This document shows positions 1 to 58,897 of a DNA stretch of 58,897 bases, one piece after another. The position numbers and the translations under genes are program-made. The notes beneath the pieces are model-generated. The model had not been told where the DNA came from, ran no database searches, and was given only the letters and a program-made list of their open reading frames with translations. Within the stretch, counting starts at the first letter, position 1. Every line of letters starts with the position of its first letter. Source of the DNA: a virus (taxonomy: Duplodnaviria; Caudoviricetes); IMG/VR virus record IMGVR_UViG_3300014962_000007, positions 1-58,897 of that record. One strand, written 5' to 3'.

Positions 1-20
1 CACCCACGCCGCATCCTGCC

Positions 21-146
21 ATGACCGAACCGTTGGTTCGCGTCGCCCCCGGCGAGTTTGTGGAAGTCCCGACCATGCCAATCAGCATGTACGAACCCGA
101 GCCCAAGCCTACGCTGTGGGAACGCATCAAGCGGTTCTTCAAGTGA
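21..146 (+). CDS. small hypothetical protein (may extend beyond the window start)
   Basis: Hand-translated MTEPLVRVAPGEFVEVPTMPISMYEPEPKPTLWERIKRFFK*; frame is open to the window edge; amphipathic basic C-terminus. Confidence 0.5.
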   Translation: MTEPLVRVAPGEFVEVPTMPISMYEPEPKPTLWERIKRFFK

Positions 147-153
147 GAGCGGC

Positions 154-444
154 ATGGCGGCAACCCCTGAAGTCAAGGTCAAGCGGTGCGTCGTTGCGCA
201 ACTAAAGGCGCTCGGCGTGTATTTCTTCTACCCGGTAACGGGTGGCTACGGAGCCAGCGGTGTTCCTGACATCGTTGGTTGCTACAAGGGTAAGTTCTTT
301 GCCATCGAGTGCAAGGCTGGCAAGAACAAGCCCACCCCCCTACAACAAAAGAACATCGACTCCATTGCCGCTCAGGGGGGAGCGGTGTGGGTTGTCAACG
401 AAGAAAACATGGAAGGAGTAACAGCATGGCTACTCACACTGTAA
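154..444 (+). CDS. VRR-NUC domain nuclease
   Basis: TPEVKVK...GVPDIVGC..GKFFAIECKA..NKPTPLQ: PD-(D/E)XK pattern of stand-alone phage VRR-NUC proteins; ATG 154. Confidence 0.85.
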   Translation: MAATPEVKVKRCVVAQLKALGVYFFYPVTGGYGASGVPDIVGCYKGKFFAIECKAGKNKPTPLQQKNIDSIAAQGGAVWVVNEENMEGVTAWLLTL

Positions 445-456
445 TCCTGTACGGGC

Positions 457-930
457 ATGAGAAAGCGCAGTAAGTACCGTCCCAAGGGGATCATCATGAA
501 CCCCATTGCGTACGTGATGGAGAGCATGACCCCCGTGACCAAGCATGCCCAGTTTCTGATCGACCTCAAGATCAAGAATCACGGTGCCATGACTGCACTG
601 ACCACGGGCCAAGCTGCACGCCCTGACATCGACACACTCATAGCTATGGCCAACATTTGCGAGGCGCTGTATCGCATGGGCTTTGGGCGTGAGTACCAAG
701 ATGTTATCAAGCAAGGCTCTGATGCGCTGTATGCCGTTGGTCGGCGTGGCGCTGAGACGGGCCGGTTCATCCTCAAGGCCGAGGAGATGACCGCGCTGAA
801 CACACTGATGGAGTTGCATGACGCCCAGATGGATGTCATCACCATCAAAGACATGGAGAAGGCGTTCAAGATCGTGGACGAAGAATACAGACAACGCAAG
901 ATGCGGCCCATTGTGGAGAAACAGAAATGA
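457..930 (+). CDS. hypothetical phage protein
   Basis: 157-aa ORF in operon order, ATGA overlap with next gene. Confidence 0.75.
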   Translation: MRKRSKYRPKGIIMNPIAYVMESMTPVTKHAQFLIDLKIKNHGAMTALTTGQAARPDIDTLIAMANICEALYRMGFGREYQDVIKQGSDALYAVGRRGAETGRFILKAEEMTALNTLMELHDAQMDVITIKDMEKAFKIVDEEYRQRKMRPIVEKQK

Positions 931-1637
931 ATACAAAACAAACTGAGGCGCTTAAGCTGGCGTTGGAAGGCTTGGAAAAATGGCATTTTGACAAAGACCC
1001 AAGAGGCGCCGCCGATTACATCACTGCCATCCGCGAAGCACTGGCCGAGCCAGAACAGCAGCGTGAGGCTACCGATTTTGACATTGCACTTTGTGAGATG
1101 TCAGAGACGGAAGATGATCTTGCATCTACAGAAATATCAGAGGCATTCCGCAGCCAGCTTGAAAGAATTCGCCTAGATGTTGGGGTGTCTCCGTTTGTCA
1201 ACTTGACAGATGACATGATTAAGTGGGTGCTTTTAGCAAACAAACGGTCTCAGCCAGCACTACCACCTGAATGCAAGACAGACGCAGAAAAAACAGCGTT
1301 TGCGTTTGGTTGGTGGAAAGCGTTGGAAGAAAACCGAAAGCAGCCAGCACAGCAGCAAAACTTACAAGAACTTTGGCACAAGGTATGGCCTGATGCAGGC
1401 GCGGTTGTCCGAGCGTCTGCCGATGACCTTACGCAGTTTGCAAAAGCTATCTCTACATCCCCACCAGCAAGCAAGCCTTGGGTGGGGCTGACGGATGAGC
1501 AGGAATTGGGATTGTTCAAAAAATGGTTTCTTGCATCCTATGGAAAAGAGGCGAACATCCATTCGGATTTGAATGCTCTTGGGCGTTGGAACGCTTGGAA
1601 ATATAGAGCCGCCCACGGCATCAAGGGGGACGCATGA
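927..1637 (+). CDS. hypothetical mosaic phage protein
   Basis: 236 aa; EALKLALE...IREALAEPEQ and PWVGLTDE segments typical of variable phage accessory proteins; more AT-rich than neighbours. Confidence 0.7.
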   Translation: MNTKQTEALKLALEGLEKWHFDKDPRGAADYITAIREALAEPEQQREATDFDIALCEMSETEDDLASTEISEAFRSQLERIRLDVGVSPFVNLTDDMIKWVLLANKRSQPALPPECKTDAEKTAFAFGWWKALEENRKQPAQQQNLQELWHKVWPDAGAVVRASADDLTQFAKAISTSPPASKPWVGLTDEQELGLFKKWFLASYGKEANIHSDLNALGRWNAWKYRAAHGIKGDA

Positions 1638-1762
1638 AACAAATTTTTCGGGTGTTGATAATCGCCGCTGTGATTTTCACCGCAGCCTACGTTCAATGGT
1701 GGCGCTGTGGTGAGATGTTTCCTCACGCTCAACTCGCTTGTTTTATCGGGGGTGGAAAATGA
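1634..1762 (+). CDS. small membrane protein (42 aa)
   Basis: Hand-translated MKQIFRVLIIAAVIFTAAYVQWWRCGEMFPHAQLACFIGGGK*; ATGA overlaps at both ends; one hydrophobic helix. Confidence 0.65.
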   Translation: MKQIFRVLIIAAVIFTAAYVQWWRCGEMFPHAQLACFIGGGK

Positions 1763-1989
1763 ACATCACCATCTACACCAAATCCAACTGCCCCAACTGC
1801 GTCACCGCCAAGCAACTGATCAAGAGCAAGGGGTTGGAGTATGAGGAACAAGAACTGACGCCAGAGCGTATGAAGTATTTCCTCATGGATTACCCCGAAG
1901 CGCGCCAGATGCCGCAGATATTCATCGACGGCCAGCGAGTCGGCGGCTACGCCGGGTTGCAAGCCGCACTCAAACAGATGGGAAAGTGA
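1759..1989 (+). CDS. glutaredoxin
   Basis: IYTKSNCPNC active site and QMPQIFIDGQRVGGY signature; ATG 1759. Confidence 0.92.
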   Translation: MNITIYTKSNCPNCVTAKQLIKSKGLEYEEQELTPERMKYFLMDYPEARQMPQIFIDGQRVGGYAGLQAALKQMGK

Positions 1990-1990
1990 G

Positions 1991-2239
1991 ATGAACGAAC
2001 AAGATCGAGAACTTGACCTGACGGTCGCTGAATTAGAAACTGAAAACAGAATGATGAGAGCACGCAATGAACGACTCGAAAAAGAACTTGCCCAGTCACG
2101 GGCAGACTTGCACCGATTCCAAGCAGAAGTGGAACGCGTCCTTACCGTATCCAAGCTGGCCCTTTGGGACGGTGCCCCCCGCAGAACTCAAGAAGTGGGG
2201 CCGGTTGCACTGCGCCGAGATTGCAAAGACAACGATTGA
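1991..2239 (+). CDS. hypothetical coiled-coil protein
   Basis: ELETENRMMRARNERLEKEL heptads; starts 1 nt after glutaredoxin stop. Confidence 0.65.
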   Translation: MNEQDRELDLTVAELETENRMMRARNERLEKELAQSRADLHRFQAEVERVLTVSKLALWDGAPRRTQEVGPVALRRDCKDND

Positions 2240-2264
2240 CGACGCCGAAGAGGCACTTTTATAG
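2067..2264 (+). CDS. possible overlapping small protein
   Basis: 65 aa, ends ...WPFGTV...DDAEEALL at the SD of the next gene; overlaps 1991..2239 in another frame. Confidence 0.4.
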   Translation: MNDSKKNLPSHGQTCTDSKQKWNASLPYPSWPFGTVPPAELKKWGRLHCAEIAKTTIDDAEEALL

Positions 2265-2273
2265 GAGAACGTA

Positions 2274-2516
2274 ATGACAGATGTGACGAAAGCCGATGAC
2301 GTGCAGGTGGGCGGCTCCCACTACAAGGACATGAGCCCCCAGCCGTGGGACGTGATGAAGACACTGCTGACTCCCGAAGAGTGGCGCGGCTACCTGAAAG
2401 GAAACTGCATCAAGTACGCGATGCGCCAAGGCAAGAAGGACAGCCCCGACGCTGGCAAGTATTTCCACTACAAGCAAAAGCTGACCGAGGAAACCGGGGG
2501 TGAGACATGGATTTGA
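2274..2516 (+). CDS. DUF3310-family protein (T7 gp1.7-like putative nucleotide kinase)
   Basis: QVGGSHYK..QPWD....GYLKGNCIKYAMRQGKK pattern; SD AGGAG. Confidence 0.8.
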   Translation: MTDVTKADDVQVGGSHYKDMSPQPWDVMKTLLTPEEWRGYLKGNCIKYAMRQGKKDSPDAGKYFHYKQKLTEETGGETWI

Positions 2517-2543
2517 CACAACGTTATGTAGACTGTGTACAAT
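2513..2543 (+). promoter_or_regulatory. putative sigma70 promoter for the HNH gene (possibly leaderless mRNA)
   Basis: TTGACA (2513-2518), 19-bp spacer, TACAAT (2538-2543); ATG 7 nt after -10 with no SD. Confidence 0.45.
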
Positions 2544-2549
2544 AGCCCC

Positions 2550-3053
2550 ATGAGCGCAAAAAACACACCTGAGAATTTCTGGAGCAAGGTGCTCCGCAAG
2601 GAGCCGACCGACTGCTGGGAGTGGCAAGGCTCCACCACTAGTGGTGGGTACGGCAACTTGTCGTGGCATGGGCTCCGGGTGCAAGCGCATCGGGTCGCCT
2701 ACTTCCTGACGTTTGGGGGTATCGGCCTTGAGACCGGCTTTCGGCACGAAGGGAAAGCGAAATCCTACAAGCGGTTCGTCCTGCACAAGTGCGATAACCG
2801 GCTGTGCTGTAACCCGGAGCATCTGTTCCTTGGGTCGATGCGTGCCAACCAACTGGATGCGTACCAAAAAGGCCGCAAGCGACAGCCGCAGAGCAAGCAT
2901 GCAAACGCAAAGCTGACCCCTGCACAAGTGCGGGAAATCCGCAGACGGTACGACGCTGGTGAAGCAAAACAGGTTCCCCTGTCTCAAGAGTTCGGGGTGA
3001 GCCAACGAGTAATCAGCCTCATTGTGAGGCGCGAATCATATAAGGACGTTTGA
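2550..3053 (+). CDS. HNH homing endonuclease with C-terminal helix-turn-helix
   Basis: CWEWQG...GYG...AHRVAY...VLHKCDNRLCCNPEHLFLG...N; AKLTPAQVREIR...FGVSQRVISLI HTH. Confidence 0.9.
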   Translation: MSAKNTPENFWSKVLRKEPTDCWEWQGSTTSGGYGNLSWHGLRVQAHRVAYFLTFGGIGLETGFRHEGKAKSYKRFVLHKCDNRLCCNPEHLFLGSMRANQLDAYQKGRKRQPQSKHANAKLTPAQVREIRRRYDAGEAKQVPLSQEFGVSQRVISLIVRRESYKDV

Positions 3054-3054
3054 C

Positions 3055-4881
3055 ATGGATTTAATTACAATTGACATGGAGACCTACTATGATAGGGACT
3101 ATAGTCTTTCTAAACTCACGACCGAAGAATACGTGCGCAGTAACCTCTTTGAGGTTATCGGTGTGGGCGTGAAGGTTAACAACGGAGAAACGGAGTGGGC
3201 AAGTGGAACACATGAAGAACTCAAGCAATGGCTTCAGAAATCATTTAAGTGGTCGGACTCTTTTGTCTTGGCGCACAACACCCTTTTTGACGGGGCTATC
3301 CTGTCTTGGCGTTTCGGTGTTAATCCTCGGGGTTGGCTTGACACTCTGTGCATGGGCCGTGCCATTCACGGTGTGGAAGTTGGTGGTTCGCTCAAAGCTC
3401 TGGCTGAGCGGTATAACCTTGGGCAAAAAGGCACCGAAGTCCTCAACGCTATCGGTAAGCGACGACTGAACTTCAGCGAGGCCGACTTGGCTCGATACGG
3501 CGACTACTGCATCAACGATGTGGAGTTGACGTACAAGTTGTTTCAGCGCATGGCCCGAAAGTTCCCCAAGCAGGAACTGCGTGTGATTGACACGACCCTG
3601 CGCATGTTCATCGAGCCCATCCTCGAACTGGACAAGGACCTGCTGGAGGAACACCTGCGCACGGTGCAACTCAAGAAGGAAGACCTGCTGACCGCATGCG
3701 GTGTGGACAAGGACGACCTCATGAGCAACCTGAAGTTTGCCGAACTGCTCAAGTCGTTTGGGGTTGTGCCCCCTATGAAGATCAGCGCCACCACGGGCAA
3801 GTCCACGTACGCGTTCGCCAAGAACGACGAGGAGTTCAAGGCCTTGCTGGAGCATGACGACTACCGCGTGCAGGCTATCGTTGCCGCACGACTGGGTACG
3901 AAGTCAACGCTTGAGGAAACCCGCACCCAGCGGTTCATTGAGATTGCATCACGGGGCAACCTGCCGGTACCGATTCGCTACTACGCCGCGCACACTGGTC
4001 GGTTCGGTGGCGACGACAAGATCAACCTTCAGAACCTGCCCAGCCGTGGGGCCAACGCGAACCAACTCAAGAAGGCCATTGTCGCACCCAAGGGCTATGT
4101 GATCATCGACGCCGACTCGGCGCAGATCGAAGCTCGTGTGCTGGCGTGGTTGGCTGAGCAGAACGACGTGGTTGAGGCATTCGCTTTGGGCAAGGACGTG
4201 TACAAGAAGATGGCGAGCGCCATCTACGCCATCGCCGAAGAAGACGTCAACAAGGACCAGCGGTTCGTGGGTAAGACCACAATCCTCGGTGCCGGGTACG
4301 GCATGGGCGCAGTGAAGTTCCAAGCCCAACTCAAGACGTTCGGTGTTGAGGTGGACCTCGAAGAAGCCCGACGCATCATCGACATTTACCGTCGCACCAA
4401 TGACCGTATCTCGGCGCTGTGGCGTCAGGCTCAGAACATGCTGGTTAACATGGCACGGGGTGACGCGGCACTGCTCGGTCGTGCGGGCGTGCTTGAGGTG
4501 GTCCCGGAAGAACGCGCCATCCGGTTGCCGTCCGGCCTGCTGATGCGCTACGACGACCTGCGTATCGACCAGACCGACAACGGCATGGAGTTCAGCTACC
4601 AGACCCGCAAGGGCCGCACCCGTATCTACGGGGGCAAGGTCATCGAGAACGTGTGCCAAGCCATCGCACGGTGCATCATCGCCGAGCAGATGCTCAAGAT
4701 CAGCAAGCGGTACAAGGTGGTGCTGACCGTGCATGACGCCATCGCCGTGTGCGTGCGTGAATGTGACGCCGAGGAAGCGCAGAAGTACGTCGAGGAGTGC
4801 ATGCGCTGGGTGCCCGAGTGGGCCAAGGGTCTGCCAGTGAACTGTGAATCTGGAATGGGTAAAAGCTATGGTGACTGCTAA
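3055..4881 (+). CDS. DNA polymerase family A (3'-5' exonuclease + polymerase)
   Basis: Exo I IDMET, Exo II HNTLFD, Exo III YCINDV; motif A DSAQIEARVLAWL, motif B RFVGKTTILGAGYG, motif C TVHDAI. Confidence 0.95.
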   Translation: MDLITIDMETYYDRDYSLSKLTTEEYVRSNLFEVIGVGVKVNNGETEWASGTHEELKQWLQKSFKWSDSFVLAHNTLFDGAILSWRFGVNPRGWLDTLCMGRAIHGVEVGGSLKALAERYNLGQKGTEVLNAIGKRRLNFSEADLARYGDYCINDVELTYKLFQRMARKFPKQELRVIDTTLRMFIEPILELDKDLLEEHLRTVQLKKEDLLTACGVDKDDLMSNLKFAELLKSFGVVPPMKISATTGKSTYAFAKNDEEFKALLEHDDYRVQAIVAARLGTKSTLEETRTQRFIEIASRGNLPVPIRYYAAHTGRFGGDDKINLQNLPSRGANANQLKKAIVAPKGYVIIDADSAQIEARVLAWLAEQNDVVEAFALGKDVYKKMASAIYAIAEEDVNKDQRFVGKTTILGAGYGMGAVKFQAQLKTFGVEVDLEEARRIIDIYRRTNDRISALWRQAQNMLVNMARGDAALLGRAGVLEVVPEERAIRLPSGLLMRYDDLRIDQTDNGMEFSYQTRKGRTRIYGGKVIENVCQAIARCIIAEQMLKISKRYKVVLTVHDAIAVCVRECDAEEAQKYVEECMRWVPEWAKGLPVNCESGMGKSYGDC

Positions 4882-5545
4882 GATTCCCGCGTGGTCGTTC
4901 TCGTCCATCAAGACGTTCGACCAATGCCCCAAGAAGTTCTACCACCTCAAGGTCGCCAAGGACTTTCAGGAAGACCAGAACGCCGACCACCTGATCTACG
5001 GCACACGCTTTCACGAAGCCGCCGAGTTCTACATCCGTGACGGCACGCCTCTACCGCCCGAGTTCAACTACGCCAAGGCGTCGCTCGACAAGCTCAAAGC
5101 CATGGAGGGTGAGAAGCTATGCGAGTACGAGATGGGTCTGACCGAGAACCTTGAGCCGTGCGGGTTCAAAGACCCGGCGGTGTGGTGGCGTGGCATCGCC
5201 GACCTGATCATCTTACGGGGTGACACAGCGTTCGTGCTCGACTACAAGACCGGCAAGAGTGCCAAGTACGCAGACAAGGGCCAGCTTGAGTTGATGGCAC
5301 TGGCCGTGTTCAAGCACTTCCCGCAGGTCAAGCGCGTCAAGGCTGGCCTGTTGTTCGTCATTGCCAACGCCTTCCCCAAGGCCGAATACACCATCGACGA
5401 CGAGCCGAACCTCTGGCAGAAGTGGCTGACCGACTACGCCAAGATGAAGATGGCGTATGAGACCGGCGTGTGGAACCCCCGCACCTCGGGTCTTTGTAAG
5501 AAGCATTGTGTTGTGCTGGCGTGCCCACACAACGGGAGAGCGTGA
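4868..5545 (+). CDS. Cas4-like PD-(D/E)XK exonuclease
   Basis: WSFSSIKTFDQCPKKF, GTRFHE, RGIADL...LDYKTGK, QLELMA, C-terminal CKKHC....C (Fe-S-type Cys arrangement). Confidence 0.85.
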   Translation: MVTAKIPAWSFSSIKTFDQCPKKFYHLKVAKDFQEDQNADHLIYGTRFHEAAEFYIRDGTPLPPEFNYAKASLDKLKAMEGEKLCEYEMGLTENLEPCGFKDPAVWWRGIADLIILRGDTAFVLDYKTGKSAKYADKGQLELMALAVFKHFPQVKRVKAGLLFVIANAFPKAEYTIDDEPNLWQKWLTDYAKMKMAYETGVWNPRTSGLCKKHCVVLACPHNGRA

Positions 5546-5772
5546 TGAAGTTTCGTAAAAAGCCTGTCGTGATTGAAGCGACTCAGTGGTTCAAGGTGGG
5601 CGACCACCCTGCGGTGAGAACGGATTTCCTGTTTGAGGGGAAGCCGTACATCGAAACCCTTGAAGGCGACCATCTTGTCACCCCCGGTGACTGGATCATC
5701 ACTGGCGTGAAGGGTGAACACTATCCCTGCAAGCCTGACATCTTTGAGATGACTTATGAGGTGGCCGAATGA
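5545..5772 (+). CDS. conserved phage protein (KKPVVIEA...TLEG...PGDWII...YPCKPDIF family), function unknown
   Basis: Recognisable widespread phage sequence pattern; TGATG coupling with upstream gene. Confidence 0.8.
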   Translation: MKFRKKPVVIEATQWFKVGDHPAVRTDFLFEGKPYIETLEGDHLVTPGDWIITGVKGEHYPCKPDIFEMTYEVAE

Positions 5773-6041
5773 CTGAAGAAATCGTACCCGGCCAAGACAC
5801 CGCAACCCTCGCACTGATGATGGAACGGGAGGTGGACAAGCGCGTGATGCTTGCACTGAGCCGTGCCCTGAACCCCAGCAACAACTGGGAGGTGCGGGAG
5901 ATTGAGCGTGCCTACGACACCAACAACGTCGGGGACATCCAACGCATCGTGCGCAACATGTTCATTACCACGGTCATGTCAGACGGTTCGCTTATGAGTC
6001 AGGTAAAGAGTAAACTTGCGGAATCGTTGAACCGATATTGA
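5769..6041 (+). CDS. hypothetical protein
   Basis: 90-aa ORF, ATGA overlap, SD GAGG. Confidence 0.7.
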   Translation: MTEEIVPGQDTATLALMMEREVDKRVMLALSRALNPSNNWEVREIERAYDTNNVGDIQRIVRNMFITTVMSDGSLMSQVKSKLAESLNRY

Positions 6042-6050
6042 GGAGCCACC

Positions 6051-6536
6051 ATGCCTAAAGGTAAGCCCGAGCACGTTACGCGACGGTGCCCTACGTGCGG
6101 TGCCGAGTTTGTAGTGTTGAACAACTATCATAAGTATTGCTCCCGCGCATGCCGCCAACCTACACATTCTGATACTACTGAATGGCAGTATTCGCGGGTG
6201 AGCGGTAACTGGGTGAGGTATTTCAACCGCCTATGCACTCGTAGCTTCAAGCGCGAAGGGCTTACTCCTACCATGATGCTGGAACTCCTTACTGCTCAGG
6301 ATGGTAAGTGCGCCTTGTCGGGGGTCGAGTTGACCTGCCTCTTACAGAAGGGGGTTGTCAGTAAGACCAACGCCAGCATTGACCGGATTGACCCCAAAGG
6401 GGCATACTCGCTCGATAATGTGCAGTTGGTGTGTGCGGTGCTTAACAAGTTCCGAATCGACACCCCACTGGACGAGTTCATTGATTGGTGTAGAAAGGTG
6501 GCAGACCATGCCGTACAAAAACCCAAAGAAGGATAG
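6051..6536 (+). CDS. Zn-finger + HNH/EndoVII-like endonuclease
   Basis: CPTC...KYCSRAC N-terminal Zn finger; QDGKCALSG...SIDRIDPKGAYSLDNVQLVC...N; SD GAGGAG. Confidence 0.8.
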   Translation: MPKGKPEHVTRRCPTCGAEFVVLNNYHKYCSRACRQPTHSDTTEWQYSRVSGNWVRYFNRLCTRSFKREGLTPTMMLELLTAQDGKCALSGVELTCLLQKGVVSKTNASIDRIDPKGAYSLDNVQLVCAVLNKFRIDTPLDEFIDWCRKVADHAVQKPKEG

Positions 6537-6810
6537 AAACTACAAGCACGAATACCAGCTTCAAGTGGGGCGAGGTGAACTCGCTGACCGGATGGAGCGC
6601 CAACGTGCACGCCGAGCCATGGACAAAACCGGGGCCGACAAGAACGGCAACGGCAAGGCCGACAAGCGTGAGGGCAAGGACATCGACCACGTGAAGATGC
6701 TGTCCAAGGGCGGGTCAAACAAGACTGGCTTACGGCTCCAGACACCCGCCAAGAACCGTGCACGTAACGGCCACAGCGTGAAAGAACCGGGCGGGAAAAA
6801 ACCCGCTTGA
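6508..6810 (+). CDS. small HNH-like protein
   Basis: GKDIDHVKMLSKGGSN...NRARN; ATG 6508, SD AAGG. Confidence 0.7.
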   Translation: MPYKNPKKDRNYKHEYQLQVGRGELADRMERQRARRAMDKTGADKNGNGKADKREGKDIDHVKMLSKGGSNKTGLRLQTPAKNRARNGHSVKEPGGKKPA

Positions 6811-6835
6811 CTTCAGCCGGGCAACCGGCTACATT
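6807..6835 (+). promoter_or_regulatory. putative sigma70 promoter upstream of helicase
   Basis: TTGACT-17 bp-TACATT; spacer holds inverted repeat AGCCGG-GCAA-CCGGCT. Confidence 0.6.
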
Positions 6836-6841
6836 GATTCC

Positions 6842-6965
6842 ACTCCTCGCGGAGAGGGCGGTAGGTGAGCACTCCTAACCTGTTCACCGCCTGACAACCC
6901 GGAAAGACGGGTACTTCTCCGACTGAACGCACACCGCTTTCAGTCGGATGCGTCATGGAGAACTG
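6842..6965 (+). ncRNA. candidate structured 5' leader RNA of helicase
   Basis: Consecutive stems GGCGGT/ACCGCC (6857-6891), ACCCG-GAAAGA-CGGGT (6897-6912), TCCGACTGAA/TTCAGTCGGA (6918-6948), then SD GGAG. Confidence 0.4.
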
Positions 6966-8504
6966 ATGGAAATCATCGACAACAAGGCTTTACTGCTGAA
7001 GGTGCGCAACCCTCAGCAGATTACGACCGTCATCCCCAAGAGCAAGGAACTGCCGGGGAACAAGGTCGTTGTGCACTGGGGCTTGGACGAGGCCCAAGTG
7101 TTGCGCAACATGCGCATCAAGAACGTCCCCTCCCCCATCATGGGTCGCTACGACTGGCCCGGCCAGTACGCACCCTTCGACCACCAACGCACCACTGCGG
7201 CGTTCCTGACCATGAACCGGCGTGCGTTCTGCCTCAACGAGCAGGGCACCGGCAAGACCGGCTCAGTGATCTGGGCCGCTGACTACCTGATGAAGGCTGG
7301 CAAGGTCAAGCGCGTGCTGGTGATCTGCCCCCTGTCCATCATGGACTCAGCGTGGCGTGCTGACTTGTTCAAGTTCGCCATGCACCGCAACGTGGATATT
7401 GCCTACGGTGCCAAAGACAAGCGCCGTGCCGTGATCAACGGCCCCGCCGAGTTCGTGATCATCAACTTCGACGGGGTTGAGATTGTGGCTGATGACATCG
7501 CACGGGGTGGCTTTGATCTGATCGTGGTGGACGAGGCCAATGCGTACAAGAACGCCCAGACCAAACGCTGGAAGGTGCTCAACTCCCTGATCAAACACGA
7601 CACGTGGCTCTGGATGATGACCGGCACCCCCGCCGCACAGTCACCGCTCGACGCATACGGGCTGGCCAAGTTGGTCAACCCCAAGGGTGTGCCCTCGTAC
7701 TTCACCTCGTTCAAGGACATGGTGATGTACAAGATTTCCAACTACCGCTGGATTCCCAAAGAGACGGCTACCCAGACGGTGTTCAACGCACTGCAACCGG
7801 CCATCCGGTTCACCAAGGACGAGTGCCTTGACCTGCCCGAGATGACCTACGTCAAGCGCACGGTCGAACTCACCAAGCAACAGCAGAAGTATTACGACCT
7901 GCTCAAAAAGAGCATGATCATGCAAGCCGCAGGGGAAGAAATCACAGCGGTCAACGCCGCCGTGGCCATGTCCAAGCTCCTGCAAATTTCTTGTGGTGCG
8001 GTGTACTCCGACACGGGCGAGACGCTGGAGTTCGACATCAGCAAGCGGTACAGCGTGCTCACCGAGGTCATCGAGGAGTCCAGCCAGAAGGTGCTGATCT
8101 TCGTCCCGTTCAAGCACGTGATCGGCATCCTGTCCCAGAAGCTGACCGAGGACGGGTACACCAACGCCGTGATCAGCGGTGACGTCCCTGCTGGCAAGCG
8201 TGCCGACATCTTCCGGGAGTTCCAGAACAGCCCCGAGCCGAGGGTGCTGGTGATCCAGCCGCAGTCTGCCGCCCACGGTGTGACCCTGACAGCCGCCAAC
8301 ACGGTAGTCTGGTGGGGGCCAACGTCCAGCCTTGAGACCTACGCACAGGCCAACGCACGGGTGCACCGCTCCGGCCAACGCCACCCATCGACAGTCGTCC
8401 AGCTCGTCGGCTCCGGTGTGGAAAGACACGTTTACAACTTACTAGATAACAAAATCGACGTTCACTCAAAAATTGTCGATCTTTACAAAGATTTGCTTGC
8501 GTAA
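6966..8504 (+). CDS. SNF2-family (SF2) helicase
   Basis: EQGTGKT Walker A, VVDEA Walker B, MTGTP motif III, HGVTLT motif V, QANARVHRSGQ motif VI. Confidence 0.92.
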   Translation: MEIIDNKALLLKVRNPQQITTVIPKSKELPGNKVVVHWGLDEAQVLRNMRIKNVPSPIMGRYDWPGQYAPFDHQRTTAAFLTMNRRAFCLNEQGTGKTGSVIWAADYLMKAGKVKRVLVICPLSIMDSAWRADLFKFAMHRNVDIAYGAKDKRRAVINGPAEFVIINFDGVEIVADDIARGGFDLIVVDEANAYKNAQTKRWKVLNSLIKHDTWLWMMTGTPAAQSPLDAYGLAKLVNPKGVPSYFTSFKDMVMYKISNYRWIPKETATQTVFNALQPAIRFTKDECLDLPEMTYVKRTVELTKQQQKYYDLLKKSMIMQAAGEEITAVNAAVAMSKLLQISCGAVYSDTGETLEFDISKRYSVLTEVIEESSQKVLIFVPFKHVIGILSQKLTEDGYTNAVISGDVPAGKRADIFREFQNSPEPRVLVIQPQSAAHGVTLTAANTVVWWGPTSSLETYAQANARVHRSGQRHPSTVVQLVGSGVERHVYNLLDNKIDVHSKIVDLYKDLLA

Positions 8505-8525
8505 AGGATAAAACTACACTATACT
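8497..8525 (+). promoter_or_regulatory. putative sigma70 promoter
   Basis: TTGCGT-17 bp-TATACT ahead of the 8554 gene. Confidence 0.55.
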
Positions 8526-8553
8526 GAACACCCCAACAACGATGGAGAGCGCG

Positions 8554-8961
8554 ATGACCGAAGAAAGCAAACCCGCCGTACCAGTTGAGAAGCTGGTCAA
8601 GGTGTACCTCAAGATGAACGCCAAGCTGAGTGAGATTCAGGCCGCGTTCAACGCCGAGGAGAAAGCCCTCAAAGAGCAGATGGCCAAGGTGAAGGGTGCC
8701 CTGTTGACATACTGTAAGGAACAGAACGTAGAGTCGGTTCGCACCGAGGAAGGCCTGTTCTACCGTACTGTCAAGGTGAACTACTGGACGAACGATTGGG
8801 AGTCCATGCACAAGTTCATCATCGAGCACAACGCACCGCAACTGCTCCACGAACGCATCCACCAGACCAACCTCAAAGAGTTCATGGATGCACACCCTGA
8901 CTTGCTGCCCCCCGGCCTCAACGTGGACAGCGAATACACCCTTACCGTACGGAGAAAGTAA
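8554..8961 (+). CDS. conserved replication-module protein (coiled coil + beta domain)
   Basis: SD GGAG; helical N-terminus then VRTEEG..YRT...DW...PPGLNV. Confidence 0.75.
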   Translation: MTEESKPAVPVEKLVKVYLKMNAKLSEIQAAFNAEEKALKEQMAKVKGALLTYCKEQNVESVRTEEGLFYRTVKVNYWTNDWESMHKFIIEHNAPQLLHERIHQTNLKEFMDAHPDLLPPGLNVDSEYTLTVRRK

Positions 8962-9242
8962 TGACTGAACCCTTTGTGCCAATCGAAGAACTGGCAAAGC
9001 ATTTCACTGTGTCGGTCTCGACCGTTCGTGCATGGGTGCGACAAGGCATGATTCCCAAGGATACGTACATCAAGGTGGGTAACACCTACCGATTCAGCGT
9101 GTCCAAGGTTGTCAACGCCCTGACTGCCGCACCCAAGGACGAAACGCCGGAACCTGCACCTGTGACCGATACTTCGGCGCTCGAAGCTGAAGAAGCCCCA
9201 GTCCAACTGGAACTTGATTTGAACCCTGACCAAGACATCTAA
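8961..9242 (+). CDS. excisionase-like (HTH_17/MerR-type) DNA-binding protein
   Basis: IEELAKHFTVSVSTVRAWVRQGMIP...KVGNTYRF winged-HTH pattern; acidic tail. Confidence 0.8.
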   Translation: MTEPFVPIEELAKHFTVSVSTVRAWVRQGMIPKDTYIKVGNTYRFSVSKVVNALTAAPKDETPEPAPVTDTSALEAEEAPVQLELDLNPDQDI

Positions 9243-9253
9243 GGAGAAACGCC

Positions 9254-10189
9254 ATGTCTAACGAAATGACCCTCTTTGGCAACCAATCCGGTGCCGCCCT
9301 CGCCCTCCTGCAAGGCCTCGAAGATAACCTGACCGAGAAGATTGCCGGTTCGGGTGGCAACCGCCGCATCAGCATCGAAGGTAACGTGTTCCGCGAATAC
9401 ATCGGTGGCAAGGAAGTGCGCGTATCTGACGACCGCTTCATGCAGGTTGTGCTGATCGACGCCGCCGCTGTGGGCCGTACCTACTACGCTGGCACCTATG
9501 TCAAGGGTCAGAAGATGAAGCCGACCTGCTGGTCTGCCGACACTCAAACCCCTGACGCCGCCGTTCCCGCTGACCAACGTCAAGCCAAGTTCTGCAAGGA
9601 CTGCGCCCAGAACATCAAGGGCTCTGCCGCGCAGGGTGATGGCCGTGCATGCCGCTACTCCCAGCGTGTTGCTGTGGCGCTGGCCGGTGACAACGGTGTT
9701 GATGACAACGTGTACCAGATCAGCCTCCCGGCCACTTCGGTGTTCGGTGATGCTGTTGGCCAGAAGATGCCACTGCAAGCCTATGGTCGCTACCTCAAGG
9801 CCCACAACACACACGCTATCAGCGTGGTGACCGAGATGCGCTTCGACCCCGATGGCCAGATGAAGCTGGTGTTCAAGCCCGTTCGTGCACTCAACGAGAG
9901 CGAACTGCGTCAGGTGCTGGCACTGCGTTCGCACCCCGACACCCAGAAGGCCATCACGTTCACCGTGAGCCAGATGGACCAATCCGAAGGTGAAGCCGCC
10001 GCACCTGCACCTGCCGCCAAGAACGTCCTGAAGTCTGAGCCCAAGCCCGAGCCGAAGCCTGAGCCGAAGGTTGAGAAAGTGGAAGCTGAGGAAGTGGCTG
10101 AGCCGACCAAAGTTGTGAAGAAATCTGCCGCCGCAGAACCTGCCGAGAAGGCCGACCTGTCCGACATCGTTGACGGTTGGGACGACTGA
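9254..10189 (+). CDS. putative single-stranded DNA-binding protein
   Basis: SD AAGGAG; beta-rich core with Cys cluster, Pro/Glu/Lys linker, acidic-aromatic tail DIVDGWDD; sits between helicase and primase. Confidence 0.65.
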   Translation: MSNEMTLFGNQSGAALALLQGLEDNLTEKIAGSGGNRRISIEGNVFREYIGGKEVRVSDDRFMQVVLIDAAAVGRTYYAGTYVKGQKMKPTCWSADTQTPDAAVPADQRQAKFCKDCAQNIKGSAAQGDGRACRYSQRVAVALAGDNGVDDNVYQISLPATSVFGDAVGQKMPLQAYGRYLKAHNTHAISVVTEMRFDPDGQMKLVFKPVRALNESELRQVLALRSHPDTQKAITFTVSQMDQSEGEAAAPAPAAKNVLKSEPKPEPKPEPKVEKVEAEEVAEPTKVVKKSAAAEPAEKADLSDIVDGWDD

Positions 10190-10199
10190 TCTTGGTTTG

Positions 10200-10232
10200 G
10201 GGGGTGGGGTAGCTCCCCACCCCTTCTTTTTT
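10200..10232 (+). terminator. rho-independent terminator
   Basis: GGGGTGGGG-TAGCT-CCCCACCCC followed by TTCTTTTTT. Confidence 0.8.
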
Positions 10233-10266
10233 CAGTTTTCCCTCTCAACACCAACGATCGGCGGCT

Positions 10267-13152
10267 ATGGACACAAAAACATTTCTGGAATCGGTGCTGG
10301 GAGACGAGGGTACGTACTGCGTATGGGCGAATCGGATTTCCGACAAGTCCAAGGTGCAGAAGTTCTACCCTACGATTGACGCACTTATCCATGCGGCTGG
10401 CAGTTTGGATGCCGAGGGCTACGACGCATACTTTGCATTGGGTACGTTTGATGAAGCAGGCTCACGTGAAGCCAGCAACGTAAAACAACTCAGGGCGTTT
10501 TTCCTCGACCTCGACTGCGGCCCGTCAAAAGACTACGCATCGCAGAGTGACGCACTTCGCGCACTCCAGCAGTTCTGCAAGACATTGAGCTTGCCCCGCC
10601 CCACCCTGATCAACTCAGGCCGTGGGATTCACGTGTACTGGAGGCTCATAGCCCCGGCGTCACGCGACACATGGCAACCCGTTGCCGACAAACTCAAGGC
10701 TCTGTGCAAGAAGCACGGGCTGAACGCGGACCCGGTGGTGACAGCCGATGCCGCACGCGTGCTCCGAGTACCGGGCACGCACAACCACAAAGACACGCCC
10801 CCGACTGAGGTGAAGCTGGTCGGTGAGCCCGGCGCACCAGTAGAGTATTCGGTGTTCGCGGACCTGATCAACAGTCACGAAATCGACGAAGGCATCTTTG
10901 CCGCCGCCAGAAAGTACGTGCCCCGCGAAGCCGATGCGCTGATGCAGGCACTGTCGGGTAGCTTTGTCAGCCGCTTCAAGACCATCATGATGCGCACGGC
11001 CAAGGGCACCGGGTGCGCTCAACTCGGCGAGGCCGTGGCCAATCAGGCAGACATGTCTGAACCTTTGTGGCGTGCCACACTGTCTGTTGCGAAGTTCTGT
11101 GTTGATGGTGGCAAGGCCATCCACAAAGTTTCTGACAAGCACCCCGACTACACACACGCGGCCACCGAAGCCAAAGCCGACCTGATCAAAGGCCCATACC
11201 TGTGCGAACGGTTCAACGAGTACAAGGCCGGGGTGTGCACCGAGTGCATGCACTGGGGCAAGATCAAGTCTCCCATCTCGCTGGGCCGCGAGGTTGAGGA
11301 AGCCACCGAAGAAGACAACATCGTTGTCCAGACGCCGATCGGCGTGCCCGAGGCAACCCCCATCACGTACGTCATCCCCAAGTACCCCACACCGTTTTTC
11401 CGTGGCAAGTCAGGGGGCGTGTTCAAGCGTGGCAAGCAGGTGTTCAACAAGGAAGGCGAACTCGACGAAGAAGCGTCCAAGGACAAGCTGGTGTACTTCA
11501 ACGACATGTACGTTGTGCGTCGCCTCAAGGACCCCGAGCTTGGCGAATCGCTGGTCATGCGCCTGCACCTACCCAAGGATGGCGTGCGTGAGTTCACCCT
11601 GCCGCTGACTGCCGTGGGGTCTAAGGACGAGTTCCGCAAGCATGTAGCAATGCACGGCGTAGCGGTGCTCAACGTGAACGATTTAATGGAGTACACAATG
11701 CAATGGGTTAACGAGTTGCAGTTGAAGACCGAAGCCGAAGAAGCCCGACGGCAGTTCGGGTGGTCTGACGATCACGAGTCCTTCGCAGTTGGCGGGGCGC
11801 TGGTGTTCAAGGACCGGGTTGAAATCAACGCGCCGTCCGGCGCAACCATGGGGCTGTTCCCATACTTCCAACCCAAGGGCACCCTTGAAGGGTGGAAAGA
11901 GACCATGAAGTTCTACGAGCGCGAGGGTATGGAGCCGCACCAGTTCATGGTGGGCCTGTCTTTCGGTGCTGTGCTCATGGAATTCCAGCCGATCAACGCC
12001 GCCGCGTTCCACATGTACTCGAAGGAATCTGGCCTTGGCAAGACCACGGGCATGCTGGCCGGTGCGTCTATCTGGGGTGACCCAGACCTGTTGATGATGC
12101 AGGAGCGTGACACGATCAACTCCAAGATGAACCGTGCTGAGGTGTACAAGAACATCGTAGGGTACATGGACGAGTTGACCAACACCAAGCCGCAAGACCT
12201 GTCGGACTGGGCCTACCAACTCCCGAGTGGTCTCCAGCGCAACCGCATGGGGCCGAAGGGTAACGTCGAGCGCGTGCGCGGCAAGCCATGGAAGACACTG
12301 TTTGGCACCACCGGCAATACGTCCATGATTGAACGCATCTCGCTGTACAAGGCACTGCCCAAGGCTGAGGCCCAGCGCATCTTGGAGTACCGGGTTGAGC
12401 GCGTCAAGTTCGCCACCAAGGCCGAGACTGATCAGTTTGCCGCCGCAGTCAAGGAAAACTACGGGCACGCCGGTATCGTGTTCGTGCAGTACCTGATGAA
12501 CAATCTGGAAGCGTCCAAGCAGTTGGCCCTTGCGGTCCAGCAGAAAATCGACGTTGCCTCCGGCCTCACGGCAGAAAACCGCTTTTGGTCTGCGCTGGTA
12601 TCCCGTGACATCGCAGGGCTGATGCTGGCCAAGAAAGCCGGGCTGATCAACTGGAAGATCGAACCGATCGTGAAGTGGGCACTGGGTGCCATGGAGATTG
12701 CACAGGGCAACGTGAAGGAGATGGACTCCGATGTTGAATCCACCCTGACCGACTACTTGGCCGAGCACTACACCGGCATCCTGCGTATCAAGTCAACGGA
12801 TGATGCACGCAAGCCCCCGACGATCGACACGATCATTCAGCCGGTCGAGGCTATGCGTAGCAGTCATCTGGTGGCACGATACGAGTACGACATCAAGCGG
12901 CTGTATCTGCTCACCAAGCCCCTCAAAGAGTGGTGCGGTAAACAGCAGATCAACTACGCCGGGTTCGTCGAAGGGCTGAAGACCAGCCGCACCAAGGCCA
13001 CCAAGGTCAAGATGCGGTTGTCCCGAGGCACGTACATGAACCTGCCACCCGCCGACGTTATTGCCCTCGACTGCACGGAATTCATGAACGATGAAACTGA
13101 GCAAGCAATGGCTACAACCGCCGCGTTGCGCCAGCAACAGGCTGAAGATTGA
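10267..13152 (+). CDS. primase-helicase (AEP/RepB-like primase + DUF927-like region + P-loop ATPase)
   Basis: FFLDLDCG, NSGRGIHVYW, RVLRVPGTHN primase motifs; Cys cluster CERF...CTECMH; KESGLGKTT Walker A, YMDE Walker B. Confidence 0.85.
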   Translation: MDTKTFLESVLGDEGTYCVWANRISDKSKVQKFYPTIDALIHAAGSLDAEGYDAYFALGTFDEAGSREASNVKQLRAFFLDLDCGPSKDYASQSDALRALQQFCKTLSLPRPTLINSGRGIHVYWRLIAPASRDTWQPVADKLKALCKKHGLNADPVVTADAARVLRVPGTHNHKDTPPTEVKLVGEPGAPVEYSVFADLINSHEIDEGIFAAARKYVPREADALMQALSGSFVSRFKTIMMRTAKGTGCAQLGEAVANQADMSEPLWRATLSVAKFCVDGGKAIHKVSDKHPDYTHAATEAKADLIKGPYLCERFNEYKAGVCTECMHWGKIKSPISLGREVEEATEEDNIVVQTPIGVPEATPITYVIPKYPTPFFRGKSGGVFKRGKQVFNKEGELDEEASKDKLVYFNDMYVVRRLKDPELGESLVMRLHLPKDGVREFTLPLTAVGSKDEFRKHVAMHGVAVLNVNDLMEYTMQWVNELQLKTEAEEARRQFGWSDDHESFAVGGALVFKDRVEINAPSGATMGLFPYFQPKGTLEGWKETMKFYEREGMEPHQFMVGLSFGAVLMEFQPINAAAFHMYSKESGLGKTTGMLAGASIWGDPDLLMMQERDTINSKMNRAEVYKNIVGYMDELTNTKPQDLSDWAYQLPSGLQRNRMGPKGNVERVRGKPWKTLFGTTGNTSMIERISLYKALPKAEAQRILEYRVERVKFATKAETDQFAAAVKENYGHAGIVFVQYLMNNLEASKQLALAVQQKIDVASGLTAENRFWSALVSRDIAGLMLAKKAGLINWKIEPIVKWALGAMEIAQGNVKEMDSDVESTLTDYLAEHYTGILRIKSTDDARKPPTIDTIIQPVEAMRSSHLVARYEYDIKRLYLLTKPLKEWCGKQQINYAGFVEGLKTSRTKATKVKMRLSRGTYMNLPPADVIALDCTEFMNDETEQAMATTAALRQQQAED

Positions 13153-13354
13153 CGACCTCGCCCCGGATGGTGTGTGCATCCGGGTGTCGTGGGAAAAGTT
13201 TGTGCCGGGAGCGTCAGTGTTCGTCCCCTGCATCAACACGGTGGAGTGCGTGAGGCAGTTCAACGAAATCGCTCAGCACAATGACTGGGTGTGGGACTCC
13301 CGAATCGGCATCGAAGGAGGCCGTTGGGGGGTTCGCTTTTGGCGAGTGCTGTGA
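13091..13354 (+). CDS. hypothetical protein (start uncertain)
   Basis: Last ORF before terminator; SVFVPCIN...GVRFWRVL; overlaps primase 3' end. Confidence 0.6.
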   Translation: MKLSKQWLQPPRCASNRLKIDDLAPDGVCIRVSWEKFVPGASVFVPCINTVECVRQFNEIAQHNDWVWDSRIGIEGGRWGVRFWRVL

Positions 13355-13407
13355 TAGGATTTGCACCGTTGGCAGTTGCCAACCATCGCGTTCTCCTAGT
13401 GGAATTC

Positions 13408-13436
13408 GCCCCCGGCTCAACACCGGGGGCTTTTTT
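13408..13436 (+). terminator. rho-independent terminator at the convergence of replication and late arms
   Basis: GCCCCCGG-CTCAACA-CCGGGGGC-TTTTTT abutting the stop codon of the opposing 2178-aa gene. Confidence 0.85.
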
Positions 13437-16400
13437 CATTCCCCGTCGTCGTCGAAGATCGACACGTCTCGGTCGAACTCGGCGGCGTTGGCCAGCAGTT
13501 CATTGCGCATGAGCTTGTTGAACGTGACCCCGTGGTACATGGTTGCCGTCGTGCGCATGTGCTGTGCCAGCGAGTTCTTGATCACCGTCGGGGTAACCAG
13601 ACCCGGATGCTTCTGGCCCAGCTTGACAAGTTCTTCCATGTAGTCGCTGGCGGCGTCGCCGTCCCCTGCACGCAGGGCCACGTAGTATTTTCGCAGGAGG
13701 TTGGTACGCTTCTCCAGCGTACGGCGCTCGACGTTCTTCTCGACCGCGTTTTCTTCCAACTGACGCATGTACTCAGCGGGTGCAAACCCGAGTGCCTGCG
13801 CAAGGGAATGGCCGAGGCCAACTTCGCCCACGATGGGGTCACCGCGCATGGTGTTTGTACCTTCCGCGAGGAACCGGCCACCCTTGATCACGTTACCGAA
13901 GCCAGCCGGGGCTACCTGCTCCAGACCACGAAGCGTTTCGCCGTCGAAGATCAGCTTGACGCCACGGATGATGCGGTCGCCCACACCGTACACCGGGCCA
14001 CCGAACAGTTGCAGGAAGCTCAGCACCGCGTTGTCTTGGTCGCGGTATCCGGTGTCGTGCAGCAGCAGGTCAGTCAGGCCGATACGGTTGGCGACCGCGG
14101 TACCCGTCAGGTAGTTCAACGCACCGTTGAACCGACCCTCGCCCATGTACTTACGGGCAGCGGTCTCGAAGTCATCATCGTCGTCACCCTTCAGGAACAG
14201 GTTGTACAGTGCGGACACGAGGCCGAACATCGGGATACCCTGCGCCCCAGCCAGCAGTGCAGTCGAGGCGTAGATACCAGCAATCTGGCGCTTGGCAGCG
14301 GCGCGGACCTGTGGGTCTTCCCCGATCAGCGCGTCATGCGTTGTTTTGAACAGCATGTAGTACATCGACACGCCGTAGCGCTTGTACATGAACACCATCT
14401 TGCCGATCGAGTTCTTCGCCAGCAGGGGCGCACTGTTAGCCGAAGCGCCACCGTTGAGCAGTTCGGCAGAGCGAATCGCTTCTTCAGCAGCGGCGGTGCG
14501 GTCTTGTGCAGTGAGTTCTTTCCCGCCGTTGGCTTTGCGCATGCGCTCAAGTTCGAGCCGGTAGGCTGCAACCATCGAGACCTGCCGGTTCATGCGTTCA
14601 CCGTGGTGGAACACAAACCCGGACCATGCGTTGATCTTGGCCAAGGGGCCGTCGGCTGCACCGGATTCCAGCACGTCGCTGGTCATGGAGCGGCTGAGCA
14701 AGCCGTACTGGCTGGACAACTCGGCCAACTCACGTAGATCGAGAATGGCCTTTTCGTTGTCGGTCAGGTCTTTCTTCTTGGCCAGTGCGTCGAAGTCGTA
14801 GTTGTCGATGGAATATCCAGCCGTCAACTCCACAGGGTCACCACCGCCCACAGTCTTGGCTTTGCGCTTGCGGCCAGAGCCGAAGAACAGTCGTGTGGCT
14901 GCGCCAATGGCCTTGTTCGCGTCACCGTATCCGTACTTACCACCAAGGTAAGGCATGACCACCATGGGCAACTGAGTCGTGTTGACAAGTGCAGACGAGA
15001 CGTTGAAGCCGAGGGTCCAGCCGAACGCCGTGGACGTGGTCAGCTTGGCGAACGGTGAGATGTCCGGGGAGACCATCGACTTGATGTGGCGGTCCATGGT
15101 GTCGAACAGCATACGTGCTTCTTCCGTGCGGTCCTTGGTGTCCACGTACTCCTGCATCTCGTCGCGCAGCTTGTACATCTTGGCCCCGTATTCGAGGTTG
15201 GCCAACTGGTGCGCCATGCTGATGGACTTGGAGTAGAAGACGTCAGCCGCATCGGTCATTGCACCGAGCGTACCCAGACGCGAACGGAACGACTGCGCAA
15301 ACGACGATTCGGGCAGCGTGTCGAGAAACACCCGCATGATTTCGTCGGTCACGGTCGGGTCAACCTTGTTGGCGTCCAGCACCTTGATGATGCTGTTGAC
15401 AAACGACGTGGGCGGGGCATCCCGGTATGTACGCTTGCCGGTCGGCGAAGACTTTTGCACCGACTTCACATCCACGTTCGGGTCGGCCTTGAGTTCCCGG
15501 ATTGCCCGTGCCTGCTCCACCGAGTTTTGGAACGCTACCTTGTAGTATTCCATCTGGCCGTCAGCGTTCTTGGCATTGAATGTTACCCAGTGATCGCCTT
15601 GGCGCATCAGCGGGAAGTACGGCTCAATCTTGCCCTTCACCGCGAGGCGCTGGTAGATTTCCTTGCGCAGCTTCTCGGCTTCCTTGGGGTCCTTCACCGA
15701 CGAGTCGATGCGGCTGAACAGCAGGTTGATCAGTTGTTCGTGGGATTCGGCGTAGGCATCGCGCATCTGTTTGTAGATGGCTTGACCCTCTGGGCCGAGT
15801 GCTTTCCACTTGGCCTGCAAGCTGTCCCAAACTGCCTGCTTGTCCTTGTCGCTCTTGGTGCTCTTGCCCTTGTAGCTGTCGCGTGCCTTGCTCGGGTCAA
15901 CTTCTTCCAGCGTGGACTGCATCACCAGATCGTTGAGTGCGGATTCCTTCTCGGGGTTGCCCTTGGTCCACTTGCTGATGTTGCTGTACGTTGCATCCAC
16001 CGCACGGCGGCGCTCGTCGATCGCACCGCCCCACTGCTTCTCAAGGGTGTCGAGCTTCTTGGCCATGGGGATGACCTTGGCAGCGACGTCCGTGAGTGCG
16101 TTGAGGGGCAGGCTGCGCAAGATTGTGGTCTTCGTGAGGTTGGGGATTTTCTCCCGCAGCACTTCGTAGATACCACCGACGACGCGGTTGTCCATGACCG
16201 GCATGCTCAGGACCTGAGCGTCCATGGCCTTGAACACATCTTTGGATGCGCCCAGCAGGGAGGCCTCGTACATGGACCCCACAGGTGCGTTGTTCGGCGA
16301 CACGATCTGCATGATCGCCACGTCAGCCGAGTCCAGCGCCGAGTCGATACCCTTGGTGGGCATGCCCATGACATTACGCAGGAAGTTGCCCACGGCACGG

Positions 16401-19400
16401 ATGAATCGGCGCAGTGCGCTGATGGGTTCGCCCTTGGGGTTGATTTGTGCCAGCGTTTGCTGGAACTCGGGGTTGCTGAAGACCTCGGACACAAACTCGT
16501 CGAGCGACTTGGCACCGTACGCCGAGCCCAGCGAATCCTTGACCGTGTTGAACAGGTCTGTCAGTTGTTTGGTGGCTGCGTGCCCCTTGTTGCCCAGCAC
16601 CTTCAGGACCGCCGCGTGCGTTGCTTCGTGCAACAGGGCGTGCGGGTTCAGACCGAACTTGGAGTCCAGCTTGATGGTGTTTGTGGTGGCATCGTACGAG
16701 CCAGCCAGCGACCGGCCCGACGGCGACTTGAGGTCATCGACAATCTGCACTTTGACGCCACCGATGGCCTTGGCCAGTGCACGGGCAATCTTGGCGCTAC
16801 GGCTGGTCATGTTCCCGGCGAACTCGTTGAGGGCCGCAGACACATCGCCAGCTTTGAGGGCCGCGACGACGCGGGGATGCAGCGGCAACGACACACGCAC
16901 CATGTCAGCAGTGAGTTCAGCGTCCTCGTCCATCTGGATTCGGGTCTCGCGGTCGAGCACCTGTTTGGCGTTAAACCAGCCCATGCCTCGGCGGGTCATG
17001 GACTCTTCCTTGATGAAGAAGCGTTCAAGTTGCTGGAGTATCTTGGCCTTCTGGGCGTCGTTCAGGGAGTTGTAGTACGCCCGTGCGTACTTACCCCCAG
17101 TGCCGGGGTAGAAGTCACCACTGCCTTCGCGGCCAAACTTGAGGTCAGGCATCTCACCACGTACCAGCGCGGCGGTGATGTCGTTGAGACCCTTGGCCAC
17201 GTCACGTTGTGGGAAAGTCGCCACGAAGATGTCATGGGCCAAGTCCTCAAGCGCACGCTCAGGGTTCTGTTCCTGCATGCTGCTGTATGCACCGAAGTCG
17301 CCTTTGGGCGCGGCCTTCTTGGTCTCGGCCTTGGGCTTTGCGGCCTCATCGGCTTTGCGCTGGGCTTCCTCTGCACGTTGCAGCATCTCCCAAGCCTCGT
17401 TGGTCTTGGTCTTGGTCTTGGGTTCGGATTTGGACTCAATGATGTCTGTTTCAAGGAGGTTGTCCAGCATCTTTTCATCGCTGACAACACCTTGTTTTCC
17501 TAGATTCACATCTGCCAACCGCGCCCCGTCTACCCTAATGCTTACCGCGTCAATCTTCGTAGGGTCTTCAGCCGTGCGGGTAATTGTTACCGTCGCGGGT
17601 TTGCCGTCGTACGTGACACGATATGTGGTCTTGGTCTCCTTCAGTGCACCCGGCTCCACCTTCTCTCGTTTTCCAGCGTCACGTACAGGCTGTCCACGAT
17701 CTCCCAGTCCAGCGGACTCAGGCTTTTCAGTTGGCTTGGCACCAGCAGGTCGCTCAGCGGCTGCTGGTTTTTGTACGACTGGTTCACGATCCGCAGTGCG
17801 AGTTCCAGTTGCTCCACCGTCAGTTCCTGACTTCTCACCACGTCCTCGACTTGGCTCACTTGGCTTCTCCTTCGCAGGCTTCTTGGCACCCTTTGTCTCC
17901 GTCGGGAACAGTTCTTGTTGCTTGGCCATGCCGCCAAACGCCTGCATAGCCATACGTTCGATGGCCTGCTTGGTGGCAGGCTTGACGTTTGCGTTGGTGC
18001 GCACGCGCCCAAACACTTCGCGCATGACGGGCCAGTTGGCCTTGTCGGCCATGTCGAGGTTGAGCAGTTGCTTGTAGAAGCCCGACTGCTTGGGCAACCC
18101 CGTTTTGTCCAGCACTTCGGCAGTCAGCGTGGTGACGAACGGCTCGGTGGACGTGTGTGAGCGTGGGGCTTCGCCGGAGCGCCCGGTGAACGGGGCTTCC
18201 TGTCCAGCCAACTCTTCCTCAGAGAACGCCTCGGGCGCTTTGCCCTTGGGCTTACCCATACCGGGAAAGCCCATCTGTTCGGGCTCGCGCTGCACCTTCT
18301 TCTCAGGTACTTGGGCTTCCAACTCCTCGGTCTGCCCTTTGGGTTGCTCGACAGTGGGCTCCTCAGGTGCCACCGGCTCTTCCATCAAGCGCAGGTCGTA
18401 CGCTCGCTTGATTAGGTTCTGTTCCCGCTCGGTCAGGTTCGGATTGGTGAAGCCCTCGCGCTTGAGGGTTTGCACGAACGCTTTGGGGATGTTCCCCACG
18501 TCCGATTCCACGATAGGAAGTAACAACTCAAGGCGCTTGTCCTGAGTCGTCCTCTCTTCCTTGGCCTTAATCCTTCCGTCGAGTTCGGCAAGATCGGATT
18601 CAAACTTCAGGCGCTCTTTCTCGGCCTTGGCTTTCTCGGCCTTACGCGCATCTTCTGCGTACATCTCGTTGATGAGATCATCTACGGTCATGCCGCCTTG
18701 AAGGTCAAGCCCAAGTTGCTCTTCAACACTCGGTACTTCGTCGGCAGCAAGCTCTTCCGCTGCCGCTTCTTTGGGGGTTACACGCCCACGCCCCGGAACT
18801 TCCACGGTGCCATCTGCACGCTCTACGCCGGGTAGGTCGAGTTGGCCTTTTTCAGGCTCTTGCGCGAAGGTCTCGGCGAGCGCCGCTTCCTTGCCGCGAC
18901 GTGCAAGCGTACGGTCAAACTCGGACAGCCCAGCCAATGGGTCAGAGGTGCGCAGGTCTTCCTTGCGCTGGGCCGCTGCACCTTCCTTGGACTTGATGTA
19001 CTGGTCGTACTCGGCCTTGGACGTGATGACCGACCCATCGGGTAGGGCCACGGGGGTGAACGGTTCGGGGGTGTACCCCAAAAGTTGTTGCTCGGCAGTC
19101 TTGGCCTCGGTGGTAGGTGGAGCTTCAGGTTTCTCGCCCGGCTTCGCTGCACGGGCTTTGCGGCCCAGCGTCAGATCAAGGATCAAGCTGGCCATCGCGC
19201 CAACACCGGCACCATACGCGCCTTCTTCACCCGTACCGGCCAGCACCGGCTGGTTGGGGTCGTATACGCCTTTGGCAATGAGATTCTGTGCCAGCTTCTG
19301 CGCCGCTTCGGTTGCGCCTTCGACACCCCCACGAGCCAATGCCGTAGTGATGATGCTCTTCATCGGCCCGATTTCTGGAGCGAGGATGTCCAGCAGGCCA

Positions 19401-19972
19401 GTAGGTGCACCCAGCAAGGTGGCCATGCGGCGCTCTGCGCCTGTGACCCCTTTGGCTTCAGCGGATTCTCGCGCTTCACCTGCACCGGCAGCAATACCCA
19501 GACCTGCACCTGCGGCACGGCCAGCCAACCCCAAGGGGCCAAGGCCGAAGAACGGTAGGGTTGACCCCAGACCTTCGCCGAGGCGGCGACCCACTGAATC
19601 TTCGTACCCGGCAGCGGCCTCGAACGGCTTCTTGGCTACGCCAGCGATCTCTTTGATCTTTTCCCGTGCGGCCTTTTCGGTATCGTCTGGCAGCATGGCT
19701 GCGATACCAGTTCCTGCGGTTTCGAGCAGGCCAACAGCGCCGGGCACCACGCCCTTGAATGCTTCCTTGACGTTGCCACCGAAGGTGGTCTCAGGCTTTT
19801 CCTTCTGGGCACGTAGCTCATCGAGGCGCTGCTGGATGCGCGTGTCTTCGGCGTCCATCGACGGGGCGGACGTCTGCAAGCGCTTTGCAATCTGTGCCAA
19901 CCTACGCGCCGCGTCTACATCTCCCGCTGCATCTGCGTTACGCAGGGCGGTCAGCACATTTTGCAACTCCAT
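13436..19972 (-). CDS. large internal virion/ejection (polyvalent-type) protein with zincin-like metallopeptidase motif
   Basis: 2178 aa, last gene of the late operon; GSYD...LLHEATHA...DEFVSE (HExxH at 16616-16630); Gly/Ala hydrophobic N-region. Confidence 0.8.
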   Translation of the reverse strand: MELQNVLTALRNADAAGDVDAARRLAQIAKRLQTSAPSMDAEDTRIQQRLDELRAQKEKPETTFGGNVKEAFKGVVPGAVGLLETAGTGIAAMLPDDTEKAAREKIKEIAGVAKKPFEAAAGYEDSVGRRLGEGLGSTLPFFGLGPLGLAGRAAGAGLGIAAGAGEARESAEAKGVTGAERRMATLLGAPTGLLDILAPEIGPMKSIITTALARGGVEGATEAAQKLAQNLIAKGVYDPNQPVLAGTGEEGAYGAGVGAMASLILDLTLGRKARAAKPGEKPEAPPTTEAKTAEQQLLGYTPEPFTPVALPDGSVITSKAEYDQYIKSKEGAAAQRKEDLRTSDPLAGLSEFDRTLARRGKEAALAETFAQEPEKGQLDLPGVERADGTVEVPGRGRVTPKEAAAEELAADEVPSVEEQLGLDLQGGMTVDDLINEMYAEDARKAEKAKAEKERLKFESDLAELDGRIKAKEERTTQDKRLELLLPIVESDVGNIPKAFVQTLKREGFTNPNLTEREQNLIKRAYDLRLMEEPVAPEEPTVEQPKGQTEELEAQVPEKKVQREPEQMGFPGMGKPKGKAPEAFSEEELAGQEAPFTGRSGEAPRSHTSTEPFVTTLTAEVLDKTGLPKQSGFYKQLLNLDMADKANWPVMREVFGRVRTNANVKPATKQAIERMAMQAFGGMAKQQELFPTETKGAKKPAKEKPSEPSRGRGEKSGTDGGATGTRTADREPVVQKPAAAERPAGAKPTEKPESAGLGDRGQPVRDAGKREKVEPGALKETKTTYRVTYDGKPATVTITRTAEDPTKIDAVSIRVDGARLADVNLGKQGVVSDEKMLDNLLETDIIESKSEPKTKTKTNEAWEMLQRAEEAQRKADEAAKPKAETKKAAPKGDFGAYSSMQEQNPERALEDLAHDIFVATFPQRDVAKGLNDITAALVRGEMPDLKFGREGSGDFYPGTGGKYARAYYNSLNDAQKAKILQQLERFFIKEESMTRRGMGWFNAKQVLDRETRIQMDEDAELTADMVRVSLPLHPRVVAALKAGDVSAALNEFAGNMTSRSAKIARALAKAIGGVKVQIVDDLKSPSGRSLAGSYDATTNTIKLDSKFGLNPHALLHEATHAAVLKVLGNKGHAATKQLTDLFNTVKDSLGSAYGAKSLDEFVSEVFSNPEFQQTLAQINPKGEPISALRRFIRAVGNFLRNVMGMPTKGIDSALDSADVAIMQIVSPNNAPVGSMYEASLLGASKDVFKAMDAQVLSMPVMDNRVVGGIYEVLREKIPNLTKTTILRSLPLNALTDVAAKVIPMAKKLDTLEKQWGGAIDERRRAVDATYSNISKWTKGNPEKESALNDLVMQSTLEEVDPSKARDSYKGKSTKSDKDKQAVWDSLQAKWKALGPEGQAIYKQMRDAYAESHEQLINLLFSRIDSSVKDPKEAEKLRKEIYQRLAVKGKIEPYFPLMRQGDHWVTFNAKNADGQMEYYKVAFQNSVEQARAIRELKADPNVDVKSVQKSSPTGKRTYRDAPPTSFVNSIIKVLDANKVDPTVTDEIMRVFLDTLPESSFAQSFRSRLGTLGAMTDAADVFYSKSISMAHQLANLEYGAKMYKLRDEMQEYVDTKDRTEEARMLFDTMDRHIKSMVSPDISPFAKLTTSTAFGWTLGFNVSSALVNTTQLPMVVMPYLGGKYGYGDANKAIGAATRLFFGSGRKRKAKTVGGGDPVELTAGYSIDNYDFDALAKKKDLTDNEKAILDLRELAELSSQYGLLSRSMTSDVLESGAADGPLAKINAWSGFVFHHGERMNRQVSMVAAYRLELERMRKANGGKELTAQDRTAAAEEAIRSAELLNGGASANSAPLLAKNSIGKMVFMYKRYGVSMYYMLFKTTHDALIGEDPQVRAAAKRQIAGIYASTALLAGAQGIPMFGLVSALYNLFLKGDDDDDFETAARKYMGEGRFNGALNYLTGTAVANRIGLTDLLLHDTGYRDQDNAVLSFLQLFGGPVYGVGDRIIRGVKLIFDGETLRGLEQVAPAGFGNVIKGGRFLAEGTNTMRGDPIVGEVGLGHSLAQALGFAPAEYMRQLEENAVEKNVERRTLEKRTNLLRKYYVALRAGDGDAASDYMEELVKLGQKHPGLVTPTVIKNSLAQHMRTTATMYHGVTFNKLMRNELLANAAEFDRDVSIFDDDGE
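17641..17859 (-). CDS. nested overprinted gene, 72 aa, +1 frame inside the 2178-aa gene
   Basis: SD AAGGAG (17872-17867) 7 nt before GTG; MSQVEDVVRSQELTVEQLELALRIVNQSYKNQQPLSDLLVPSQLKSLSPLDWEIVDSLYVTLENERRWSRVH; GC-rich third codon positions move to this frame here. Confidence 0.7.
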   Translation of the reverse strand: MSQVEDVVRSQELTVEQLELALRIVNQSYKNQQPLSDLLVPSQLKSLSPLDWEIVDSLYVTLENERRWSRVH

Positions 19973-19973
19973 G

Positions 19974-21782
19974 TCACTTACCTTTCGTGTACTGGTCGAT
20001 CAGCGCCTGTTCTTCCTTTGAGACCGTCGCCGACGTAACACCCAGCTTAGAACGGTTCGATGCAATGACGGGTTCCATCGACTTTTGAATGGCACGCTTG
20101 GCTTGCTCGGCGCGAAGCTGCGCAGTTTCGAGTTCGGTCTTTTCTGCTGGTGACAGTTTATCCGCACCCTTCATCATCAGCATACCGATGCGGGGGTCTT
20201 TTTGCAGGGCTTCGTCGATCTCGCGAATCTGCGTGGCCACCAGACGTTCGGCGTTGGTCAGCGCGGCAGAAGCACGGCTCAGGTCAAGACCTTCACGCTG
20301 GATGCGGTTGGTCTCAGCACTGATCTGCGCCTTCATCATCTCGACACGGCGGTTGAGTTCGTGGTCACGTGCCTGCACGTCTGTACCGTACAGTGCTTGC
20401 GCCGAGCGTTGTGCATCGGAGCGGCCCATGCGGGTTTGCTCCAGTGCCTTGAGGCCACCCTCAATGCTGGGCTTGATGCCTTCACGCTCCAAACCGACCA
20501 GCCCCTCGCGGGATTTCTGCATCGACTCAAAGTCCTTGAGCTTGGCCTGACGCTGTTCTTCGTCGTAACCCATGGCGCTCTTGGCACCCCCAGCAAACTC
20601 ACCGTAGCGACGACCACCTGCACCCAGCAGATATTGTTTGAGACCTTCACGCCGCTGTCTTTCGGGGTCGTAGGTCTCATCAAACATCTTTTGACGCTGG
20701 GCGATACCTTGATCGAACACAGCACGCTGTTCGGGGGTCAGGGCGTAGGCTTGACGAATCTCATCCTGTATACGCTTGCGCTCGACCTCGGAGTCGCGGT
20801 TGTAGTCGGCCTGCAAGGATGCTTCCAAGCCAGCCGGTTTTGCAGCGGCAGGAAGACCCGCGATACCGAGGGCTGGAGTCGCAGGGGCAGCGGAGGCAGC
20901 AGGTGACATACCCGGAGCAGCGGCAGCAGGTGACATACCCGGAGCAGCGGCAGCGGGGGCAGCAACGGTTTCAGCAGGAGGGGTCTGCCCCAACATGCGT
21001 GGATCGTTGGCCATCGTCGGGCGCAGATTTGCGCCTTCTGCACGTACTGCCTGCATGTTGCGGTCACGCTCTTGGTTAAGCGCCGCTGAGCGGTCGGAAC
21101 CTCCAAGGGCGATGTTCATCCGATCAATTATGCTGCCTTGCGGGATTGTTCGGCGTTGCAAAGCCACGCCTGCACGCTGAAGCATAGCGTTTTCATCTGG
21201 AGTACGGTCGTGCGGGTCTTTGGCAAGGATGCGCTGCACTTCTTTGTCGGTAGAGCCCCCCTCGTCGAACGCCACAATACCGCCAGACGCCATAGCTTTC
21301 GGCTGCGCCGCCATAGCTGCGCCGGGAGCACGCGCAATGCCTCCCGCCATGGCCTGTTGCAGATTCTGTTGCTGTTGTTCTGCTTGGTGCTGCGCGGTTT
21401 CGCCGCGCTGCTGAGCCAACTCAGCTTTGGTCAGATCGTGCACTTCCTTCTCGCGTTGTTGCGCGATGGTCTGGGGCTCCATACCCTGAGCGGCCTGCTG
21501 CTGACCCATGGCCAACTGCATCTGGCGTGCAGCGGCTTCCTTCTCAGACTTGATCTTTTGGAGGGCCAGAAGATCGAGCAGGTCTTGCGACATCTGATAC
21601 CGCTGTTGCAAGGGTGCAGGGTTGCCACGGTATGCGGCAACGCGATCTTCGACCGAACCGAGCCCGGCCATAGGACTGGCCTTGTTGGGTGACGGCATCG
21701 GCTGTTGTGGTTGTTGCGGCTGTTGTGGTGCACGGCCTTGGGACATGAGGCCAGCGAGTCCTTGTGCGTTCGGCATTTGCAT
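19974..21782 (-). CDS. putative internal virion/ejection protein
   Basis: 602 aa, Gln/Ala-rich, helical; MASGG and FDEGG motifs; position among ejection genes. Confidence 0.7.
   Translation of the reverse strand: MQMPNAQGLAGLMSQGRAPQQPQQPQQPMPSPNKASPMAGLGSVEDRVAAYRGNPAPLQQRYQMSQDLLDLLALQKIKSEKEAAARQMQLAMGQQQAAQGMEPQTIAQQREKEVHDLTKAELAQQRGETAQHQAEQQQQNLQQAMAGGIARAPGAAMAAQPKAMASGGIVAFDEGGSTDKEVQRILAKDPHDRTPDENAMLQRAGVALQRRTIPQGSIIDRMNIALGGSDRSAALNQERDRNMQAVRAEGANLRPTMANDPRMLGQTPPAETVAAPAAAAPGMSPAAAAPGMSPAASAAPATPALGIAGLPAAAKPAGLEASLQADYNRDSEVERKRIQDEIRQAYALTPEQRAVFDQGIAQRQKMFDETYDPERQRREGLKQYLLGAGGRRYGEFAGGAKSAMGYDEEQRQAKLKDFESMQKSREGLVGLEREGIKPSIEGGLKALEQTRMGRSDAQRSAQALYGTDVQARDHELNRRVEMMKAQISAETNRIQREGLDLSRASAALTNAERLVATQIREIDEALQKDPRIGMLMMKGADKLSPAEKTELETAQLRAEQAKRAIQKSMEPVIASNRSKLGVTSATVSKEEQALIDQYTKGK
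20896..20954. repeat. 27-bp tandem duplication (AAAAPGMSP x2)
   Basis: GCAGCAGGTGACATACCCGGAGCAGCG repeated in tandem, in frame. Confidence 0.85.
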
Positions 21783-21790
21783 GGGTTACC

Positions 21791-22774
21791 TCAAGGCGTA
21801 GTGGTAGAAGGCGACCAGATTTTGGTGCCATTGATGTAGTAGTTCCCCTGCGGGTCGATCTGCGTCCCGTTCGAGTAATATTTCCATCCCGGCTGTGCGT
21901 TGGCTTGTTGCGACGTAGTTTCGACAGGTTTTGTAGTGTCCTCAGTAGAGAACAGGCGGTCGTACAAGTCCATGATCCCACCGGATTGACTCAAAATCTG
22001 AGAGAGCGCACTCGGCTGCGAGTACGAGTAGGTCTGCGCGGCCAGCGGCAGACCCTGAAGGAGTGACTGCATGTACTGCACTTGCTTGTACGGGTAGTCA
22101 CGTTCTTCTTTGAATTGGCCAAGATCAGCGGTGATGCCTTCTTGCTCGATGGCACGCTCCTGTGCGCCGAGGTCGGCCTGCTTTTGAAGTGCGGCCAGAC
22201 CAAAGTTTTGTGCAGCGGTTGTAGCCTGTAGCCCCTGATCTTGTTCACGATTGAACTGAGCCATGGCCTGATCGTAAGCCGTTTTGTACCCTTGCCCGGT
22301 GATGTTGGACAGGTTCGTCAGTAGGTTACGCTGATTCTCCGACTCCATCAGGGCACCGCGACCACCACCAAATGCACCGGCCTTGGTCAGTGCAGTGCGA
22401 TTTTGGAGGTTTTGGATTTGCGCCTGACGCTTGGCCTCTTCAATCTGCGGATCGAGGGCTGCGGTCAAGTAGGGGTTCATCAGGCGTTGCGCATCCCCAG
22501 CAGTAAACTGCGTGGGGGTAAACGCCTTCATCTGGTCGGTCGGGATGGTCAGCCCGGCGATGCCTTGAAACGCCGTCTGCTGTGTGCCCGAGGCCCCCGC
22601 CGTGAGGGGACCGGTATATGCTTGGTACGGTTGGTTTGCAAGCGCTTGGCCACGGCCAAGCATCTCGGTTACATACGGCCCCGCCCAGTTGGACAGGGAG
22701 GATTCGGTACCAGTCTGCTGCCCTACGCCGGTAGTTGCAGAGGCTGCGGTGGTGGTTGGAGTCGGATCAGCCAT
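21791..22774 (-). CDS. putative DNA-transfer/ejection protein
   Basis: 327 aa Gln/Ala/Gly-rich; MNPY..., AGAFGGGRGAL motif typical of podovirus pilot/ejection proteins. Confidence 0.7.
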   Translation of the reverse strand: MADPTPTTTAASATTGVGQQTGTESSLSNWAGPYVTEMLGRGQALANQPYQAYTGPLTAGASGTQQTAFQGIAGLTIPTDQMKAFTPTQFTAGDAQRLMNPYLTAALDPQIEEAKRQAQIQNLQNRTALTKAGAFGGGRGALMESENQRNLLTNLSNITGQGYKTAYDQAMAQFNREQDQGLQATTAAQNFGLAALQKQADLGAQERAIEQEGITADLGQFKEERDYPYKQVQYMQSLLQGLPLAAQTYSYSQPSALSQILSQSGGIMDLYDRLFSTEDTTKPVETTSQQANAQPGWKYYSNGTQIDPQGNYYINGTKIWSPSTTTP

Positions 22775-22782
22775 GTGCTACC

Positions 22783-23682
22783 TCACGAGGGGAGAAATTT
22801 GTTAGGGTTGACTTGTTTACCCTGCTTGGTCGTACCAGTACGAGCCTTACGAATCCTGTCCATCATCTCGTACAGGCGCTGGGCACCAGCTTCAGAGTTG
22901 CCATTGCCAAGGTGCCCGACGACATCAGCGGGGATGACAAACTCACCGTGACTCAACTTGGCCTCCTGACTACCGTCAATTCGTGCTGGAATTTTATCAG
23001 CCATGCCATCGGTTGCGCCACCCAAATATCGACCTTGCGCCAGTGCAGTGATACCCCCATGTGCGTATTTCGGCACGGGGACTTTTTCAATGACTTTGGA
23101 TGCGGCGGTGCCATCACGTGCGACATCCGATTCGGCCCCCCGCTCGGCAGCGGCTCGGGTAGGGGGGGGGGCTTGGCGTGCGGGGGTGTCTCGGTTCAAC
23201 GTAGCCAGCCCGGCAGCTTGCTCTTTGGCGGCAGCACGCGCCGCAGTAGCCGGTTCACCCGGCGCAGCGTAGGTCATGTCACTGAAATACCGCTGGCCCC
23301 CGCTACCGGGGCGACGGTTGGGGTCGTAGTGGCTACCAGCCACACCTTCTCGCACGGCCTCGTACGTAGGAATCTTGCCTTGGTAGCCGGTCTTGGGTTG
23401 TGCCTGCTGGCTTTGGTATGCGCCATACAACCCACCCGCCGCTGCCGCAACCTTCCTCCAGTCGGTCTGCCCGTTGGTCGTGAACTGCCCTTTGAGGAAA
23501 TTCAACGCCCCAGAGCCTGCCGACTTCAGGAAGTTGGAGATTGTGGAAATCGTGCCGGGGTCTTCGTACCCGATCTGTTGCAGAATGTCGGCGTTCGAGG
23601 GAGAGTCGGCATTGCTCCAGTCCGAGGTCGTCGAGGGGTCGATACCAATCGAGTCCCAGAACCAAGAATCATCTTCACCCAT
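22783..23682 (-). CDS. virion protein with C-terminal YAHGG...DKIPA...LSHGEFVIPADVV domain
   Basis: ATG 23682 after GAGGGG; C-terminal domain resembles the F/YAxGG...GEFV module of tape-measure proteins. Confidence 0.75.
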   Translation of the reverse strand: MGEDDSWFWDSIGIDPSTTSDWSNADSPSNADILQQIGYEDPGTISTISNFLKSAGSGALNFLKGQFTTNGQTDWRKVAAAAGGLYGAYQSQQAQPKTGYQGKIPTYEAVREGVAGSHYDPNRRPGSGGQRYFSDMTYAAPGEPATAARAAAKEQAAGLATLNRDTPARQAPPPTRAAAERGAESDVARDGTAASKVIEKVPVPKYAHGGITALAQGRYLGGATDGMADKIPARIDGSQEAKLSHGEFVIPADVVGHLGNGNSEAGAQRLYEMMDRIRKARTGTTKQGKQVNPNKFLPS

Positions 23683-23684
23683 TT

Positions 23685-26600
23685 TCAACCCCTCAAAATT
23701 TTCAACAGTTCTTCGTTTGCATCGAGGATGTCATCCCCCACTACGCCACCCTTGGCATACGCCCCATACGGAGATGCAAACATCTTTTCCTGCGACGGGT
23801 TAGCAAAAATGCTGTTCCAGTCGTAAATGTACCCAATCTTGGTCGGATCGGCAGCTTTTACCGTCACCTGCTGGCCGCTGACATCCGGTGCCTGTGTCAG
23901 CATCCCCATCATAGAGTTGAGGTTGCCCACACGCTGCGTCTTGAGCGCGGCAGCGGCTTGTGCCTGCCGCGTCTTTTCTGCGTCTGCGGCAGCGGCAGCT
24001 TGTGCGTCAGCAATAGCCTTTTGAGTGGCCGCTTGGTTGGTAGCCATCTGCCCGAACACATCTTTGAACCCAGCAGCAGACTCAGATCGCGCAAGTTGGA
24101 TCGCAGTATTGAGGTCAAACCCCTGCTGCTGCAACTGCGTGGCCAAGTCTTTTTGCCCCTGTGTAAGGGTGTCATACTTGGTTTGCACGTCCTGAGTAAG
24201 CCCAGAAATCTGGGTTTGTGTTTGCTGCTGCGCTTGCTGGATGGCCGTGTTGAGGTCGACGCCCTGCTGTTGCAGTTGTGCGGCCAGTGCTTTTTGTTCG
24301 GCAGTCAGTGCGTCGTACTTGGCCTGCACATCAGCGGAAATACCCGTGATCTGCGCTTTCAGGTTTGCCTCAGTCGTACCGATCTTGGTGAGAAGGTCAG
24401 TTTTGGTCGTGCCGAGGTTGTTGGCGACGGTCGTGACTGCTAAAGACAACGCATCGTCTCGCGCCAACCCAGCCTTCTCGTATGCAGCCATCTGGTCGGC
24501 GATGGCTTTCTGTACGTCGGTGACTTGTTGCTGCACCGCACCGATTTGCGTAGCGAACTGCGCCTTCAGATTTGCCTCAGTCGTGCCCATCTGCGCAAGC
24601 AGATCAGCTTTCGTGGTTCCGAGGTTACCGGCAACTTTGTCGATAGCGGCTTGGAGTGCAGCATCGCCTTGGAGCCCCGCAGCTTGCGCATCGGCGATGG
24701 CTTTCGTCAAGGACGCTTGCACGTTGCTGATCTGAGTCTGCACCCCTGCGATCTGTGTCGCAAACTGCGACTTCAGCGCAGCTTCCGTGGTGCCGATCTT
24801 GGCCAGCAAGTTTGCGGCAGTAGTGCCCTGATCCGCAGCTACTTTGTCGATCGCAGCCTTGAGCGCTGCGTCACCCGCGAGTCCTGAGGCCTTTGCGTCA
24901 GCAATCGCAGCCGTGAGCTTGGTATCCAGCCCAGAGATTTGCGTAGCGAACTGCGCCTTCAGATTTGCCTCAGTCGTGCCAAGGCGGGTAAGCAGTGAGG
25001 CAGTATCTGTCTTTTGGGTAGCTGCGACATCGCTGATCGCCTTTTGCAAGGCGGCGTCCCGAGTCATCCCGGCTTGCTCATTCTGGGCAACCTGTGTAAG
25101 GATGTCCGTCTTGGTCTTATCCAAGCTGGATTGCAGGGTCTTAATTTCTGTACCCAGTGCAGTCTGGACACCAGCAATCTTCGATGTCAGTGTGGCGGTA
25201 TCCGTCTTCTGTGAAGCGGCAACTGTCTCAATCGCTTTTTGCAGGGCGGCATCTCGCGTCATGCCCGACTGCTCGTTCTTGGCAACCTCGGCCAAGATGT
25301 CTTTTTCGGTCTGCGCCAGATCGGTTTGCAGCGTACCTACTTGCCCGGACAACTTTGATACATCACCGCCCAGCGCAGTAATCTGGCTGTTCAGGTCTTT
25401 CTTGATGGTCTCCAGCACGGCAGGGTCTACACCGGACTGTTTGGCCAGCGTATCAAGCTGCTCCATGATGGAGTTGTAGCGTGCGGGGTCGAGGTTGGCT
25501 TTGGCCTTACCCGCAAGTTCTGATTCAGAATACTGCCCAAGCAGTTTTTGCACATCCGCTTGCGTAGGCCTTTTAAGCCCCAGTGCGTCGTACGCCGCCT
25601 TGGCCTCACCCTCGTCTACCATTCGAGGGTCCACATACTCCCTAATTGCCTTGGCCTGTTCAGATTCATTGACCTGCCCGACAAACTGTTTGACTTCGGC
25701 ATCAGTAGACTTATAGCCAAGATCGGTGAGGTACTTGCGTGCCTCAGCCTCAGTGACCTGACGGGGGTTGACGTACTCACCAATCGCTGTAGCTTGGGCG
25801 GCTTCTGCTCTGGCCCCTACAAACTGATTGATTTCGGCATCGGTAGGGACGTACCCACGTTGCGCGAAGAACGACTTCGCCTCTTCAAATGTCGTGGCTG
25901 TAGGATCGAGTTGCGAGGCCAACTTGGCAGACAGCGCAGCTTCATCGCCCTGCTGTACATACTGCTGGGCTTGTGCTTCAGTCAACGTGACGCCTTCTTT
26001 TTTGGCAACCTCAATGACTTCTTTTGCGTCCAGTTTGTTCTGGTCCACAAACTTGTTGATGTTGGTGAACGTCGCGGTCGACGCTGGTTGGCCAACGAAC
26101 CCTTTAACGGTGTTGTCGTTCGGTACGAAGTTACTCGCACGAAAGATTTCGGCGACAGCAGATTCGGTGAGGACGTCCGTTGTGCGTGATACAGTTTGCG
26201 TACCATTCAACAGATCGCCCAATTTGACGTTCATGTCACCCAGATTGACCACAGAACGCAGATCAGCAACCGGCGTCAGCTTGGCCAGATCAGCGTTGGC
26301 GTTCGGATCGGCGAAGTTGGCAATACTGTTCGCAGTGAGGAGTTCTGCCAACGTGACATTCTGTCCAGTAGCATCTTTGGCCACGACCGAGTTGTAGGTC
26401 AGTGGGGTTACGCCGATTGAAGACTCGTCGCGCAACACCATAGACGCGTTGCGCACGTTGTTGAGCAGCGTGGCGGCGCTGGTTGAACCACCCACCGTAA
26501 CCGCGACACTGACAATAGTGTCACCAACGGCCCTTGCGTAATCTGCAAAGGTGGCGTTCTGCGCCAGACCGAACGAGGACACCTTGTCAAAGGTAAGTTG

Positions 26601-29339
26601 CGCAACCGTCGTGGCGATTTCAGTGCTTTGCTCGGTCAGCATACCCGCAGCGTTGCGGCGAATGCCCTCAACGAACGCGTCGGTCCCACCGGTCAACGGG
26701 ACACCCTGCATGATTTTGTTCATGCCCGGAATACCCAACTTCTCAAACGCCACCTCCATGGAAGCCATCGCTGCCGTACGAAGGGCGTTTTCTTGTGTAG
26801 TCAATTTGCGATATGCGAATACCCCGTTCTTCTCTGCTTCTTCGGCGCTGGAATATGAATTACCCTCACTGAACCGGCTCGTGCTGATCACGGCACTGCC
26901 GCCCTCAACCCACGCGTTATTGGCAGCGATAGCACCGTTGGTAAGCAGGGAGGTGACGGGGCCACCCACGTAGAACGAACCGAACGACTCGACGAGCGAC
27001 GCGATACCCGCAGCGACAGGGCGCTCCATGCCGACCAACTTCGACATGTCGGTGTCTTTGCCCTTGGCCAAAATGTCCTGCATTTTGGTCAGCGTGGACG
27101 TGTCGGCACCAAGGGCGTCCCCAACCCATTGCGCGGCACGAACCCCAACCCCTGCGAGGTCAGCCGCCGCCATATTCATGCCGGTCTTGATGGTACCAAA
27201 GATGTTGGTGTAGTCGGACGCCTTGATCTCCCCGGTCGGGACGACTGAGAACGCCATGCTCTTGGTCTTGATGGCCTCGGGAGCTTCTTTGAGGACGTTG
27301 GCGATCACACCGAACGTCATCTGATCTGCGCCCTTGAGCATTTGCTGACGCTGGCTGTCCGTGGCGTTGAGGTACGCACCAATGAACTGGTTGTACTCGG
27401 CCTTTGTAAGATTAGCCGGGTTGAAGTTCTTGTAGTCCGTGACGTTGCTCAGAATCTTATCCGTGACGTAGTTGGTCACGGTATCGTTGACTTTGACAAG
27501 TGAACCTGCATTGGCCGAAGCGGCGGCTTCTTCCTTGGTCTGCGTGGTAAACGAGCTTGTCTTACCAGTGTCAGGGTTTGTCCACTCGAATGTGGCACCA
27601 GACCCCAGCGTCTTGCGGGCCATGGTGAAGGCTTCACCAAACGTCGCTGCATTCTTGATCTTGGTCTTGGACTCAGCATCAGACAGAATCTGATATGTAT
27701 TACCGTCCGGTGCCTTGAAATAGGTCATACCCGTAGCCGCAGCGGCTTTTTGTGCCGCAATGGTAGACGCATACTTGGAGCCGTCAAATACCTTGTCGGC
27801 TGCAACCGCCCCAGTGGACTTGTCAACTGCAGTGCCAGAAGCGTCGCCGTTGGCCAGCGCTTTGGCCGCATCGTTATTGATCGGTAGCCCTTTGAACTGC
27901 CCCACGCTTAGGAAATGCTCATAGGGGTCTTGGTCTGCTTTGAGGCCATTGATCTTGGCGTATTCGTCAGCTTTGAACTCGGGGTTCATCGCCTCAACAA
28001 ACGCACGGTTACTTGTGAAATAGATAGGGTCAAGCGCCTGCGTCAGTTTATCAACCGAAGTTTTGACTTCTTCCGATGCTTTTGTATACCCCAGAGTGAT
28101 TTCATCATGCTTTGTCTGGAGGTTAGTCAGCGCAGTGTTGTACTCTTGTAGCTTGGGGCGGTAGAAATCTGCGTAATCTTTGTTGAGGCTGGTGGTATAC
28201 GCATCAGCGGCGTTCTTTGCTGCGGTTGCAGCATCGAAGTTTGCCCGTGTTTTGTCGTTGTTGTATGTGGCAATCGCCCGTTCAGCTATATCGGCAAGAC
28301 GCTTTTGCTCGTCCAGTCGTATATTAAGTTGCGATGCCATGTTGTTGTAATCGGCAGCGGCGGTTTTTTGGTCGTTCTCGTTGGCTTCAAGGAGCGTGGC
28401 TTTTTCCTTGTAGCGGGCCATGGCGGTGTCAGTAGCGGTCGTTGCGTCTTTGAATGCGCCGGTTACCGTATCGCCCAGCGCCTTCGACCCGGCTTTGAGC
28501 ATAGCCGCACGCACTACGTTTGTCGGATTGCCTCCAGTTAACGCTGCCGATGCAGTGCCCATAAGAATATCTGACAGGATGGCTGTTTGCGTGCTGGACA
28601 ACTTTCCGTTGGGGTCAATCTGTTTGATGATGTCGGTGGTGAGCCCCGTAGCCGCAATTGCCGCGTTGATCACACCAGCCGATACGTTACCTCCAGACAA
28701 CTCGGTAGTGACCGCAGCGGAAATAATACGTTGTGCGGCATTGGGTAATTGCCTGAACCCAGAGACTTGCCCAAGAATTGCAGGTACGGCAGCGCCCGCG
28801 CCACCTGTAAGCGCGGCCTTCAATGGGTCTTGGCCGGTAACGACAGCTACAGCGGCAGAGCCCGCCGCAGCCCCAGCAAGTTCAGCGGCGAGCGCTGAAC
28901 TTGTCGCCATCCCGGCTTCTTGGGCCGCAAGCATTGCAGCTTGGCTTCCTGAAGTGCCATATTCGACCCCCGCAGCCGCTTCACCTGCGTACGCGCCTGC
29001 CGCCTTACCCACGTAGGAGCCAACTTCCTGCACCACATAGGCTTTGGCAGTAGCTTCAAGCACATCGCCAAGGTCGCCCCCTTTGATGGCCACATCGGCC
29101 CCTTCAATGAGGGGGAGCGCCCACTGCATACCCGGCGTAGTGATTGCCGCTATTTGTGCAAGCGTTTTGACCGGATTATCTAACGCGGACTCAATAACCT
29201 GACCTACGGTCGTCATCACCGGGTCAATGACTTCGTCAACAACCCAGCTAACCGCATCTCCGACTGCATCAAAGACATCCCCTACGGCATCTACTACCGC
29301 ACCCACAGCGTTTCCCAGTTCCTCTACGGGATCACACAT
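23685..29339 (-). CDS. very large repeat-rich internal virion protein (about 1884 aa)
   Basis: Start MCDPV (ATG 29339); Ala/Gly hydrophobic N-region, ~38-aa EA..(F/Y)...GY..TDAE..QFVG repeats, ~50-55-aa DAAL..AI...GTTEANLKAQ coiled-coil repeats, C-terminal YAKGG. Confidence 0.75.
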   Translation of the reverse strand: MCDPVEELGNAVGAVVDAVGDVFDAVGDAVSWVVDEVIDPVMTTVGQVIESALDNPVKTLAQIAAITTPGMQWALPLIEGADVAIKGGDLGDVLEATAKAYVVQEVGSYVGKAAGAYAGEAAAGVEYGTSGSQAAMLAAQEAGMATSSALAAELAGAAAGSAAVAVVTGQDPLKAALTGGAGAAVPAILGQVSGFRQLPNAAQRIISAAVTTELSGGNVSAGVINAAIAATGLTTDIIKQIDPNGKLSSTQTAILSDILMGTASAALTGGNPTNVVRAAMLKAGSKALGDTVTGAFKDATTATDTAMARYKEKATLLEANENDQKTAAADYNNMASQLNIRLDEQKRLADIAERAIATYNNDKTRANFDAATAAKNAADAYTTSLNKDYADFYRPKLQEYNTALTNLQTKHDEITLGYTKASEEVKTSVDKLTQALDPIYFTSNRAFVEAMNPEFKADEYAKINGLKADQDPYEHFLSVGQFKGLPINNDAAKALANGDASGTAVDKSTGAVAADKVFDGSKYASTIAAQKAAAATGMTYFKAPDGNTYQILSDAESKTKIKNAATFGEAFTMARKTLGSGATFEWTNPDTGKTSSFTTQTKEEAAASANAGSLVKVNDTVTNYVTDKILSNVTDYKNFNPANLTKAEYNQFIGAYLNATDSQRQQMLKGADQMTFGVIANVLKEAPEAIKTKSMAFSVVPTGEIKASDYTNIFGTIKTGMNMAAADLAGVGVRAAQWVGDALGADTSTLTKMQDILAKGKDTDMSKLVGMERPVAAGIASLVESFGSFYVGGPVTSLLTNGAIAANNAWVEGGSAVISTSRFSEGNSYSSAEEAEKNGVFAYRKLTTQENALRTAAMASMEVAFEKLGIPGMNKIMQGVPLTGGTDAFVEGIRRNAAGMLTEQSTEIATTVAQLTFDKVSSFGLAQNATFADYARAVGDTIVSVAVTVGGSTSAATLLNNVRNASMVLRDESSIGVTPLTYNSVVAKDATGQNVTLAELLTANSIANFADPNANADLAKLTPVADLRSVVNLGDMNVKLGDLLNGTQTVSRTTDVLTESAVAEIFRASNFVPNDNTVKGFVGQPASTATFTNINKFVDQNKLDAKEVIEVAKKEGVTLTEAQAQQYVQQGDEAALSAKLASQLDPTATTFEEAKSFFAQRGYVPTDAEINQFVGARAEAAQATAIGEYVNPRQVTEAEARKYLTDLGYKSTDAEVKQFVGQVNESEQAKAIREYVDPRMVDEGEAKAAYDALGLKRPTQADVQKLLGQYSESELAGKAKANLDPARYNSIMEQLDTLAKQSGVDPAVLETIKKDLNSQITALGGDVSKLSGQVGTLQTDLAQTEKDILAEVAKNEQSGMTRDAALQKAIETVAASQKTDTATLTSKIAGVQTALGTEIKTLQSSLDKTKTDILTQVAQNEQAGMTRDAALQKAISDVAATQKTDTASLLTRLGTTEANLKAQFATQISGLDTKLTAAIADAKASGLAGDAALKAAIDKVAADQGTTAANLLAKIGTTEAALKSQFATQIAGVQTQISNVQASLTKAIADAQAAGLQGDAALQAAIDKVAGNLGTTKADLLAQMGTTEANLKAQFATQIGAVQQQVTDVQKAIADQMAAYEKAGLARDDALSLAVTTVANNLGTTKTDLLTKIGTTEANLKAQITGISADVQAKYDALTAEQKALAAQLQQQGVDLNTAIQQAQQQTQTQISGLTQDVQTKYDTLTQGQKDLATQLQQQGFDLNTAIQLARSESAAGFKDVFGQMATNQAATQKAIADAQAAAAADAEKTRQAQAAAALKTQRVGNLNSMMGMLTQAPDVSGQQVTVKAADPTKIGYIYDWNSIFANPSQEKMFASPYGAYAKGGVVGDDILDANEELLKILRG

Positions 29340-29835
29340 TGGCACCACCTTCCAATGTCATCTGTAAGACCACGCGCCCCTGTGCGGTCTTGGTTGTCTT
29401 CATCTCGTCTCCATCAGACTTGATTTTTTGGAACGCCTGACGCAGTATCCGAGTAATTGCCGGGCTACGGTAAATGGCAACGATTTCAGTAACTCCGCTG
29501 CTGACCAACCGTGTAAGCCCTTCAGCTACGTTGTCCACCATGTTTTGCATAGTATCGGCGTTCATCGCCCACACCATTGCTTTATTACTGTTTTCTCCCG
29601 AACCACGCTTGTACAAAAAGAAAGTATTCCCAATGATTGCCCCCTCGGCATTCATCTTTGAGATGGCCGCAGCAGTAGCTATCATCCAGATTTTGAAGTC
29701 TTTGGTTGGCCCGTTGCCGGGGTCGTTGGAGTGGTACGTGTGCAGAATCTGCCCGTAGTCCAACTGTTCTTTGCGGCTGTCAACAAGTTTCATGGGCGGT
29801 GCCGGTTTGTGGGGGTTGGTAGAGTTTACCGCCAA
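29332..29835 (-). CDS. hypothetical protein, possible GNAT-like fold (T7 gp13-like position)
   Basis: 167 aa alpha/beta pattern, between tail genes and internal proteins; start uncertain (TTG 29835 or ATG 29793). Confidence 0.55.
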   Translation of the reverse strand: MAVNSTNPHKPAPPMKLVDSRKEQLDYGQILHTYHSNDPGNGPTKDFKIWMIATAAAISKMNAEGAIIGNTFFLYKRGSGENSNKAMVWAMNADTMQNMVDNVAEGLTRLVSSGVTEIVAIYRSPAITRILRQAFQKIKSDGDEMKTTKTAQGRVVLQMTLEGGANV

Positions 29836-29858
29836 GACGCCTCACCGTATACCCCCAG

Positions 29859-30536
29859 TTACACGGCGCTCACGAATGATAGCGTGGCCACCACTGACGG
29901 GATTGAAGGCATGGCGAACGGAGAAGTTCGCGCGGCGTAGGCTTCCATGTAAACGCCGCTGGTCGTGGCGGGCACGTAGGCTTGGGATACCGCAGCCCAC
30001 ATTTCCACAGTGTCTTGTGCAGCGAGTTCGACGTAGAAGTTGGCCGCAGCGATTACATACCCGTCACTGGAGCCGTGCTTCGAGGTAATGTCCCACTTGC
30101 TGCCGGTGCCGGGAACGTCCACACCGTTCCTGCGCAGCCAGACGTATGCCGTGTGAATCTGCGAGTCCGTGTTGGCAAACTGGATGCTGAACTGATAGTT
30201 ATAGATGCCCGGCTGCTGTACCGCGATACCGTCGGTGCCATCGTTGGTGCACACAGACAAGAAGTCGTTTTGGTCGAACGTGATTTGCGTAGCAGTATTG
30301 GCTGTAAACGTCTTATCCGTTGTGCGTTGGATGGCAGCGTACGGGTAGTACAGGTAGCCACCACCGGGCAGGGCGTCACCAAGCGCAGGGCTGATGAGCG
30401 AGTTGTACGACTGCGCGAGGCGGTTGTAGAACAGGCGGTGGACGTTGTTCAGTTGATCTTGATACGGGCGATCGTACGCATCCGTCGCCTGCGGTAGGGC
30501 AGGCGGGGCGACCTTCTGAATGACCGCTGCACTCAT
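29859..30536 (-). CDS. virion/tail protein with C1q/TNF-like beta-sandwich C-terminus
   Basis: PPALP...Y...NNVHRLFYNRL N-region, then GIYNYQFSIQF...VWLRRNG...DTVEMW. Confidence 0.65.
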   Translation of the reverse strand: MSAAVIQKVAPPALPQATDAYDRPYQDQLNNVHRLFYNRLAQSYNSLISPALGDALPGGGYLYYPYAAIQRTTDKTFTANTATQITFDQNDFLSVCTNDGTDGIAVQQPGIYNYQFSIQFANTDSQIHTAYVWLRRNGVDVPGTGSKWDITSKHGSSDGYVIAAANFYVELAAQDTVEMWAAVSQAYVPATTSGVYMEAYAARTSPFAMPSIPSVVATLSFVSAV

Positions 30537-32638
30537 CGTTTACCGTCCGCACGCATGTCGATGCGGGGGGAGCCCAACTGCCAATTCACGCCAAGCTCCG
30601 TGGACTCTACCTTCATGGCCATCTGACGACCACGCACCCGAGTGAAAATCTGGCCAGTGAACTGCTCAATCGGCAGCACCGCTGTGCGAGTGACAGAGGC
30701 AAAGCTCTGGTTGGCCACTGAGTGGTTGGCGTTGATCGCTTGGTTGACAGAGTACCCAGACCCCGAGTTCTTCAGGGGCAACAGGTACATGGTCATGTTG
30801 GGGTTCTCAGCCGTTGACCCAGCAAACGTCACGTCGGGCAGCACGCGCCACACAAACATGAACTGATGCCCATCATCAAGGTCAAATTCGGCGGACGTGA
30901 TCGACGCAGTGATCGGCATTGGAGTGCCGGTCATATTGTCATCGACACCTTCCTCGTGGTTCACGAGGTTGTTGGCGTAAGTTGCAGCCAATGGGTAGTT
31001 GCGCAGCCCGGAATCTAGCCATGCCGTACGCGCCATGGTGCCGTAGTACCAGACATTCTCGGCGTAGTTGTAGATGACGTACTTGTCGATGTCGGTGGAA
31101 TTCTCCGAGCAGTAGAACCACCACACCTCGTTGAAGCCCTCGTTGGTACCAGCGAACACTTGGGCGTACTGCTGAATGTTGATGTCCTCGAAGATGAACT
31201 TGCGCAGGTCACAGTTGAGGGTCTGGGTGCGACCATCGTACTTGTAGAACTTGTCCTTACCCATCCAGTAGGACACACCGTTGGCATACGCCACAGCGTT
31301 CTGACCGACGATCGAGATGTTCTCGCCAACAAGTTGACCACCCCAAACAATCGGGGCTCCGACGTACTGAAGGGAATACAGGGCGGCGTCAGTCCACACC
31401 AGAACTTCTTGACGTGCCTGTATGGCGGTGATGATTTCAGAACCACGCGACAAGCGGAGGAACCCCGCTTGGTTAGTCGGGGCGGGGGTCCAGTTGAACG
31501 GGTCTTCCTGATCGCACCAGCGGATCAACATGGGATCAACCGTGGTCGATCCGTAGTCGTTGCAACCGAACGCAAACACGAAACGGCTGATGTCCGACAC
31601 GAGTAGATAGTTTTGCTTGCTCGGGACATCCGTTGCCCCACCAAAGTCAGAGAGCTTGTACGCATTTGGTGCGATTCGGTAGACGCCGGTTCCAGCCATT
31701 GTCACGTTAACCAGCGCACCTGCGGGTGTGCTTGATATGTTGAATGTTATGCCCGACGCATTGCGGACATAGTACAGTTGCCCCGGAACAATCCCCGCAG
31801 GCAGGGTTGCAGAGGCGTCGGGGATGATGCGAATTGGCATACCGTCAGGGTATACGGCGCTGGCCGTGATGACCGTTGGGCTGGCAACCGATGCTGAAAT
31901 CGTGTCGCCGCCAAGCGTCACGCTTGCATCCCAGTAATAAATGCTGTTGCCATGCGGCCCAAAGATCAAGTCTTCGCCAAAGTTTTGCTGACTCCACAGA
32001 CGGATCGCTTCTGTAGAGCTCGTACCGACACCCCAAGTGCCAGAGCCCCACGCGCCTGCGCCCCAGCCCAGAAGTGGAACAACGTACGCTGGGCCGGTGC
32101 TGACTTGATAGACGGCGTACACCGTGCCGCCAAGACCAGAACCGCTAGCATTTGCCGCAGTGCCAGTGTCAATCGTGTACGTGTTAGTTCCAGAAATCGT
32201 CAACTGGTACTGGCCGTAAATGGTTATGCCGTTTACGGTGACCGCCGGATAGAAGGCAACAAAGTCCCCGTCGTTGTAGGCGCTGCCAGCATCCGTCACC
32301 TCAACAATCGGAGACCCACTGGTGGTTTCAAACGGGTTGGTCAGTGTCGAGGCGTCGCGGATTGGCGTGATGTCGTTGTAGACACCGCCCGACTCGATGT
32401 AAAACTTCAGGTTCGTGCCGACACCAACAAGGCTTTCGCCCGCAAGTGTGGCCCAGTTCCATAGGGACCGGCACACACCAAGAAACGTCTTTGTAGAAAT
32501 GCGCGTCCACCCGCCGATCTTTTCTGGCGTTCCTTGACGGAAGCGAATTTTGTCGCTTTCATACCATCCACCTTCGTTGGTATAGCGAGTGTTCTCCCGG
32601 TTGACACCGGGCCTAAGAAGTAGCTTTTTGAGTGGCAT
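30533..32638 (-). CDS. tail nozzle/stabilisation protein (P22 gp10/T7 gp12-like)
   Basis: 701 aa beta-rich; PGVNRENT...W...DKIRFRQG.PEKIGGW, IRWCDQED, NEVWWFY propeller-like segments. Confidence 0.7.
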   Translation of the reverse strand: MPLKKLLLRPGVNRENTRYTNEGGWYESDKIRFRQGTPEKIGGWTRISTKTFLGVCRSLWNWATLAGESLVGVGTNLKFYIESGGVYNDITPIRDASTLTNPFETTSGSPIVEVTDAGSAYNDGDFVAFYPAVTVNGITIYGQYQLTISGTNTYTIDTGTAANASGSGLGGTVYAVYQVSTGPAYVVPLLGWGAGAWGSGTWGVGTSSTEAIRLWSQQNFGEDLIFGPHGNSIYYWDASVTLGGDTISASVASPTVITASAVYPDGMPIRIIPDASATLPAGIVPGQLYYVRNASGITFNISSTPAGALVNVTMAGTGVYRIAPNAYKLSDFGGATDVPSKQNYLLVSDISRFVFAFGCNDYGSTTVDPMLIRWCDQEDPFNWTPAPTNQAGFLRLSRGSEIITAIQARQEVLVWTDAALYSLQYVGAPIVWGGQLVGENISIVGQNAVAYANGVSYWMGKDKFYKYDGRTQTLNCDLRKFIFEDINIQQYAQVFAGTNEGFNEVWWFYCSENSTDIDKYVIYNYAENVWYYGTMARTAWLDSGLRNYPLAATYANNLVNHEEGVDDNMTGTPMPITASITSAEFDLDDGHQFMFVWRVLPDVTFAGSTAENPNMTMYLLPLKNSGSGYSVNQAINANHSVANQSFASVTRTAVLPIEQFTGQIFTRVRGRQMAMKVESTELGVNWQLGSPRIDMRADGKR

Positions 32639-32647
32639 AGAGCACCT

Positions 32648-33064
32648 TTACCTGCCGGCAACGCCTTTGGTTTTCTCAAAAGACCGCATCCCAGCGATGC
32701 CCAATATACCCGATAGTATCACCCACAGCTGGTCGGCGTCCAGCGGCTTAGGCGGTCCCATCTCCTTGGGAATCCAGCCCATCCCCTGCAGGTAGGTCCA
32801 TCCCCAAAGCATCAAGGGATACAGCAAGAACTGATAGGCCATGGCCGCAGCGCCGATCCACCCAATCGCTGGCCTCCAGCCTGCGACGAAGATGCTGCTG
32901 TGCTGGGCCTCTGTGCGGTTGACCTCGATCTGAGCAAGATCAATCGACTGATCAAGTTCCTTGGCCCGAAGCTCAAGTTCCAGCCGCTCCTTGTCGGATG
33001 TGTGCAAATCCCCGATGACCTTGCCAACGGAGTCAATGACGGTGCCGATGCCCAGCAGGTTCAT
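32648..33064 (-). CDS. holin (3TM, GTA-holin-like)
   Basis: IFVAGWRPAIGW...YQFLLYPL...LSGILGIAGMRSFEK; adjacent to endolysin. Confidence 0.8.
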   Translation of the reverse strand: MNLLGIGTVIDSVGKVIGDLHTSDKERLELELRAKELDQSIDLAQIEVNRTEAQHSSIFVAGWRPAIGWIGAAAMAYQFLLYPLMLWGWTYLQGMGWIPKEMGPPKPLDADQLWVILSGILGIAGMRSFEKTKGVAGR

Positions 33065-33567
33065 GCTTTCAGTCCGTTGAGGGTGCGATTGATCCAGCCT
33101 AGCAGAAACTTCATCTGGGTGCGATCGCGCTGCACGATGTCGCGGTAGCGTGTGATCTTGGCAATCGCATAGGACAGCACGAACTTTTCCGGGTCTGCAG
33201 CATTGAGCGCGGCAACCGTACGGGGACCGATCGCACCATCCGGTGTTGCCCCAACAACCAGCTGGGCCAAAACCTTGGCAGGTCGCCCGGTGTTGACGTA
33301 AAAGTTAAAGATGTCGGAGGCCACGGCCTGATGCGTGATCTCGTCGCCCCGGATGTCATCCCAGAAGTGCCGTTTGTAGAAGTCCCGAACCACTTGAGCA
33401 GACGGAGTGCCACCAGAGTCAATGACGCCCCAACCGGACCAGTTTGGATGCATGTTTCGTGCAATACCCGCGTATGTCTGCCCGCCCCAGTCACCCGAGA
33501 CGGTGTGCAACACATAACCCCCTTCATCACGGATCATGCGCTCAAACGCGGGATTGAAGTCAGCCAT
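33061..33567 (-). CDS. endolysin, glycoside hydrolase family 108 with peptidoglycan-binding C-terminus
   Basis: EGGYV...D.GG.TYAGI catalytic motif; DGAIGPRT; FLLGWINR. Confidence 0.9.
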   Translation of the reverse strand: MADFNPAFERMIRDEGGYVLHTVSGDWGGQTYAGIARNMHPNWSGWGVIDSGGTPSAQVVRDFYKRHFWDDIRGDEITHQAVASDIFNFYVNTGRPAKVLAQLVVGATPDGAIGPRTVAALNAADPEKFVLSYAIAKITRYRDIVQRDRTQMKFLLGWINRTLNGLKA

Positions 33568-35620
33568 AGAACATCATAAACATATTGCCCGAACCTTGCA
33601 TCGGGTTGGCAGTGAAGATGACGTTTAGGTTGTTTCCGCCATCTGTCGAATTTGCACCGACATAGAACCTGTTTGCCTGATTGACAACAATATCCTGTAC
33701 GCTCATATAGTCAATGGCGGTCGTGGCTTCCGTCAAATTAATAATGCGTTGCGTCCCTGCTGTTTGAGACTTAACAGTGACGACGTTTCCAGAAGTCCCG
33801 GTAACAGTCCATTTTTGTATGGTTCCTTGATCTGCAGAGAACTCAATCGTATGAGCAACAGGCTTTGTAGAAGCAAGCTCTGTAAAACTATTACTTCCAG
33901 CAATACGAAGAGTGGATATCCCGGTAGCGCCAGCAATGGTCAGCTTGTTGTATGAAAGATCGCCACCAGTAAAAGTTCTTGACGAAGTACCAGTGTTAGA
34001 CGCAACAATGTTTGCTGTGTTTTTATTGAACGTAAGGTTTGTTCCTCCAATATTCCAAGTAGTAACAACAGACGCCCCTGTAACTGTCCATGTACCGGAA
34101 CCCATGGTTAAGGTTCTTACATTATCATTGTTTGAGGAAAAATGTGTACACGTTACATTATACCCATTTGCATCAAACGTACCTCCAGTCAAATATAAAC
34201 CAGTAAAAAAGATACCAGACTCTGTTAGCGCATCCAACAATCTAAATGTCCCACCAACCGTATTTACATGGATTAGTACCGGGAATGTTAAACCTGCGCT
34301 GGTTAGAGTTGTTGTTCCGCCACGCGTATAAAAATAAATAATACCTGTGGTCGAAGACAAAGTGAGCGATGAACTCAAAGTCAACGATCCAAACAAATAA
34401 GCAAGATTGTTAATACTTACAGTAAGGCTCGTTGTCCTGCTGGAAAAATCAATCGCTCCGGTGTTATACCCAGCAATATCTAATGATGTTGGGGTCGGGC
34501 TATTGTCAATAACCGCTGTATCTTGCGCCAATGGAAAATTGTTATTGCTACCCCCACCACCTGATGTAAGCGCCCAAGAAGAAGAGCCGCCCCACGTTGT
34601 GTTTGTTCCAACCCTATAAACAGTCTTTGCAGCTGGAAACGTAATCCCAGAGTTGCCGCCAAGATTTCCTGCACGGGTAGGACTTGCGCCTGCTGCTGCG
34701 CCAGCAAGCGTTATGTCTCCAAAGTCACAATCGTTTGCTGAAATGCTTGCCGCAGTTATGGTTCTTGTTGTTCCTAATGTGTCAGATTGCAATGCTCCAC
34801 GCTGAATTGCGGAAGAGCCCGCACAGGTGAGCGCCCCACTTACTGTCTGGTTGCTATCAAACGTAAGGGTGCTTGTGCCTGTTGCGCTTGCAGTCAAGGA
34901 CAGGTTATTAAATGTATTTGCACCAGTAATTGCCCTTGTTCCAGCGGTTGTGCCTGTAAATGAAACATTGTAAAAAGTAACGCCAGCCCCGGCAACAGTG
35001 GGGCTCGCTGAAGTTAAGTTTATTTGTGACGTTCCCGCAGAGAATGTAAGGCTACCGGTGTTGGAAAAATTAACTACAGAAGTATTATTGCCACTCAAAC
35101 TTACAGTGCTTGACCCAAGAGTAATTGACCTTGTGTTACTAGAGTTAGATGTTAAAGTCGCTGCTGTTACGCTGTAGTTTGCTGTGGCAAATGTTCCTTG
35201 CGATACGTTAATACCTCTGGTGCTGGTGTTTATTGCGTCACCGAGAGTGATGGTAATGCCGCTGCCGTCTACAACCACGCCACTAAAAGTTTTTCCAGCA
35301 GTGGTAAGTGTCCCAGTGCCAGTAAAAGTCATCGTTCCAGTGTGCGAGTAGGTCATTCCCGCAACCAAAGTCACGCCTCCCGCAACGGTAATTGCAGCAG
35401 ACCCGGTAAGGGTGCCCGCAAAACCGGTGCAAGTAATGCTCTTAGCCCCAGTGTTGCCAGCAGCAATCGTGCAAGTTCCTGTGGACAGGTTAGTGAAGAA
35501 CACATCATCGGCGGTTGTAGGAACCGATTGGCCCCCAGCCCCACCTGACGTAGCCGCCCACTTGGTTCCGGCTGTGCCATCCCAGCTTGCCGTTCCGCCA
35601 ACCCAATATCGGTTTGCCAT
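33560..35620 (-). CDS. tail fibre/spike-like beta-helix protein
   Basis: MANRYWVGG...W...SGG..G.SVP..DDVFF start, Thr/Gly/Ser/Asn-rich strands, internal second W..TSGG unit; AT-richer DNA. Confidence 0.7.
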   Translation of the reverse strand: MANRYWVGGTASWDGTAGTKWAATSGGAGGQSVPTTADDVFFTNLSTGTCTIAAGNTGAKSITCTGFAGTLTGSAAITVAGGVTLVAGMTYSHTGTMTFTGTGTLTTAGKTFSGVVVDGSGITITLGDAINTSTRGINVSQGTFATANYSVTAATLTSNSSNTRSITLGSSTVSLSGNNTSVVNFSNTGSLTFSAGTSQINLTSASPTVAGAGVTFYNVSFTGTTAGTRAITGANTFNNLSLTASATGTSTLTFDSNQTVSGALTCAGSSAIQRGALQSDTLGTTRTITAASISANDCDFGDITLAGAAAGASPTRAGNLGGNSGITFPAAKTVYRVGTNTTWGGSSSWALTSGGGGSNNNFPLAQDTAVIDNSPTPTSLDIAGYNTGAIDFSSRTTSLTVSINNLAYLFGSLTLSSSLTLSSTTGIIYFYTRGGTTTLTSAGLTFPVLIHVNTVGGTFRLLDALTESGIFFTGLYLTGGTFDANGYNVTCTHFSSNNDNVRTLTMGSGTWTVTGASVVTTWNIGGTNLTFNKNTANIVASNTGTSSRTFTGGDLSYNKLTIAGATGISTLRIAGSNSFTELASTKPVAHTIEFSADQGTIQKWTVTGTSGNVVTVKSQTAGTQRIINLTEATTAIDYMSVQDIVVNQANRFYVGANSTDGGNNLNVIFTANPMQGSGNMFMMFYG

Positions 35621-35622
35621 AT

Positions 35623-35865
35623 TCAACCCCCGATCGGTTTAAGCAGTATTTGTCCACCGACCTCAACTTTTTCGTAAGTTATGCCGTCGATTACCACTGT
35701 CATAGTTTCCGGTGTTTGGGGGTTTTCAACTGATTGCAGCCAGCTATTCACCCGCGCCGTTTGCATCTCAACAATCTGCTCTTCGGTGTATGTGTGATCA
35801 TCCGGCAAATAGAGGGCGTCTCGAAAAACGCCGTAAGCAGTGTTGTATTCAAAATCAATTTTCAT
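35623..35865 (-). CDS. small tail-associated protein
   Basis: 80 aa between two fibre genes. Confidence 0.65.
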   Translation of the reverse strand: MKIDFEYNTAYGVFRDALYLPDDHTYTEEQIVEMQTARVNSWLQSVENPQTPETMTVVIDGITYEKVEVGGQILLKPIGG

Positions 35866-35874
35866 TTTTTCACC

Positions 35875-37914
35875 TTACAGTTGGATTGCCACTGCAATAA
35901 CATCCCAGCGTGTGTTTGCTGCGTTGTATATACAGCCTACATATGTAATCTTATTCACACTCGTGGATGCTGGTAGGGTAACCCCGACTGGTGTATAGGT
36001 TCCGTTCCAAGTCAAAGTTCGTAACGTCCCGTTGTCCAAAATACGGAACATCAGCTTGTCCCCATCTAAAGGTGTTCCTATGGGTGCGTTGATTACCAAA
36101 TTGGACGCGAGCGCCGTGTACGCATACATATCCGCAGCCGAGATGTCGGGGGTCAGAGAAGATGCTGATGCCGCCGACACCATACGAGGGTCAATTCGTT
36201 TGTTTTGTAGCGTGACTGTGCCCGTACCTGTAACAACACCAGATGCAGTGTTTGCGGTATTGCCAAGGGCAGTAAGAACCCCAGTGCCCGTGGTTACTGT
36301 TGCTGGTGCAGCCCCCGCGCCTCCACCAACAACCAAGGCATTTGCCGCAAGCGCAGCGGAAGATGCCCAAGTAGTATCGCTGGAGAAATACGGTATTCCG
36401 CCAGATGTACCGGCAACTGTGAACGCGGGCGTTGTTGTCCCGTTCGCAACGGAAACAATGCCACCAGTCCAAGAAACCGAAGTGACGGTTCCGGTCCATG
36501 GGACGTTCACGACACCTTGGCCATCGGCATTGACTTGCAATGCGTAGGTGCGTGAGGCGGTGCTTGTGACAGCGTTTGCAGCAGTGGCCTGCACCGTATC
36601 CGAACCCAATTCAATGCCGCCGCGCACTGTGCTTGTCGCGGCAGGAAGGGTATATACGGTATCTGTCCAAGGCACATTCACGACACCCTGACCAGTAGCG
36701 TTGACTTGAAGGCCGTATGTTCTGCTGGCGGTGCTTGTGACAGCGTTTGCAGCAGTGGTCTGCACCGTATCTGAGGTAAGCTCAATCAGACCAAGCGTTG
36801 TAGACGTTGCCAGCGAATATGTAGTGTTGGTGCTTGAAATGGTGAAGTTTGGATACGTCCCCGTCACCGTGGTCGCGCCAGAACCAGTCAGTGCAACAGT
36901 TTGGTCTGGTGCGCTGTTGGCAATCGTAATGCTGCCTGCGCCGTTGGTGATGGAAATTCCAGTGCCTTGCGTCAGCGTTGCTTTGGCAAGCGTGTTGCCC
37001 GTGCTGTTTCCAATCAACAGTTGACCGTTGGTGTAAGTGGTCTGCCCTGTACCGCCATTTGCTACCGGAAGCGTGCCAGTCACCCCAGTTGCAAGCGGCA
37101 AACCCGTGGCGTTCGTCAGGGTGGCAGCAGAGGGCGTCCCAAGGTTGGGTGTGGTTAGCGTCGGGCTGGTAGCAAAGACCAAAGCGCCAGAGCCCGTCTC
37201 ACCTGTCACCGCCGCTGCAAGATTGGCAGAAGACGGAGTGGCAAGGAACGTAGCCACACCAGCGCCAAGTCCGGAGATGCCTGTAGAGACGGGAAGACCA
37301 GTAGCGTTCGTCAGGGTAACAGCAGAGGGTGTGCCTAAGTTTGGCGTTGTCAATGTCGGCGACGTGGCCAAGACGTTGTTGCCAGTCCCGGTGTTTGCCA
37401 CACTCACAATCTCTTTGCTGGCGTTTAAAGCCAGCGCAGTCGAGGCCGTAAGAGCATTTAGCGTTGTGGTGCCAGCTACATCCAAATTGGTGAATGTGCC
37501 CGTGCCATTGATGTTGCTGACCTTAATGAAGTCAGACCCGTTCCATGCCACGATGGCCGCTTCGTTCTTGGCAATCGTTACGCCGGTTGTGGGGCCAACA
37601 GCGCGGAATACAATCGACTGCGTACCAGCTGATTTGTTGATGACCACATAGGCTTTTGACTGCGCCGGGGCAGTAATGTTTCGCGTCGTCGTGCCATTGG
37701 CTGTCCACAGAATAATCGCCTGTCGTGCCTGATTGGCTGCGCCAGTCGTGGTGGATAGCGTTACGTCGGCATCAGTGTTCAGGGTGGTTGTGCCTGCTAC
37801 GGCGGTGTCAAGCAATGACGTGATGGAGTCATTAACAGTGTCTCCCCATGTGCCCGACAACTCGCCCGTCACTGGCAATGCCAGCCCAAGGAGTGATGTG
37901 TATTGCGTTGCCAT
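35875..37914 (-). CDS. tail fibre protein
   Basis: GELSGTWG N-terminal anchor; TSPTLTTPNLGTPSA x2; ~57-aa duplicated SDTVQ...QGVVNVPWT unit; C-terminal YVGCIYN...RWDVIAV. Confidence 0.8.
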   Translation of the reverse strand: MATQYTSLLGLALPVTGELSGTWGDTVNDSITSLLDTAVAGTTTLNTDADVTLSTTTGAANQARQAIILWTANGTTTRNITAPAQSKAYVVINKSAGTQSIVFRAVGPTTGVTIAKNEAAIVAWNGSDFIKVSNINGTGTFTNLDVAGTTTLNALTASTALALNASKEIVSVANTGTGNNVLATSPTLTTPNLGTPSAVTLTNATGLPVSTGISGLGAGVATFLATPSSANLAAAVTGETGSGALVFATSPTLTTPNLGTPSAATLTNATGLPLATGVTGTLPVANGGTGQTTYTNGQLLIGNSTGNTLAKATLTQGTGISITNGAGSITIANSAPDQTVALTGSGATTVTGTYPNFTISSTNTTYSLATSTTLGLIELTSDTVQTTAANAVTSTASRTYGLQVNATGQGVVNVPWTDTVYTLPAATSTVRGGIELGSDTVQATAANAVTSTASRTYALQVNADGQGVVNVPWTGTVTSVSWTGGIVSVANGTTTPAFTVAGTSGGIPYFSSDTTWASSAALAANALVVGGGAGAAPATVTTGTGVLTALGNTANTASGVVTGTGTVTLQNKRIDPRMVSAASASSLTPDISAADMYAYTALASNLVINAPIGTPLDGDKLMFRILDNGTLRTLTWNGTYTPVGVTLPASTSVNKITYVGCIYNAANTRWDVIAVAIQL

Positions 37915-37922
37915 AATCTTCC

Positions 37923-38732
37923 TTACGCAGCGATCTGCTGCCAATCAGGTGTTTGCGTTGTCCCGACCTGCGCCCAGCCGGGGGATTGAGCGTCATCGAC
38001 ATTTTGCCACCCGCTTGTCTGGATGTCATCTATTGCAGCCCATCCTGCAGACTGAATGGTTCCTATATTTCCCCATTCGGCGTTTTGAATGTCATTGATC
38101 AGACCCCAGACGTTGACTGACCCAACATATCCAACAGCGTACACGCCGGTGACTTGAACTGTTGCCTTTGCGGAAACAGTTGCCGTACCAACCTGCCCCG
38201 TTGCCTGTACGCCAGTGACATAAATGACAATCGACTGGAGGATGGTGACGTTGCCAATCTGCCCGGTGGCCTCGACGCCCGTGACGTCAATAACACCAGT
38301 GCCTGTTACTGTGACGAAACCAATCTGGCCTGTAGCCGCAACAGTAGCAGTGCCGATCGCTCCAGTAGCCGCAACACCAGTAATGGGAACATTGGCATCA
38401 GTAACAACAGAAACCGTACCAATCTGGCCTGCGGCTTGAACTCCAGTGGGAAATACGTTTGCAGCGCCAGTGACGGTAACTGTGCCCGTCTGGCCGGTTG
38501 CAAAAACACCAATAACGACCGCTGTGGCGCTTGCAGCAACGATAACTGTGCCGACAGCACCGGCAGCCCCTACGCCGGTTACAGGAACATTTGCACCTGC
38601 AGAAACAAAAACGGAGCCAATCTGCCCCGTTGCAGAAACTCCATCTACAAATACTTCGGTGAGGTCAAGCCCCCAAGAGCCTCTGCTCCAAGGGCCGGAC
38701 CCCCATCCTACGTATTCAACAGACGATGCCAC
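37923..38732 (-). CDS. virion protein with VTGV-x-ATG-x-IG-x-V beta repeats
   Basis: GWGSGPWSRGSWG start, ~22-aa repeats, Trp-spaced C-terminal repeats. Confidence 0.7.
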   Translation of the reverse strand: MASSVEYVGWGSGPWSRGSWGLDLTEVFVDGVSATGQIGSVFVSAGANVPVTGVGAAGAVGTVIVAASATAVVIGVFATGQTGTVTVTGAANVFPTGVQAAGQIGTVSVVTDANVPITGVAATGAIGTATVAATGQIGFVTVTGTGVIDVTGVEATGQIGNVTILQSIVIYVTGVQATGQVGTATVSAKATVQVTGVYAVGYVGSVNVWGLINDIQNAEWGNIGTIQSAGWAAIDDIQTSGWQNVDDAQSPGWAQVGTTQTPDWQQIAA

Positions 38733-38741
38733 ATCTCACCA

Positions 38742-39176
38742 TCAGGCAATACGGATGACCGCAGATGATGCGTCATTGATCGGGAACTGCACCGTAAAGT
38801 TACCGGCAGTGGAGGTCTTGTCCCCACCAAAATCCAGCACGCACACGGCGGGGTTCGTCGTTCCGTTGGCCAGATAGATCAGAGCGCCACGGGCTGTGAT
38901 CGTTGCCGTCGCCCATGTGACATCAGAGAAGTCAATGAACGCAGTGGTACCTGAAGATGTAGGCACCTGACTGATCGTCAAACTCTGACCACCGGCGGTG
39001 TACCCGGTACCAACAACTTCGTTGGACGTGGTGTACGCAGTGGTGGCGGCACTCAAAGTGGCCGACGACGTGTACAACGCGATCTTGAATGTTTGGGACG
39101 TGCCCGTACCAAAGTTGAAATTCCCGTTGAGGATTCCAACCTTGAAAGAGGTGCACATCGCTTGAGTGATTGCCAT
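38742..39176 (-). CDS. conserved virion structural protein
   Basis: MAITQAMCTSFK...FKIALYTS...GY.AGG...ARGALIY...VLDFGGDK; SD AAGGAG. Confidence 0.75.
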   Translation of the reverse strand: MAITQAMCTSFKVGILNGNFNFGTGTSQTFKIALYTSSATLSAATTAYTTSNEVVGTGYTAGGQSLTISQVPTSSGTTAFIDFSDVTWATATITARGALIYLANGTTNPAVCVLDFGGDKTSTAGNFTVQFPINDASSAVIRIA

Positions 39177-39187
39177 TTTCTAACTCC

Positions 39188-39823
39188 TTAACTGACAGGG
39201 ATACGGACTTGCCCAGAGCGATACGCATCCTGCCGCAGTTTGCCGTCGCCCAGTTGTTTCAACAGACCAATTGCCTGTACGTACAACTTCTCGTACACAG
39301 CAATCATGTCTTGCTCACCCTTCATGAAGCGGATGGCTTCGACCAATGCGCCATTGAGCAGGGCAGAATCAAACTCATCCCCCAACCACGTGGTACCCGC
39401 CGTCACGATGGACTCAGGGTAGTAGCCATAGTGCAACTCTGCACTATATGCGAGGTCTGGTGTAGGGCCGAGAATAAATGCGGAATCGTCGAAGTTGGCG
39501 TAATGGCGGGGGCGACCACGCGAGGCAAGGTTGTTGATTGGGTACGCCTCACGGATGAAGTTCACATCCTTGTTGAGGAGGAAGTGGTATTCACCGCTCG
39601 TATCAATAACCGCCAGTGAGTAGCAGTACAGGAAGTCCGAAGGGATTTGCAGATACTGATTACCCACAGACATGGTGCCCGTCACGTTTCTACGGAGGGC
39701 TGGAATCTGCACCGTGTTGTAAATCTTCTGCTCAGCCTGTTCCGTAAACATGGCGAGTTCATCCGCCGAGAACTCGTTCTCGCAGATGTCTTGGATGTTG
39801 ATACACAACTCGGTGTAGTTCAT
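39188..39823 (-). CDS. head-tail adaptor / tail tubular protein A-like
   Basis: MNYTEL...QAEQKI...GRPRHYA...LGPTPD..Y...Y...ALLNGALVEA. Confidence 0.65.
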   Translation of the reverse strand: MNYTELCINIQDICENEFSADELAMFTEQAEQKIYNTVQIPALRRNVTGTMSVGNQYLQIPSDFLYCYSLAVIDTSGEYHFLLNKDVNFIREAYPINNLASRGRPRHYANFDDSAFILGPTPDLAYSAELHYGYYPESIVTAGTTWLGDEFDSALLNGALVEAIRFMKGEQDMIAVYEKLYVQAIGLLKQLGDGKLRQDAYRSGQVRIPVS

Positions 39824-39832
39824 GTCTACCTC

Positions 39833-40027
39833 TTAGGCCATGGGGCCACGGCACATAACGCCTTTGGTGGCAGCGCCTGCGCCGCGCATCTTGATACCGC
39901 TGGTTTTGGTGGGGGCGTAGTCGTCCACTCGCTTGTTGGCGATGACGGTCTTCGTTTCCTTGGCGTCCTTTTTAGGCGACACCTCACCAGCAGGTTCCAT
40001 CTTGAATGGTTTGATCTTTCCAGACAT
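39833..40027 (-). CDS. small basic virion-associated protein
   Basis: 64 aa Lys-rich, MRGAGAATKG motif; SD GGAGG. Confidence 0.7.
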   Translation of the reverse strand: MSGKIKPFKMEPAGEVSPKKDAKETKTVIANKRVDDYAPTKTSGIKMRGAGAATKGVMCRGPMA

Positions 40028-40028
40028 A

Positions 40029-40166
40029 TCAGCCTCCACGCTTCTGTGCAGCGACCTTGGCGAGATTTCGGCCCATGGTCTTCATGTCTTGGTTCGTCTT
40101 GCCCGGATTACCCTTGCTTGGACCTTTTTGGGTCGGGGCACTACCTTGAGTTTGCTTCGTTGCCAT
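40029..40166 (-). CDS. small basic protein (45 aa, not in ORF track)
   Basis: Hand-translated MATKQTQGSAPTQKGPSKGNPGKTNQDMKTMGRNLAKVAAQKRGG*; SD AAGGAG. Confidence 0.7.
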   Translation of the reverse strand: MATKQTQGSAPTQKGPSKGNPGKTNQDMKTMGRNLAKVAAQKRGG

Positions 40167-40176
40167 CTCACACTCC

Positions 40177-40566
40177 TTACGTTGTCACGATTGATACTGT
40201 ACCAATTTGTCCCCGCGCAACCAAGGTATTTGGTGTCAGGGGGTCATCATAGCTGCGTGCACCACCCACCGGGTTCCAACCCCACTGGATATTACGGCTA
40301 CCTTCACCAATAGAACCGTCGGCAAGGGTGCCAGATTGCACGTAGGTGTTATCGGGGCGGGGGTTGCGCAACCCCTGTGGGTCGTCCACAGGGTACATGC
40401 CCAACTGCAACTGTGGCTGGTCGGGTTCCCAGCACTCGGGGCACACCAACATGTTGACCTGCTTGGTCTTGATCACCAACGTGCGCAACTCGCGCAAGCG
40501 GAATCGAAACCCGCATCGGTCACAGATCGCAATGGCAATCTTGTTGGAGGCGAAGCGATTACCCAT
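40177..40566 (-). CDS. conserved Zn-binding (CxxC...CxxC) late protein
   Basis: ICDRCGF...VCPECWEPDQPQL...DPQGLRNPRPD. Confidence 0.75.
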   Translation of the reverse strand: MGNRFASNKIAIAICDRCGFRFRLRELRTLVIKTKQVNMLVCPECWEPDQPQLQLGMYPVDDPQGLRNPRPDNTYVQSGTLADGSIGEGSRNIQWGWNPVGGARSYDDPLTPNTLVARGQIGTVSIVTT

Positions 40567-41276
40567 CAACCGCCCCCGATGTACGAGCGGCGCGGCACAA
40601 ACCGCACAGCAGCTTTTTCCCGATCCTCACCTGCGGCCAGATTGAACTGCTCCTCGTAGGCGTCTTTGAGCATCGGGACGCGCTGCGCCAACTCCGGCAC
40701 CTTCATAGCGATGTGGTACGCCAGCCCGGCAGTCAGTGCAGGCAGGAAGCGGAAGTTCATGTCGGGTGTCTGGACACCTGCGCCAGCGTCTTCAATGCGG
40801 CGCATGCGCCAGTATTTGAAGACGTAGTACGGGTTCTCTTCGGTACCCTGATCGGGAACCGGCCAGACAACGATCTTGGGATTGTCGCGAAGGCGGCGAA
40901 CCCAGACTTGAATCGGGCGAGCTTGCTGGAGCTTGTTGGGGATCGTCGCGTAAGTAGAGACACTGATGCGAGTGATTGTCAGGTCCGCTTGTGTGGACAC
41001 ATTGCCTGCGCCCGTACGAACGACGTGCTCCATGAGGTCGATGGTGTCAGCAGGGAGGTCATATTCGGCCTGCCCTTGAACGAGGTTCACAGTGCCCTCG
41101 TCAATCGTCCACATGTTGATGCCACGGTTCTGCCACTCGATGGTCATCAGGTTCATGGAACGACGCGCAGTGCGCAAGTCGTAGCCAGAACGCATCTCAC
41201 GACCGGCACGCTCCCACGCCTCCTCCGCCACGTCGGTGAATTCGAGGTTGAAGTCAGAGGTGCCTGAAGTGGTCAT
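40566..41276 (-). CDS. head-completion/adaptor protein
   Basis: MTTSGT.DF...EEAWERAG...ARRSMNL...EWQNRGINMW...VWPVPD...GLAYHIAMK. Confidence 0.65.
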   Translation of the reverse strand: MTTSGTSDFNLEFTDVAEEAWERAGREMRSGYDLRTARRSMNLMTIEWQNRGINMWTIDEGTVNLVQGQAEYDLPADTIDLMEHVVRTGAGNVSTQADLTITRISVSTYATIPNKLQQARPIQVWVRRLRDNPKIVVWPVPDQGTEENPYYVFKYWRMRRIEDAGAGVQTPDMNFRFLPALTAGLAYHIAMKVPELAQRVPMLKDAYEEQFNLAAGEDREKAAVRFVPRRSYIGGG

Positions 41277-41443
41277 TTCTTGCCTTTCGCGGTGCCGCCC
41301 TGCGCAAAGAGAGTGAACTTGTCGCCGTCCTTGCGGCGCTTGGTCACGCCGTTGTCGTCGAACTTGTCACCATCTTTGCGGCGCATGGTTTTTCCACCCG
41401 GCATCTTGCTCGGGTTGATTGCTCCCATGCCTCGGCTGGCCAT
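41273..41443 (-). CDS. small basic protein (56 aa, not in ORF track)
   Basis: Hand-translated MASRGMGAINPSKMPGGKTMRRKDGDKFDDNGVTKRRKDGDKFTLFAQGGTAKGKK*; start/stop overlaps on both sides; RRKDGDKF x2. Confidence 0.7.
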   Translation of the reverse strand: MASRGMGAINPSKMPGGKTMRRKDGDKFDDNGVTKRRKDGDKFTLFAQGGTAKGKK

Positions 41444-41736
41444 CACAGCATACGCCCCTTGGTCTTGCCCTGACGTGCAATACCGTCAGCACGGCGCGAA
41501 GCGGAGCCCACAGAGCCACCCTTTTTGAATGCAGGGGTAACGCCCTTACCTTCGAGGCTACCCGGCAGGGCTGCACCGCCGCCAGCATCAGGTTCAGAAC
41601 GCACAGGGCGCTTGACTGGGGCGGGCTTCTTCATAGCGGGCTTTTTGGGGCCGGGTGTCACAGACGCGCCGTCCACATCTTGAGGTACGGGCATGCCTGC
41701 ACGAAACATACCGCCGTCGGCGTACTTCTTTTTCAT
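41443..41736 (-). CDS. small basic protein with YADGG/FKKGG and RADGIA..GKTKG motifs
   Basis: ATGA overlap; Lys/Pro-rich. Confidence 0.75.
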   Translation of the reverse strand: MKKKYADGGMFRAGMPVPQDVDGASVTPGPKKPAMKKPAPVKRPVRSEPDAGGGAALPGSLEGKGVTPAFKKGGSVGSASRRADGIARQGKTKGRML

Positions 41737-42095
41737 TTGCACATCCCGCCTTTCTTCATGACGATCTGAGTACCCTTGGTCTTGCCCTTCTTGGCAACAC
41801 CGTCAGCAGCCTTGCGGAACACGCTGCCGCCCTTCTTGTACTCCATCGCCTCTTTGCGTTCTTCGGCCACCATCTTCTTGGGAAGACCGGCCTTTTCCAT
41901 CGCCTTGGCGTGGCGCATTTCCATTGCTTTCTTGCTCGTAGCCATAGTGTCACCACCTTTCGCAAATTTGCGGCCTTTGTCGGCCTGTGTGAAATCTTTT
42001 CCCACAGACTGTGGGACTCCTGCCTTCTTGGCAAACGCGGGGTTGTGCGCCACCGCTGCCATGAAGTTGTGTTGAGCTTTACTCTTGCTCGGCAT
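41733..42095 (-). CDS. small basic protein with FAKGG/YKKGG/MKKGG motifs
   Basis: 120 aa; SD GAGGAG; AADGVAKKGKTKG motif shared with next gene. Confidence 0.8.
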   Translation of the reverse strand: MPSKSKAQHNFMAAVAHNPAFAKKAGVPQSVGKDFTQADKGRKFAKGGDTMATSKKAMEMRHAKAMEKAGLPKKMVAEERKEAMEYKKGGSVFRKAADGVAKKGKTKGTQIVMKKGGMCK

Positions 42096-42279
42096 TGTTG
42101 GCTCCTCTACGACCTGTCAGGCTGCGCACAGTATCGGTCTCCCAAATACGGATGCCGGTCCAGACAATCGTGAAAACTGCGGCGATTGAAGGTAGCATGT
42201 CGATCAGGGTGCCCAGCACCGTGGCAACGGAAAGCACATCGACGACGTGCTTTGCGGTTTCAGAAAGTTCGTTCTTCAT
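42079..42279 (-). CDS. small membrane protein (holin-like)
   Basis: Hydrophobic segments VLSVATVLGTLI / LPSIAAVFTIVWTGIRIW, basic C-terminus. Confidence 0.65.
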   Translation of the reverse strand: MKNELSETAKHVVDVLSVATVLGTLIDMLPSIAAVFTIVWTGIRIWETDTVRSLTGRRGANNAEQE

Positions 42280-42280
42280 C

Positions 42281-42535
42281 TCAACAATTCCATGCCCGCA
42301 GGCTCTTGTTGATGCGACTGTTGGGGTCTTTGGCCGTCTTCTCGCTGGTCAGCTTCTTTTTCATGCCGGTCATTCTGGCACAGAAGGAGTCGCGGCGGGG
42401 GCCGCCCTCTGGTTGAGGAGCTTTCAACCCCGGCTTGCCGGGATTCGCCTTGTTGTAGGAAGCCCGCCCCTTGGCGTTCAAGCCGCCTTTCTCGGACTTC
42501 CCCTCTTTTCGCTGCCATGCTGGTGACTTAGCCAT
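42281..42535 (-). CDS. conserved small basic phage protein
   Basis: KGGLNAKGRASY...RRDSFCARM.GM...NSRINKSLRAWNC; SD AGGAG. Confidence 0.8.
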   Translation of the reverse strand: MAKSPAWQRKEGKSEKGGLNAKGRASYNKANPGKPGLKAPQPEGGPRRDSFCARMTGMKKKLTSEKTAKDPNSRINKSLRAWNC

Positions 42536-42543
42536 GTTTGCTC

Positions 42544-42831
42544 CTACGCCCACACCCGGGCGGGTGTAGCGACTTCAACTGAAAATGATACCAGCTCAGG
42601 CAGCAGCTGGCCACGCACATTCACATGCCAGCCGGGGATGGCTTCGGCGGCTTGACCACCCTCCTCGTCAAACTCGCCAACAGGCTTCCAGATCACACCG
42701 ATCACGTCGATGGAGCCGGGATAGCCTTCCAACACTTGGTTGGCTTCTTCCTCGCTGGCGAACTTGAGGTAGAGGTCGCCCCAAGCAGGCTGCTCTACCG
42801 GCTCTTGCAGGATCAGTTCTTGTTCTTCCAT
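42544..42831 (-). CDS. hypothetical protein (fibre-associated)
   Basis: DLYLKF...IDVIG.I...GWHVNVR...P.RVWA; SD AGGAG. Confidence 0.7.
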   Translation of the reverse strand: MEEQELILQEPVEQPAWGDLYLKFASEEEANQVLEGYPGSIDVIGVIWKPVGEFDEEGGQAAEAIPGWHVNVRGQLLPELVSFSVEVATPARVWA

Positions 42832-42845
42832 GTTGTTTTCTCCTA

Positions 42846-45239
42846 TCAAGCAGTGATGGCCTGAAGCTCGCTATTGGCAAGGCGGTGGGGGTAGTAGGCG
42901 ATCTTGCGGATGTGGCCGTTAATTCTTGATGAGGAAAAATAAGGCGCATATCCAATGTTTAATTGGTTTACCACGGGTAGGGTCACCGTATTGTCTGTTG
43001 CAAGATTGCCACCGTTTACTGCGGTTGCACAATCGTCCGTTTTTACACCAATAGACCTCGCCAAAATTTGGTTGGCAGTGTAGCTAATAGAGCCTGTGTT
43101 CATTTGGCTCACATTATTTGTATTGATCAAAACCCTATCCGCCGAGCCGTTTACACCGTCAGTAATGGCAATGATGTTTGCGCCCGTTCCATCAGAAGCC
43201 ATCAACGGGATTTGATTTCCAGCTGCGTTCGCGCTTAACCTAGAGTATTGAGCATAAAAACTACCCTCATCAGCTCGATACCAGTTCGAGAAGTTCGCCC
43301 CCGTCATCACAGCCACATCAGCGGCTCGGGTGGCTGCTGCGGTGGTGGTGGGGATCACCGATGTTGCAAAGGCTCCCTGCTCCAGTTGGGGCAGGCCGAT
43401 GCGGAGGGTGATGTCGATGGCTGCGCCAACAGAGAACCCTGCAACCACTTGAGAACGGGCGAAGGCTGTCGTGGCATCCGCAAAAGTTAAGGCCCGAGAG
43501 GCACGGGTTGATCTAAGGCTTGCTTCACTTAGAAACGGCAAGAGAGACGTGTTGCCCGTGTCAGTCGTGCCTGCCCCACCGGAAGTAAGACCTGCGATGT
43601 TGAGGTTGACCGTTGAGATATTCGCGGTGCTGCCACCAACCATCCGGCAATAAGTAGACACTGTCCAAGTCTGCCCAGAGGACACGGCAACACTTGTTGC
43701 CGACTCAAACCGAACGCCGCACGAAGTGGACGTTGTAGTGCCAAACAGCCTGATGTCAATGTAGTTGATGCCGTTTTCAACACCAATGCCAACAACTTCT
43801 TGCGAAAGCGCGCCAACACCGCCGAGCGACCAGTTCGTTGGCAACGTCCCCGGCGTCCCTGCCACAGCTCCAACCATCATGTTGTTTCGGATGCTGTTTG
43901 TCCGCTGCTCCTCAATCAGCAGGCCCTTCGGAGCCAGCGTCACAGGGTCGTAGTCGAACCGAGGGCCGTAGTAGGCCGCTGCTGTGGGTGCTGCGCCGGG
44001 GTTGTACACGTACTGGTCAAGGCTTGCGCTGTCGCTCAGCTGTGCGCCCCAGATCAGGATGCCAGAGGTGCCGTCGCCGAGGTAACTGATTGCCGCCAAA
44101 CTTGCAGCCGAGCTGTTTGCCAACGCAAGCGTGATTGGTGCCGTTGCCGTGATTGTTGCCCGCAATGAAAATGAACAGCGATACCATCCACCTCCTACGG
44201 CCTGAATTGAAGATGCCGAAGGTGTGCCAGATGAGTTGACAGAGGTACCGTTGACAACATTAAAAGTTGCGCGGAAATTAGTTCCAAACGCAGCGGATGG
44301 AAGAACAATTTGTAAGAATCTACCAGCTTCTGCCTGTTTAACATACAAGGATGCTGTGTAAACAGCGCCCGCAGTAAACCCGGCACTTTGGTTCATTGAA
44401 TGAATTGTGTTCGCCGTGTTCTCCACCAACTTCTGCCCGGTCAGGCTTCCGTCTGGGGCCGTCACCTTTGTCGCGCTGATGCTGCTGTTGCTCTTAGTCC
44501 AAGCAGCGTTGTCGAACTCCTGCGTAAAACCCAGCAGGTTCTTCACCGTGGTGGTGTAGTACGGCTGCAATGCGCCTACGTTGAGTTGAGCGCCCCAGAC
44601 GTAGACCGAAACAGCCGAAGACTGATAATTAATTGCACCACGAACACCTGTGCTTGTGACTGTAAAGGTGCAAGAAACAGAAAACCGTTGCCAAGTCGTT
44701 CCAACATTTACGGTTTGCTGACCGCCATCTCCATCGGCAGCGTTGGCGCAGCGAATGGTTGTGGTTGTTGGAGCGTCTGCGCGAAGCCAGACGGAAAACG
44801 TGTAGGTGCTTCCGTTAGGGTCTGAAGTGGTTTGCAGATTGCGGATTGTGTTAGCACCAGCAGTTGTTCCGCTACTGACAACAAAATCGGCGGTGCTTGT
44901 CCCGTCAGGTGCAGTCGCAGCATTTGCAGTAACAACACAACTTGCTCCTTTGACCCACTGAGCATTATCAAACTGCTCCGAGTACGTCAGCATGTTGTGA
45001 GGTGCATAGCCAATCGTGCCATCAGAGTTCGTCACCGTGGCATTACTGGCTCGTGTGAAGGTGATGCGGGGGTCGAGCACCGGACCTCCGGTGGGTCCGG
45101 TCAAAAAGTTTAAGCCCAAAGAAGGGCCTTGCACAGTTTCTGAACTGCTCCCAACACCAGTCACGCCCATCGTACGCACGGCAGTAGCCGTGGTAGTCAT
45201 AGCGTAATCGGTTACCCCCGCAAAACCTATGTTGCTCAT
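42846..45239 (-). CDS. head/tail fibre with repeated carbohydrate-binding-like beta-sandwich modules
   Basis: TFTRASNAT anchor; N-L-L-x-S-E-x-F-D-N..W modules closed by WGAQL; GLLIEEQRTN; ATSVIPT..ATRAAD; NGHIRKIAYYP LamG-like C-terminus. Confidence 0.7.
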   Translation of the reverse strand: MSNIGFAGVTDYAMTTTATAVRTMGVTGVGSSSETVQGPSLGLNFLTGPTGGPVLDPRITFTRASNATVTNSDGTIGYAPHNMLTYSEQFDNAQWVKGASCVVTANAATAPDGTSTADFVVSSGTTAGANTIRNLQTTSDPNGSTYTFSVWLRADAPTTTTIRCANAADGDGGQQTVNVGTTWQRFSVSCTFTVTSTGVRGAINYQSSAVSVYVWGAQLNVGALQPYYTTTVKNLLGFTQEFDNAAWTKSNSSISATKVTAPDGSLTGQKLVENTANTIHSMNQSAGFTAGAVYTASLYVKQAEAGRFLQIVLPSAAFGTNFRATFNVVNGTSVNSSGTPSASSIQAVGGGWYRCSFSLRATITATAPITLALANSSAASLAAISYLGDGTSGILIWGAQLSDSASLDQYVYNPGAAPTAAAYYGPRFDYDPVTLAPKGLLIEEQRTNSIRNNMMVGAVAGTPGTLPTNWSLGGVGALSQEVVGIGVENGINYIDIRLFGTTTSTSCGVRFESATSVAVSSGQTWTVSTYCRMVGGSTANISTVNLNIAGLTSGGAGTTDTGNTSLLPFLSEASLRSTRASRALTFADATTAFARSQVVAGFSVGAAIDITLRIGLPQLEQGAFATSVIPTTTAAATRAADVAVMTGANFSNWYRADEGSFYAQYSRLSANAAGNQIPLMASDGTGANIIAITDGVNGSADRVLINTNNVSQMNTGSISYTANQILARSIGVKTDDCATAVNGGNLATDNTVTLPVVNQLNIGYAPYFSSSRINGHIRKIAYYPHRLANSELQAITA

Positions 45240-45556
45240 CGTCCGGGCATCCCTGCTTGAATGACAGTGGCCGTTGCCGTGCCAGTGCCAGAGTTCACAA
45301 ACACACGAATTGCGCGAACTGGAAACGCGTAGTTACCATCCGCCGCAGCTGTCTGCGAAGCCAAGGTAGGGTGGTTAAACCACGTGGGCGTAACCGACGC
45401 TGCCAAGATGTTATCAAACGTGTGCTGAATGGTGTAGTTCACCGTACCAGACACAACGACGCCAATCCCGGCATTAAACGGCGTCTGGTAGTGATCCATG
45501 ACGGCCATGCCGGAAGAAGCGCCCGTGCCTGTTTGTGTCAGGACAATTGGACGCAT
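45236..45556 (-). CDS. small virion beta-sandwich protein
   Basis: 106 aa, YTIQHTFD...W..HP...PVRAIR; SD AGGAG. Confidence 0.7.
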   Translation of the reverse strand: MRPIVLTQTGTGASSGMAVMDHYQTPFNAGIGVVVSGTVNYTIQHTFDNILAASVTPTWFNHPTLASQTAAADGNYAFPVRAIRVFVNSGTGTATATVIQAGMPGR

Positions 45557-45558
45557 GT

Positions 45559-45726
45559 TTACTCCTCTGTGGCAGCAGGAACGTCGTCAGCGGTTGGTGC
45601 GGGGGCTTCGACAGCCTCAGTCACTTTGGCTTTTTTCGGTGCTGCTTTTTTGATCGGATTGCCGTCGGCATCAAGGCCTCGGGCAGCAAGCTCTTCAACT
45701 GAAGGCGGGACAAAGCGATTGCTCAT
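45559..45726 (-). CDS. small protein
   Basis: PPSVEELAARG...KKAAPKKAK; SD AGGAG. Confidence 0.6.
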   Translation of the reverse strand: MSNRFVPPSVEELAARGLDADGNPIKKAAPKKAKVTEAVEAPAPTADDVPAATEE

Positions 45727-45737
45727 AACGGCTCCTA

Positions 45738-45962
45738 TCAAGAAGCTGCGATGGTGCCGCCCGTATCAGAACGCTTCCAGTTGGTTCCGTCTGAGAAGGC
45801 CAGAATTGCCGAGCCAGCTGCGCCATTGGACACGTAGATCAGCGTACCTGCGCCAGCGGTAGACGCGGAAGGGGCAGAAGCCACGGTGTAAGTAGGGACA
45901 GTGGCGGCGCCGATGAAACCGTTGGGCGAGGTGACCGGGCCGGAGAAAGTGGTAGAAGCCAT
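45738..45962 (-). CDS. small head-associated protein
   Basis: MASTTFSGPVTSPNGF...IYVSNGAAG...AFSDGTNWKR; SD GAGG. Confidence 0.75.
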   Translation of the reverse strand: MASTTFSGPVTSPNGFIGAATVPTYTVASAPSASTAGAGTLIYVSNGAAGSAILAFSDGTNWKRSDTGGTIAAS

Positions 45963-46044
45963 GATGATTCCTCACATGCGAGTTGGGGCGTTCTGTCTGC
46001 ATGTCGTCAGCCGGGACTGTCAGAACGCCGGATAACCCCGGAGT
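45963..46044 (-). ncRNA. candidate cis-regulatory RNA (stem plus pseudoknot) in the leader of post-capsid genes
   Basis: 9-bp stem GGCGTTCTG/CAGAACGCC (46029-45987); loop ACATGC complementary to GCATGT next to the SD. Confidence 0.5.
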
Positions 46045-46050
46045 GAAGGC

Positions 46051-46079
46051 AATATACCCCAAAAGAAAAGGGGGCACAA
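46051..46079 (-). promoter_or_regulatory. putative sigma70-like promoter embedded in the capsid terminator
   Basis: TTGTGC-17 bp-TATATT on minus strand. Confidence 0.4.
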
Positions 46080-46090
46080 GGCCCCCTTTC
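46061..46090 (-). terminator. rho-independent terminator after major capsid gene
   Basis: GAAAGGGGGC-CTTGT-GCCCCCTTTTCTTTT. Confidence 0.85.
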
Positions 46091-46109
46091 CGTTTTTCCA
46101 CCGTGGTGA

Positions 46110-47018
46110 TCAGGCGCCGGGGGAGCCGTACACACCCAGAGGATCAGACACGCCGAAGCTGTAACGCTCACGGGCCTTGTAGCGGCTGTTGCCGGTGTCA
46201 AAGTCAGCGTCCATGCCGGTTTGCATTGGCGTACGGACGAAGTGCTTCAGACCGTTGGGCACGTCGGTGGTCAGGAACCAAGCGTTGGTGTCCGTCAGGT
46301 AGTGGTTGACGGCATAACCTTCGGGGATGGAACCCATCGACTTCAGTGCGTTGATGTCGTTGTCGGCGGTAGCCACACGCAGTTCGGTCTTCAGCAGGCG
46401 CTCTGCAACGAATTGCAGGCTCGGCGGAACGATCAGCTTGCGGGGCTTGGCGGCGATCAGCAGACCACGTTCATCCGTCCATGCAGCGATCTGAATGACG
46501 GCGGCTTCCAGAGAAGTCTCGTTCAGGTCGGCAGCGACGGTGGGGCGGTTGCTGTTCACGCCACCGGACACCAGCGGGTGAGCGGTAGAGAACAGAGTCT
46601 GGCCGTCACCGTAGGTGGGGCCACCAGCGAAGCCTTGGTTCAGGATGTTGGCGGCTTTGACCTGCTTGGTGTAGGCCATAGCACGGGCAAGCGCCTTGGT
46701 GTAGCGGCTGGACAGCGAGTCGTACAGGTTGTCTTCGATGGCCTCTTCGGTCAGCGAGAAACCCATAGCGATGGTCTCGTGCACGTAACGTGCAGTCCAT
46801 GCTTCCTGAGCGTTGTCGTATGCCAGCGCGGAACCTTCGTTCTTCACCGGGGCGGCGCTGAAGCCAGAGAGCTTGGTCTCTTCTTCAAACGAACGCTCGG
46901 AGGTTTCGGTCTCGAAAATCTCCTTGTGCTCTTCGCCGTACTTCTTGTACTCCAGACCAAACAGTGCGTTCAGGCCGGGGAGCAGTTCTTTCAGCAGTTG
47001 TGCGCGACTAATAGCCAT
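46110..47018 (-). CDS. major capsid protein
   Basis: 302 aa MAISRAQLLKELLPGLNALFGLEY...; strongly biased codons, SD AAGGAG, followed by terminator; position after scaffold. Confidence 0.85.
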   Translation of the reverse strand: MAISRAQLLKELLPGLNALFGLEYKKYGEEHKEIFETETSERSFEEETKLSGFSAAPVKNEGSALAYDNAQEAWTARYVHETIAMGFSLTEEAIEDNLYDSLSSRYTKALARAMAYTKQVKAANILNQGFAGGPTYGDGQTLFSTAHPLVSGGVNSNRPTVAADLNETSLEAAVIQIAAWTDERGLLIAAKPRKLIVPPSLQFVAERLLKTELRVATADNDINALKSMGSIPEGYAVNHYLTDTNAWFLTTDVPNGLKHFVRTPMQTGMDADFDTGNSRYKARERYSFGVSDPLGVYGSPGA

Positions 47019-47028
47019 GATCTACTCC

Positions 47029-47622
47029 TTAGACGCCAGTGGTCGAGTTGTACTGGTGAGTGTTGAGCTTCACCAGAATTTCAGGGTAACCCGTGGTGGT
47101 CTTCGTGGCAGGAACCACGTCAATCACACGGATCGGCAGGGTGGCAGTCGTAGCTTCAGAGCCAGCCAGCACGGACTGACCGGAGTCGCCAGTGTTGGTG
47201 TTGCCGGTGCCTTGGATCACAGACATGTTTGCGCCACGAGCAGCGATGGTGGTGGTATCCACGACTTCGCTGGACGAGTTGGTCACAGCCACTTGGAACT
47301 GAGCCATCGGGTCATCAACCACGTAAGCCACGGCGTCAGAGGCAACGGTGCCGCTGGGCCAGTATTGGGCTTGCACGGGCTGCTTGGTGGTGGGGTTGGT
47401 GTAAGAACAGCCAACGAACACGCCAACCATAGCGCCAGAGGTGGTGCCGGTGAATTTTTGAATGGTGCCGCCCGTAACGAGTTCAACCAAGTCACCGTAG
47501 AAGATGTTTGCAGCGTAGCCGGAGGCGATCGTCAGTTGACGAGTTTGACCAGCGTACGGCATGCCATCAACACGGTTGACAGGCTTGAAGCCGTAGGGAG
47601 CAGAAACGGTGGGGTATGCCAT
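47029..47622 (-). CDS. capsid decoration/cement-like protein
   Basis: 197 aa PYGFKPV...IFYGDLV...GVFVGC.Y...AYVVDDP; immediately upstream of capsid gene. Confidence 0.6.
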   Translation of the reverse strand: MAYPTVSAPYGFKPVNRVDGMPYAGQTRQLTIASGYAANIFYGDLVELVTGGTIQKFTGTTSGAMVGVFVGCSYTNPTTKQPVQAQYWPSGTVASDAVAYVVDDPMAQFQVAVTNSSSEVVDTTTIAARGANMSVIQGTGNTNTGDSGQSVLAGSEATTATLPIRVIDVVPATKTTTGYPEILVKLNTHQYNSTTGV

Positions 47623-47640
47623 TTTCAGAACTCCAAAAAA

Positions 47641-48090
47641 TTAAGTGCCTTTACCGAAAGTGACCTTCGTTTTGCGCTCGTTGAAGAGCGGCATACGAGG
47701 ATCATTCTCGCGCATGAGATTGTTGTCAACGGAACGCATTTGGTTCGTCGATTCTCCAAGGAAGAATTCGTTACGATCCTCAACGAGTTCCTTCGGGGCT
47801 TTGCACAGCAGCAGGCCACCAATCAGGATGTTGTCTTTGAAGCGTTCGTTCTCGACGCCAGCCACAAAGATTTCCGGGTGATCCGATGCTTTGACAGGTT
47901 CCCAGCCTTCACGGAGTTTGAGGGACACGTTCATGGGGTCAACTTCACCACGAGTGCTCACGCGGACCCAGTGGAATTCATAGCCGTCCTCGGGCGTGGG
48001 GTTGGGCAGGGTGTCTGCGCGTACCCAAGCACGTTTACGGGCCGTTTTTTCACGGGTTTCATGCTCACGATTCAGTCTGTTCTCAGCCAT
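47641..48090 (-). CDS. conserved head-module protein
   Basis: W...LP.P...GY.FHWVR...REGWEPV...IGGLLLCK. Confidence 0.7.
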   Translation of the reverse strand: MAENRLNREHETREKTARKRAWVRADTLPNPTPEDGYEFHWVRVSTRGEVDPMNVSLKLREGWEPVKASDHPEIFVAGVENERFKDNILIGGLLLCKAPKELVEDRNEFFLGESTNQMRSVDNNLMRENDPRMPLFNERKTKVTFGKGT

Positions 48091-49126
48091 TTTGTTTCCT
48101 CATTTCCATTGCAACCTGTTTGGCGTATTCTTCCAGCGGCACACCAAGCCGTTTGGCCAATGCCACCTGCGTTTGCGTCAGCACGATTTTCTTGGGTGCA
48201 GTGCTGCGAGTAGCTGGTGCCACGACGTTCGTCTTGCGACGGGGCTTTGTTTCCTCTGGTTCGTCATCCTCGTCACCAAAGGCGTCGGGGAAGACTTGGC
48301 GCATACGAGAGTTAATCTTCTCGTAGTATTCGTCCGAGCGTGGATTCACGCCCTGTTTGACCAACTTCTGATGCAACCCCAGCGCAAAGCTGGTCATCTC
48401 ATCATCTTGACCGAACCACGCATTGTCTTTTTGCCACTGCACGGCCCGGTCATCAACGACTGCTGGGGCGGTTGTTTGAGTTTGTACCTCAGTTTCATCC
48501 TCTTGTAAAGAGGGCAGTTTGAGATTGTTTACTCGGTCTGCTTTCAGTTTTGCAGCAGTCATTTCCTCCTGTGCAGCAACTACAGCATCCGATTCGCCTG
48601 CATCGTATGCGGCTTTGAACTTGGCCTTGGCCTCCTCAAGCTCACGCTCGGCCATCTTCTTGGCCTGCTCCAGCATGGCTTGCTGGTTCTGGCCGACAGT
48701 ACCCTTGAGCTTCTTGTTCTCCTCAAGGAGACGGGCCGTCATGGCTTCCAATTCAGCCTTCTCGCGTGCTGCCTGTTCGGCGGCGCGGCGCTGGTCGTGG
48801 TAGCCCTTGCTGAAGTGCTGGAGGCGCTTCTTGACCTTCTCCGAGTAGTTTTCCAACTCCTCGTCAGTCAGGTCTTCAGGGGGAGTAGACGGCTTCTTGC
48901 CGCGATCTTTCTTGGGGGTGTCGTCCACCACCTCAATGTCGATGTCGTCTTCCTCAGCCTTTTGCTTCTTGGCTGCGGGCTTGTCGTCCTTGTCAGGCAC
49001 GTTCTCGAAGGGGTCACGACGACCGTCGATGACAATCTCCGCAGAGCCGTCATCCTTCATCTTGATGTCTTTGCTCGCGTCCCGATCAGGATCAGGAAAC
49101 GAGAACTCAACTTTTTCCATAGGCAT
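48083..49126 (-). CDS. capsid scaffolding protein
   Basis: Acidic N-terminus, long coiled coil, W...N.WFG, C-terminal LTQTQVALAKRLGVPLEEYAK. Confidence 0.7.
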   Translation of the reverse strand: MPMEKVEFSFPDPDRDASKDIKMKDDGSAEIVIDGRRDPFENVPDKDDKPAAKKQKAEEDDIDIEVVDDTPKKDRGKKPSTPPEDLTDEELENYSEKVKKRLQHFSKGYHDQRRAAEQAAREKAELEAMTARLLEENKKLKGTVGQNQQAMLEQAKKMAERELEEAKAKFKAAYDAGESDAVVAAQEEMTAAKLKADRVNNLKLPSLQEDETEVQTQTTAPAVVDDRAVQWQKDNAWFGQDDEMTSFALGLHQKLVKQGVNPRSDEYYEKINSRMRQVFPDAFGDEDDEPEETKPRRKTNVVAPATRSTAPKKIVLTQTQVALAKRLGVPLEEYAKQVAMEMRKQNG

Positions 49127-49137
49127 GGTATGCCTCC

Positions 49138-49515
49138 TTACGCACGCGTGATGCCACGCGGATCAGCCACGACTGCTTCGATGGAGTCGTCGTTCATCAG
49201 GCGGTATTCCACGCCGTTGACCCGGATGCGCGTGCCAGAGTTGGCGCGGAACACCACGAAGTCACCTACCTTGCACCAAGGGCCGTTGGGGAAACGATCC
49301 TTGTCAGCATAGGCTTGCTCGCCCATATCGAGCACCACACCAGTCACAGTCATCAACTGCTCCTCGTACATGGTTCGCTCGGACTTCACAATGCCCAACG
49401 TATTGAAGGTCTCTTCAATCTGCGGCAAAGCAATCAGCAACCGATACCCGACAGGCTTGGGCATCTGAGCCTCAATCTCCTCTTCGGTCACGGCGGTTTG
49501 GTTTTCACTCATCAT
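49138..49515 (-). CDS. groES: GroES-like co-chaperonin
   Basis: PKPVGYRLLI...GIV...GVVLDMG...CKVGDFVVF...G..I.VNGVEYRLMNDDSIEAVV (Cpn10 pattern). Confidence 0.8.
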   Translation of the reverse strand: MMSENQTAVTEEEIEAQMPKPVGYRLLIALPQIEETFNTLGIVKSERTMYEEQLMTVTGVVLDMGEQAYADKDRFPNGPWCKVGDFVVFRANSGTRIRVNGVEYRLMNDDSIEAVVADPRGITRA

Positions 49516-49702
49516 CTTCTTCCATTTGAGAACGCGAAAGGTCTTTGGTGGTTTGAATGGCAAGCTGGAGACCTCGAATCCTGCCTACCACTTCCTTGTA
49601 GTCGTCGAAGCTCTTTGCTCCGCCTCCTACCAAGAACTGTGTTGAGGAGGCCACGTCCTCCTCGTATTTCTGAATCAGCACGTCAAAGACGGTTTTGGCC
49701 AT
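49505..49702 (-). CDS. small conserved head-module protein
   Basis: 65 aa ...GGAKSFDDYKEVVGRIRGL; SD AAGGAG. Confidence 0.7.
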   Translation of the reverse strand: MAKTVFDVLIQKYEEDVASSTQFLVGGGAKSFDDYKEVVGRIRGLQLAIQTTKDLSRSQMEEDDE

Positions 49703-49705
49703 GGA

Positions 49706-52192
49706 TTACTCCTTCTTGCCGCTGGCTGGCGGCTTGGGCTGGTTCTTCGGCGTAGCCAGCACCTTCAGCGCATCGAGCTTCAGACGCTGTGCGTTCTGCT
49801 TTTCCTGCGACTGGATGCGCTTGCCCTCTTTCATGGCCTCGATCTGCACGCGCTCACGCTCCAGCATGAGCTTTTGCGCAGCGATCTGCATGTCGGCCTG
49901 CTGTTTTGCCTGAGCCAATGCGGCGTCGGCAGCGAGCTTCTGCGCCTTGGCCTGCACCTCGGTCTGCTTGACTTGCACCTTGGCCTGCTCCAACTGGAAC
50001 AGTGGGTCGGCGGCTTGTTGCTGAGCTTGCTGCTGGGCAGCTTGCTGCTGGTGCGCCTGAGCAACCTGCTTGCCAGCGTCGGCCACGAGCTTGGCCAACT
50101 GAACCTCGATGTCCTCGGGCAACTCCTCGTCGGGCGGGGGCAACTGAACACCCAGACGCTCCTCGATCTGCTTGCGGTAGCTGAAGCCCAAGTGCTCGGC
50201 GATGTGCGCTTGCAGCGCAGCCATGATCTGCTGGGCCATGGGGTTCTGGCCAATGCTGGCTGCGATCATCGGGTCTTGCATGAACGCCGTGTGTGCGGCG
50301 ATGTGGGCATCGTGATCTTGGTAGATGAACGCCTTCATGGGCTTGCCCACGAGTGCTGCCATGTTCTCGGACACAGGGTCTTTCGGCTTGGCGTCGTCGC
50401 TGGTTGGCACGATCTTGTCGGCGTTCTTGATGCCCAGCGTCTCGATCATCTGGCGGTGCAGATACGGCAGGTCATAAATCTGCGGCGCACTCTGGGCCAT
50501 CTGGAACACAGCCTGATACTGCACCACGCGCTGTGCCATCGTGCTGCTGTTCGGGTCGCTCACCGGGATGACATCGACCATCGAGTAGTCGCTCTTGCGG
50601 GCCATGACGTGGCCAGTCTCAGGCTCGTAGCTGTAGTCCTCGGGAGCGTAGTCAGCGATGATGGCCTTGAGGAGCTTGAACTCCTGCTTCATCGCGTAGT
50701 GCACACGGCTCTGAACAGCGGCCATGGGCTTGAGCGTACGCTCAAGGATTGCCAGCGTGGTGCCCACAGGTGCGTTTGCGCTCATGTCCGACACGTTCAT
50801 GTCAGAGATAGCGCCCAGACGCCGACCTTCTTCCGTGATTCGCTGGAGCAGCGCCAACAGAGTCTGGCTCGGCTCTTTGTACGGCAGCGGTACGAAGTTG
50901 TCCTTGATAGAGCCGCTGGGCACGTCCACGTCGCGCCACTCACCCGGAGCGATCGGCGTGTCGTCACCCTTGATGCGCATGCCTCGGGACTTCACACCAC
51001 CCGGCAGGTTGCTCAGGGTGCCAGCGTCGATCAACTGACGGATGATTGAGGTACCAGCGCGGGCGTAGCCACCAATGATGTGGATCAGGCCCAGACCGTA
51101 GAAGCCAAAGCCCGGCACGTACACGTAGTGTACGAAGTGGTTGCGCTTGAGCATCAGGGGGTCATCTTCCTCCCAGTTGCGGCGCACAGCCAGCACCTTG
51201 CCGGTGCCTTTGTCGATAGTCACCACGTACGGCTTGGCGAGGTCATTCTCCTCGTCGTCCACGCCCTCGATGCACAGGTTTGCGTGAATCTCCAGCAGCG
51301 CGTAGCGGTCGTCATCTTGCAGGGTGTAGCCACCCTCTTCGGCCTTTTTCTTCTCGATGTCCGTGTGGAACTGGACAGGCTCGCCCAACTCGCAGTCAAC
51401 GTAGAAGCCTGCGGCCATCAGACGCTCAACCTCGTTCTTGGTCTTGCGCATGACGTGCGTGACACGCTCGGCTTGCTCAATGTGGCTGGTGCCGTAAGGC
51501 ACGATGACATCTTCTGCGGGGAGGTAGATGCTGACCTGACGGCCAATGTTGGGGTCGAAGTAGACCTTCTTGAACGCAGAGCCTGCGAGGCCCAGCGAGT
51601 AGAGCATGCGCTCGTGCTCCGAGCGGTACTCCACCATCTTCTCGGTGATCTGGAAGTTCATGTCCTCGCGCACGCGCTCGGCAGCTTCTTCCTTCTCCTT
51701 GGTGAACTTGCCCAGAATCTTTGTCTTGACAGGCCCGGCAGCGGGGAATGTCTCGCTCATGGTCTCGGCTTGGAAGCGAATTGCCGCCTCGGCCAGCACC
51801 GTGGAGAACACACCTGATGCGCCGTCCCAAGGATCAGTGCGCTCCTCGTACTTGAAGCCCAGCACTTCGAGCCCCTTGACGAAGGTGTCGGCCCACTCCT
51901 TGCGTGATGTGATGTCAGCATCCACAAGTTCTGTGAGTTCCCCGGCGAGCTTTTGCAGCACGCCCTCGTCCATGAACTCGGCAAGGTTGTCGCCAAACTC
52001 ACCCTCAGCCTCGTCGTCGGCGCTCGGTTCAAGGTTGACCTCCACCGTACCATCGGGGAGTTCAACGATCTCAATCTCGCCCTCGCCCAGCGGGCCTTCG
52101 GCAATCTCTACCTCAAGATCAGTCGATTGATCTTCTTCGTCCAGCCCCTTGGGGGCTTGGTACAGACCGGGGCTCATGCTGTTCGATGCCAT
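49706..52192 (-). CDS. portal protein
   Basis: ~828 aa directly after TerL; SRKEW, EAAIRFQA, GSAFKKVY, GFYGLGLIH, Gln-rich C-terminal barrel-like tail. Confidence 0.85.
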   Translation of the reverse strand: MASNSMSPGLYQAPKGLDEEDQSTDLEVEIAEGPLGEGEIEIVELPDGTVEVNLEPSADDEAEGEFGDNLAEFMDEGVLQKLAGELTELVDADITSRKEWADTFVKGLEVLGFKYEERTDPWDGASGVFSTVLAEAAIRFQAETMSETFPAAGPVKTKILGKFTKEKEEAAERVREDMNFQITEKMVEYRSEHERMLYSLGLAGSAFKKVYFDPNIGRQVSIYLPAEDVIVPYGTSHIEQAERVTHVMRKTKNEVERLMAAGFYVDCELGEPVQFHTDIEKKKAEEGGYTLQDDDRYALLEIHANLCIEGVDDEENDLAKPYVVTIDKGTGKVLAVRRNWEEDDPLMLKRNHFVHYVYVPGFGFYGLGLIHIIGGYARAGTSIIRQLIDAGTLSNLPGGVKSRGMRIKGDDTPIAPGEWRDVDVPSGSIKDNFVPLPYKEPSQTLLALLQRITEEGRRLGAISDMNVSDMSANAPVGTTLAILERTLKPMAAVQSRVHYAMKQEFKLLKAIIADYAPEDYSYEPETGHVMARKSDYSMVDVIPVSDPNSSTMAQRVVQYQAVFQMAQSAPQIYDLPYLHRQMIETLGIKNADKIVPTSDDAKPKDPVSENMAALVGKPMKAFIYQDHDAHIAAHTAFMQDPMIAASIGQNPMAQQIMAALQAHIAEHLGFSYRKQIEERLGVQLPPPDEELPEDIEVQLAKLVADAGKQVAQAHQQQAAQQQAQQQAADPLFQLEQAKVQVKQTEVQAKAQKLAADAALAQAKQQADMQIAAQKLMLERERVQIEAMKEGKRIQSQEKQNAQRLKLDALKVLATPKNQPKPPASGKKE

Positions 52193-52206
52193 GCTCAATC
52201 CTTTGC

Positions 52207-53799
52207 TCAGTAGTAGCGGTTCTTGCTACGCGACTTGAAGTACCTGACCTCATCAGGCTCGTCGCTTGGGAGCCTGATGAACCCGCCCTGACGGAACCGC
52301 ATGAGCGCCATCACGGTGGTATCCACCAAGTCATCGTGCGCCATGAACGGAAAGCCAGCAATCTCCTCGACCACTTCCTCGGCCCAGCGGGTTTGCGGAA
52401 CCCAGCAAATTCCTGACCTCACGATGTCAGACACAGAGTTTAACCGTGCTAACTTGTCACCGCTACCTCTGTGTGGTGTGTATTCACCCACAGGTATCCC
52501 GGTGCGGCGCAATTCTTGGTAAAGCGCGGTGCCTGATGACTTCTTTTCCACGATGAAGCTGTCGGGCTCCCACTCGCGGTACTCCTCGGTGGCCAACTCC
52601 TTGAGTTCGTGGAACTCCATGCGCTTTTTGATCGCGTTCAGGAGGATGATGTTGTAGGTATTTGCACCCGGCCCCTCGCGCTCCTCGTTGAAGAACACGC
52701 CCCACGTGGTCAGTGCTGTGAAGTCGGCACGGTTGTGGGTCTCGGCTGCGGCGTCCAGCGTCATGATGATGTACTCACAGTCCGGCGGGTCTTCCTTTGT
52801 CCACTCGTTCCACCACTCCCGCTTGACGACGGACGCCTCCTCGGAGGTGGGGTTTTGCTGGTACTGGGCGTTCCACTGGAACACCGGCATGGACGCTTTT
52901 GTTCTGTGCAGCGCTGCGAGGTCAAAAAACTCTGGCCACAGGGGCTTCTCGGTGATGACCTTGGGGTCGTCCTTTGACGGCACCTCCACGATCGCTGGGA
53001 ACTCCACCACCTCGTACTGGTCGGCCTTCTCATTCTGGCCCATGTCGCGGGTCACGCGCCCGGTCAGGTCGTCCTGATGCCAACGCGTTTGCACGATAGC
53101 CACCCGGCCACCGGGCATCAGACGGGTACGGGCACCGTAGGTGAACCACTCGTACGCCTTCTCGAAAATCTCGAAGTTGCCGTTGATGATGTCCTGTTCG
53201 TTGTGCGGGTCATCGACCAGCAGCAGGTCAGCGCCGCGCCCAGCAAGGGCGGAGCCCACACCACAGGCAAAGTATTCGCCGCCGTAGTTGGTGTTCCAGC
53301 GCCCGGCAGACTTGGAATCTGCGGCAAGCGTGGTGTTCGGGAAAACTTCCTTGTACGCATCGCTGTCGATGATGTTTCGCACCTTGCGACCAAAGTCCAC
53401 GGCGAGGTCCGTGGTGTGGGACACCATCAGAACCTTCTTGTTGGGGTAACGTCCTAAGAACCACGCCGGGAAGTAAATACTAACCAACTGCGATTTGCCG
53501 TGGCGTGGTGGCATGTTCACGCAAACACGGTCCTTTTCCCCCTTGGCGATCGCCATCAGCATCGCCGCCAGCTTGCGGTGGTGCCGCCCGACTTTGTAGT
53601 CAGGCTGCATGTGCTTGCAGAACTCGATCAGGTCGTCATGGCACGACTGTGCCAGCTTGCGGGCATGCAGGATGTCCGCGATTTTCTCGATTTCCGCCTG
53701 TTCCTCAGGGGTGTACGAGTCCAAATTGTCCAGCATAAGCTGGACTTCTTCCTCTGTGAAGTCGATATTGAGGTCCACCGAGGTGTCGGACGCGCTCAT
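52207..53799 (-). CDS. terL: terminase large subunit
   Basis: Walker A MPPRHGKS, Walker B LLLVDD, TRWHQDD, YQQNP, nuclease acidic residues LDAA..DFTA..HDDLVD. Confidence 0.93.
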   Translation of the reverse strand: MSASDTSVDLNIDFTEEEVQLMLDNLDSYTPEEQAEIEKIADILHARKLAQSCHDDLIEFCKHMQPDYKVGRHHRKLAAMLMAIAKGEKDRVCVNMPPRHGKSQLVSIYFPAWFLGRYPNKKVLMVSHTTDLAVDFGRKVRNIIDSDAYKEVFPNTTLAADSKSAGRWNTNYGGEYFACGVGSALAGRGADLLLVDDPHNEQDIINGNFEIFEKAYEWFTYGARTRLMPGGRVAIVQTRWHQDDLTGRVTRDMGQNEKADQYEVVEFPAIVEVPSKDDPKVITEKPLWPEFFDLAALHRTKASMPVFQWNAQYQQNPTSEEASVVKREWWNEWTKEDPPDCEYIIMTLDAAAETHNRADFTALTTWGVFFNEEREGPGANTYNIILLNAIKKRMEFHELKELATEEYREWEPDSFIVEKKSSGTALYQELRRTGIPVGEYTPHRGSGDKLARLNSVSDIVRSGICWVPQTRWAEEVVEEIAGFPFMAHDDLVDTTVMALMRFRQGGFIRLPSDEPDEVRYFKSRSKNRYY

Positions 53800-54482
53800 T
53801 CTTGTTCTGGCTCAAAAATATCGACCGTTTTTGCAGGATTTGTGCAAATTTCCGGGGAATTTTCGGTTTCAGACGTGTTTTCTTTGGGTTCTTTCGGGGA
53901 AAGGCCCAGTTCAGCGTCAATGTCTATGATCTCACCACCCACTTCTATGGCGTCCTGCACGATTTCTTGCTTTCGCATGAGTTTTTGCAGCTTTCCGCGC
54001 AGGCGTTCCTTCAATTCGTCGGTCGTCTGGTGCGTGATCGTGACTTCCTGCTTCTCTGAGAACAGCCCGACGTCACTGTGCTTGCCCAAAAGCTCCAACG
54101 CACGGATTCTGATGCGGGGATCAGGGTTGCGGGACTCTTCGAGCAGTCGGTTTGTCACCAGATGACGCACTTCCACCGCGTGTGTGACCACGGCACGCCC
54201 GTATTCACCGAGGTAGTCGCGGATATTGATCAGGGAAGCGGGGGTCAGGGAGGCCGCACGCACGTTGCTTGTGAGCTTGGAGGTGCGCTCCGGGTCTTCA
54301 GCGTACGCCGTCGTCAACTTGGCCGCGACTTCTTGATCCTCGGCGGTGGGCTCAAGGTCAAGACCGTGCTTTTCCAGCAAAAGCGCCGAACGGCATGCTG
54401 CCTCGGCCCGCTCTCGCAGGTCGATGTATGAGATGTCGGGCGTGATTTCCACGCCCAATTCAGGCATCAGTTCGATTGTCAT
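53796..54482 (-). CDS. putative terminase small subunit
   Basis: Upstream of and overlapping TerL; RIRALELLGK..DVGLFSEKQEVT pattern; ATG 54482 with SD AAGGA. Confidence 0.65.
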   Translation of the reverse strand: MTIELMPELGVEITPDISYIDLRERAEAACRSALLLEKHGLDLEPTAEDQEVAAKLTTAYAEDPERTSKLTSNVRAASLTPASLINIRDYLGEYGRAVVTHAVEVRHLVTNRLLEESRNPDPRIRIRALELLGKHSDVGLFSEKQEVTITHQTTDELKERLRGKLQKLMRKQEIVQDAIEVGGEIIDIDAELGLSPKEPKENTSETENSPEICTNPAKTVDIFEPEQE

Positions 54483-54585
54483 TCGCAAGTCCTTGGACCG
54501 GGTGTTGGTGGCCTTATGTGCAGGTGCCGCGCTGCCTGTAACTTTGATAAAACCAAGCAACGGGCCATGGGCCACCAACGCGCAC

Positions 54586-54615
54586 AGTGTAGTTTGTTTT
54601 CCCAAAGGATGTCAA
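54586..54615 (-). promoter_or_regulatory. putative sigma70 promoter of the packaging/late operon
   Basis: TTGACA-18 bp-TACACT on minus strand about 100 nt upstream of TerS. Confidence 0.6.
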
Positions 54616-54887
54616 ACTTCCCTATGGTGGGTGTCCCATAGGTGTCGCAGGGACAGGCGGCGAACGGCTAATGGTAAGAAGTTATGGGGTGGGGGGTCAC
54701 AAAAGTATGTTGCGACAGATGTAGCGATAACCCGAATTTCGTCAACTACTGTAAAAAATTACAGTGGTATGGGGTCCCAACTCAAGGACGTGGGGGGTGT
54801 TTGAGCGTAATAGTAGACCTTCGCAGCCAACGGGACTCCAAACCATGCGCGGGGGGATGGGTACGGGTGGGTCACCGCGCCCCCCTA

Positions 54888-54903
54888 TGTTAGGGATTCC
54901 CTA
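54888..54903. repeat. palindrome copy 1 (TGTTAGGGATTCCCTA)
   Basis: Partial copy 31 bp upstream of the -35 at 54935. Confidence 0.8.
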
Positions 54904-54934
54904 TCGCCGCCAGCCTATCGGATTGTGCCAATCC

Positions 54935-54963
54935 TTGACAAACCATAACATGTTATGCATAAT
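54935..54963 (+). promoter_or_regulatory. putative sigma70 early promoter
   Basis: TTGACA-17 bp-CATAAT; spacer contains perfect palindrome CATAACATGTTATG. Confidence 0.7.
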
Positions 54964-55023
54964 ACATCCCATCGACGACGCATCTAGTCGATACCAACTC
55001 AACCCGATGCACAAGGAACTGAA

Positions 55024-55554
55024 ATGAAAGCAACTAACGTGAAACTGTCCAACGCGACCATCTCTGCCATCGGTGCATGGTCGGGCTCTACCCTGAAAGC
55101 TGACAAGTCCAAGGTCAAGGCGGTGGACGCCTTGCACGCCGATGGTGTGACGGCTGACATGCTTAAGGCACCGGGCAAAGATGAACCCCGCACTCTGTAC
55201 GAATCGGTGTGCACCGGCATCGTGACCGGCTTCGCGGCCAATGTTCAGGCCCTGCTCAAGAAGGACACCAAAAGCCTGAGCGAAGCACAGAAAAAAGACA
55301 AGCGCTACTGGCAGCAGCAAATCGGCTCCAAGCTCAAGGATTTGCGCAATGCATTGTCACGGCGTGAGCGTGATGCGTCCGGTGAGTCTGACGGTGCAGA
55401 AGCTGACAAGTCAACGTGGGAAGCCACCAAGCGCAAGGTGCTCAGCGAGATCATCACTCAGGCACAAAAGAAGGAAAGCACTACGATCAAGGACATGGCC
55501 GCGTTCATCAAGGACTTGCAATCGGCACTGGCCCGAATCCCGGCTAACGCCTAA
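55024..55554 (+). CDS. basic helical early protein, monocistronic
   Basis: 176 aa, SD AAGGA, own promoter and terminator. Confidence 0.8.
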   Translation: MKATNVKLSNATISAIGAWSGSTLKADKSKVKAVDALHADGVTADMLKAPGKDEPRTLYESVCTGIVTGFAANVQALLKKDTKSLSEAQKKDKRYWQQQIGSKLKDLRNALSRRERDASGESDGAEADKSTWEATKRKVLSEIITQAQKKESTTIKDMAAFIKDLQSALARIPANA

Positions 55555-55561
55555 CCCACAG

Positions 55562-55589
55562 AGCCCCGCTTCGGCGGGGCTTTTTTTTT
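55562..55589 (+). terminator. rho-independent terminator
   Basis: AGCCCCGC-TTCG-GCGGGGC followed by T9. Confidence 0.92.
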
Positions 55590-55607
55590 GCCCATTCGAT
55601 TTGTGAT

Positions 55608-55758
55608 GCCATGTTAGGGATTCCCTAACATGGCTTTGATACCAGTTCCAAGAGCGGCGTAGTGCCCGGACTTCGCACCCAACCAGCCCTCGACAGCCAC
55701 GCGCCCTGCGTTGTTAGGGATTCCCTAACACCCCTGATACCAGTTCCAAGAGCGGCGT
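55608..55758. repeat. two composite repeats about 100 bp apart: palindrome + 24-bp TGATACCAGTTCCAAGAGCGGCGT
   Basis: TGTTAGGGATTCCCTAACA at 55612 and 55712; identical 24-mer at 55637 and 55735. Confidence 0.9.
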
Positions 55759-55878
55759 GGAGCCCCAACGATGCCAACCCCGAAGGGGCGGGGAGCGCGA
55801 CTGTTCCACGTTTAGGCTGTTCTAATGTTCCACGTTTAGACTGTTCCAATGTTCTGTGTGGACAATGTTCCAATGTTC

Positions 55879-55895
55879 GTTAGGGACTCCCTAAC
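55879..55895. repeat. palindrome copy 4 (GTTAGGGACTCCCTAAC)
   Basis: Direct reading. Confidence 0.9.
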
Positions 55896-56327
55896 ACTGT
55901 TCCAAATCAACACACAATCTCGCTGTTATGGTGTGTTGCGTTGCTTAAATTTTGTGCAATGTTCCGGCAAATGTTCCAAAAAAGGGTGAAATGTTCCGTT
56001 GCTGTGGAACATTTTAGTTTTGTGCATATACGCACAGGCAATGGCACAGGGTTGTAGCTGGTGCTGTTTTATAACTATCAAATCTTATCTAATCTTATCT
56101 TTTTATATACTGTTCTAATGTTCCACTTTTTTAGAGAATATACCCACTACCCCAAACACACTTCCACAACACGTGGTAATTAATTAGGACAAGAAAAAAA
56201 GTGTGGAAGTGATCGCGGGGGGGGGTGTATGTCTTTTTTCCCCCAAAAAAGCGAACATTGTGGAACATCAAGGACTTACGTGACTACACTGTAAGAACAT
56301 CAAGCACAAATCACATCCACAACCCGC

Positions 56328-56356
56328 TTGACACTTCCACACTGGAACACTACACT
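56328..56356 (+). promoter_or_regulatory. putative sigma70 promoter
   Basis: TTGACA-17 bp-TACACT upstream of the 56386 gene. Confidence 0.65.
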
Positions 56357-56385
56357 TCCACACACTCAACCCACTGGAGCACCCC

Positions 56386-56811
56386 ATGAAAGTCCGAACA
56401 TTTGACATTCGCACCCGCTACACCTACGACGAGGGTCTGACCACCACCCACAACACGCCACTCTACGACAACAAGACCGCCCGACCCATCCCACCGACCG
56501 CCACCGTCCGAGTCAACGGGCAATACCTGACCCCCAAGCAGATCGTGTACATCCTGCACCACGCACCTGCACCGACCACATCGGACACCGACCCACCGCT
56601 GGCGCTCCCCCCATACATCCTCAACGTGGATGGCAACCCCCACAACATACGCATCGACAACCTCCGTGCATCGCTCACGTCACGGCGCTGGGGCGACAGG
56701 TGCAAAGATGTTGAGGTGAACAACATCATCATCCCCCGAGACTTGCTGGCACTGATGACCGAGGACGACCTCGCACGCTTCGGCATAACCCGGAATGACC
56801 TTCAAGAGTAA
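56386..56811 (+). CDS. degenerate HNH-like protein
   Basis: VRVNGQY....QIVYILHH...YILNVDGNPHNIRIDNLR resembles HNH_3 but has Asn where the catalytic His is expected; SD GGAG. Confidence 0.65.
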   Translation: MKVRTFDIRTRYTYDEGLTTTHNTPLYDNKTARPIPPTATVRVNGQYLTPKQIVYILHHAPAPTTSDTDPPLALPPYILNVDGNPHNIRIDNLRASLTSRRWGDRCKDVEVNNIIIPRDLLALMTEDDLARFGITRNDLQE

Positions 56812-56842
56812 CTATCAGAACATAGCATAGGGTGTGAAAACA

Positions 56843-56871
56843 TTGACAAACGTAACATCCTATGTTATACT
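56843..56871 (+). promoter_or_regulatory. strong sigma70 early promoter
   Basis: TTGACA-17 bp-TATACT; spacer contains TAACAT-CCT-ATGTTA. Confidence 0.8.
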
Positions 56872-56908
56872 GTAGTCTGTTCAGTCGAGCTATGCCTCAA
56901 CGGAACAG

Positions 56909-56927
56909 TGTTAGGGACTCCCTAACA
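56909..56927. repeat. palindrome copy 5 (TGTTAGGGACTCCCTAACA)
   Basis: About 30 nt downstream of the predicted transcription start. Confidence 0.9.
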
Positions 56928-56971
56928 GAACATTTGAATCAACCAAGAATGGAACAAACCAAGGAAACACC

Positions 56972-57139
56972 ATGAACGCACCACTCACCCGCCACGTCCC
57001 GTTCGCCGCCCTATCCATCGGGCAGATGTTCATCATGCACGGCACCGTGCACGTGAAGAAGTCGCTGACCACCGCACTCAACTGCCTCAACATGGGCCGT
57101 GTGCGCATCACCGAACAGACCACCGTGGAGATTGCATAA
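56972..57139 (+). CDS. small early protein (55 aa, not in ORF track)
   Basis: MNAPLTRHVPFAALSIGQMF...TTVEIA*; SD AAGGA. Confidence 0.7.
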   Translation: MNAPLTRHVPFAALSIGQMFIMHGTVHVKKSLTTALNCLNMGRVRITEQTTVEIA

Positions 57140-57140
57140 C

Positions 57141-57368
57141 ATGAACACCATGTCCGCGACTCGCACCTACACCTCGCGCCAACTCATGCGCGTGACAATC
57201 CCTGCCGGGTTCCTTGCGGTCAACGTTGCGCGACTGGGCGCAAAGCCCCGCTGGCAAATGAAACATGACCCGACCCGCGCCGTAACCTGCGCCACTTGTG
57301 GCGAATCGAATACCGCACCGACTGGCCCGTGCTGGCTTTGCGGCATCCCCCTTGGAGGTGACAAATGA
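57141..57368 (+). CDS. small Zn-ribbon early protein
   Basis: CATCGESN.....CWLCG. Confidence 0.65.
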   Translation: MNTMSATRTYTSRQLMRVTIPAGFLAVNVARLGAKPRWQMKHDPTRAVTCATCGESNTAPTGPCWLCGIPLGGDK

Positions 57369-57580
57369 CCAAGCGCCTCAAACCCATGTGCGCCATCTGT
57401 GGCGACACGTTCAGCCCCAAGCGTGCCAACGCAGGCTACAACAGTTGCATGCCTTGCGGCGATGCACTTGCCCGTGCAACTATCCGCACCATTGCCCCCA
57501 TGCACAAGTCCAACTACATGCTGTTCACCAACATGGACGACCTCAAGGGCATCAACAACAAGGGCGGCTTGCACCGCTAA
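57365..57580 (+). CDS. DksA/TraR-type C4 zinc-finger early protein
   Basis: CAICGDTFSPKRANAGYNSCMPCG fits CxxCG..I...R...G...CxxC; SD GGAGG. Confidence 0.6.
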   Translation: MTKRLKPMCAICGDTFSPKRANAGYNSCMPCGDALARATIRTIAPMHKSNYMLFTNMDDLKGINNKGGLHR

Positions 57581-57611
57581 CACCAACCAACCAACCAACC
57601 AAGGAGCAATC

Positions 57612-57872
57612 ATGAAACAACCCGACGACCTGTTCACACAAGAACTGCCCGGCTACGCCGCCCCTGCACAACACCCGTTAGGGAATCCCCTAACAACTCA
57701 CCACGTGCCAACACCGCTCAAGACCTATTACCGCTTCTACGTCGAGGCCCACGACGGCCTGACCACCGAATGGTGCGGCCTGACCAAGAAGCAAGCCCGA
57801 GACATGTACGCATACACCAGTGCACATCAACCCAGCAACGTCATCGCCTTCGGGTGGGAGGAGCAGACATGA
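57612..57872 (+). CDS. hypothetical early protein
   Basis: SD AAGGAG after (CCAA)5; contains palindrome variant GTTAGGGAATCCCCTAACA at 57677-57695. Confidence 0.7.
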   Translation: MKQPDDLFTQELPGYAAPAQHPLGNPLTTHHVPTPLKTYYRFYVEAHDGLTTEWCGLTKKQARDMYAYTSAHQPSNVIAFGWEEQT

Positions 57873-58024
57873 AAGTCGTCGTGATGTGCGGGAACCCCGC
57901 CGCAGGTTTCCACCTGACTGGGCCGTTCGATACGGTCGATGAAGCAAACGAGTGGGCCGATGACAACGTGGCCCGTGAATATGACTGGTGGGTGATGCCA
58001 CTGGCCGAACCCAAGGAGGACTGA
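57869..58024 (+). CDS. small early protein
   Basis: MKVVVMCGNPAAGFHLTGPFDTVDEANEWA...; SD GAGGAG. Confidence 0.7.
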   Translation: MKVVVMCGNPAAGFHLTGPFDTVDEANEWADDNVAREYDWWVMPLAEPKED

Positions 58025-58025
58025 C

Positions 58026-58373
58026 ATGAGGGCCGAACGCATAGCCAACAAGTCAGCACGGGCCATGGTGCAACTGCGCCGCCCGTTCGAGGGCAGTCAC
58101 TTGTTTGCACGGGAACGCACGCCTCAGCACGGAATGTCAACGCTGTACGTTGTTTACTCATACGGCGAACACTGGCCGCTGTACGTGGCCGAGACCGACG
58201 AGGGCAACAACACCACGTGGTACGAGATGGACGACAAGTACAGCCAGTCCACAACTCGCCATCAGTCCCAGTGCAACCCGCTCACGGGCACAATCAAGCT
58301 CACGGCTGGTGCGATGCGGCGGTGCGCCGTCGAGGGTATCGCTGGCGTGGCCGCGATGGGAGAGATGCGGTGA
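58026..58373 (+). CDS. hypothetical early protein
   Basis: YVVYSYGEHWPL...DKYSQSTTRHQSQ; SD AGGAGG. Confidence 0.75.
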   Translation: MRAERIANKSARAMVQLRRPFEGSHLFARERTPQHGMSTLYVVYSYGEHWPLYVAETDEGNNTTWYEMDDKYSQSTTRHQSQCNPLTGTIKLTAGAMRRCAVEGIAGVAAMGEMR

Positions 58374-58588
58374 GATACCCTGACTACGTGGTGTACCGCG
58401 ACCACGATGGGTGGTACCGTGTCTGCCATGACTGGTGGTGGGACGACCCGACATACAAGCTCGAAGGCCAACGAGTTGACACCCGCGAGGAAGTGGCGCG
58501 GTTCAAAGACATGCACGAGGCAACCGAGCTACGTGCGACCTATAACATGATGGTGCATGGCAAGCCTGCACTAGGAGCAACGACATGA
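58370..58588 (+). CDS. hypothetical early protein
   Basis: GTGA overlap, SD GGAG; VRYPDYVVYRDHDGWY... Confidence 0.6.
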   Translation: MRYPDYVVYRDHDGWYRVCHDWWWDDPTYKLEGQRVDTREEVARFKDMHEATELRATYNMMVHGKPALGATT

Positions 58589-58824
58589 CACAAGATAAAT
58601 TCATCAAGGCGCGCAAGCAACTGCATACGCTGTCACTGGCCGTGCACCACCGAGAGGGGTACATGCGCCATGCCCTTGCGCACTACAGCGCACGCCAATA
58701 CGAGTGGGCTATGTTCTACCATTTCCTGTTCCTGCAATGGCAGGACGAGGTGGAGCGGCTGCGCGAGGCCGCACTCAACACCGACGCGCACCGCCTGTGG
58801 TATCTGATCGGGGGCCAACCATGA
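58585..58824 (+). CDS. hypothetical early protein
   Basis: 79 aa; SD AGGAG. Confidence 0.7.
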   Translation: MTQDKFIKARKQLHTLSLAVHHREGYMRHALAHYSARQYEWAMFYHFLFLQWQDEVERLREAALNTDAHRLWYLIGGQP

Positions 58825-58897
58825 AAACATCTGAACTGACAGGCGCTGCCCTTGATTGGGCGGTGGCGCAAGCCGAAGGCTTTGATTGGTACATAGA
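58821..58897 (+). CDS. NinX/DUF2591-like protein (truncated by window end)
   Basis: MKTSELTGAALDWAVAQAEG N-terminal signature. Confidence 0.65.
   Translation, partial: MKTSELTGAALDWAVAQAEGFDWYI

Follow-up and report, generated by a model that had tools for sequence, protein, structure and literature searches.

In the lambda-like spanin genes, a short gene, Rz1, lies wholly inside a longer dsDNA-phage gene, Rz, on the same strand. Rz1 occupies the +1 frame of Rz and has its own ribosome-binding site, its product, which carries a signal sequence and a lipobox Cys, is secreted as a lipoprotein, and the two products work together. For example, rz (18174-18743) and rz1 (18391-18693) are annotated as nested genes in Erwinia phage PEp14 (locus L064 here). 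Same-strand overprinted genes, each with its own start, are also found in the Microviridae, such as B in A and E in D of phiX174; these are small ssDNA genomes, whose overprinted proteins are often disordered or membrane-active. The tail assembly chaperones of lambda (G/GT) and P2 (E/E+E') are small acidic helical proteins, for which a second reading frame is used and whose target is a very long protein that leaves the virion. To our knowledge, genes nested in longer same-strand genes are rarely reported by gene callers and annotation pipelines, and consequently few conserved nested cases are known in tailed phages. In the hepadnaviruses, the polymerase spacer, which is a disordered and tolerant linker of a large multidomain protein, lies over preS/S, where the other frame encodes a functional protein; in the passages that Pavesi (2021, PMC8227390) devotes to this overlap, its proposed origin is a short gene between two genes that later fused. 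Our literature search on overprinted or embedded genes in bacteriophage virion proteins returned the Microviridae only, and that on PLxRFG proteins, supplementary files aside, returned no description of a nested gene. The searches on phage polyvalent proteins together with overlapping genes gave nothing related, and those on same-strand overlapping or nested genes and on Bcep22/gp75 gave nothing relevant.

Could a gene of this kind be nested in a giant virion gene of a tailed phage? Here, we analyse the window, that is, the whole stretch of 58,897 nt of tailed-phage DNA (IMG/VR record IMGVR_UViG_3300014962_000007), in which the gene of a giant polyvalent virion protein, called the host gene below, very probably contains a genuine protein-coding gene nested in its +1 frame, with its own start and a small helical product (Table 1). 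The positions that the original prediction gave for the Shine-Dalgarno (SD) sequence, the GTG and the end of the 72-codon ORF are all confirmed by the sequence. AAGGAG occurs just twice in the 6537-nt host gene, and the SD of the nested gene is the sole AGGAG or GGAGG in it that is followed by a start codon 4-10 nt later. Judged from the sequences, the arrangement would be of the Rz1-in-Rz type: an embedded ORF with its own conserved SD and start, under purifying selection and in dual coding with the enclosing frame, from which a product is presumably made. However, the enclosing gene encodes a giant virion protein rather than a lysis protein, and no sequence relation to Rz1 was found. Membership in the Rz1 / o-spanin family was considered and rejected, for the window's protein contains no Cys, its N-terminus is acidic and polar rather than signal-like, its family is acidic and helical, and neither Pfam nor PHROG gives a match. 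The other known systems differ as well. The tail assembly chaperones rely on a -1 frameshift extension, whereas here the gene is nested; in contrast to the Microviridae, the nested product is predicted to be folded and the host frame to be disordered; and hepadnaviruses are animal viruses with tiny genomes under strong size pressure, whereas this is a 59-kb phage with an overlap of only ~220 nt.

Table 1. Positions of the nested gene, its start signal and the surrounding parts of the host gene in the window.
Feature	Position	Strand	Basis and details
Nested gene	17641..17859	-	GTG 17859-17857, 72 codons, TGA 17643-17641; +1 frame of host gene
Shine-Dalgarno sequence AAGGAG of nested gene	17867..17872	-	Read directly; 7 nt before GTG
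Host gene, 2178-aa large polyvalent virion protein (PLxRFG / 'DarB-like' type)	13436..19972	-	Pfam LPD39 and phrog_10089
LPD39 domain, residues 1281-1439	15656..16132	-	Pfam PF18858, E 5.7e-23, 82 bits against a cut-off of 27
HExxH motif HEATH, residues 1115-1119, zincin-like domain	16616..16630	-	Motif read in sequence
Conserved helical host domain, residues ~615-681	17930..18130	-	AlphaFold2, pLDDT ~90; directly upstream of nested gene
Disordered host-frame linker carrying nested gene, residues ~682-777	17642..17929	-	AlphaFold2, pLDDT <50
Small beta-domain insert of host protein, residues ~780-823	17504..17635	-	AlphaFold2; directly after nested stop

The host protein matches phrog_10089 ('DarB-like' PLxRFG proteins) at 1.1e-79, and tblastn aligns it at 26% identity with PLxRFG-annotated proteins of Klebsiella phages, the alignment to the cultured-phage PLxRFG proteins being confined to residues ~1270-2160. 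'Ejection protein', as it had been called, is a plausible name for it. It also appears to possess a zincin-like HExxH domain with a downstream acidic ligand, since H1115, E1116, H1119 and that ligand, E1163, are invariant across 22 host proteins. The motif lies 338 residues (~1 kb) downstream of the nested-gene interval, and the interval itself falls in a stretch without secondary structure in the AlphaFold2 model (residues 682-777, model residues 98-193), so that both the distance to the HExxH domain and the disordered nature of the linker had been predicted correctly. The linker is the first part of a hypervariable, indel-rich K/P/E/A/T spacer, and the host-frame alignment is poor, with many indels, except over the overlap with the nested gene. 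As for the small beta-domain insert, it is present in the window and in locus L002 and missing from closer relatives, and metagenome contigs omit 17158-17637 and 17377-17639 in this area.

Homologues of the nested gene were found in 44 related contigs, always in the +1 frame and always inside a large ORF. The peptide HMM matched 29 of 60 sources, namely 28 loci and the window; all matches are on the host strand at offset +1, end at the last codon before the stop and are enclosed by ORFs of 1559-2580 aa. The same nesting at +1 was seen for a second subgroup of 57-aa proteins (15/15 loci) and for a third query (2/2 loci). The stop of the nested frame is conserved among the relatives, and AAGGAG, GGAG or GAGG precedes an ATG or GTG by 6-7 nt in most of their loci; ATG takes the place of GTG in many relatives, and the SD and start are kept even where the nested start has shifted by some codons (L002, L003). 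The SDs are weak at L009, L007 and L012/L015, and L080/L081 have no canonical SD with ATG or GTG near the conserved part. At L079, the last ~37 nested codons are replaced while the host frame is intact, and therefore the nested gene can be lost.

Recurrence inside large phage proteins, for which the original prediction had proposed a check, is seen in the homologous giant genes of the 44 contigs. In 50,697 phage records, blastn and tblastn found no match to the region or the peptide. The family HMM found no nested homologue in the cultured phages L060-L067, all eight of which have PLxRFG proteins (best E 1.5). No GTDB genome contigs carrying the host alignment were found, and context searches with the family members P0029, P0053, P0024 and P0018 returned no viral contigs. 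The family members that could be placed belong to uncultured, largely aquatic phages and are all inside giant virion genes, these being a small sample of 365 clusters. In 24 loci, the HMM of the upstream helical domain ends 8-35 codons before the nested start, and in 19 other nested-positive loci this domain is undetectable. Likewise, no HExxH domain was detected in the nested-positive loci L036, L038, L046 and L055, while L025/L031, L052 and L065 possess this domain but lack the nested gene. The idea of a strict co-occurrence of the nested gene with either domain was dropped, as there are exceptions in both directions.

The selection on the two frames was compared in 45 ungapped pairs from 10 sequences. 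Identity is higher in the nested frame than in the host frame in all 45 pairs; dN/dS is 0.12-0.79 in the nested frame and exceeds 1 in the host frame in 41 of the 44 computable pairs. In a 14-sequence codon alignment, the third position of the host frame is the most variable one in all 84 windows outside the nested gene (d3-d1 +0.15 to +0.37), whereas over the nested gene it is the least variable (d3 0.37, d1 0.48), and only here in the 6.5-kb gene. Across 33 loci, the variability at nested positions 1/2/3 is 0.51/0.33/0.55. Four metagenome runs display the same pattern among strain-level variants: of the differences listed (40 of 121), 4/5 of those within the nested gene fall on its own third codon positions, while upstream, where only the host frame is present, 17/22 fall on third positions of that frame. 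These comparisons strongly support the predicted selection on the nested frame, which is purifying. In addition, the host frame is open in 33/33 loci, against a geometric-mean chance of 0.014 per locus when random synonymous codons are drawn given the nested protein; both frames are therefore kept open, which indicates true dual coding over the linker predicted to be disordered. By these sequence measures, the amino-acid sequence over the overlap appears to be selected mainly in the nested frame.

The base composition was also considered. With 219-nt windows, the host-frame GC3 over the nested interval is 0.39-0.42 against a gene mean of 0.72, and nowhere else in the gene does it fall so low. 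Within the exact bounds of the overlap, GC3 is 0.32 in the host frame and 0.81 in the nested frame, compared with 0.74 in the rest of the host gene, and the predicted shift in GC3 is therefore real. The accompanying claim, that the nested frame has the G/C-ending codons typical of the genome, is true of the window and fails in general: in relatives with a gene GC3 of 0.25-0.45, the nested GC3 remains 0.54-0.77, and in just 18 of 33 loci is it nearer than the host-frame GC3 to that of the gene itself. The low host-frame GC3 chiefly reflects a helical protein rich in Leu, Glu, Gln and Lys, whose second codon positions are rich in A/T. Codon usage was dropped as a test of which frame is ancestral, since the nested GC3 does not follow the gene GC3 across relatives.

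The nested product is predicted to be a three-helix protein, acidic and rich in Leu, Glu and Gln, with a length of about 57-84 aa, and the AlphaFold2 model of the window's member has a pLDDT of 80 and a pTM of 0.61. Within the family, identity goes down to 23%, with E19, A21, P41, L44, L47, W52 and E65 invariant, and the C-terminal residue is nearly always His. A profile search recovered 365 clusters (50% identity) at E<=1e-3 among 1.84 billion representatives; among the matches listed, nearly all are 48-111 aa long, with the alignment extending to the C-terminus, and gene callers in public data place the family start at the same Met. On the evidence of such searches, this appears to be a previously unnamed family of small proteins outside Pfam and PHROG, as the scan of the window's protein against both returned no family. 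Known folds and families give no functional hint. Foldseek against PDB and BFVD gave nothing at E<=0.001 with the nested model; the best Z of the VIA-align wide search was 5.3 (three-helix bundles: homeodomain, TetR N-terminal domain, FF, SANT), below the noise of that tool for helical models; the best score in the protein atlas search was 0.88, under the lead level of 0.9; and the best E in the PDB sequence profile search was 0.44. Phage_TAC_7 (PF10109) was examined as a candidate family and rejected: in a scan that covered the 25 members of A4 and left out the other 24 of A3, 0/25 reached the cut-off, the best member, P0031, scoring 23.3 bits against a gathering threshold of 25. It is also the 1 of 50 family members that touches the profile. 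The window's nested protein has no match to Phage_TAC_7 at E<=1, none turned up in the window's genome when all six frames were searched, and hhalign of A4 against A7 (P2 gpE-like proteins) gave a probability of 0.1%. Homology to the tail assembly chaperones is therefore unsupported, and they serve only as a functional analogy below.

Is the open frame a gene at all? The length of the nested ORF is by itself not significant. The host gene has 20 open stretches of at least 70 codons in the alternative frames of the sense strand (12 in the +1 frame and 8 in the +2 frame) and an antisense ORF of 805 codons, and the probability that the nested frame is open given the host protein is ~0.70 for the window. 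An open frame with such a composition could accordingly arise incidentally where a gene is rich in G+C and a linker is of low complexity, or the region could be an RNA or DNA element. It is conservation, codon-position patterns and start signals, not length, that set the nested ORF beyond chance: the amino-acid substitutions stay conservative even between the most divergent members, dN/dS is below 1 in the nested frame while above 1 in the host frame, stop, start and SD are conserved, and the codon-position variability is reversed nowhere else in the gene. Moreover, the relatives range over a locus G+C of 0.44-0.56 and a host-gene GC3 of 0.25-0.78. We regard a non-coding origin of these patterns as scarcely credible. 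A programmed +1 (or -2) frameshift, by which the giant protein would be cut short after ~704 residues and continue into the peptide, so that the isoform ends in a helical domain, is a little less remote and still very improbable. The +1 frame is open for 88 further codons upstream of the nested start in the window, and phage structural genes often yield frameshifted isoforms, e.g. E/E+E' of P2 by its annotation. However, the +1 translation upstream is unconserved and resembles out-of-frame sequence, and in the distant relatives L024/L034, L036, L038 and L046 the ATG is preceded at 1-4 codons by an in-frame stop, so that a shift site could not be accommodated. The conserved spacing of SD and start, and the common Met chosen by public gene callers, likewise speak against it.

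In the preferred reading, that of a nested gene with its own start, ribosomes would start independently at the strong internal SD and GTG to make the small three-helix protein, while frame 0 of the same nucleotides encodes a linker of the giant protein that is predicted to be disordered and tolerates sequence change. Since the small gene sits on the mRNA of the giant gene, both proteins would be made at the same time and place. What the small protein does can be put forward only tentatively. Our best guess is that in the producing cell it would team up with the giant protein, acting either as a chaperone of assembly or packaging or as an antidote that would silence an activity of the giant protein until it is packaged; the original prediction had suggested a chaperone or inhibitor of the large protein. 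Complex prediction of the nested protein with host residues 1000-1260 or 585-705 returned 'no answer' (a score of 0.00, where the mark is 0.32), which speaks neither for nor against binding. Counting against a partner role, the nested gene occurs with differing flanking host domains, and the HExxH domain and the nested gene each occur without the other. It is similarly possible, and to be held with equal caution, that the small protein acts apart from the giant protein, as a host-takeover factor, an anti-defence factor or a regulator, and is merely housed in a permissive linker where overprinting costs little. In favour of this, the linker varies strongly and is predicted to be disordered, the nested gene persists next to host domains that differ between loci, and accessory factors directed at the host are common among overprinted viral proteins, according to the parts of Pavesi (2021, PMC8227390) that treat them. 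However, the gene is inside such a giant gene in 44/44 contigs and free-standing in none (a small sample of the 365 clusters), which is unexpected for an autonomous moron, and PADLOC gave no meaningful match (best E 0.0027, in 3/25 members).

A further step is suggested by the hepadnavirus case, by analogy with which an origin of the phage nested gene from a short gene between two fused genes is conceivable. The small gene would then be the older unit; the giant protein would have been built around it by fusion of two neighbours whose joint frame ran through the small gene out of register, creating the disordered linker, and the small protein would have been retained because it serves this giant injected protein as its own chaperone or antidote. 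We consider this whole scenario unlikely. If it is true, nesting would keep the pair together through the domain shuffling that is typical of polyvalent proteins.

The comparative support for this nested phage gene is unusually clean. With a nested protein predicted to be folded and a host frame that forms a disordered linker, the locus provides a tractable example of dual coding, and it may offer a concrete handle on how the producing cell treats giant polyvalent virion proteins. For annotation, the lesson is that the hypervariable linkers of giant polyvalent proteins are worth checking for embedded genes.

The 72-codon ORF put forward in the original prediction, together with its Shine-Dalgarno (SD) sequence, spacer and GTG start, was found exactly where it had been proposed, at offset +1 within the 2178-codon host ORF of the virus record (58,897 bases, completeness estimate 95%). 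This nested ORF is conserved, under selection and dual-coded, and it carries its own start signals. Note that its length is by itself uninformative, because the host gene contains 20 alternative-frame open stretches of at least 70 codons on the sense strand, and long antisense ORFs too. The antisense ORF listed in the table and several others of 300-400 codons, all opposite the host gene, are probably a by-product of the G+C-rich coding sequence.

Coordinates of the nested gene, its host gene and other features of the window
Feature	Position	Strand	Remarks
Shine-Dalgarno AAGGAG	17872-17867	minus	7-nt spacer, then GTG
Nested ORF	GTG 17859-17857 to TGA 17643-17641	minus	72 codons
Host gene	13436..19972	minus	2178 codons
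Second AAGGAG	17636-17641		overlaps final two bases of nested stop codon (TGAAGGAG)
Antisense ORF	15086-17503	plus	805 codons
Four ORFs upstream of host gene	19974-29348	minus	602, 327, 301 and 1887 aa; no PHROG match at E<=0.001
701-aa ORF	30533-32638		matches virion structural protein
ORF	10267-13152	plus	matches primase/helicase

The shift in GC3 that was expected from the codon endings is present. The host-frame GC3 falls to 0.39-0.42 over the interval (219-nt windows) against a gene mean of 0.72, which is the deepest dip in the gene, and over the exact overlap GC1/GC2/GC3 are 0.79/0.64/0.32 in the host frame and 0.65/0.31/0.81 in the nested frame. The view that G/C-ending nested codons are typical of the genome thus suits the window, but not as a general argument, since the nested GC3 is nearer to the gene GC3 than the host-frame value is in only 18 of 33 loci. 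In relatives with gene GC3 of 0.25-0.45 the nested GC3 is still 0.54-0.77, and the host-frame GC3 over the overlap is low everywhere (0.16-0.36). The latter goes back to A/T-rich second codon positions, the nested protein being rich in Leu, Glu, Gln and Lys, and the high nested GC3 may stem in part from avoidance of T ahead of AA, AG and GA codons, since such combinations would put stops into the host frame.

The proposed selection on the nested frame is borne out by comparison of relatives. For 10 sequences whose nested gene has 72 codons, amino-acid identity is higher in the nested than in the host frame in 45/45 ungapped pairs; the nested-frame dN/dS is 0.12-0.79 over these pairs, whereas for the same nucleotides the host-frame dN/dS exceeds 1 in 41 of the 44 computable pairs (range 0.90-2.26). 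Position variability was also scanned along the whole host gene, using 14 codon-aligned sequences and 89 windows of 60 gap-free columns. Each of the 84 windows clear of the nested gene has its highest variability at the third position (d3-d1 from +0.15 to +0.37), and the order is flipped at residues 703-778 (d1 0.48, d2 0.42, d3 0.37). When 33 loci are aligned by nested codons, positions 1/2/3 vary by 0.51/0.33/0.55, the usual order of a coding frame. Near-identical variants occur on contigs from four metagenome runs of four studies; among the differences listed, 4 of 5 inside the nested gene are at nested third (host first) positions, and 17 of 22 in the host-only stretch 17872-18360 are at host third positions, counts that form a small supporting sample, because they come from the 40 best-supported of 121 entries.

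The host frame is also maintained. With the nested protein fixed and synonymous codons redrawn from each locus's own usage, the simulated host frame is stop-free with a geometric-mean probability of 0.014, while it is open in 33/33 loci. Therefore, the giant protein is read through the overlap, although multiplying the per-locus probabilities would overstate the significance, since the lineages are not independent. The disordered host linker noted originally is recovered by AlphaFold2 for host residues 585-1000 (17-sequence alignment), where 682-777 are predicted unstructured (pLDDT <50), with a confidently modelled helical domain (~615-681) on one side and a small beta domain (~780-823) on the other. 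From ~706 to ~900 the aligned host-frame sequences are hypervariable and rich in indels, and the overlap is the sole alignable island.

Recurrence of the peptide inside other large phage proteins was likewise observed. Scans with the host protein recovered 5 IMG/VR and 53 metagenome loci, and none in GTDB genomes. An iterated HMM of the nested peptide matched 29 of 60 sources, that is, the window and 28 loci (27 related contigs, since L001 and L005 are one contig), every match being on the strand of the giant gene, at offset +1, wholly within an ORF of 1559-2580 aa, and extending to the final residue before a stop. Searching 1.84 billion representative proteins with a profile gave 365 clusters at E<=1e-3; nearly all of the 150 listed are 48-111 aa with the match reaching the C-terminus, and the few longer ones have N-terminal extensions resembling out-of-frame translation. 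Two long repetitive proteins, P0006 (1031 aa) and P0104 (762 aa), score through many short repeated matches and are probably spurious because of their tandem repeats and unrelated architecture. None of 36 close database matches checked is named or has a Pfam domain. A 57-aa member used as query found 15 IMG/VR loci, 15/15 nested at +1 (in host ORFs spanning 986-2430 aa, the shortest truncated at contig ends), and a further query found 2/2. In total, the same arrangement is present in 44 related contigs, for which genomic context was established, compared with 365 clusters in the family.

The distribution has limits. The nested gene is absent from eight cultured phages with PLxRFG proteins and from the full-length relatives L052, a divergent 3277-aa protein, and L025/L031. 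In the identical L025 (4338-11328) and L031, unrelated sequence takes the place of the host segment that corresponds to window residues ~528-1026, with the HExxH and C-terminal parts retained; residues ~690-750 there include a stretch with very G-rich first positions and low GC3. Compared with L070, L079 (9000-9250) has the last ~37 nested codons swapped for unrelated sequence, with the first ~20 codons, SD, flanks and host frame conserved, apparently a natural case in which the nested gene was lost and the giant gene kept. The upstream helical domain ends 8-35 codons ahead of the nested start in 24 loci and is undetectable in 19 other nested-positive loci. The HExxH domain is present in most nested-positive loci, and was not found in L036, L038, L046 and L055; L025/L031, L052 and L065 have this domain but lack the nested gene. 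At 2-10 nt below the nested stop, the match to related metagenome contigs is interrupted, with skips of window 17158-17637 and 17377-17639 and loose ends at 17631 and 17637. The beta-domain insert that follows (host residues ~780-823) occurs in the window and in L002, but L005 and L011, which are closer relatives, lack it. Therefore, the nested 3' end coincides with a recombination or indel boundary.

Most loci have AAGGAG or GGAG/GAGG at a distance of 6-7 nt from a downstream in-frame ATG/GTG, giving a predicted product of 57-84 aa, and the pairing is kept in L002 and L003/L004 although the start is shifted relative to the alignment. The host gene of the window (6537 nt) has two copies of AAGGAG, and only at the nested start does an AGGAG/GGAGG have a start codon 4-10 nt later; TAAGGAG-type sites are used by other window genes. 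The second AAGGAG has no start codon within the next 10 nt and is not kept in L002, L003 and L005. Conservation of SD and start, as anticipated, thus holds for most loci but not all: L009, L007 and L012/L015 have weak SDs, and L080 (8538-9144) and L081 (5464-6070) retain the peptide and stop but lack an SD paired with ATG/GTG close to the conserved part, the only candidate being a TTG with a weak GAG upstream. Database proteins of the latter type (e.g., P0103) have long extensions that appear out-of-frame. Alternatively, a frameshift could fuse the peptide to the giant protein, which is unlikely, since the +1-frame translation is not conserved ahead of the start and an in-frame stop lies 1-4 codons upstream of the ATG in L024/L034, L036, L038 and L046. 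The nested protein would instead arise from internal initiation of translation on the mRNA of the giant gene, presumably late in infection, which would imply co-expression with the giant protein.

By its sequence matches, the host gene encodes a large polyvalent protein, and the label 'ejection protein' draws on resemblance to the PLxRFG/polyvalent family. Residues 1281-1439 match Pfam LPD39 (82 bits), and phrog_10089 ('DarB-like antirestriction') matches the C-terminus. In tblastn, only residues ~1270-2160 match PLxRFG-type proteins of cultured phages (of Klebsiella, Sinorhizobium, Agrobacterium, Erwinia, Pseudomonas, Vibrio and Microcystis) at ~26% identity. The HExxH motif is at 1115-1119, and H1115, E1116, H1119 and E1163 are invariant across 22 relatives. 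Among 22 giant host proteins (2011-2580 aa; the window and L002-L077), 21 are cysteine-free, with one Cys in L030; such avoidance over >2000 residues suggests an export- or ejection-linked constraint.

The 25 aligned members of the nested family are 23-88% identical to the window copy, with E19, A21, P41, L44, L47, W52 and E65 invariant and L58, L62 and the C-terminal H72 nearly so. Over 50 members, median values are 63 aa for length, 5.1 for pI and -4 for charge, the composition includes Leu 20.6%, Glu 12.2% and Gln 9.8%, and the last residue is His (44/50) or Gln (6/50); this almost invariant His may be functionally important. The AlphaFold2 model (pLDDT 80, pTM 0.61) places helices at 15-31 and 49-71, with short helical turns linking them, and leaves the N-terminus disordered; fold and family searches recognised no known fold or family. 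We tentatively favour a role in which it serves the giant protein as a partner inside the producing cell, as a chaperone or packaging aid or as an antidote to one of its activities; an independent accessory function is about equally plausible.

Embedded phage genes are already known. For example, Rz1 in Rz, as annotated in PEp14, has the same arrangement, but the nested protein here is unrelated to spanins. Searches of the main texts of openly available papers turned up no gene nested in a PLxRFG or polyvalent protein. In concept, the nearest counterpart is the hepadnavirus polymerase spacer over S (PMC8227390). Here the two frames swap the folded and disordered roles that are usually reported, and the value of the case lies in its clean comparative evidence and in a large family that has had no name.

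Follow-up and report, generated by a model that had tools for sequence, protein, structure and literature searches.

The pentapeptide [FYM][AK]xGG marks the joints and ends of late proteins that are probably injected by an HTVC023P-like, short-tailed phage. The window analyzed is the whole stretch of 58,897 nucleotides that makes up IMG/VR record IMGVR_UViG_3300014962_000007. We tentatively read the motif as a module of ejection proteins that serves as a joint or as the site of a maturation cut; the GEFV segment that follows one of its copies would be a retained docking piece rather than an enzyme. No published description of such a Gly-Gly joint motif was found in the literature searched, and for cleavage data on this phage or its relatives the search returned genome papers only.

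Ten pentapeptides in six late proteins

A sequence-only reading had listed ten pentapeptides, and all ten are present on the minus strand, as are the genes described in this section. The Gln/Ala-rich 602-aa protein (ORF 19974..21782; no family in Pfam, PHROG, and NCBIfam searches) carries MASGG (21279-21293) and FDEGG (21255-21269), which form the doublet MASGG-IVA-FDEGG (21255..21293) at residues 164 to 176. YAHGG (23053-23067) lies in a 301-aa ORF (22783..23688; 299 aa from the first ATG), whose N-terminal part includes the conserved stretch GYQGKIP…YDPNRRPGSGGQRYF. In the 1887-aa ORF (23685..29348; 1884 aa counted from the ATG), YAKGG (23745-23759) begins the C-terminal tail (23688..23759) and is followed by VVGDDILDANEELLKILRG and the stop codon. 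This Ala/Gln-rich, helical protein has ~62-residue repeats at about residues 1340 to 1690 and matched no family in Pfam, PHROG, or NCBIfam; it is probably an ejection protein, because its gene comes after the tail genes.

The remaining copies are in three basic proteins. The 120-aa protein (41733..42095; phrog_16759) has FAKGG (41952-41966) at the end of its N-terminal module (residues 1 to 48), YKKGG (41826-41840) opening the unit SVFRKAADGVAKKGKTKG, and, behind that unit, MKKGG (41745-41759) in MKKGG-MCK. The 99-aa protein (ORF 41443..41742; 97 aa from the third Met) has YADGG (41710-41724) at its N terminus, as YADGG-MFRAGMPVPQDVDGASV, and FKKGG (41515-41529), which opens SVGSASRRADGIARQGKTKGRML at the C terminus. 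The 57-aa protein (ORF 41273..41446; counted before as 56 aa) has FAQGG (41294-41308), and its C-terminal end reads FAQGGTAKGKK. The block also encodes a 327-aa protein (…SNWAGPYV…; ORF 21791..22774) and a 2178-aa polyvalent protein (13436..19972; LPD39 at residues 1281 to 1439, PLxRFG domain at 1451 to 2153). The latter is without an F/Y/M pentapeptide and has ALARGG where relatives carry FARGG; its gene is the last of the block, and its product would be packed like the other block proteins.

The motif opens three kinds of unit, namely, the C-terminal tail of the 1887-aa protein, the ~95-residue GEFV segment, and a ~28-residue basic unit. The residue after the GG is usually Ile, Val, Met, or Ser, and the first position can also be L, A, K, or R. 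The ten copies are written in different codons, which argues that selection acts on the protein sequence rather than on the DNA.

The motif exceeds expectation from composition

The 49 ORFs taken as genes (17,247 aa) were compared with within-protein shuffles (n = 2000), which preserve the composition of each protein. In the window, enrichment of the loose pattern [FYM]xxGG is no more than marginal, with 18 matches against 10.5 ± 3.3 expected and 52 of 2000 shuffles reaching 18. Eight of the 18 are additional to the ten copies above and look like chance matches, in TerL, an adaptor, the 144-aa protein, the 688-aa protein (three), the 1887-aa protein (one more), and a plus-strand 961-aa protein. 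The refined pattern [FYM][AK]xGG, which was chosen after the hits were seen, is clearly enriched (10 matches against 1.8 ± 1.3; 0 of 2000 shuffles), and nine of its ten matches fall inside the six named proteins (3066 aa). GG pairs number 124 against 124.2 expected, so that the context of the GG, rather than the GG itself, is special. A set of 80 related loci (400,374 aa; greedily called plus-strand ORFs, 100 shuffles), which are related to each other and do not equal 80 independent trials, gave 489 loose matches against 277 ± 18 and 224 refined matches against 47 ± 7. The proposed test of motif counts against shuffled controls, in the window and in relatives, therefore bears out the refined form and leaves the loose form marginal in the window.

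The marginal loose count would fit the view that the motif has no common function and reflects Gly-, Ala-, and Lys-rich low complexity together with a few homologous repeats, any likeness to tape measures being convergent. The concentration of five of the ten copies in two related small proteins points the same way. However, the refined excess persists in window and relatives when composition is preserved, and the special context of the GG pairs argues further against this view.

Motif positions are conserved and coincide with fusion joints

The position of the motif is kept in orthologues that are 40 to 90% identical. In 79 of the 80 loci, TDGMAD has an xxxGG opener ahead of it, with F, Y, or M first in 53 and A or L first in 22 of the 79. 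The doublet of the 602-aa type (AMAAGGIVAFxxGG, GGIVAF) is found in 73 of the 80, 65 with F, Y, or M first. The tail P-[YF]-A-x-G-G-x-V … N-x-E-L-L-K-I-L-R-G forms the C terminus of the 1887-aa orthologues, whose lengths range from 839 to 2326 aa; a tail of the ELLKILRG type was recognized in 30 of the 80 loci, with an F/Y/M motif just ahead of it in 25 of these 30.

In many relatives the 327-aa part is fused behind the GEFV segment via the linker GG-x-x-x-YAxGG-x-V-x-x-F-x-x-GG; the separately encoded 327-aa protein of the window, scanned for the pentapeptide, does not carry it. Joints were counted among the best 150 GEFV proteins, 137 of which match the core pattern and 94 of those also the end pattern. 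Of these 94, 69 stop no more than 5 residues from …KFLP. The other 25 run on, and every one of them has [FYM]xxGG within 40 residues, typically in the form of a YAxGG…FxxGG doublet. Positions kept in divergent orthologues and at every scored fusion joint are difficult to reconcile with a motif that has no common function.

The GEFV segment is unlikely to be an enzyme

The GEFV segment (22786..23067, minus strand; residues 208 to 301 of the 301-aa ORF) consists, in order, of the YAHGG opener, TDGMADKIPA, SHGEFVIPADVV, HLGNGNS, the helix AGAQRLYEMMDRIRKARTG, and the terminal NPNKFLPS. It is represented in 8932 clusters at 50% identity (E ≤ 0.001), with 61 to 88% identity among the best 150 of these. 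Cultured relatives with a GEFV protein include Planktothrix phage Pag-Yong1 / Synechococcus phage MinM2 and the Caulobacter phages RW/GB2A. It had been described as a compact domain and proposed as the enzyme or reader of the pentapeptides, to be checked by profile search and structure prediction. The segment has no Pfam match and no PDB sequence match. AlphaFold2 predicts no compact domain, with a pLDDT of 55 for the segment alone and the helix at 66 to 85 as the sole element. The segment also lacks a fold in the modeled natural fusion P0087, where the 327-aa-type part forms long helices with a pLDDT of 85 to 92. In 2 of the 14 relatives examined, Asp stands in place of the His of the segment. 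The enzyme role is thus not borne out, and the same kind of segment simply follows the cut in tape measures (see below), which is a further reason to set it aside.

The wider proposal makes the pentapeptide a tag for capsid loading or cleavage, with the GEFV segment or the HExxH region of the 2178-aa protein as its reader or cutter; this appears quite improbable. The basic unit forms the C terminus of numerous small, unrelated proteins, with 2.65 units per 5-kb locus, as a loading tag would, and virion structural proteins of jumbo phages begin with the same N-terminal module as the 120-aa protein. The 2178-aa protein has HEATH at residues 1115 to 1119 (window 16616-16630), and Iyer et al. are said to have proposed in 2017 that polyvalent proteins carry zincin-like peptidases. 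However, the HEATH region gave no peptidase family match at E values up to 5, and the 2178-aa product, encoded last in the block, would be packed like the rest. The GEFV segment, besides having no predicted fold, family, or solved relative and no invariant His, itself starts with the motif and corresponds to the substrate side of the cut in tape measures. Searches of Pfam, PHROGs, and NCBIfam found no prohead protease gene and no other candidate protease gene in the phage.

High identity among the best 150 clusters combined with the lack of an AlphaFold2 fold is what one typically sees in segments that fold on binding. This favors a reading in which the motif is never cut: the segments would fold only on a partner, such as the portal barrel, the nozzle, or a core protein, or would simply be flexible hinges for unfolded passage through the tail channel. 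The joint counts weigh against it, since every one of the 25 fusions has the motif at its joint and 69 of 94 proteins end just ahead of the motif's expected place. If it were purely a docking tag, each separate protein should also carry it, yet the 327-aa protein lacks it, and no partner was identified.

The GEFV segment resembles a tape-measure module

Lambda gpH, as the sequence-only reading had stated, holds similar elements, with FATGG at 733, HRGEFV at 754, and YATGG at 778. The order in gpH 733-782 is F-A-T-G-G, about 16 residues, H-R-G-E-F-V, G-x-G-N-L-Y-R-L-M, and Y-A-T-G-G. The window has, likewise, Y-A-H-G-G … S-H-G-E-F-V … L-G-N-G-N-S … L-Y-E-M-M, to which fused relatives add G-Y-A-x-G-G. 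One common order, an opener, 15 to 25 residues, H-x-x-E-[FYV]-V, and a G…L..M stretch, recurs in gpH and in eight more stretches of the tape-measure type (seven carry that annotation, one is unannotated), and the second YAxGG is found in lambda and five of these eight. The module spans ~50 residues of a tape measure in a long-tailed phage, whereas the window segment spans ~95, includes the TDGMADKIPA block, and lies in a short-tailed phage, within a 301-aa protein. Neither region has a Pfam family; that of lambda is unresolved in the structures, and AlphaFold2 does not fold that of the window. In hhalign the GEFV core matches the lambda module at an E value of 2e-4 with a probability of only 45%, a weak indication of homology. 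The GEFV profile HMM, run against PDB sequences at E values up to 10, did not retrieve gpH, which would suit convergence; given the composition controls and the conserved positions, the absence of any common function is nevertheless very improbable.

Structural work reports that an unknown enzyme cuts gpH within the Gly-rich C-terminal region and that residues about 690 to 817 are unresolved (PMC12617516). Cleavage at the FATGG opener would leave a computed 79.3 to 80.1 kDa, compared with the quoted ~78 kDa. The resolved part of gpHC (818-842/849) is described as a three-helix coil held by gpI (PMC10721106, PMC12617516). Behind its motif, the 1887-aa protein similarly closes with a short amphipathic stretch, which again favors uncut docking.

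In T5, the cut of pb2, which yields pb2* and pb2C, is placed after R1127 (PMC10038345). The sequence reads …SFVPR before the cut and AEGGMMYPGVSYQMGEHGTEVVTP… after it, so that the cut falls directly ahead of A-E-G-G-M-M, with G-T-E-V-V-T-P ~20 residues on. This layout matches that of the window, where the corresponding place lies between Y and A-H-G-G-I, followed by G-E-F-V-I-P. Arg takes the position held by Tyr, Phe, or Met in the window, and the core is HGTEVVTP compared with HGEFVIP. A muralytic metallopeptidase motif is reported in pb2C; no such activity is indicated in the window. As far as these sources go, the sole residue-level experimental fact on such a module is therefore a cut, which speaks against uncut docking and makes the suggested cleavage-tag role plausible, a cut in the window phage being our extrapolation from T5.

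Comparison with processed virion proteins

In P22, an ejection protein of a short-tailed phage is processed by a host enzyme beside a Gly-Gly, with no phage protease: OpdA removes the first 20 residues of gp7 (GenBank record note), a cut that maps between E20 and KGGKGG. The likeness is one of processing, and no sequence similarity is claimed; the cut lies one residue before the GG instead of two, and gp7 lacks both the Ala and a GEFV-type segment.

The consensus named for the adenovirus protease (AVP) in the sequence-only reading agrees with the literature, in which core and capsid precursors are cut between (M/I/L)XGG and X (PMC4246237). As described there, AVP sites share with the window a hydrophobic residue upstream of Gly-Gly and basic, DNA-associated virion proteins. 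The register differs by one residue: in AVP sites the hydrophobic residue stands four places before the cut, which follows the GG, whereas the bulky residue of the window stands five places before the end of the GG, and T5 is cut before A-x-G-G. Searches of Pfam and other families found no AVP-type cysteine protease in the window, and the likeness is best taken as an analogy.

Phage T4 internal proteins carry N-terminal capsid-targeting sequences. They share with the window a short terminal peptide on otherwise unrelated small proteins packed with the DNA; in the window, however, the unit is C-terminal, ~28 residues long, basic, and sometimes in tandem, and no prohead protease gene was found.

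Small basic proteins share a C-terminal unit

The ~28-residue basic unit (…RADGIAxxGKTKG…) was found in at least 510 IMG/VR stretches and 3079 protein clusters. Longer small proteins carry it in head-to-tail repeats with a pentapeptide at every boundary. Among 202 distinct units, 192 have a GG within 20 residues upstream, 142 of these with F, Y, or M. The motif-bearing proteins had been called otherwise unrelated, which does not hold for the 120-aa and 99-aa pair: both end in this unit, and protein P0201 fuses parts of both. The 99-aa protein has 66 relatives (alignment A1). The 57-aa protein has the motif and not the RADGIA unit. The 120-aa protein matches the N termini of PHROGs annotated as virion structural protein, and its N-terminal module occurs in 134 phage records, mostly jumbo phages among those listed. 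A capsid-loading role of the C-terminal unit is possible. The basic unit and the GEFV segment have nothing in common beyond a 9-residue motif (hhalign E value of 0.25), a point in favor of no common function; it is the pentapeptide alone that joins the ten copies into one signal.

A proposed joint in probably ejected proteins

Of the earlier interpretation, a real signal in late, probably injected proteins stands, whereas the enzyme role of the GEFV segment and the adenovirus register do not. The motif lies 6 residues from the N terminus in the 99-aa family and ~20 residues from the C terminus in the 1887-aa protein, where a cut would remove only a tiny piece, so that a docking or structural role fits these copies better. 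Such poor cut sites, together with the protease searches that found no gene, keep uncut docking a possible reading, if on the doubtful side.

Under the joint or maturation-cut reading that we tentatively prefer, the pentapeptide (bulky, Ala or Lys, any, Gly, Gly) would be the leading edge of short conserved units at the joints or ends of proteins that are probably packed in the head and then ejected ahead of the DNA. The variable first position (A or L in GEFV openers, R in T5) and the different register of P22 speak against this reading, as do the weak homology to the tape-measure module, the single pentapeptide that ties the ten copies together, the tiny pieces that some cuts would release, and the protease searches that gave no candidate. 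The GEFV segment would be the podoviral counterpart of the siphovirus tape-measure module (gpH 733-782; T5 pb2 from residue 1127), a region in which tape measures are cut at maturation, the fragment behind the cut staying docked in the tail tip.

The motif would then be a flexible joint at which neighboring modules separate, either by cleavage after the bulky residue and before Ala or Lys, as mapped in T5, or over evolutionary time through fission of genes such as those for the 301-aa and 327-aa proteins. Any cutting would be done by a host peptidase or by assembly itself, and not by the GEFV segment. A host peptidase is plausible because there is precedent in P22 gp7 and OpdA and in a 1973 title by Zweig and Cummings, which reportedly points to a host contribution to cleavage of the T5 tail protein. 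The piece behind the joint would fold only in the assembled particle, where it may dock in or plug the portal or tail channel.

Gene content of the late region

The window is a whole virus record of 58,897 bases, estimated to be 95% complete, and its capsid protein is 62 to 75% identical to those of Planktothrix phage Pag-Yong1, Synechococcus phage MinM2, Pelagibacter phages HTVC023P and HTVC027P, DSL-LC04, and 023Pt_psg01. Pelagiphages of the HTVC023P type are placed in the Podoviridae (PMC9599517). The late genes, on the minus strand, run from the small and large terminase through the portal, a GroES-like gene, three head-module genes, and a Mu gpT-like capsid to the tail genes, which include two SU10-type adaptor paralogues, and finish with a block encoding proteins of 167, 1887, 301, 327, 602, and 2178 amino acids. 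Between portal and capsid, the GroES-like co-chaperonin gene (49138-49563, minus; Cpn10, E = 2.8e-6; phrog_3188) is followed by genes for a 347-aa charged protein, a 149-aa protein, and a 197-aa protein. The position of the GroES-like gene between portal and head module recurs in HTVC023P (gp36). The 347-aa protein has no named PHROG family, and its high charge suggests a scaffold. The two adaptor genes (39188-39823 and 40566-41276, minus; PF24175, E = 3.8e-20 and 1.2e-10) flank a 130-aa Cys-rich ORF. Pfam, PHROGs, and NCBIfam retrieved no tail-tube or tape-measure family in the window.

The large genes of the end block match no family, except for polyvalent domains in the 2178-aa protein, and from their position, size, and composition we infer that their products are packed in the head and ejected. 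The 2178-aa protein, encoded by the last late gene (13436-19972, minus), carries an LPD39 domain (PF18858, E = 5.7e-23) and a PLxRFG "tail-700" domain (NF032893, E = 8e-109) and matches a DarB-like PHROG (E = 1e-79); a giant polypeptide that combines an LPD-type with a PLxRFG domain is typical of the polyvalent proteins known from phages and conjugative elements. At about residues 1340 to 1690 of the 1887-aa protein (24290-25330, minus), five or six head-to-tail repeats of some 62 residues each can be recognized by eye, reading …GDAALQAAIDKVA…LGTTEANLKAQFATQI…; none was listed in a BLAST self-comparison, and Tandem Repeats Finder detected nothing there at the DNA level. Tape-measure proteins have a similar body of helical repeats. 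The 602-aa gene contains a 27-base tandem repeat (20885-20964, minus; 2.2 to 2.5 copies) that encodes a duplicated AAAPGMSPAA.

Enrichment and conservation of the pentapeptide

The pentapeptide [FYM]xxGG is a real feature of the late proteins and is a joint signal. The sequence-only reading had reported ten copies in the 1887-, 301-, 602-, 120-, 99-, and 57-aa proteins, and all ten are present where it placed them; its lengths of 299, 1884, 97, and 56 residues count from the first ATG, and the ORFs extend to 301, 1887, 99, and 57 residues from earlier TTG or GTG codons. For the 49 ORFs taken as genes, each protein shuffled internally 2000 times, the loose pattern occurs 18 times against 10.5 ± 3.3 expected, a count reached or exceeded in 52 of the 2000 shuffles, and the eight matches absent from the earlier list look like chance. 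Gly-Gly pairs as such are as frequent as expected (124 observed versus 124.2). The refined pattern [FYM][AK]xGG occurs 10 times against 1.8 ± 1.3, a value that no shuffle reached, and nine of these instances fall in the six named proteins.

Since this narrowing was chosen post hoc, with the hits already in view, replication was sought in 80 IMG/VR loci that surround genes related to that of the 301-aa protein. In these loci, which are mutually related and do not represent 80 independent trials, [FYM]xxGG was counted 489 times versus 277 ± 18 after shuffling, and [FYM][AK]xGG 224 times versus 47 ± 7. Conservation of position is the more informative evidence. Orthologues of the 1887-aa protein (839 to 2326 aa) end in P-[YF]-A-x-G-G-x-V … N-x-E-L-L-K-I-L-R-G, a tail recognized in 30 of the 80 loci, 25 of them with F, Y, or M. 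In 79 of the 80 loci, the GEFV protein, as we call the 301-aa protein and its relatives, has an opener of the form x-x-x-G-G-hydrophobic, which starts with F, Y, or M in 53 loci, with A in 12, and with L in 10. Proteins of the 602-aa type present A-M-A-A-G-G-I-V-A-F-x-x-G-G at about residues 125 to 170 in 73 loci (F, Y, or M in 65). The sequence-only reading had staked the motif on its frequency over shuffled controls and its conservation in relatives; this stands for the refined form, which is enriched and conserved in position, whereas the loose form is only marginally enriched in the window. That the motif instances have no common function, for which this marginal count speaks and against which the related loci stand, we consider very improbable.

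The codons differ among the ten instances in the window, which indicates that constraint acts on the peptide. A recombination site at the DNA level was rejected on the same ground, and Tandem Repeats Finder returned nothing at the ten sites. Among the papers listed by a literature search outside the subscription journals, none on phages contained the letter strings of the motif and of the GEFV core.

The motif at joints between fused and repeated units

Proteins of the 301-aa and 327-aa types are fused in many relatives, where …NPxKFLP and …SNWAGPYV are connected by a linker, for example GGSVGYAKGGIASFAAGD or GGLVGYAGGGDVKHFLTGG. Among the best 150 proteins, 137 match the core pattern and 94 of these also the end pattern, the other 43 being left out of the count. 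Sixty-nine of the 94 stop no more than 5 residues past FLP; the other 25 continue, and all 25 have [FYM]xxGG within 40 residues. The 327-aa protein of the window, which is separately encoded, has no motif. The occurrence of the motif thus follows the joints and not the individual polypeptides.

Among the small basic proteins of 120, 99, and 57 residues (41273-42095, minus), the 99-aa protein has 66 relatives. Their alignment consists of an N-terminal unit, Y-A-D-G-G-M-F-R-E-G-M-P-V-P-Q-D-I-D-G-A-S, often repeated, and a C-terminal unit, [FYM]-K-K-G-G-S-V-G-S-A-S-R-R-A-D-G-I-A-x-x-G-K-T-K-G. One relative (P0201) is headed by the N-terminal module of the 120-aa protein, which shows a relationship between the 120- and 99-aa proteins. 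The C-terminal unit was found in at least 510 IMG/VR stretches and in at least 3079 protein clusters at 90% identity, among 8000 candidates scored, and sits on proteins of 28 to 293 residues with unrelated N-terminal parts; its density is 2.65 units per 5-kb locus. Gly-Gly lies within 20 residues upstream in 192 of 202 distinct units, and the first residue is F, Y, or M in 142 and otherwise mostly L or K. Longer forms contain several head-to-tail copies, with every boundary marked by the pentapeptide. The possibility that this unit corresponds to the N-terminal half of the GEFV segment was rejected as unsupported, since hhalign aligned only the 9-residue motif (E = 0.25), leaving the pentapeptide as the only link between the small and the large proteins.

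The N-terminal module of the 120-aa protein (residues 1 to 48; 41952-42095, minus), which reads MPSKSKAQHNFMAAVAHNPAFAKKAGVPQSVGKDF…, occurs in 134 phage records. The matches listed are mostly from jumbo phages (phiKZ-like PA7 and 201phi2-1; GAP32, CBB, 121Q, and RaK2 types) and begin at query residue 1, several of the genes being annotated "virion structural protein"; the module also fits the first 48 to 53 positions of two PHROGs of that name. From these sequence matches, it could be a virion-targeting peptide common to very different phages. Prohead-protease systems of the T4, HK97, and phiKZ types have a terminal peptide common to packed proteins, and the basic C-terminal unit and this N-terminal module may be counterparts if the small proteins are packed into the virion.

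The GEFV segment

The GEFV segment, a stretch of about 95 residues opened by YAHGG in the 301-aa protein (22786-23067, minus), is widespread. A phmmer search with residues 200 to 301 against 1.84 billion representatives matched 8932 proteins (clusters at 50% identity) at E ≤ 0.001 and 674 at E ≤ 1e-30. In the best 150 of the 8932, identity is 61 to 88% over about 95 residues, and the remainder of the proteins diverges. The segment belongs to no Pfam, PHROG, or NCBIfam family, neither sequence nor profile search found a relative among PDB sequences, and a look-up in the ESM Atlas gave only unnamed viral clusters. Pfam, PHROGs, and NCBIfam likewise retrieved nothing for the entire 301-, 602-, 327-, 99-, and 57-aa proteins. 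AlphaFold2 models the segment alone (45 aligned sequences) as a single helix with a pLDDT of 55. In a natural fusion (P0087, 504 aa, 39 rows), the GEFV part stays at 40 to 50 and does not pack against the 327-like part, which forms long helices at 85 to 92. The segment is thus strongly constrained, yet it is not predicted to fold autonomously.

GenBank carriers of the segment in related phages (including OL906435.1, 61467-62351) are labeled "calcium-binding," "extracellular solute-binding," or "tail (length) tape measure protein," labels that probably stem from the Gly-rich motif. Cultured phages with a GEFV protein include Planktothrix phage Pag-Yong1 / Synechococcus phage MinM2 and the Caulobacter phages RW and GB2A. 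A 306-aa relative (P0105) has YANGG behind its GEFV segment and then …GLMGEAGPEAIMPL, a second, T5-like core comparable to GTEVVTPM of the T5 tape measure pb2, so that both core types stand in tandem in one protein.

Likeness to tape-measure proteins

The tape-measure protein gpH of phage lambda reads …KFHFATGGFTGTGGKYEPAGIVHRGEFVFTKEATSRIGVGNLYRLMRGYATGGYVG… from residue 729, as the sequence-only reading had stated, and Pfam coverage of gpH stops at residue 701. A tblastn search with this stretch (E up to 10) retrieved 1239 phage records. Of the 60 rows listed, 50 fall within annotated tape-measure genes, TtpM among them, and the others are hypothetical or unannotated. The comparison set consisted of lambda and eight diverse stretches, seven of them annotated as tape measure and one from an unannotated record. 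All eight open with G-F/Y-x-x-GGY, where lambda has FATGGF and the window YAHGGI, and all eight contain A-G-[IV]-V-H-x-x-E-[FYV]-V and G…L..M; a second Y-A-x-G-G is present in five of the eight and in lambda.

The 301-aa protein shares the opener of this module (bulky residue, x, x, Gly-Gly, hydrophobic residue). The core lies about 15 to 25 residues behind the opener in the gpH type, whereas A-K-L-S-H-G-E-F-V of the window lies at 37, with a His-Glu spacing one residue shorter; the core is absent from the 602-aa, 1887-aa, and small proteins. The second Y-A-x-G-G, which follows a short helix in the module, is absent, as the 301-aa protein stops at …NPNKFLPS, but all 25 continuing relatives have it. 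Finally, the gpH-type module sits in the tape measure of long-tailed phages, and the GEFV segment does not, its virus having SU10-type adaptors and no tape-measure family match.

Comparison of the GEFV alignment by hhalign with lambda alone and with the nine sequences gave E = 2e-4 (2.2e-4) and a probability of only 45 to 46%, pairing S-H-G-E-F-V-I-P-A-D-V-V…L-Y-E-M-M with V-H-R-G-E-F-V-F-T-K-E-A…L-Y-R-L-M. An hmmsearch with the GEFV profile against PDB chain sequences, full-length gpH included, missed gpH and gave no related sequence up to E = 10. Common descent of the GEFV segment and the tape-measure module is therefore likely but unproven by sequence comparison; their common layout is the firmer result.

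Search for an enzyme or reader

The sequence-only reading proposed that the pentapeptide is a cleavage or loading tag and that the GEFV domain, or alternatively an HExxH domain in the 2178-aa protein, is the enzyme or reader. For the GEFV segment this is unsupported: it has no family, PDB relative, or predicted fold, and its His is not invariant, being Asp in 2 of 14 relatives inspected. HEATH is indeed present at residue 1115 of the 2178-aa protein, but no Pfam peptidase family matches there at E up to 5. Among the head-module proteins, no prohead protease was recognized with Pfam, PHROGs, or NCBIfam, as that reading had noted. The 27 late proteins scanned match no peptidase family by Pfam and PHROGs, nor do the nine window proteins searched with relaxed Pfam thresholds or the ten searched with NCBIfam. 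The system as first proposed, a capsid-loading or cleavage tag that is read or cut by one of these two domains, we consider very improbable.

The adenovirus consensus (M/I/L)XGG|X was correctly given (PMC4246237), but the register and the side of the cut differ. AVP has a hydrophobic residue four places before the cut, which follows Gly-Gly; the ten window instances have the bulky residue five places before the end of Gly-Gly, one position off. Adenain is moreover a virus cysteine protease, and none was matched among the scanned late proteins of the window. Membership in the adenovirus type of site was thus rejected, and a loose analogy is kept.

Precedents for cutting and possible function

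According to PMC12617516, gpH sheds a piece of about 14 kDa from a Gly-rich region near its C terminus to leave gpH* of about 78 kDa, by a route described there as unknown; in the fragment, residues ~690 to 817 are unresolved and residues 818 to 849 bind gpI. Residues 818 to 842 are modeled as a three-helix coil on a gpI tripod in PMC10721106. A cut at the FATGG opener would give a computed product of 79.3 to 80.1 kDa, within gel error of 78. T5 pb2, the only tape measure found with a mapped cut site, is cut "after R1127" according to PMC10038345. Its sequence there is …NSFVPR|AEGGMMYPGVSYQMGEHGTEVVTPMVP…, so the reported cut falls between the bulky-residue position and A-x-G-G, and a G-x-E-x-V-x-P core follows some 20 residues later. 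The P22 ejection protein gp7 loses 20 residues to host OpdA (GenBank record annotation, gene 7). The site, E20|KGGKGG, immediately precedes a double Gly-Gly, but in another register.

Overall we lean, tentatively and at somewhat below even chances, toward a joint that is cut or split, the segment behind it being retained as a docking piece. An uncut docking or hinge motif would agree with the lack of a peptidase family in the late proteins and less well with the T5 cut; it is a real, though less probable, possibility. An extension of the cut-joint reading, which we consider rather unlikely, is that one code, bulky|Ala/Lys-x-Gly-Gly, marks the cut in injected proteins of all tail types, from the tape measures of long-tailed phages to the head-packed ejection proteins of short-tailed phages. 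The cutter would be a host oligopeptidase or an assembly-driven self-cut. Podoviral ejection proteins would then be polyproteins with parts freely fused or split, the small basic proteins would be diced to peptides of about 25 residues that stay with the DNA, and gpH would be converted to gpH* at F733|A734.

The GEFV segment and the basic C-terminal unit rank among the commoner unannotated pieces in phage proteins. If the joint module is common to these systems, it would yield a precise and cheap prediction for lambda, a new N terminus at Ala734; it would explain the free fusion and splitting of ejection proteins, and it would link tape measures to the ejection proteins of short-tailed phages, which are poorly understood.
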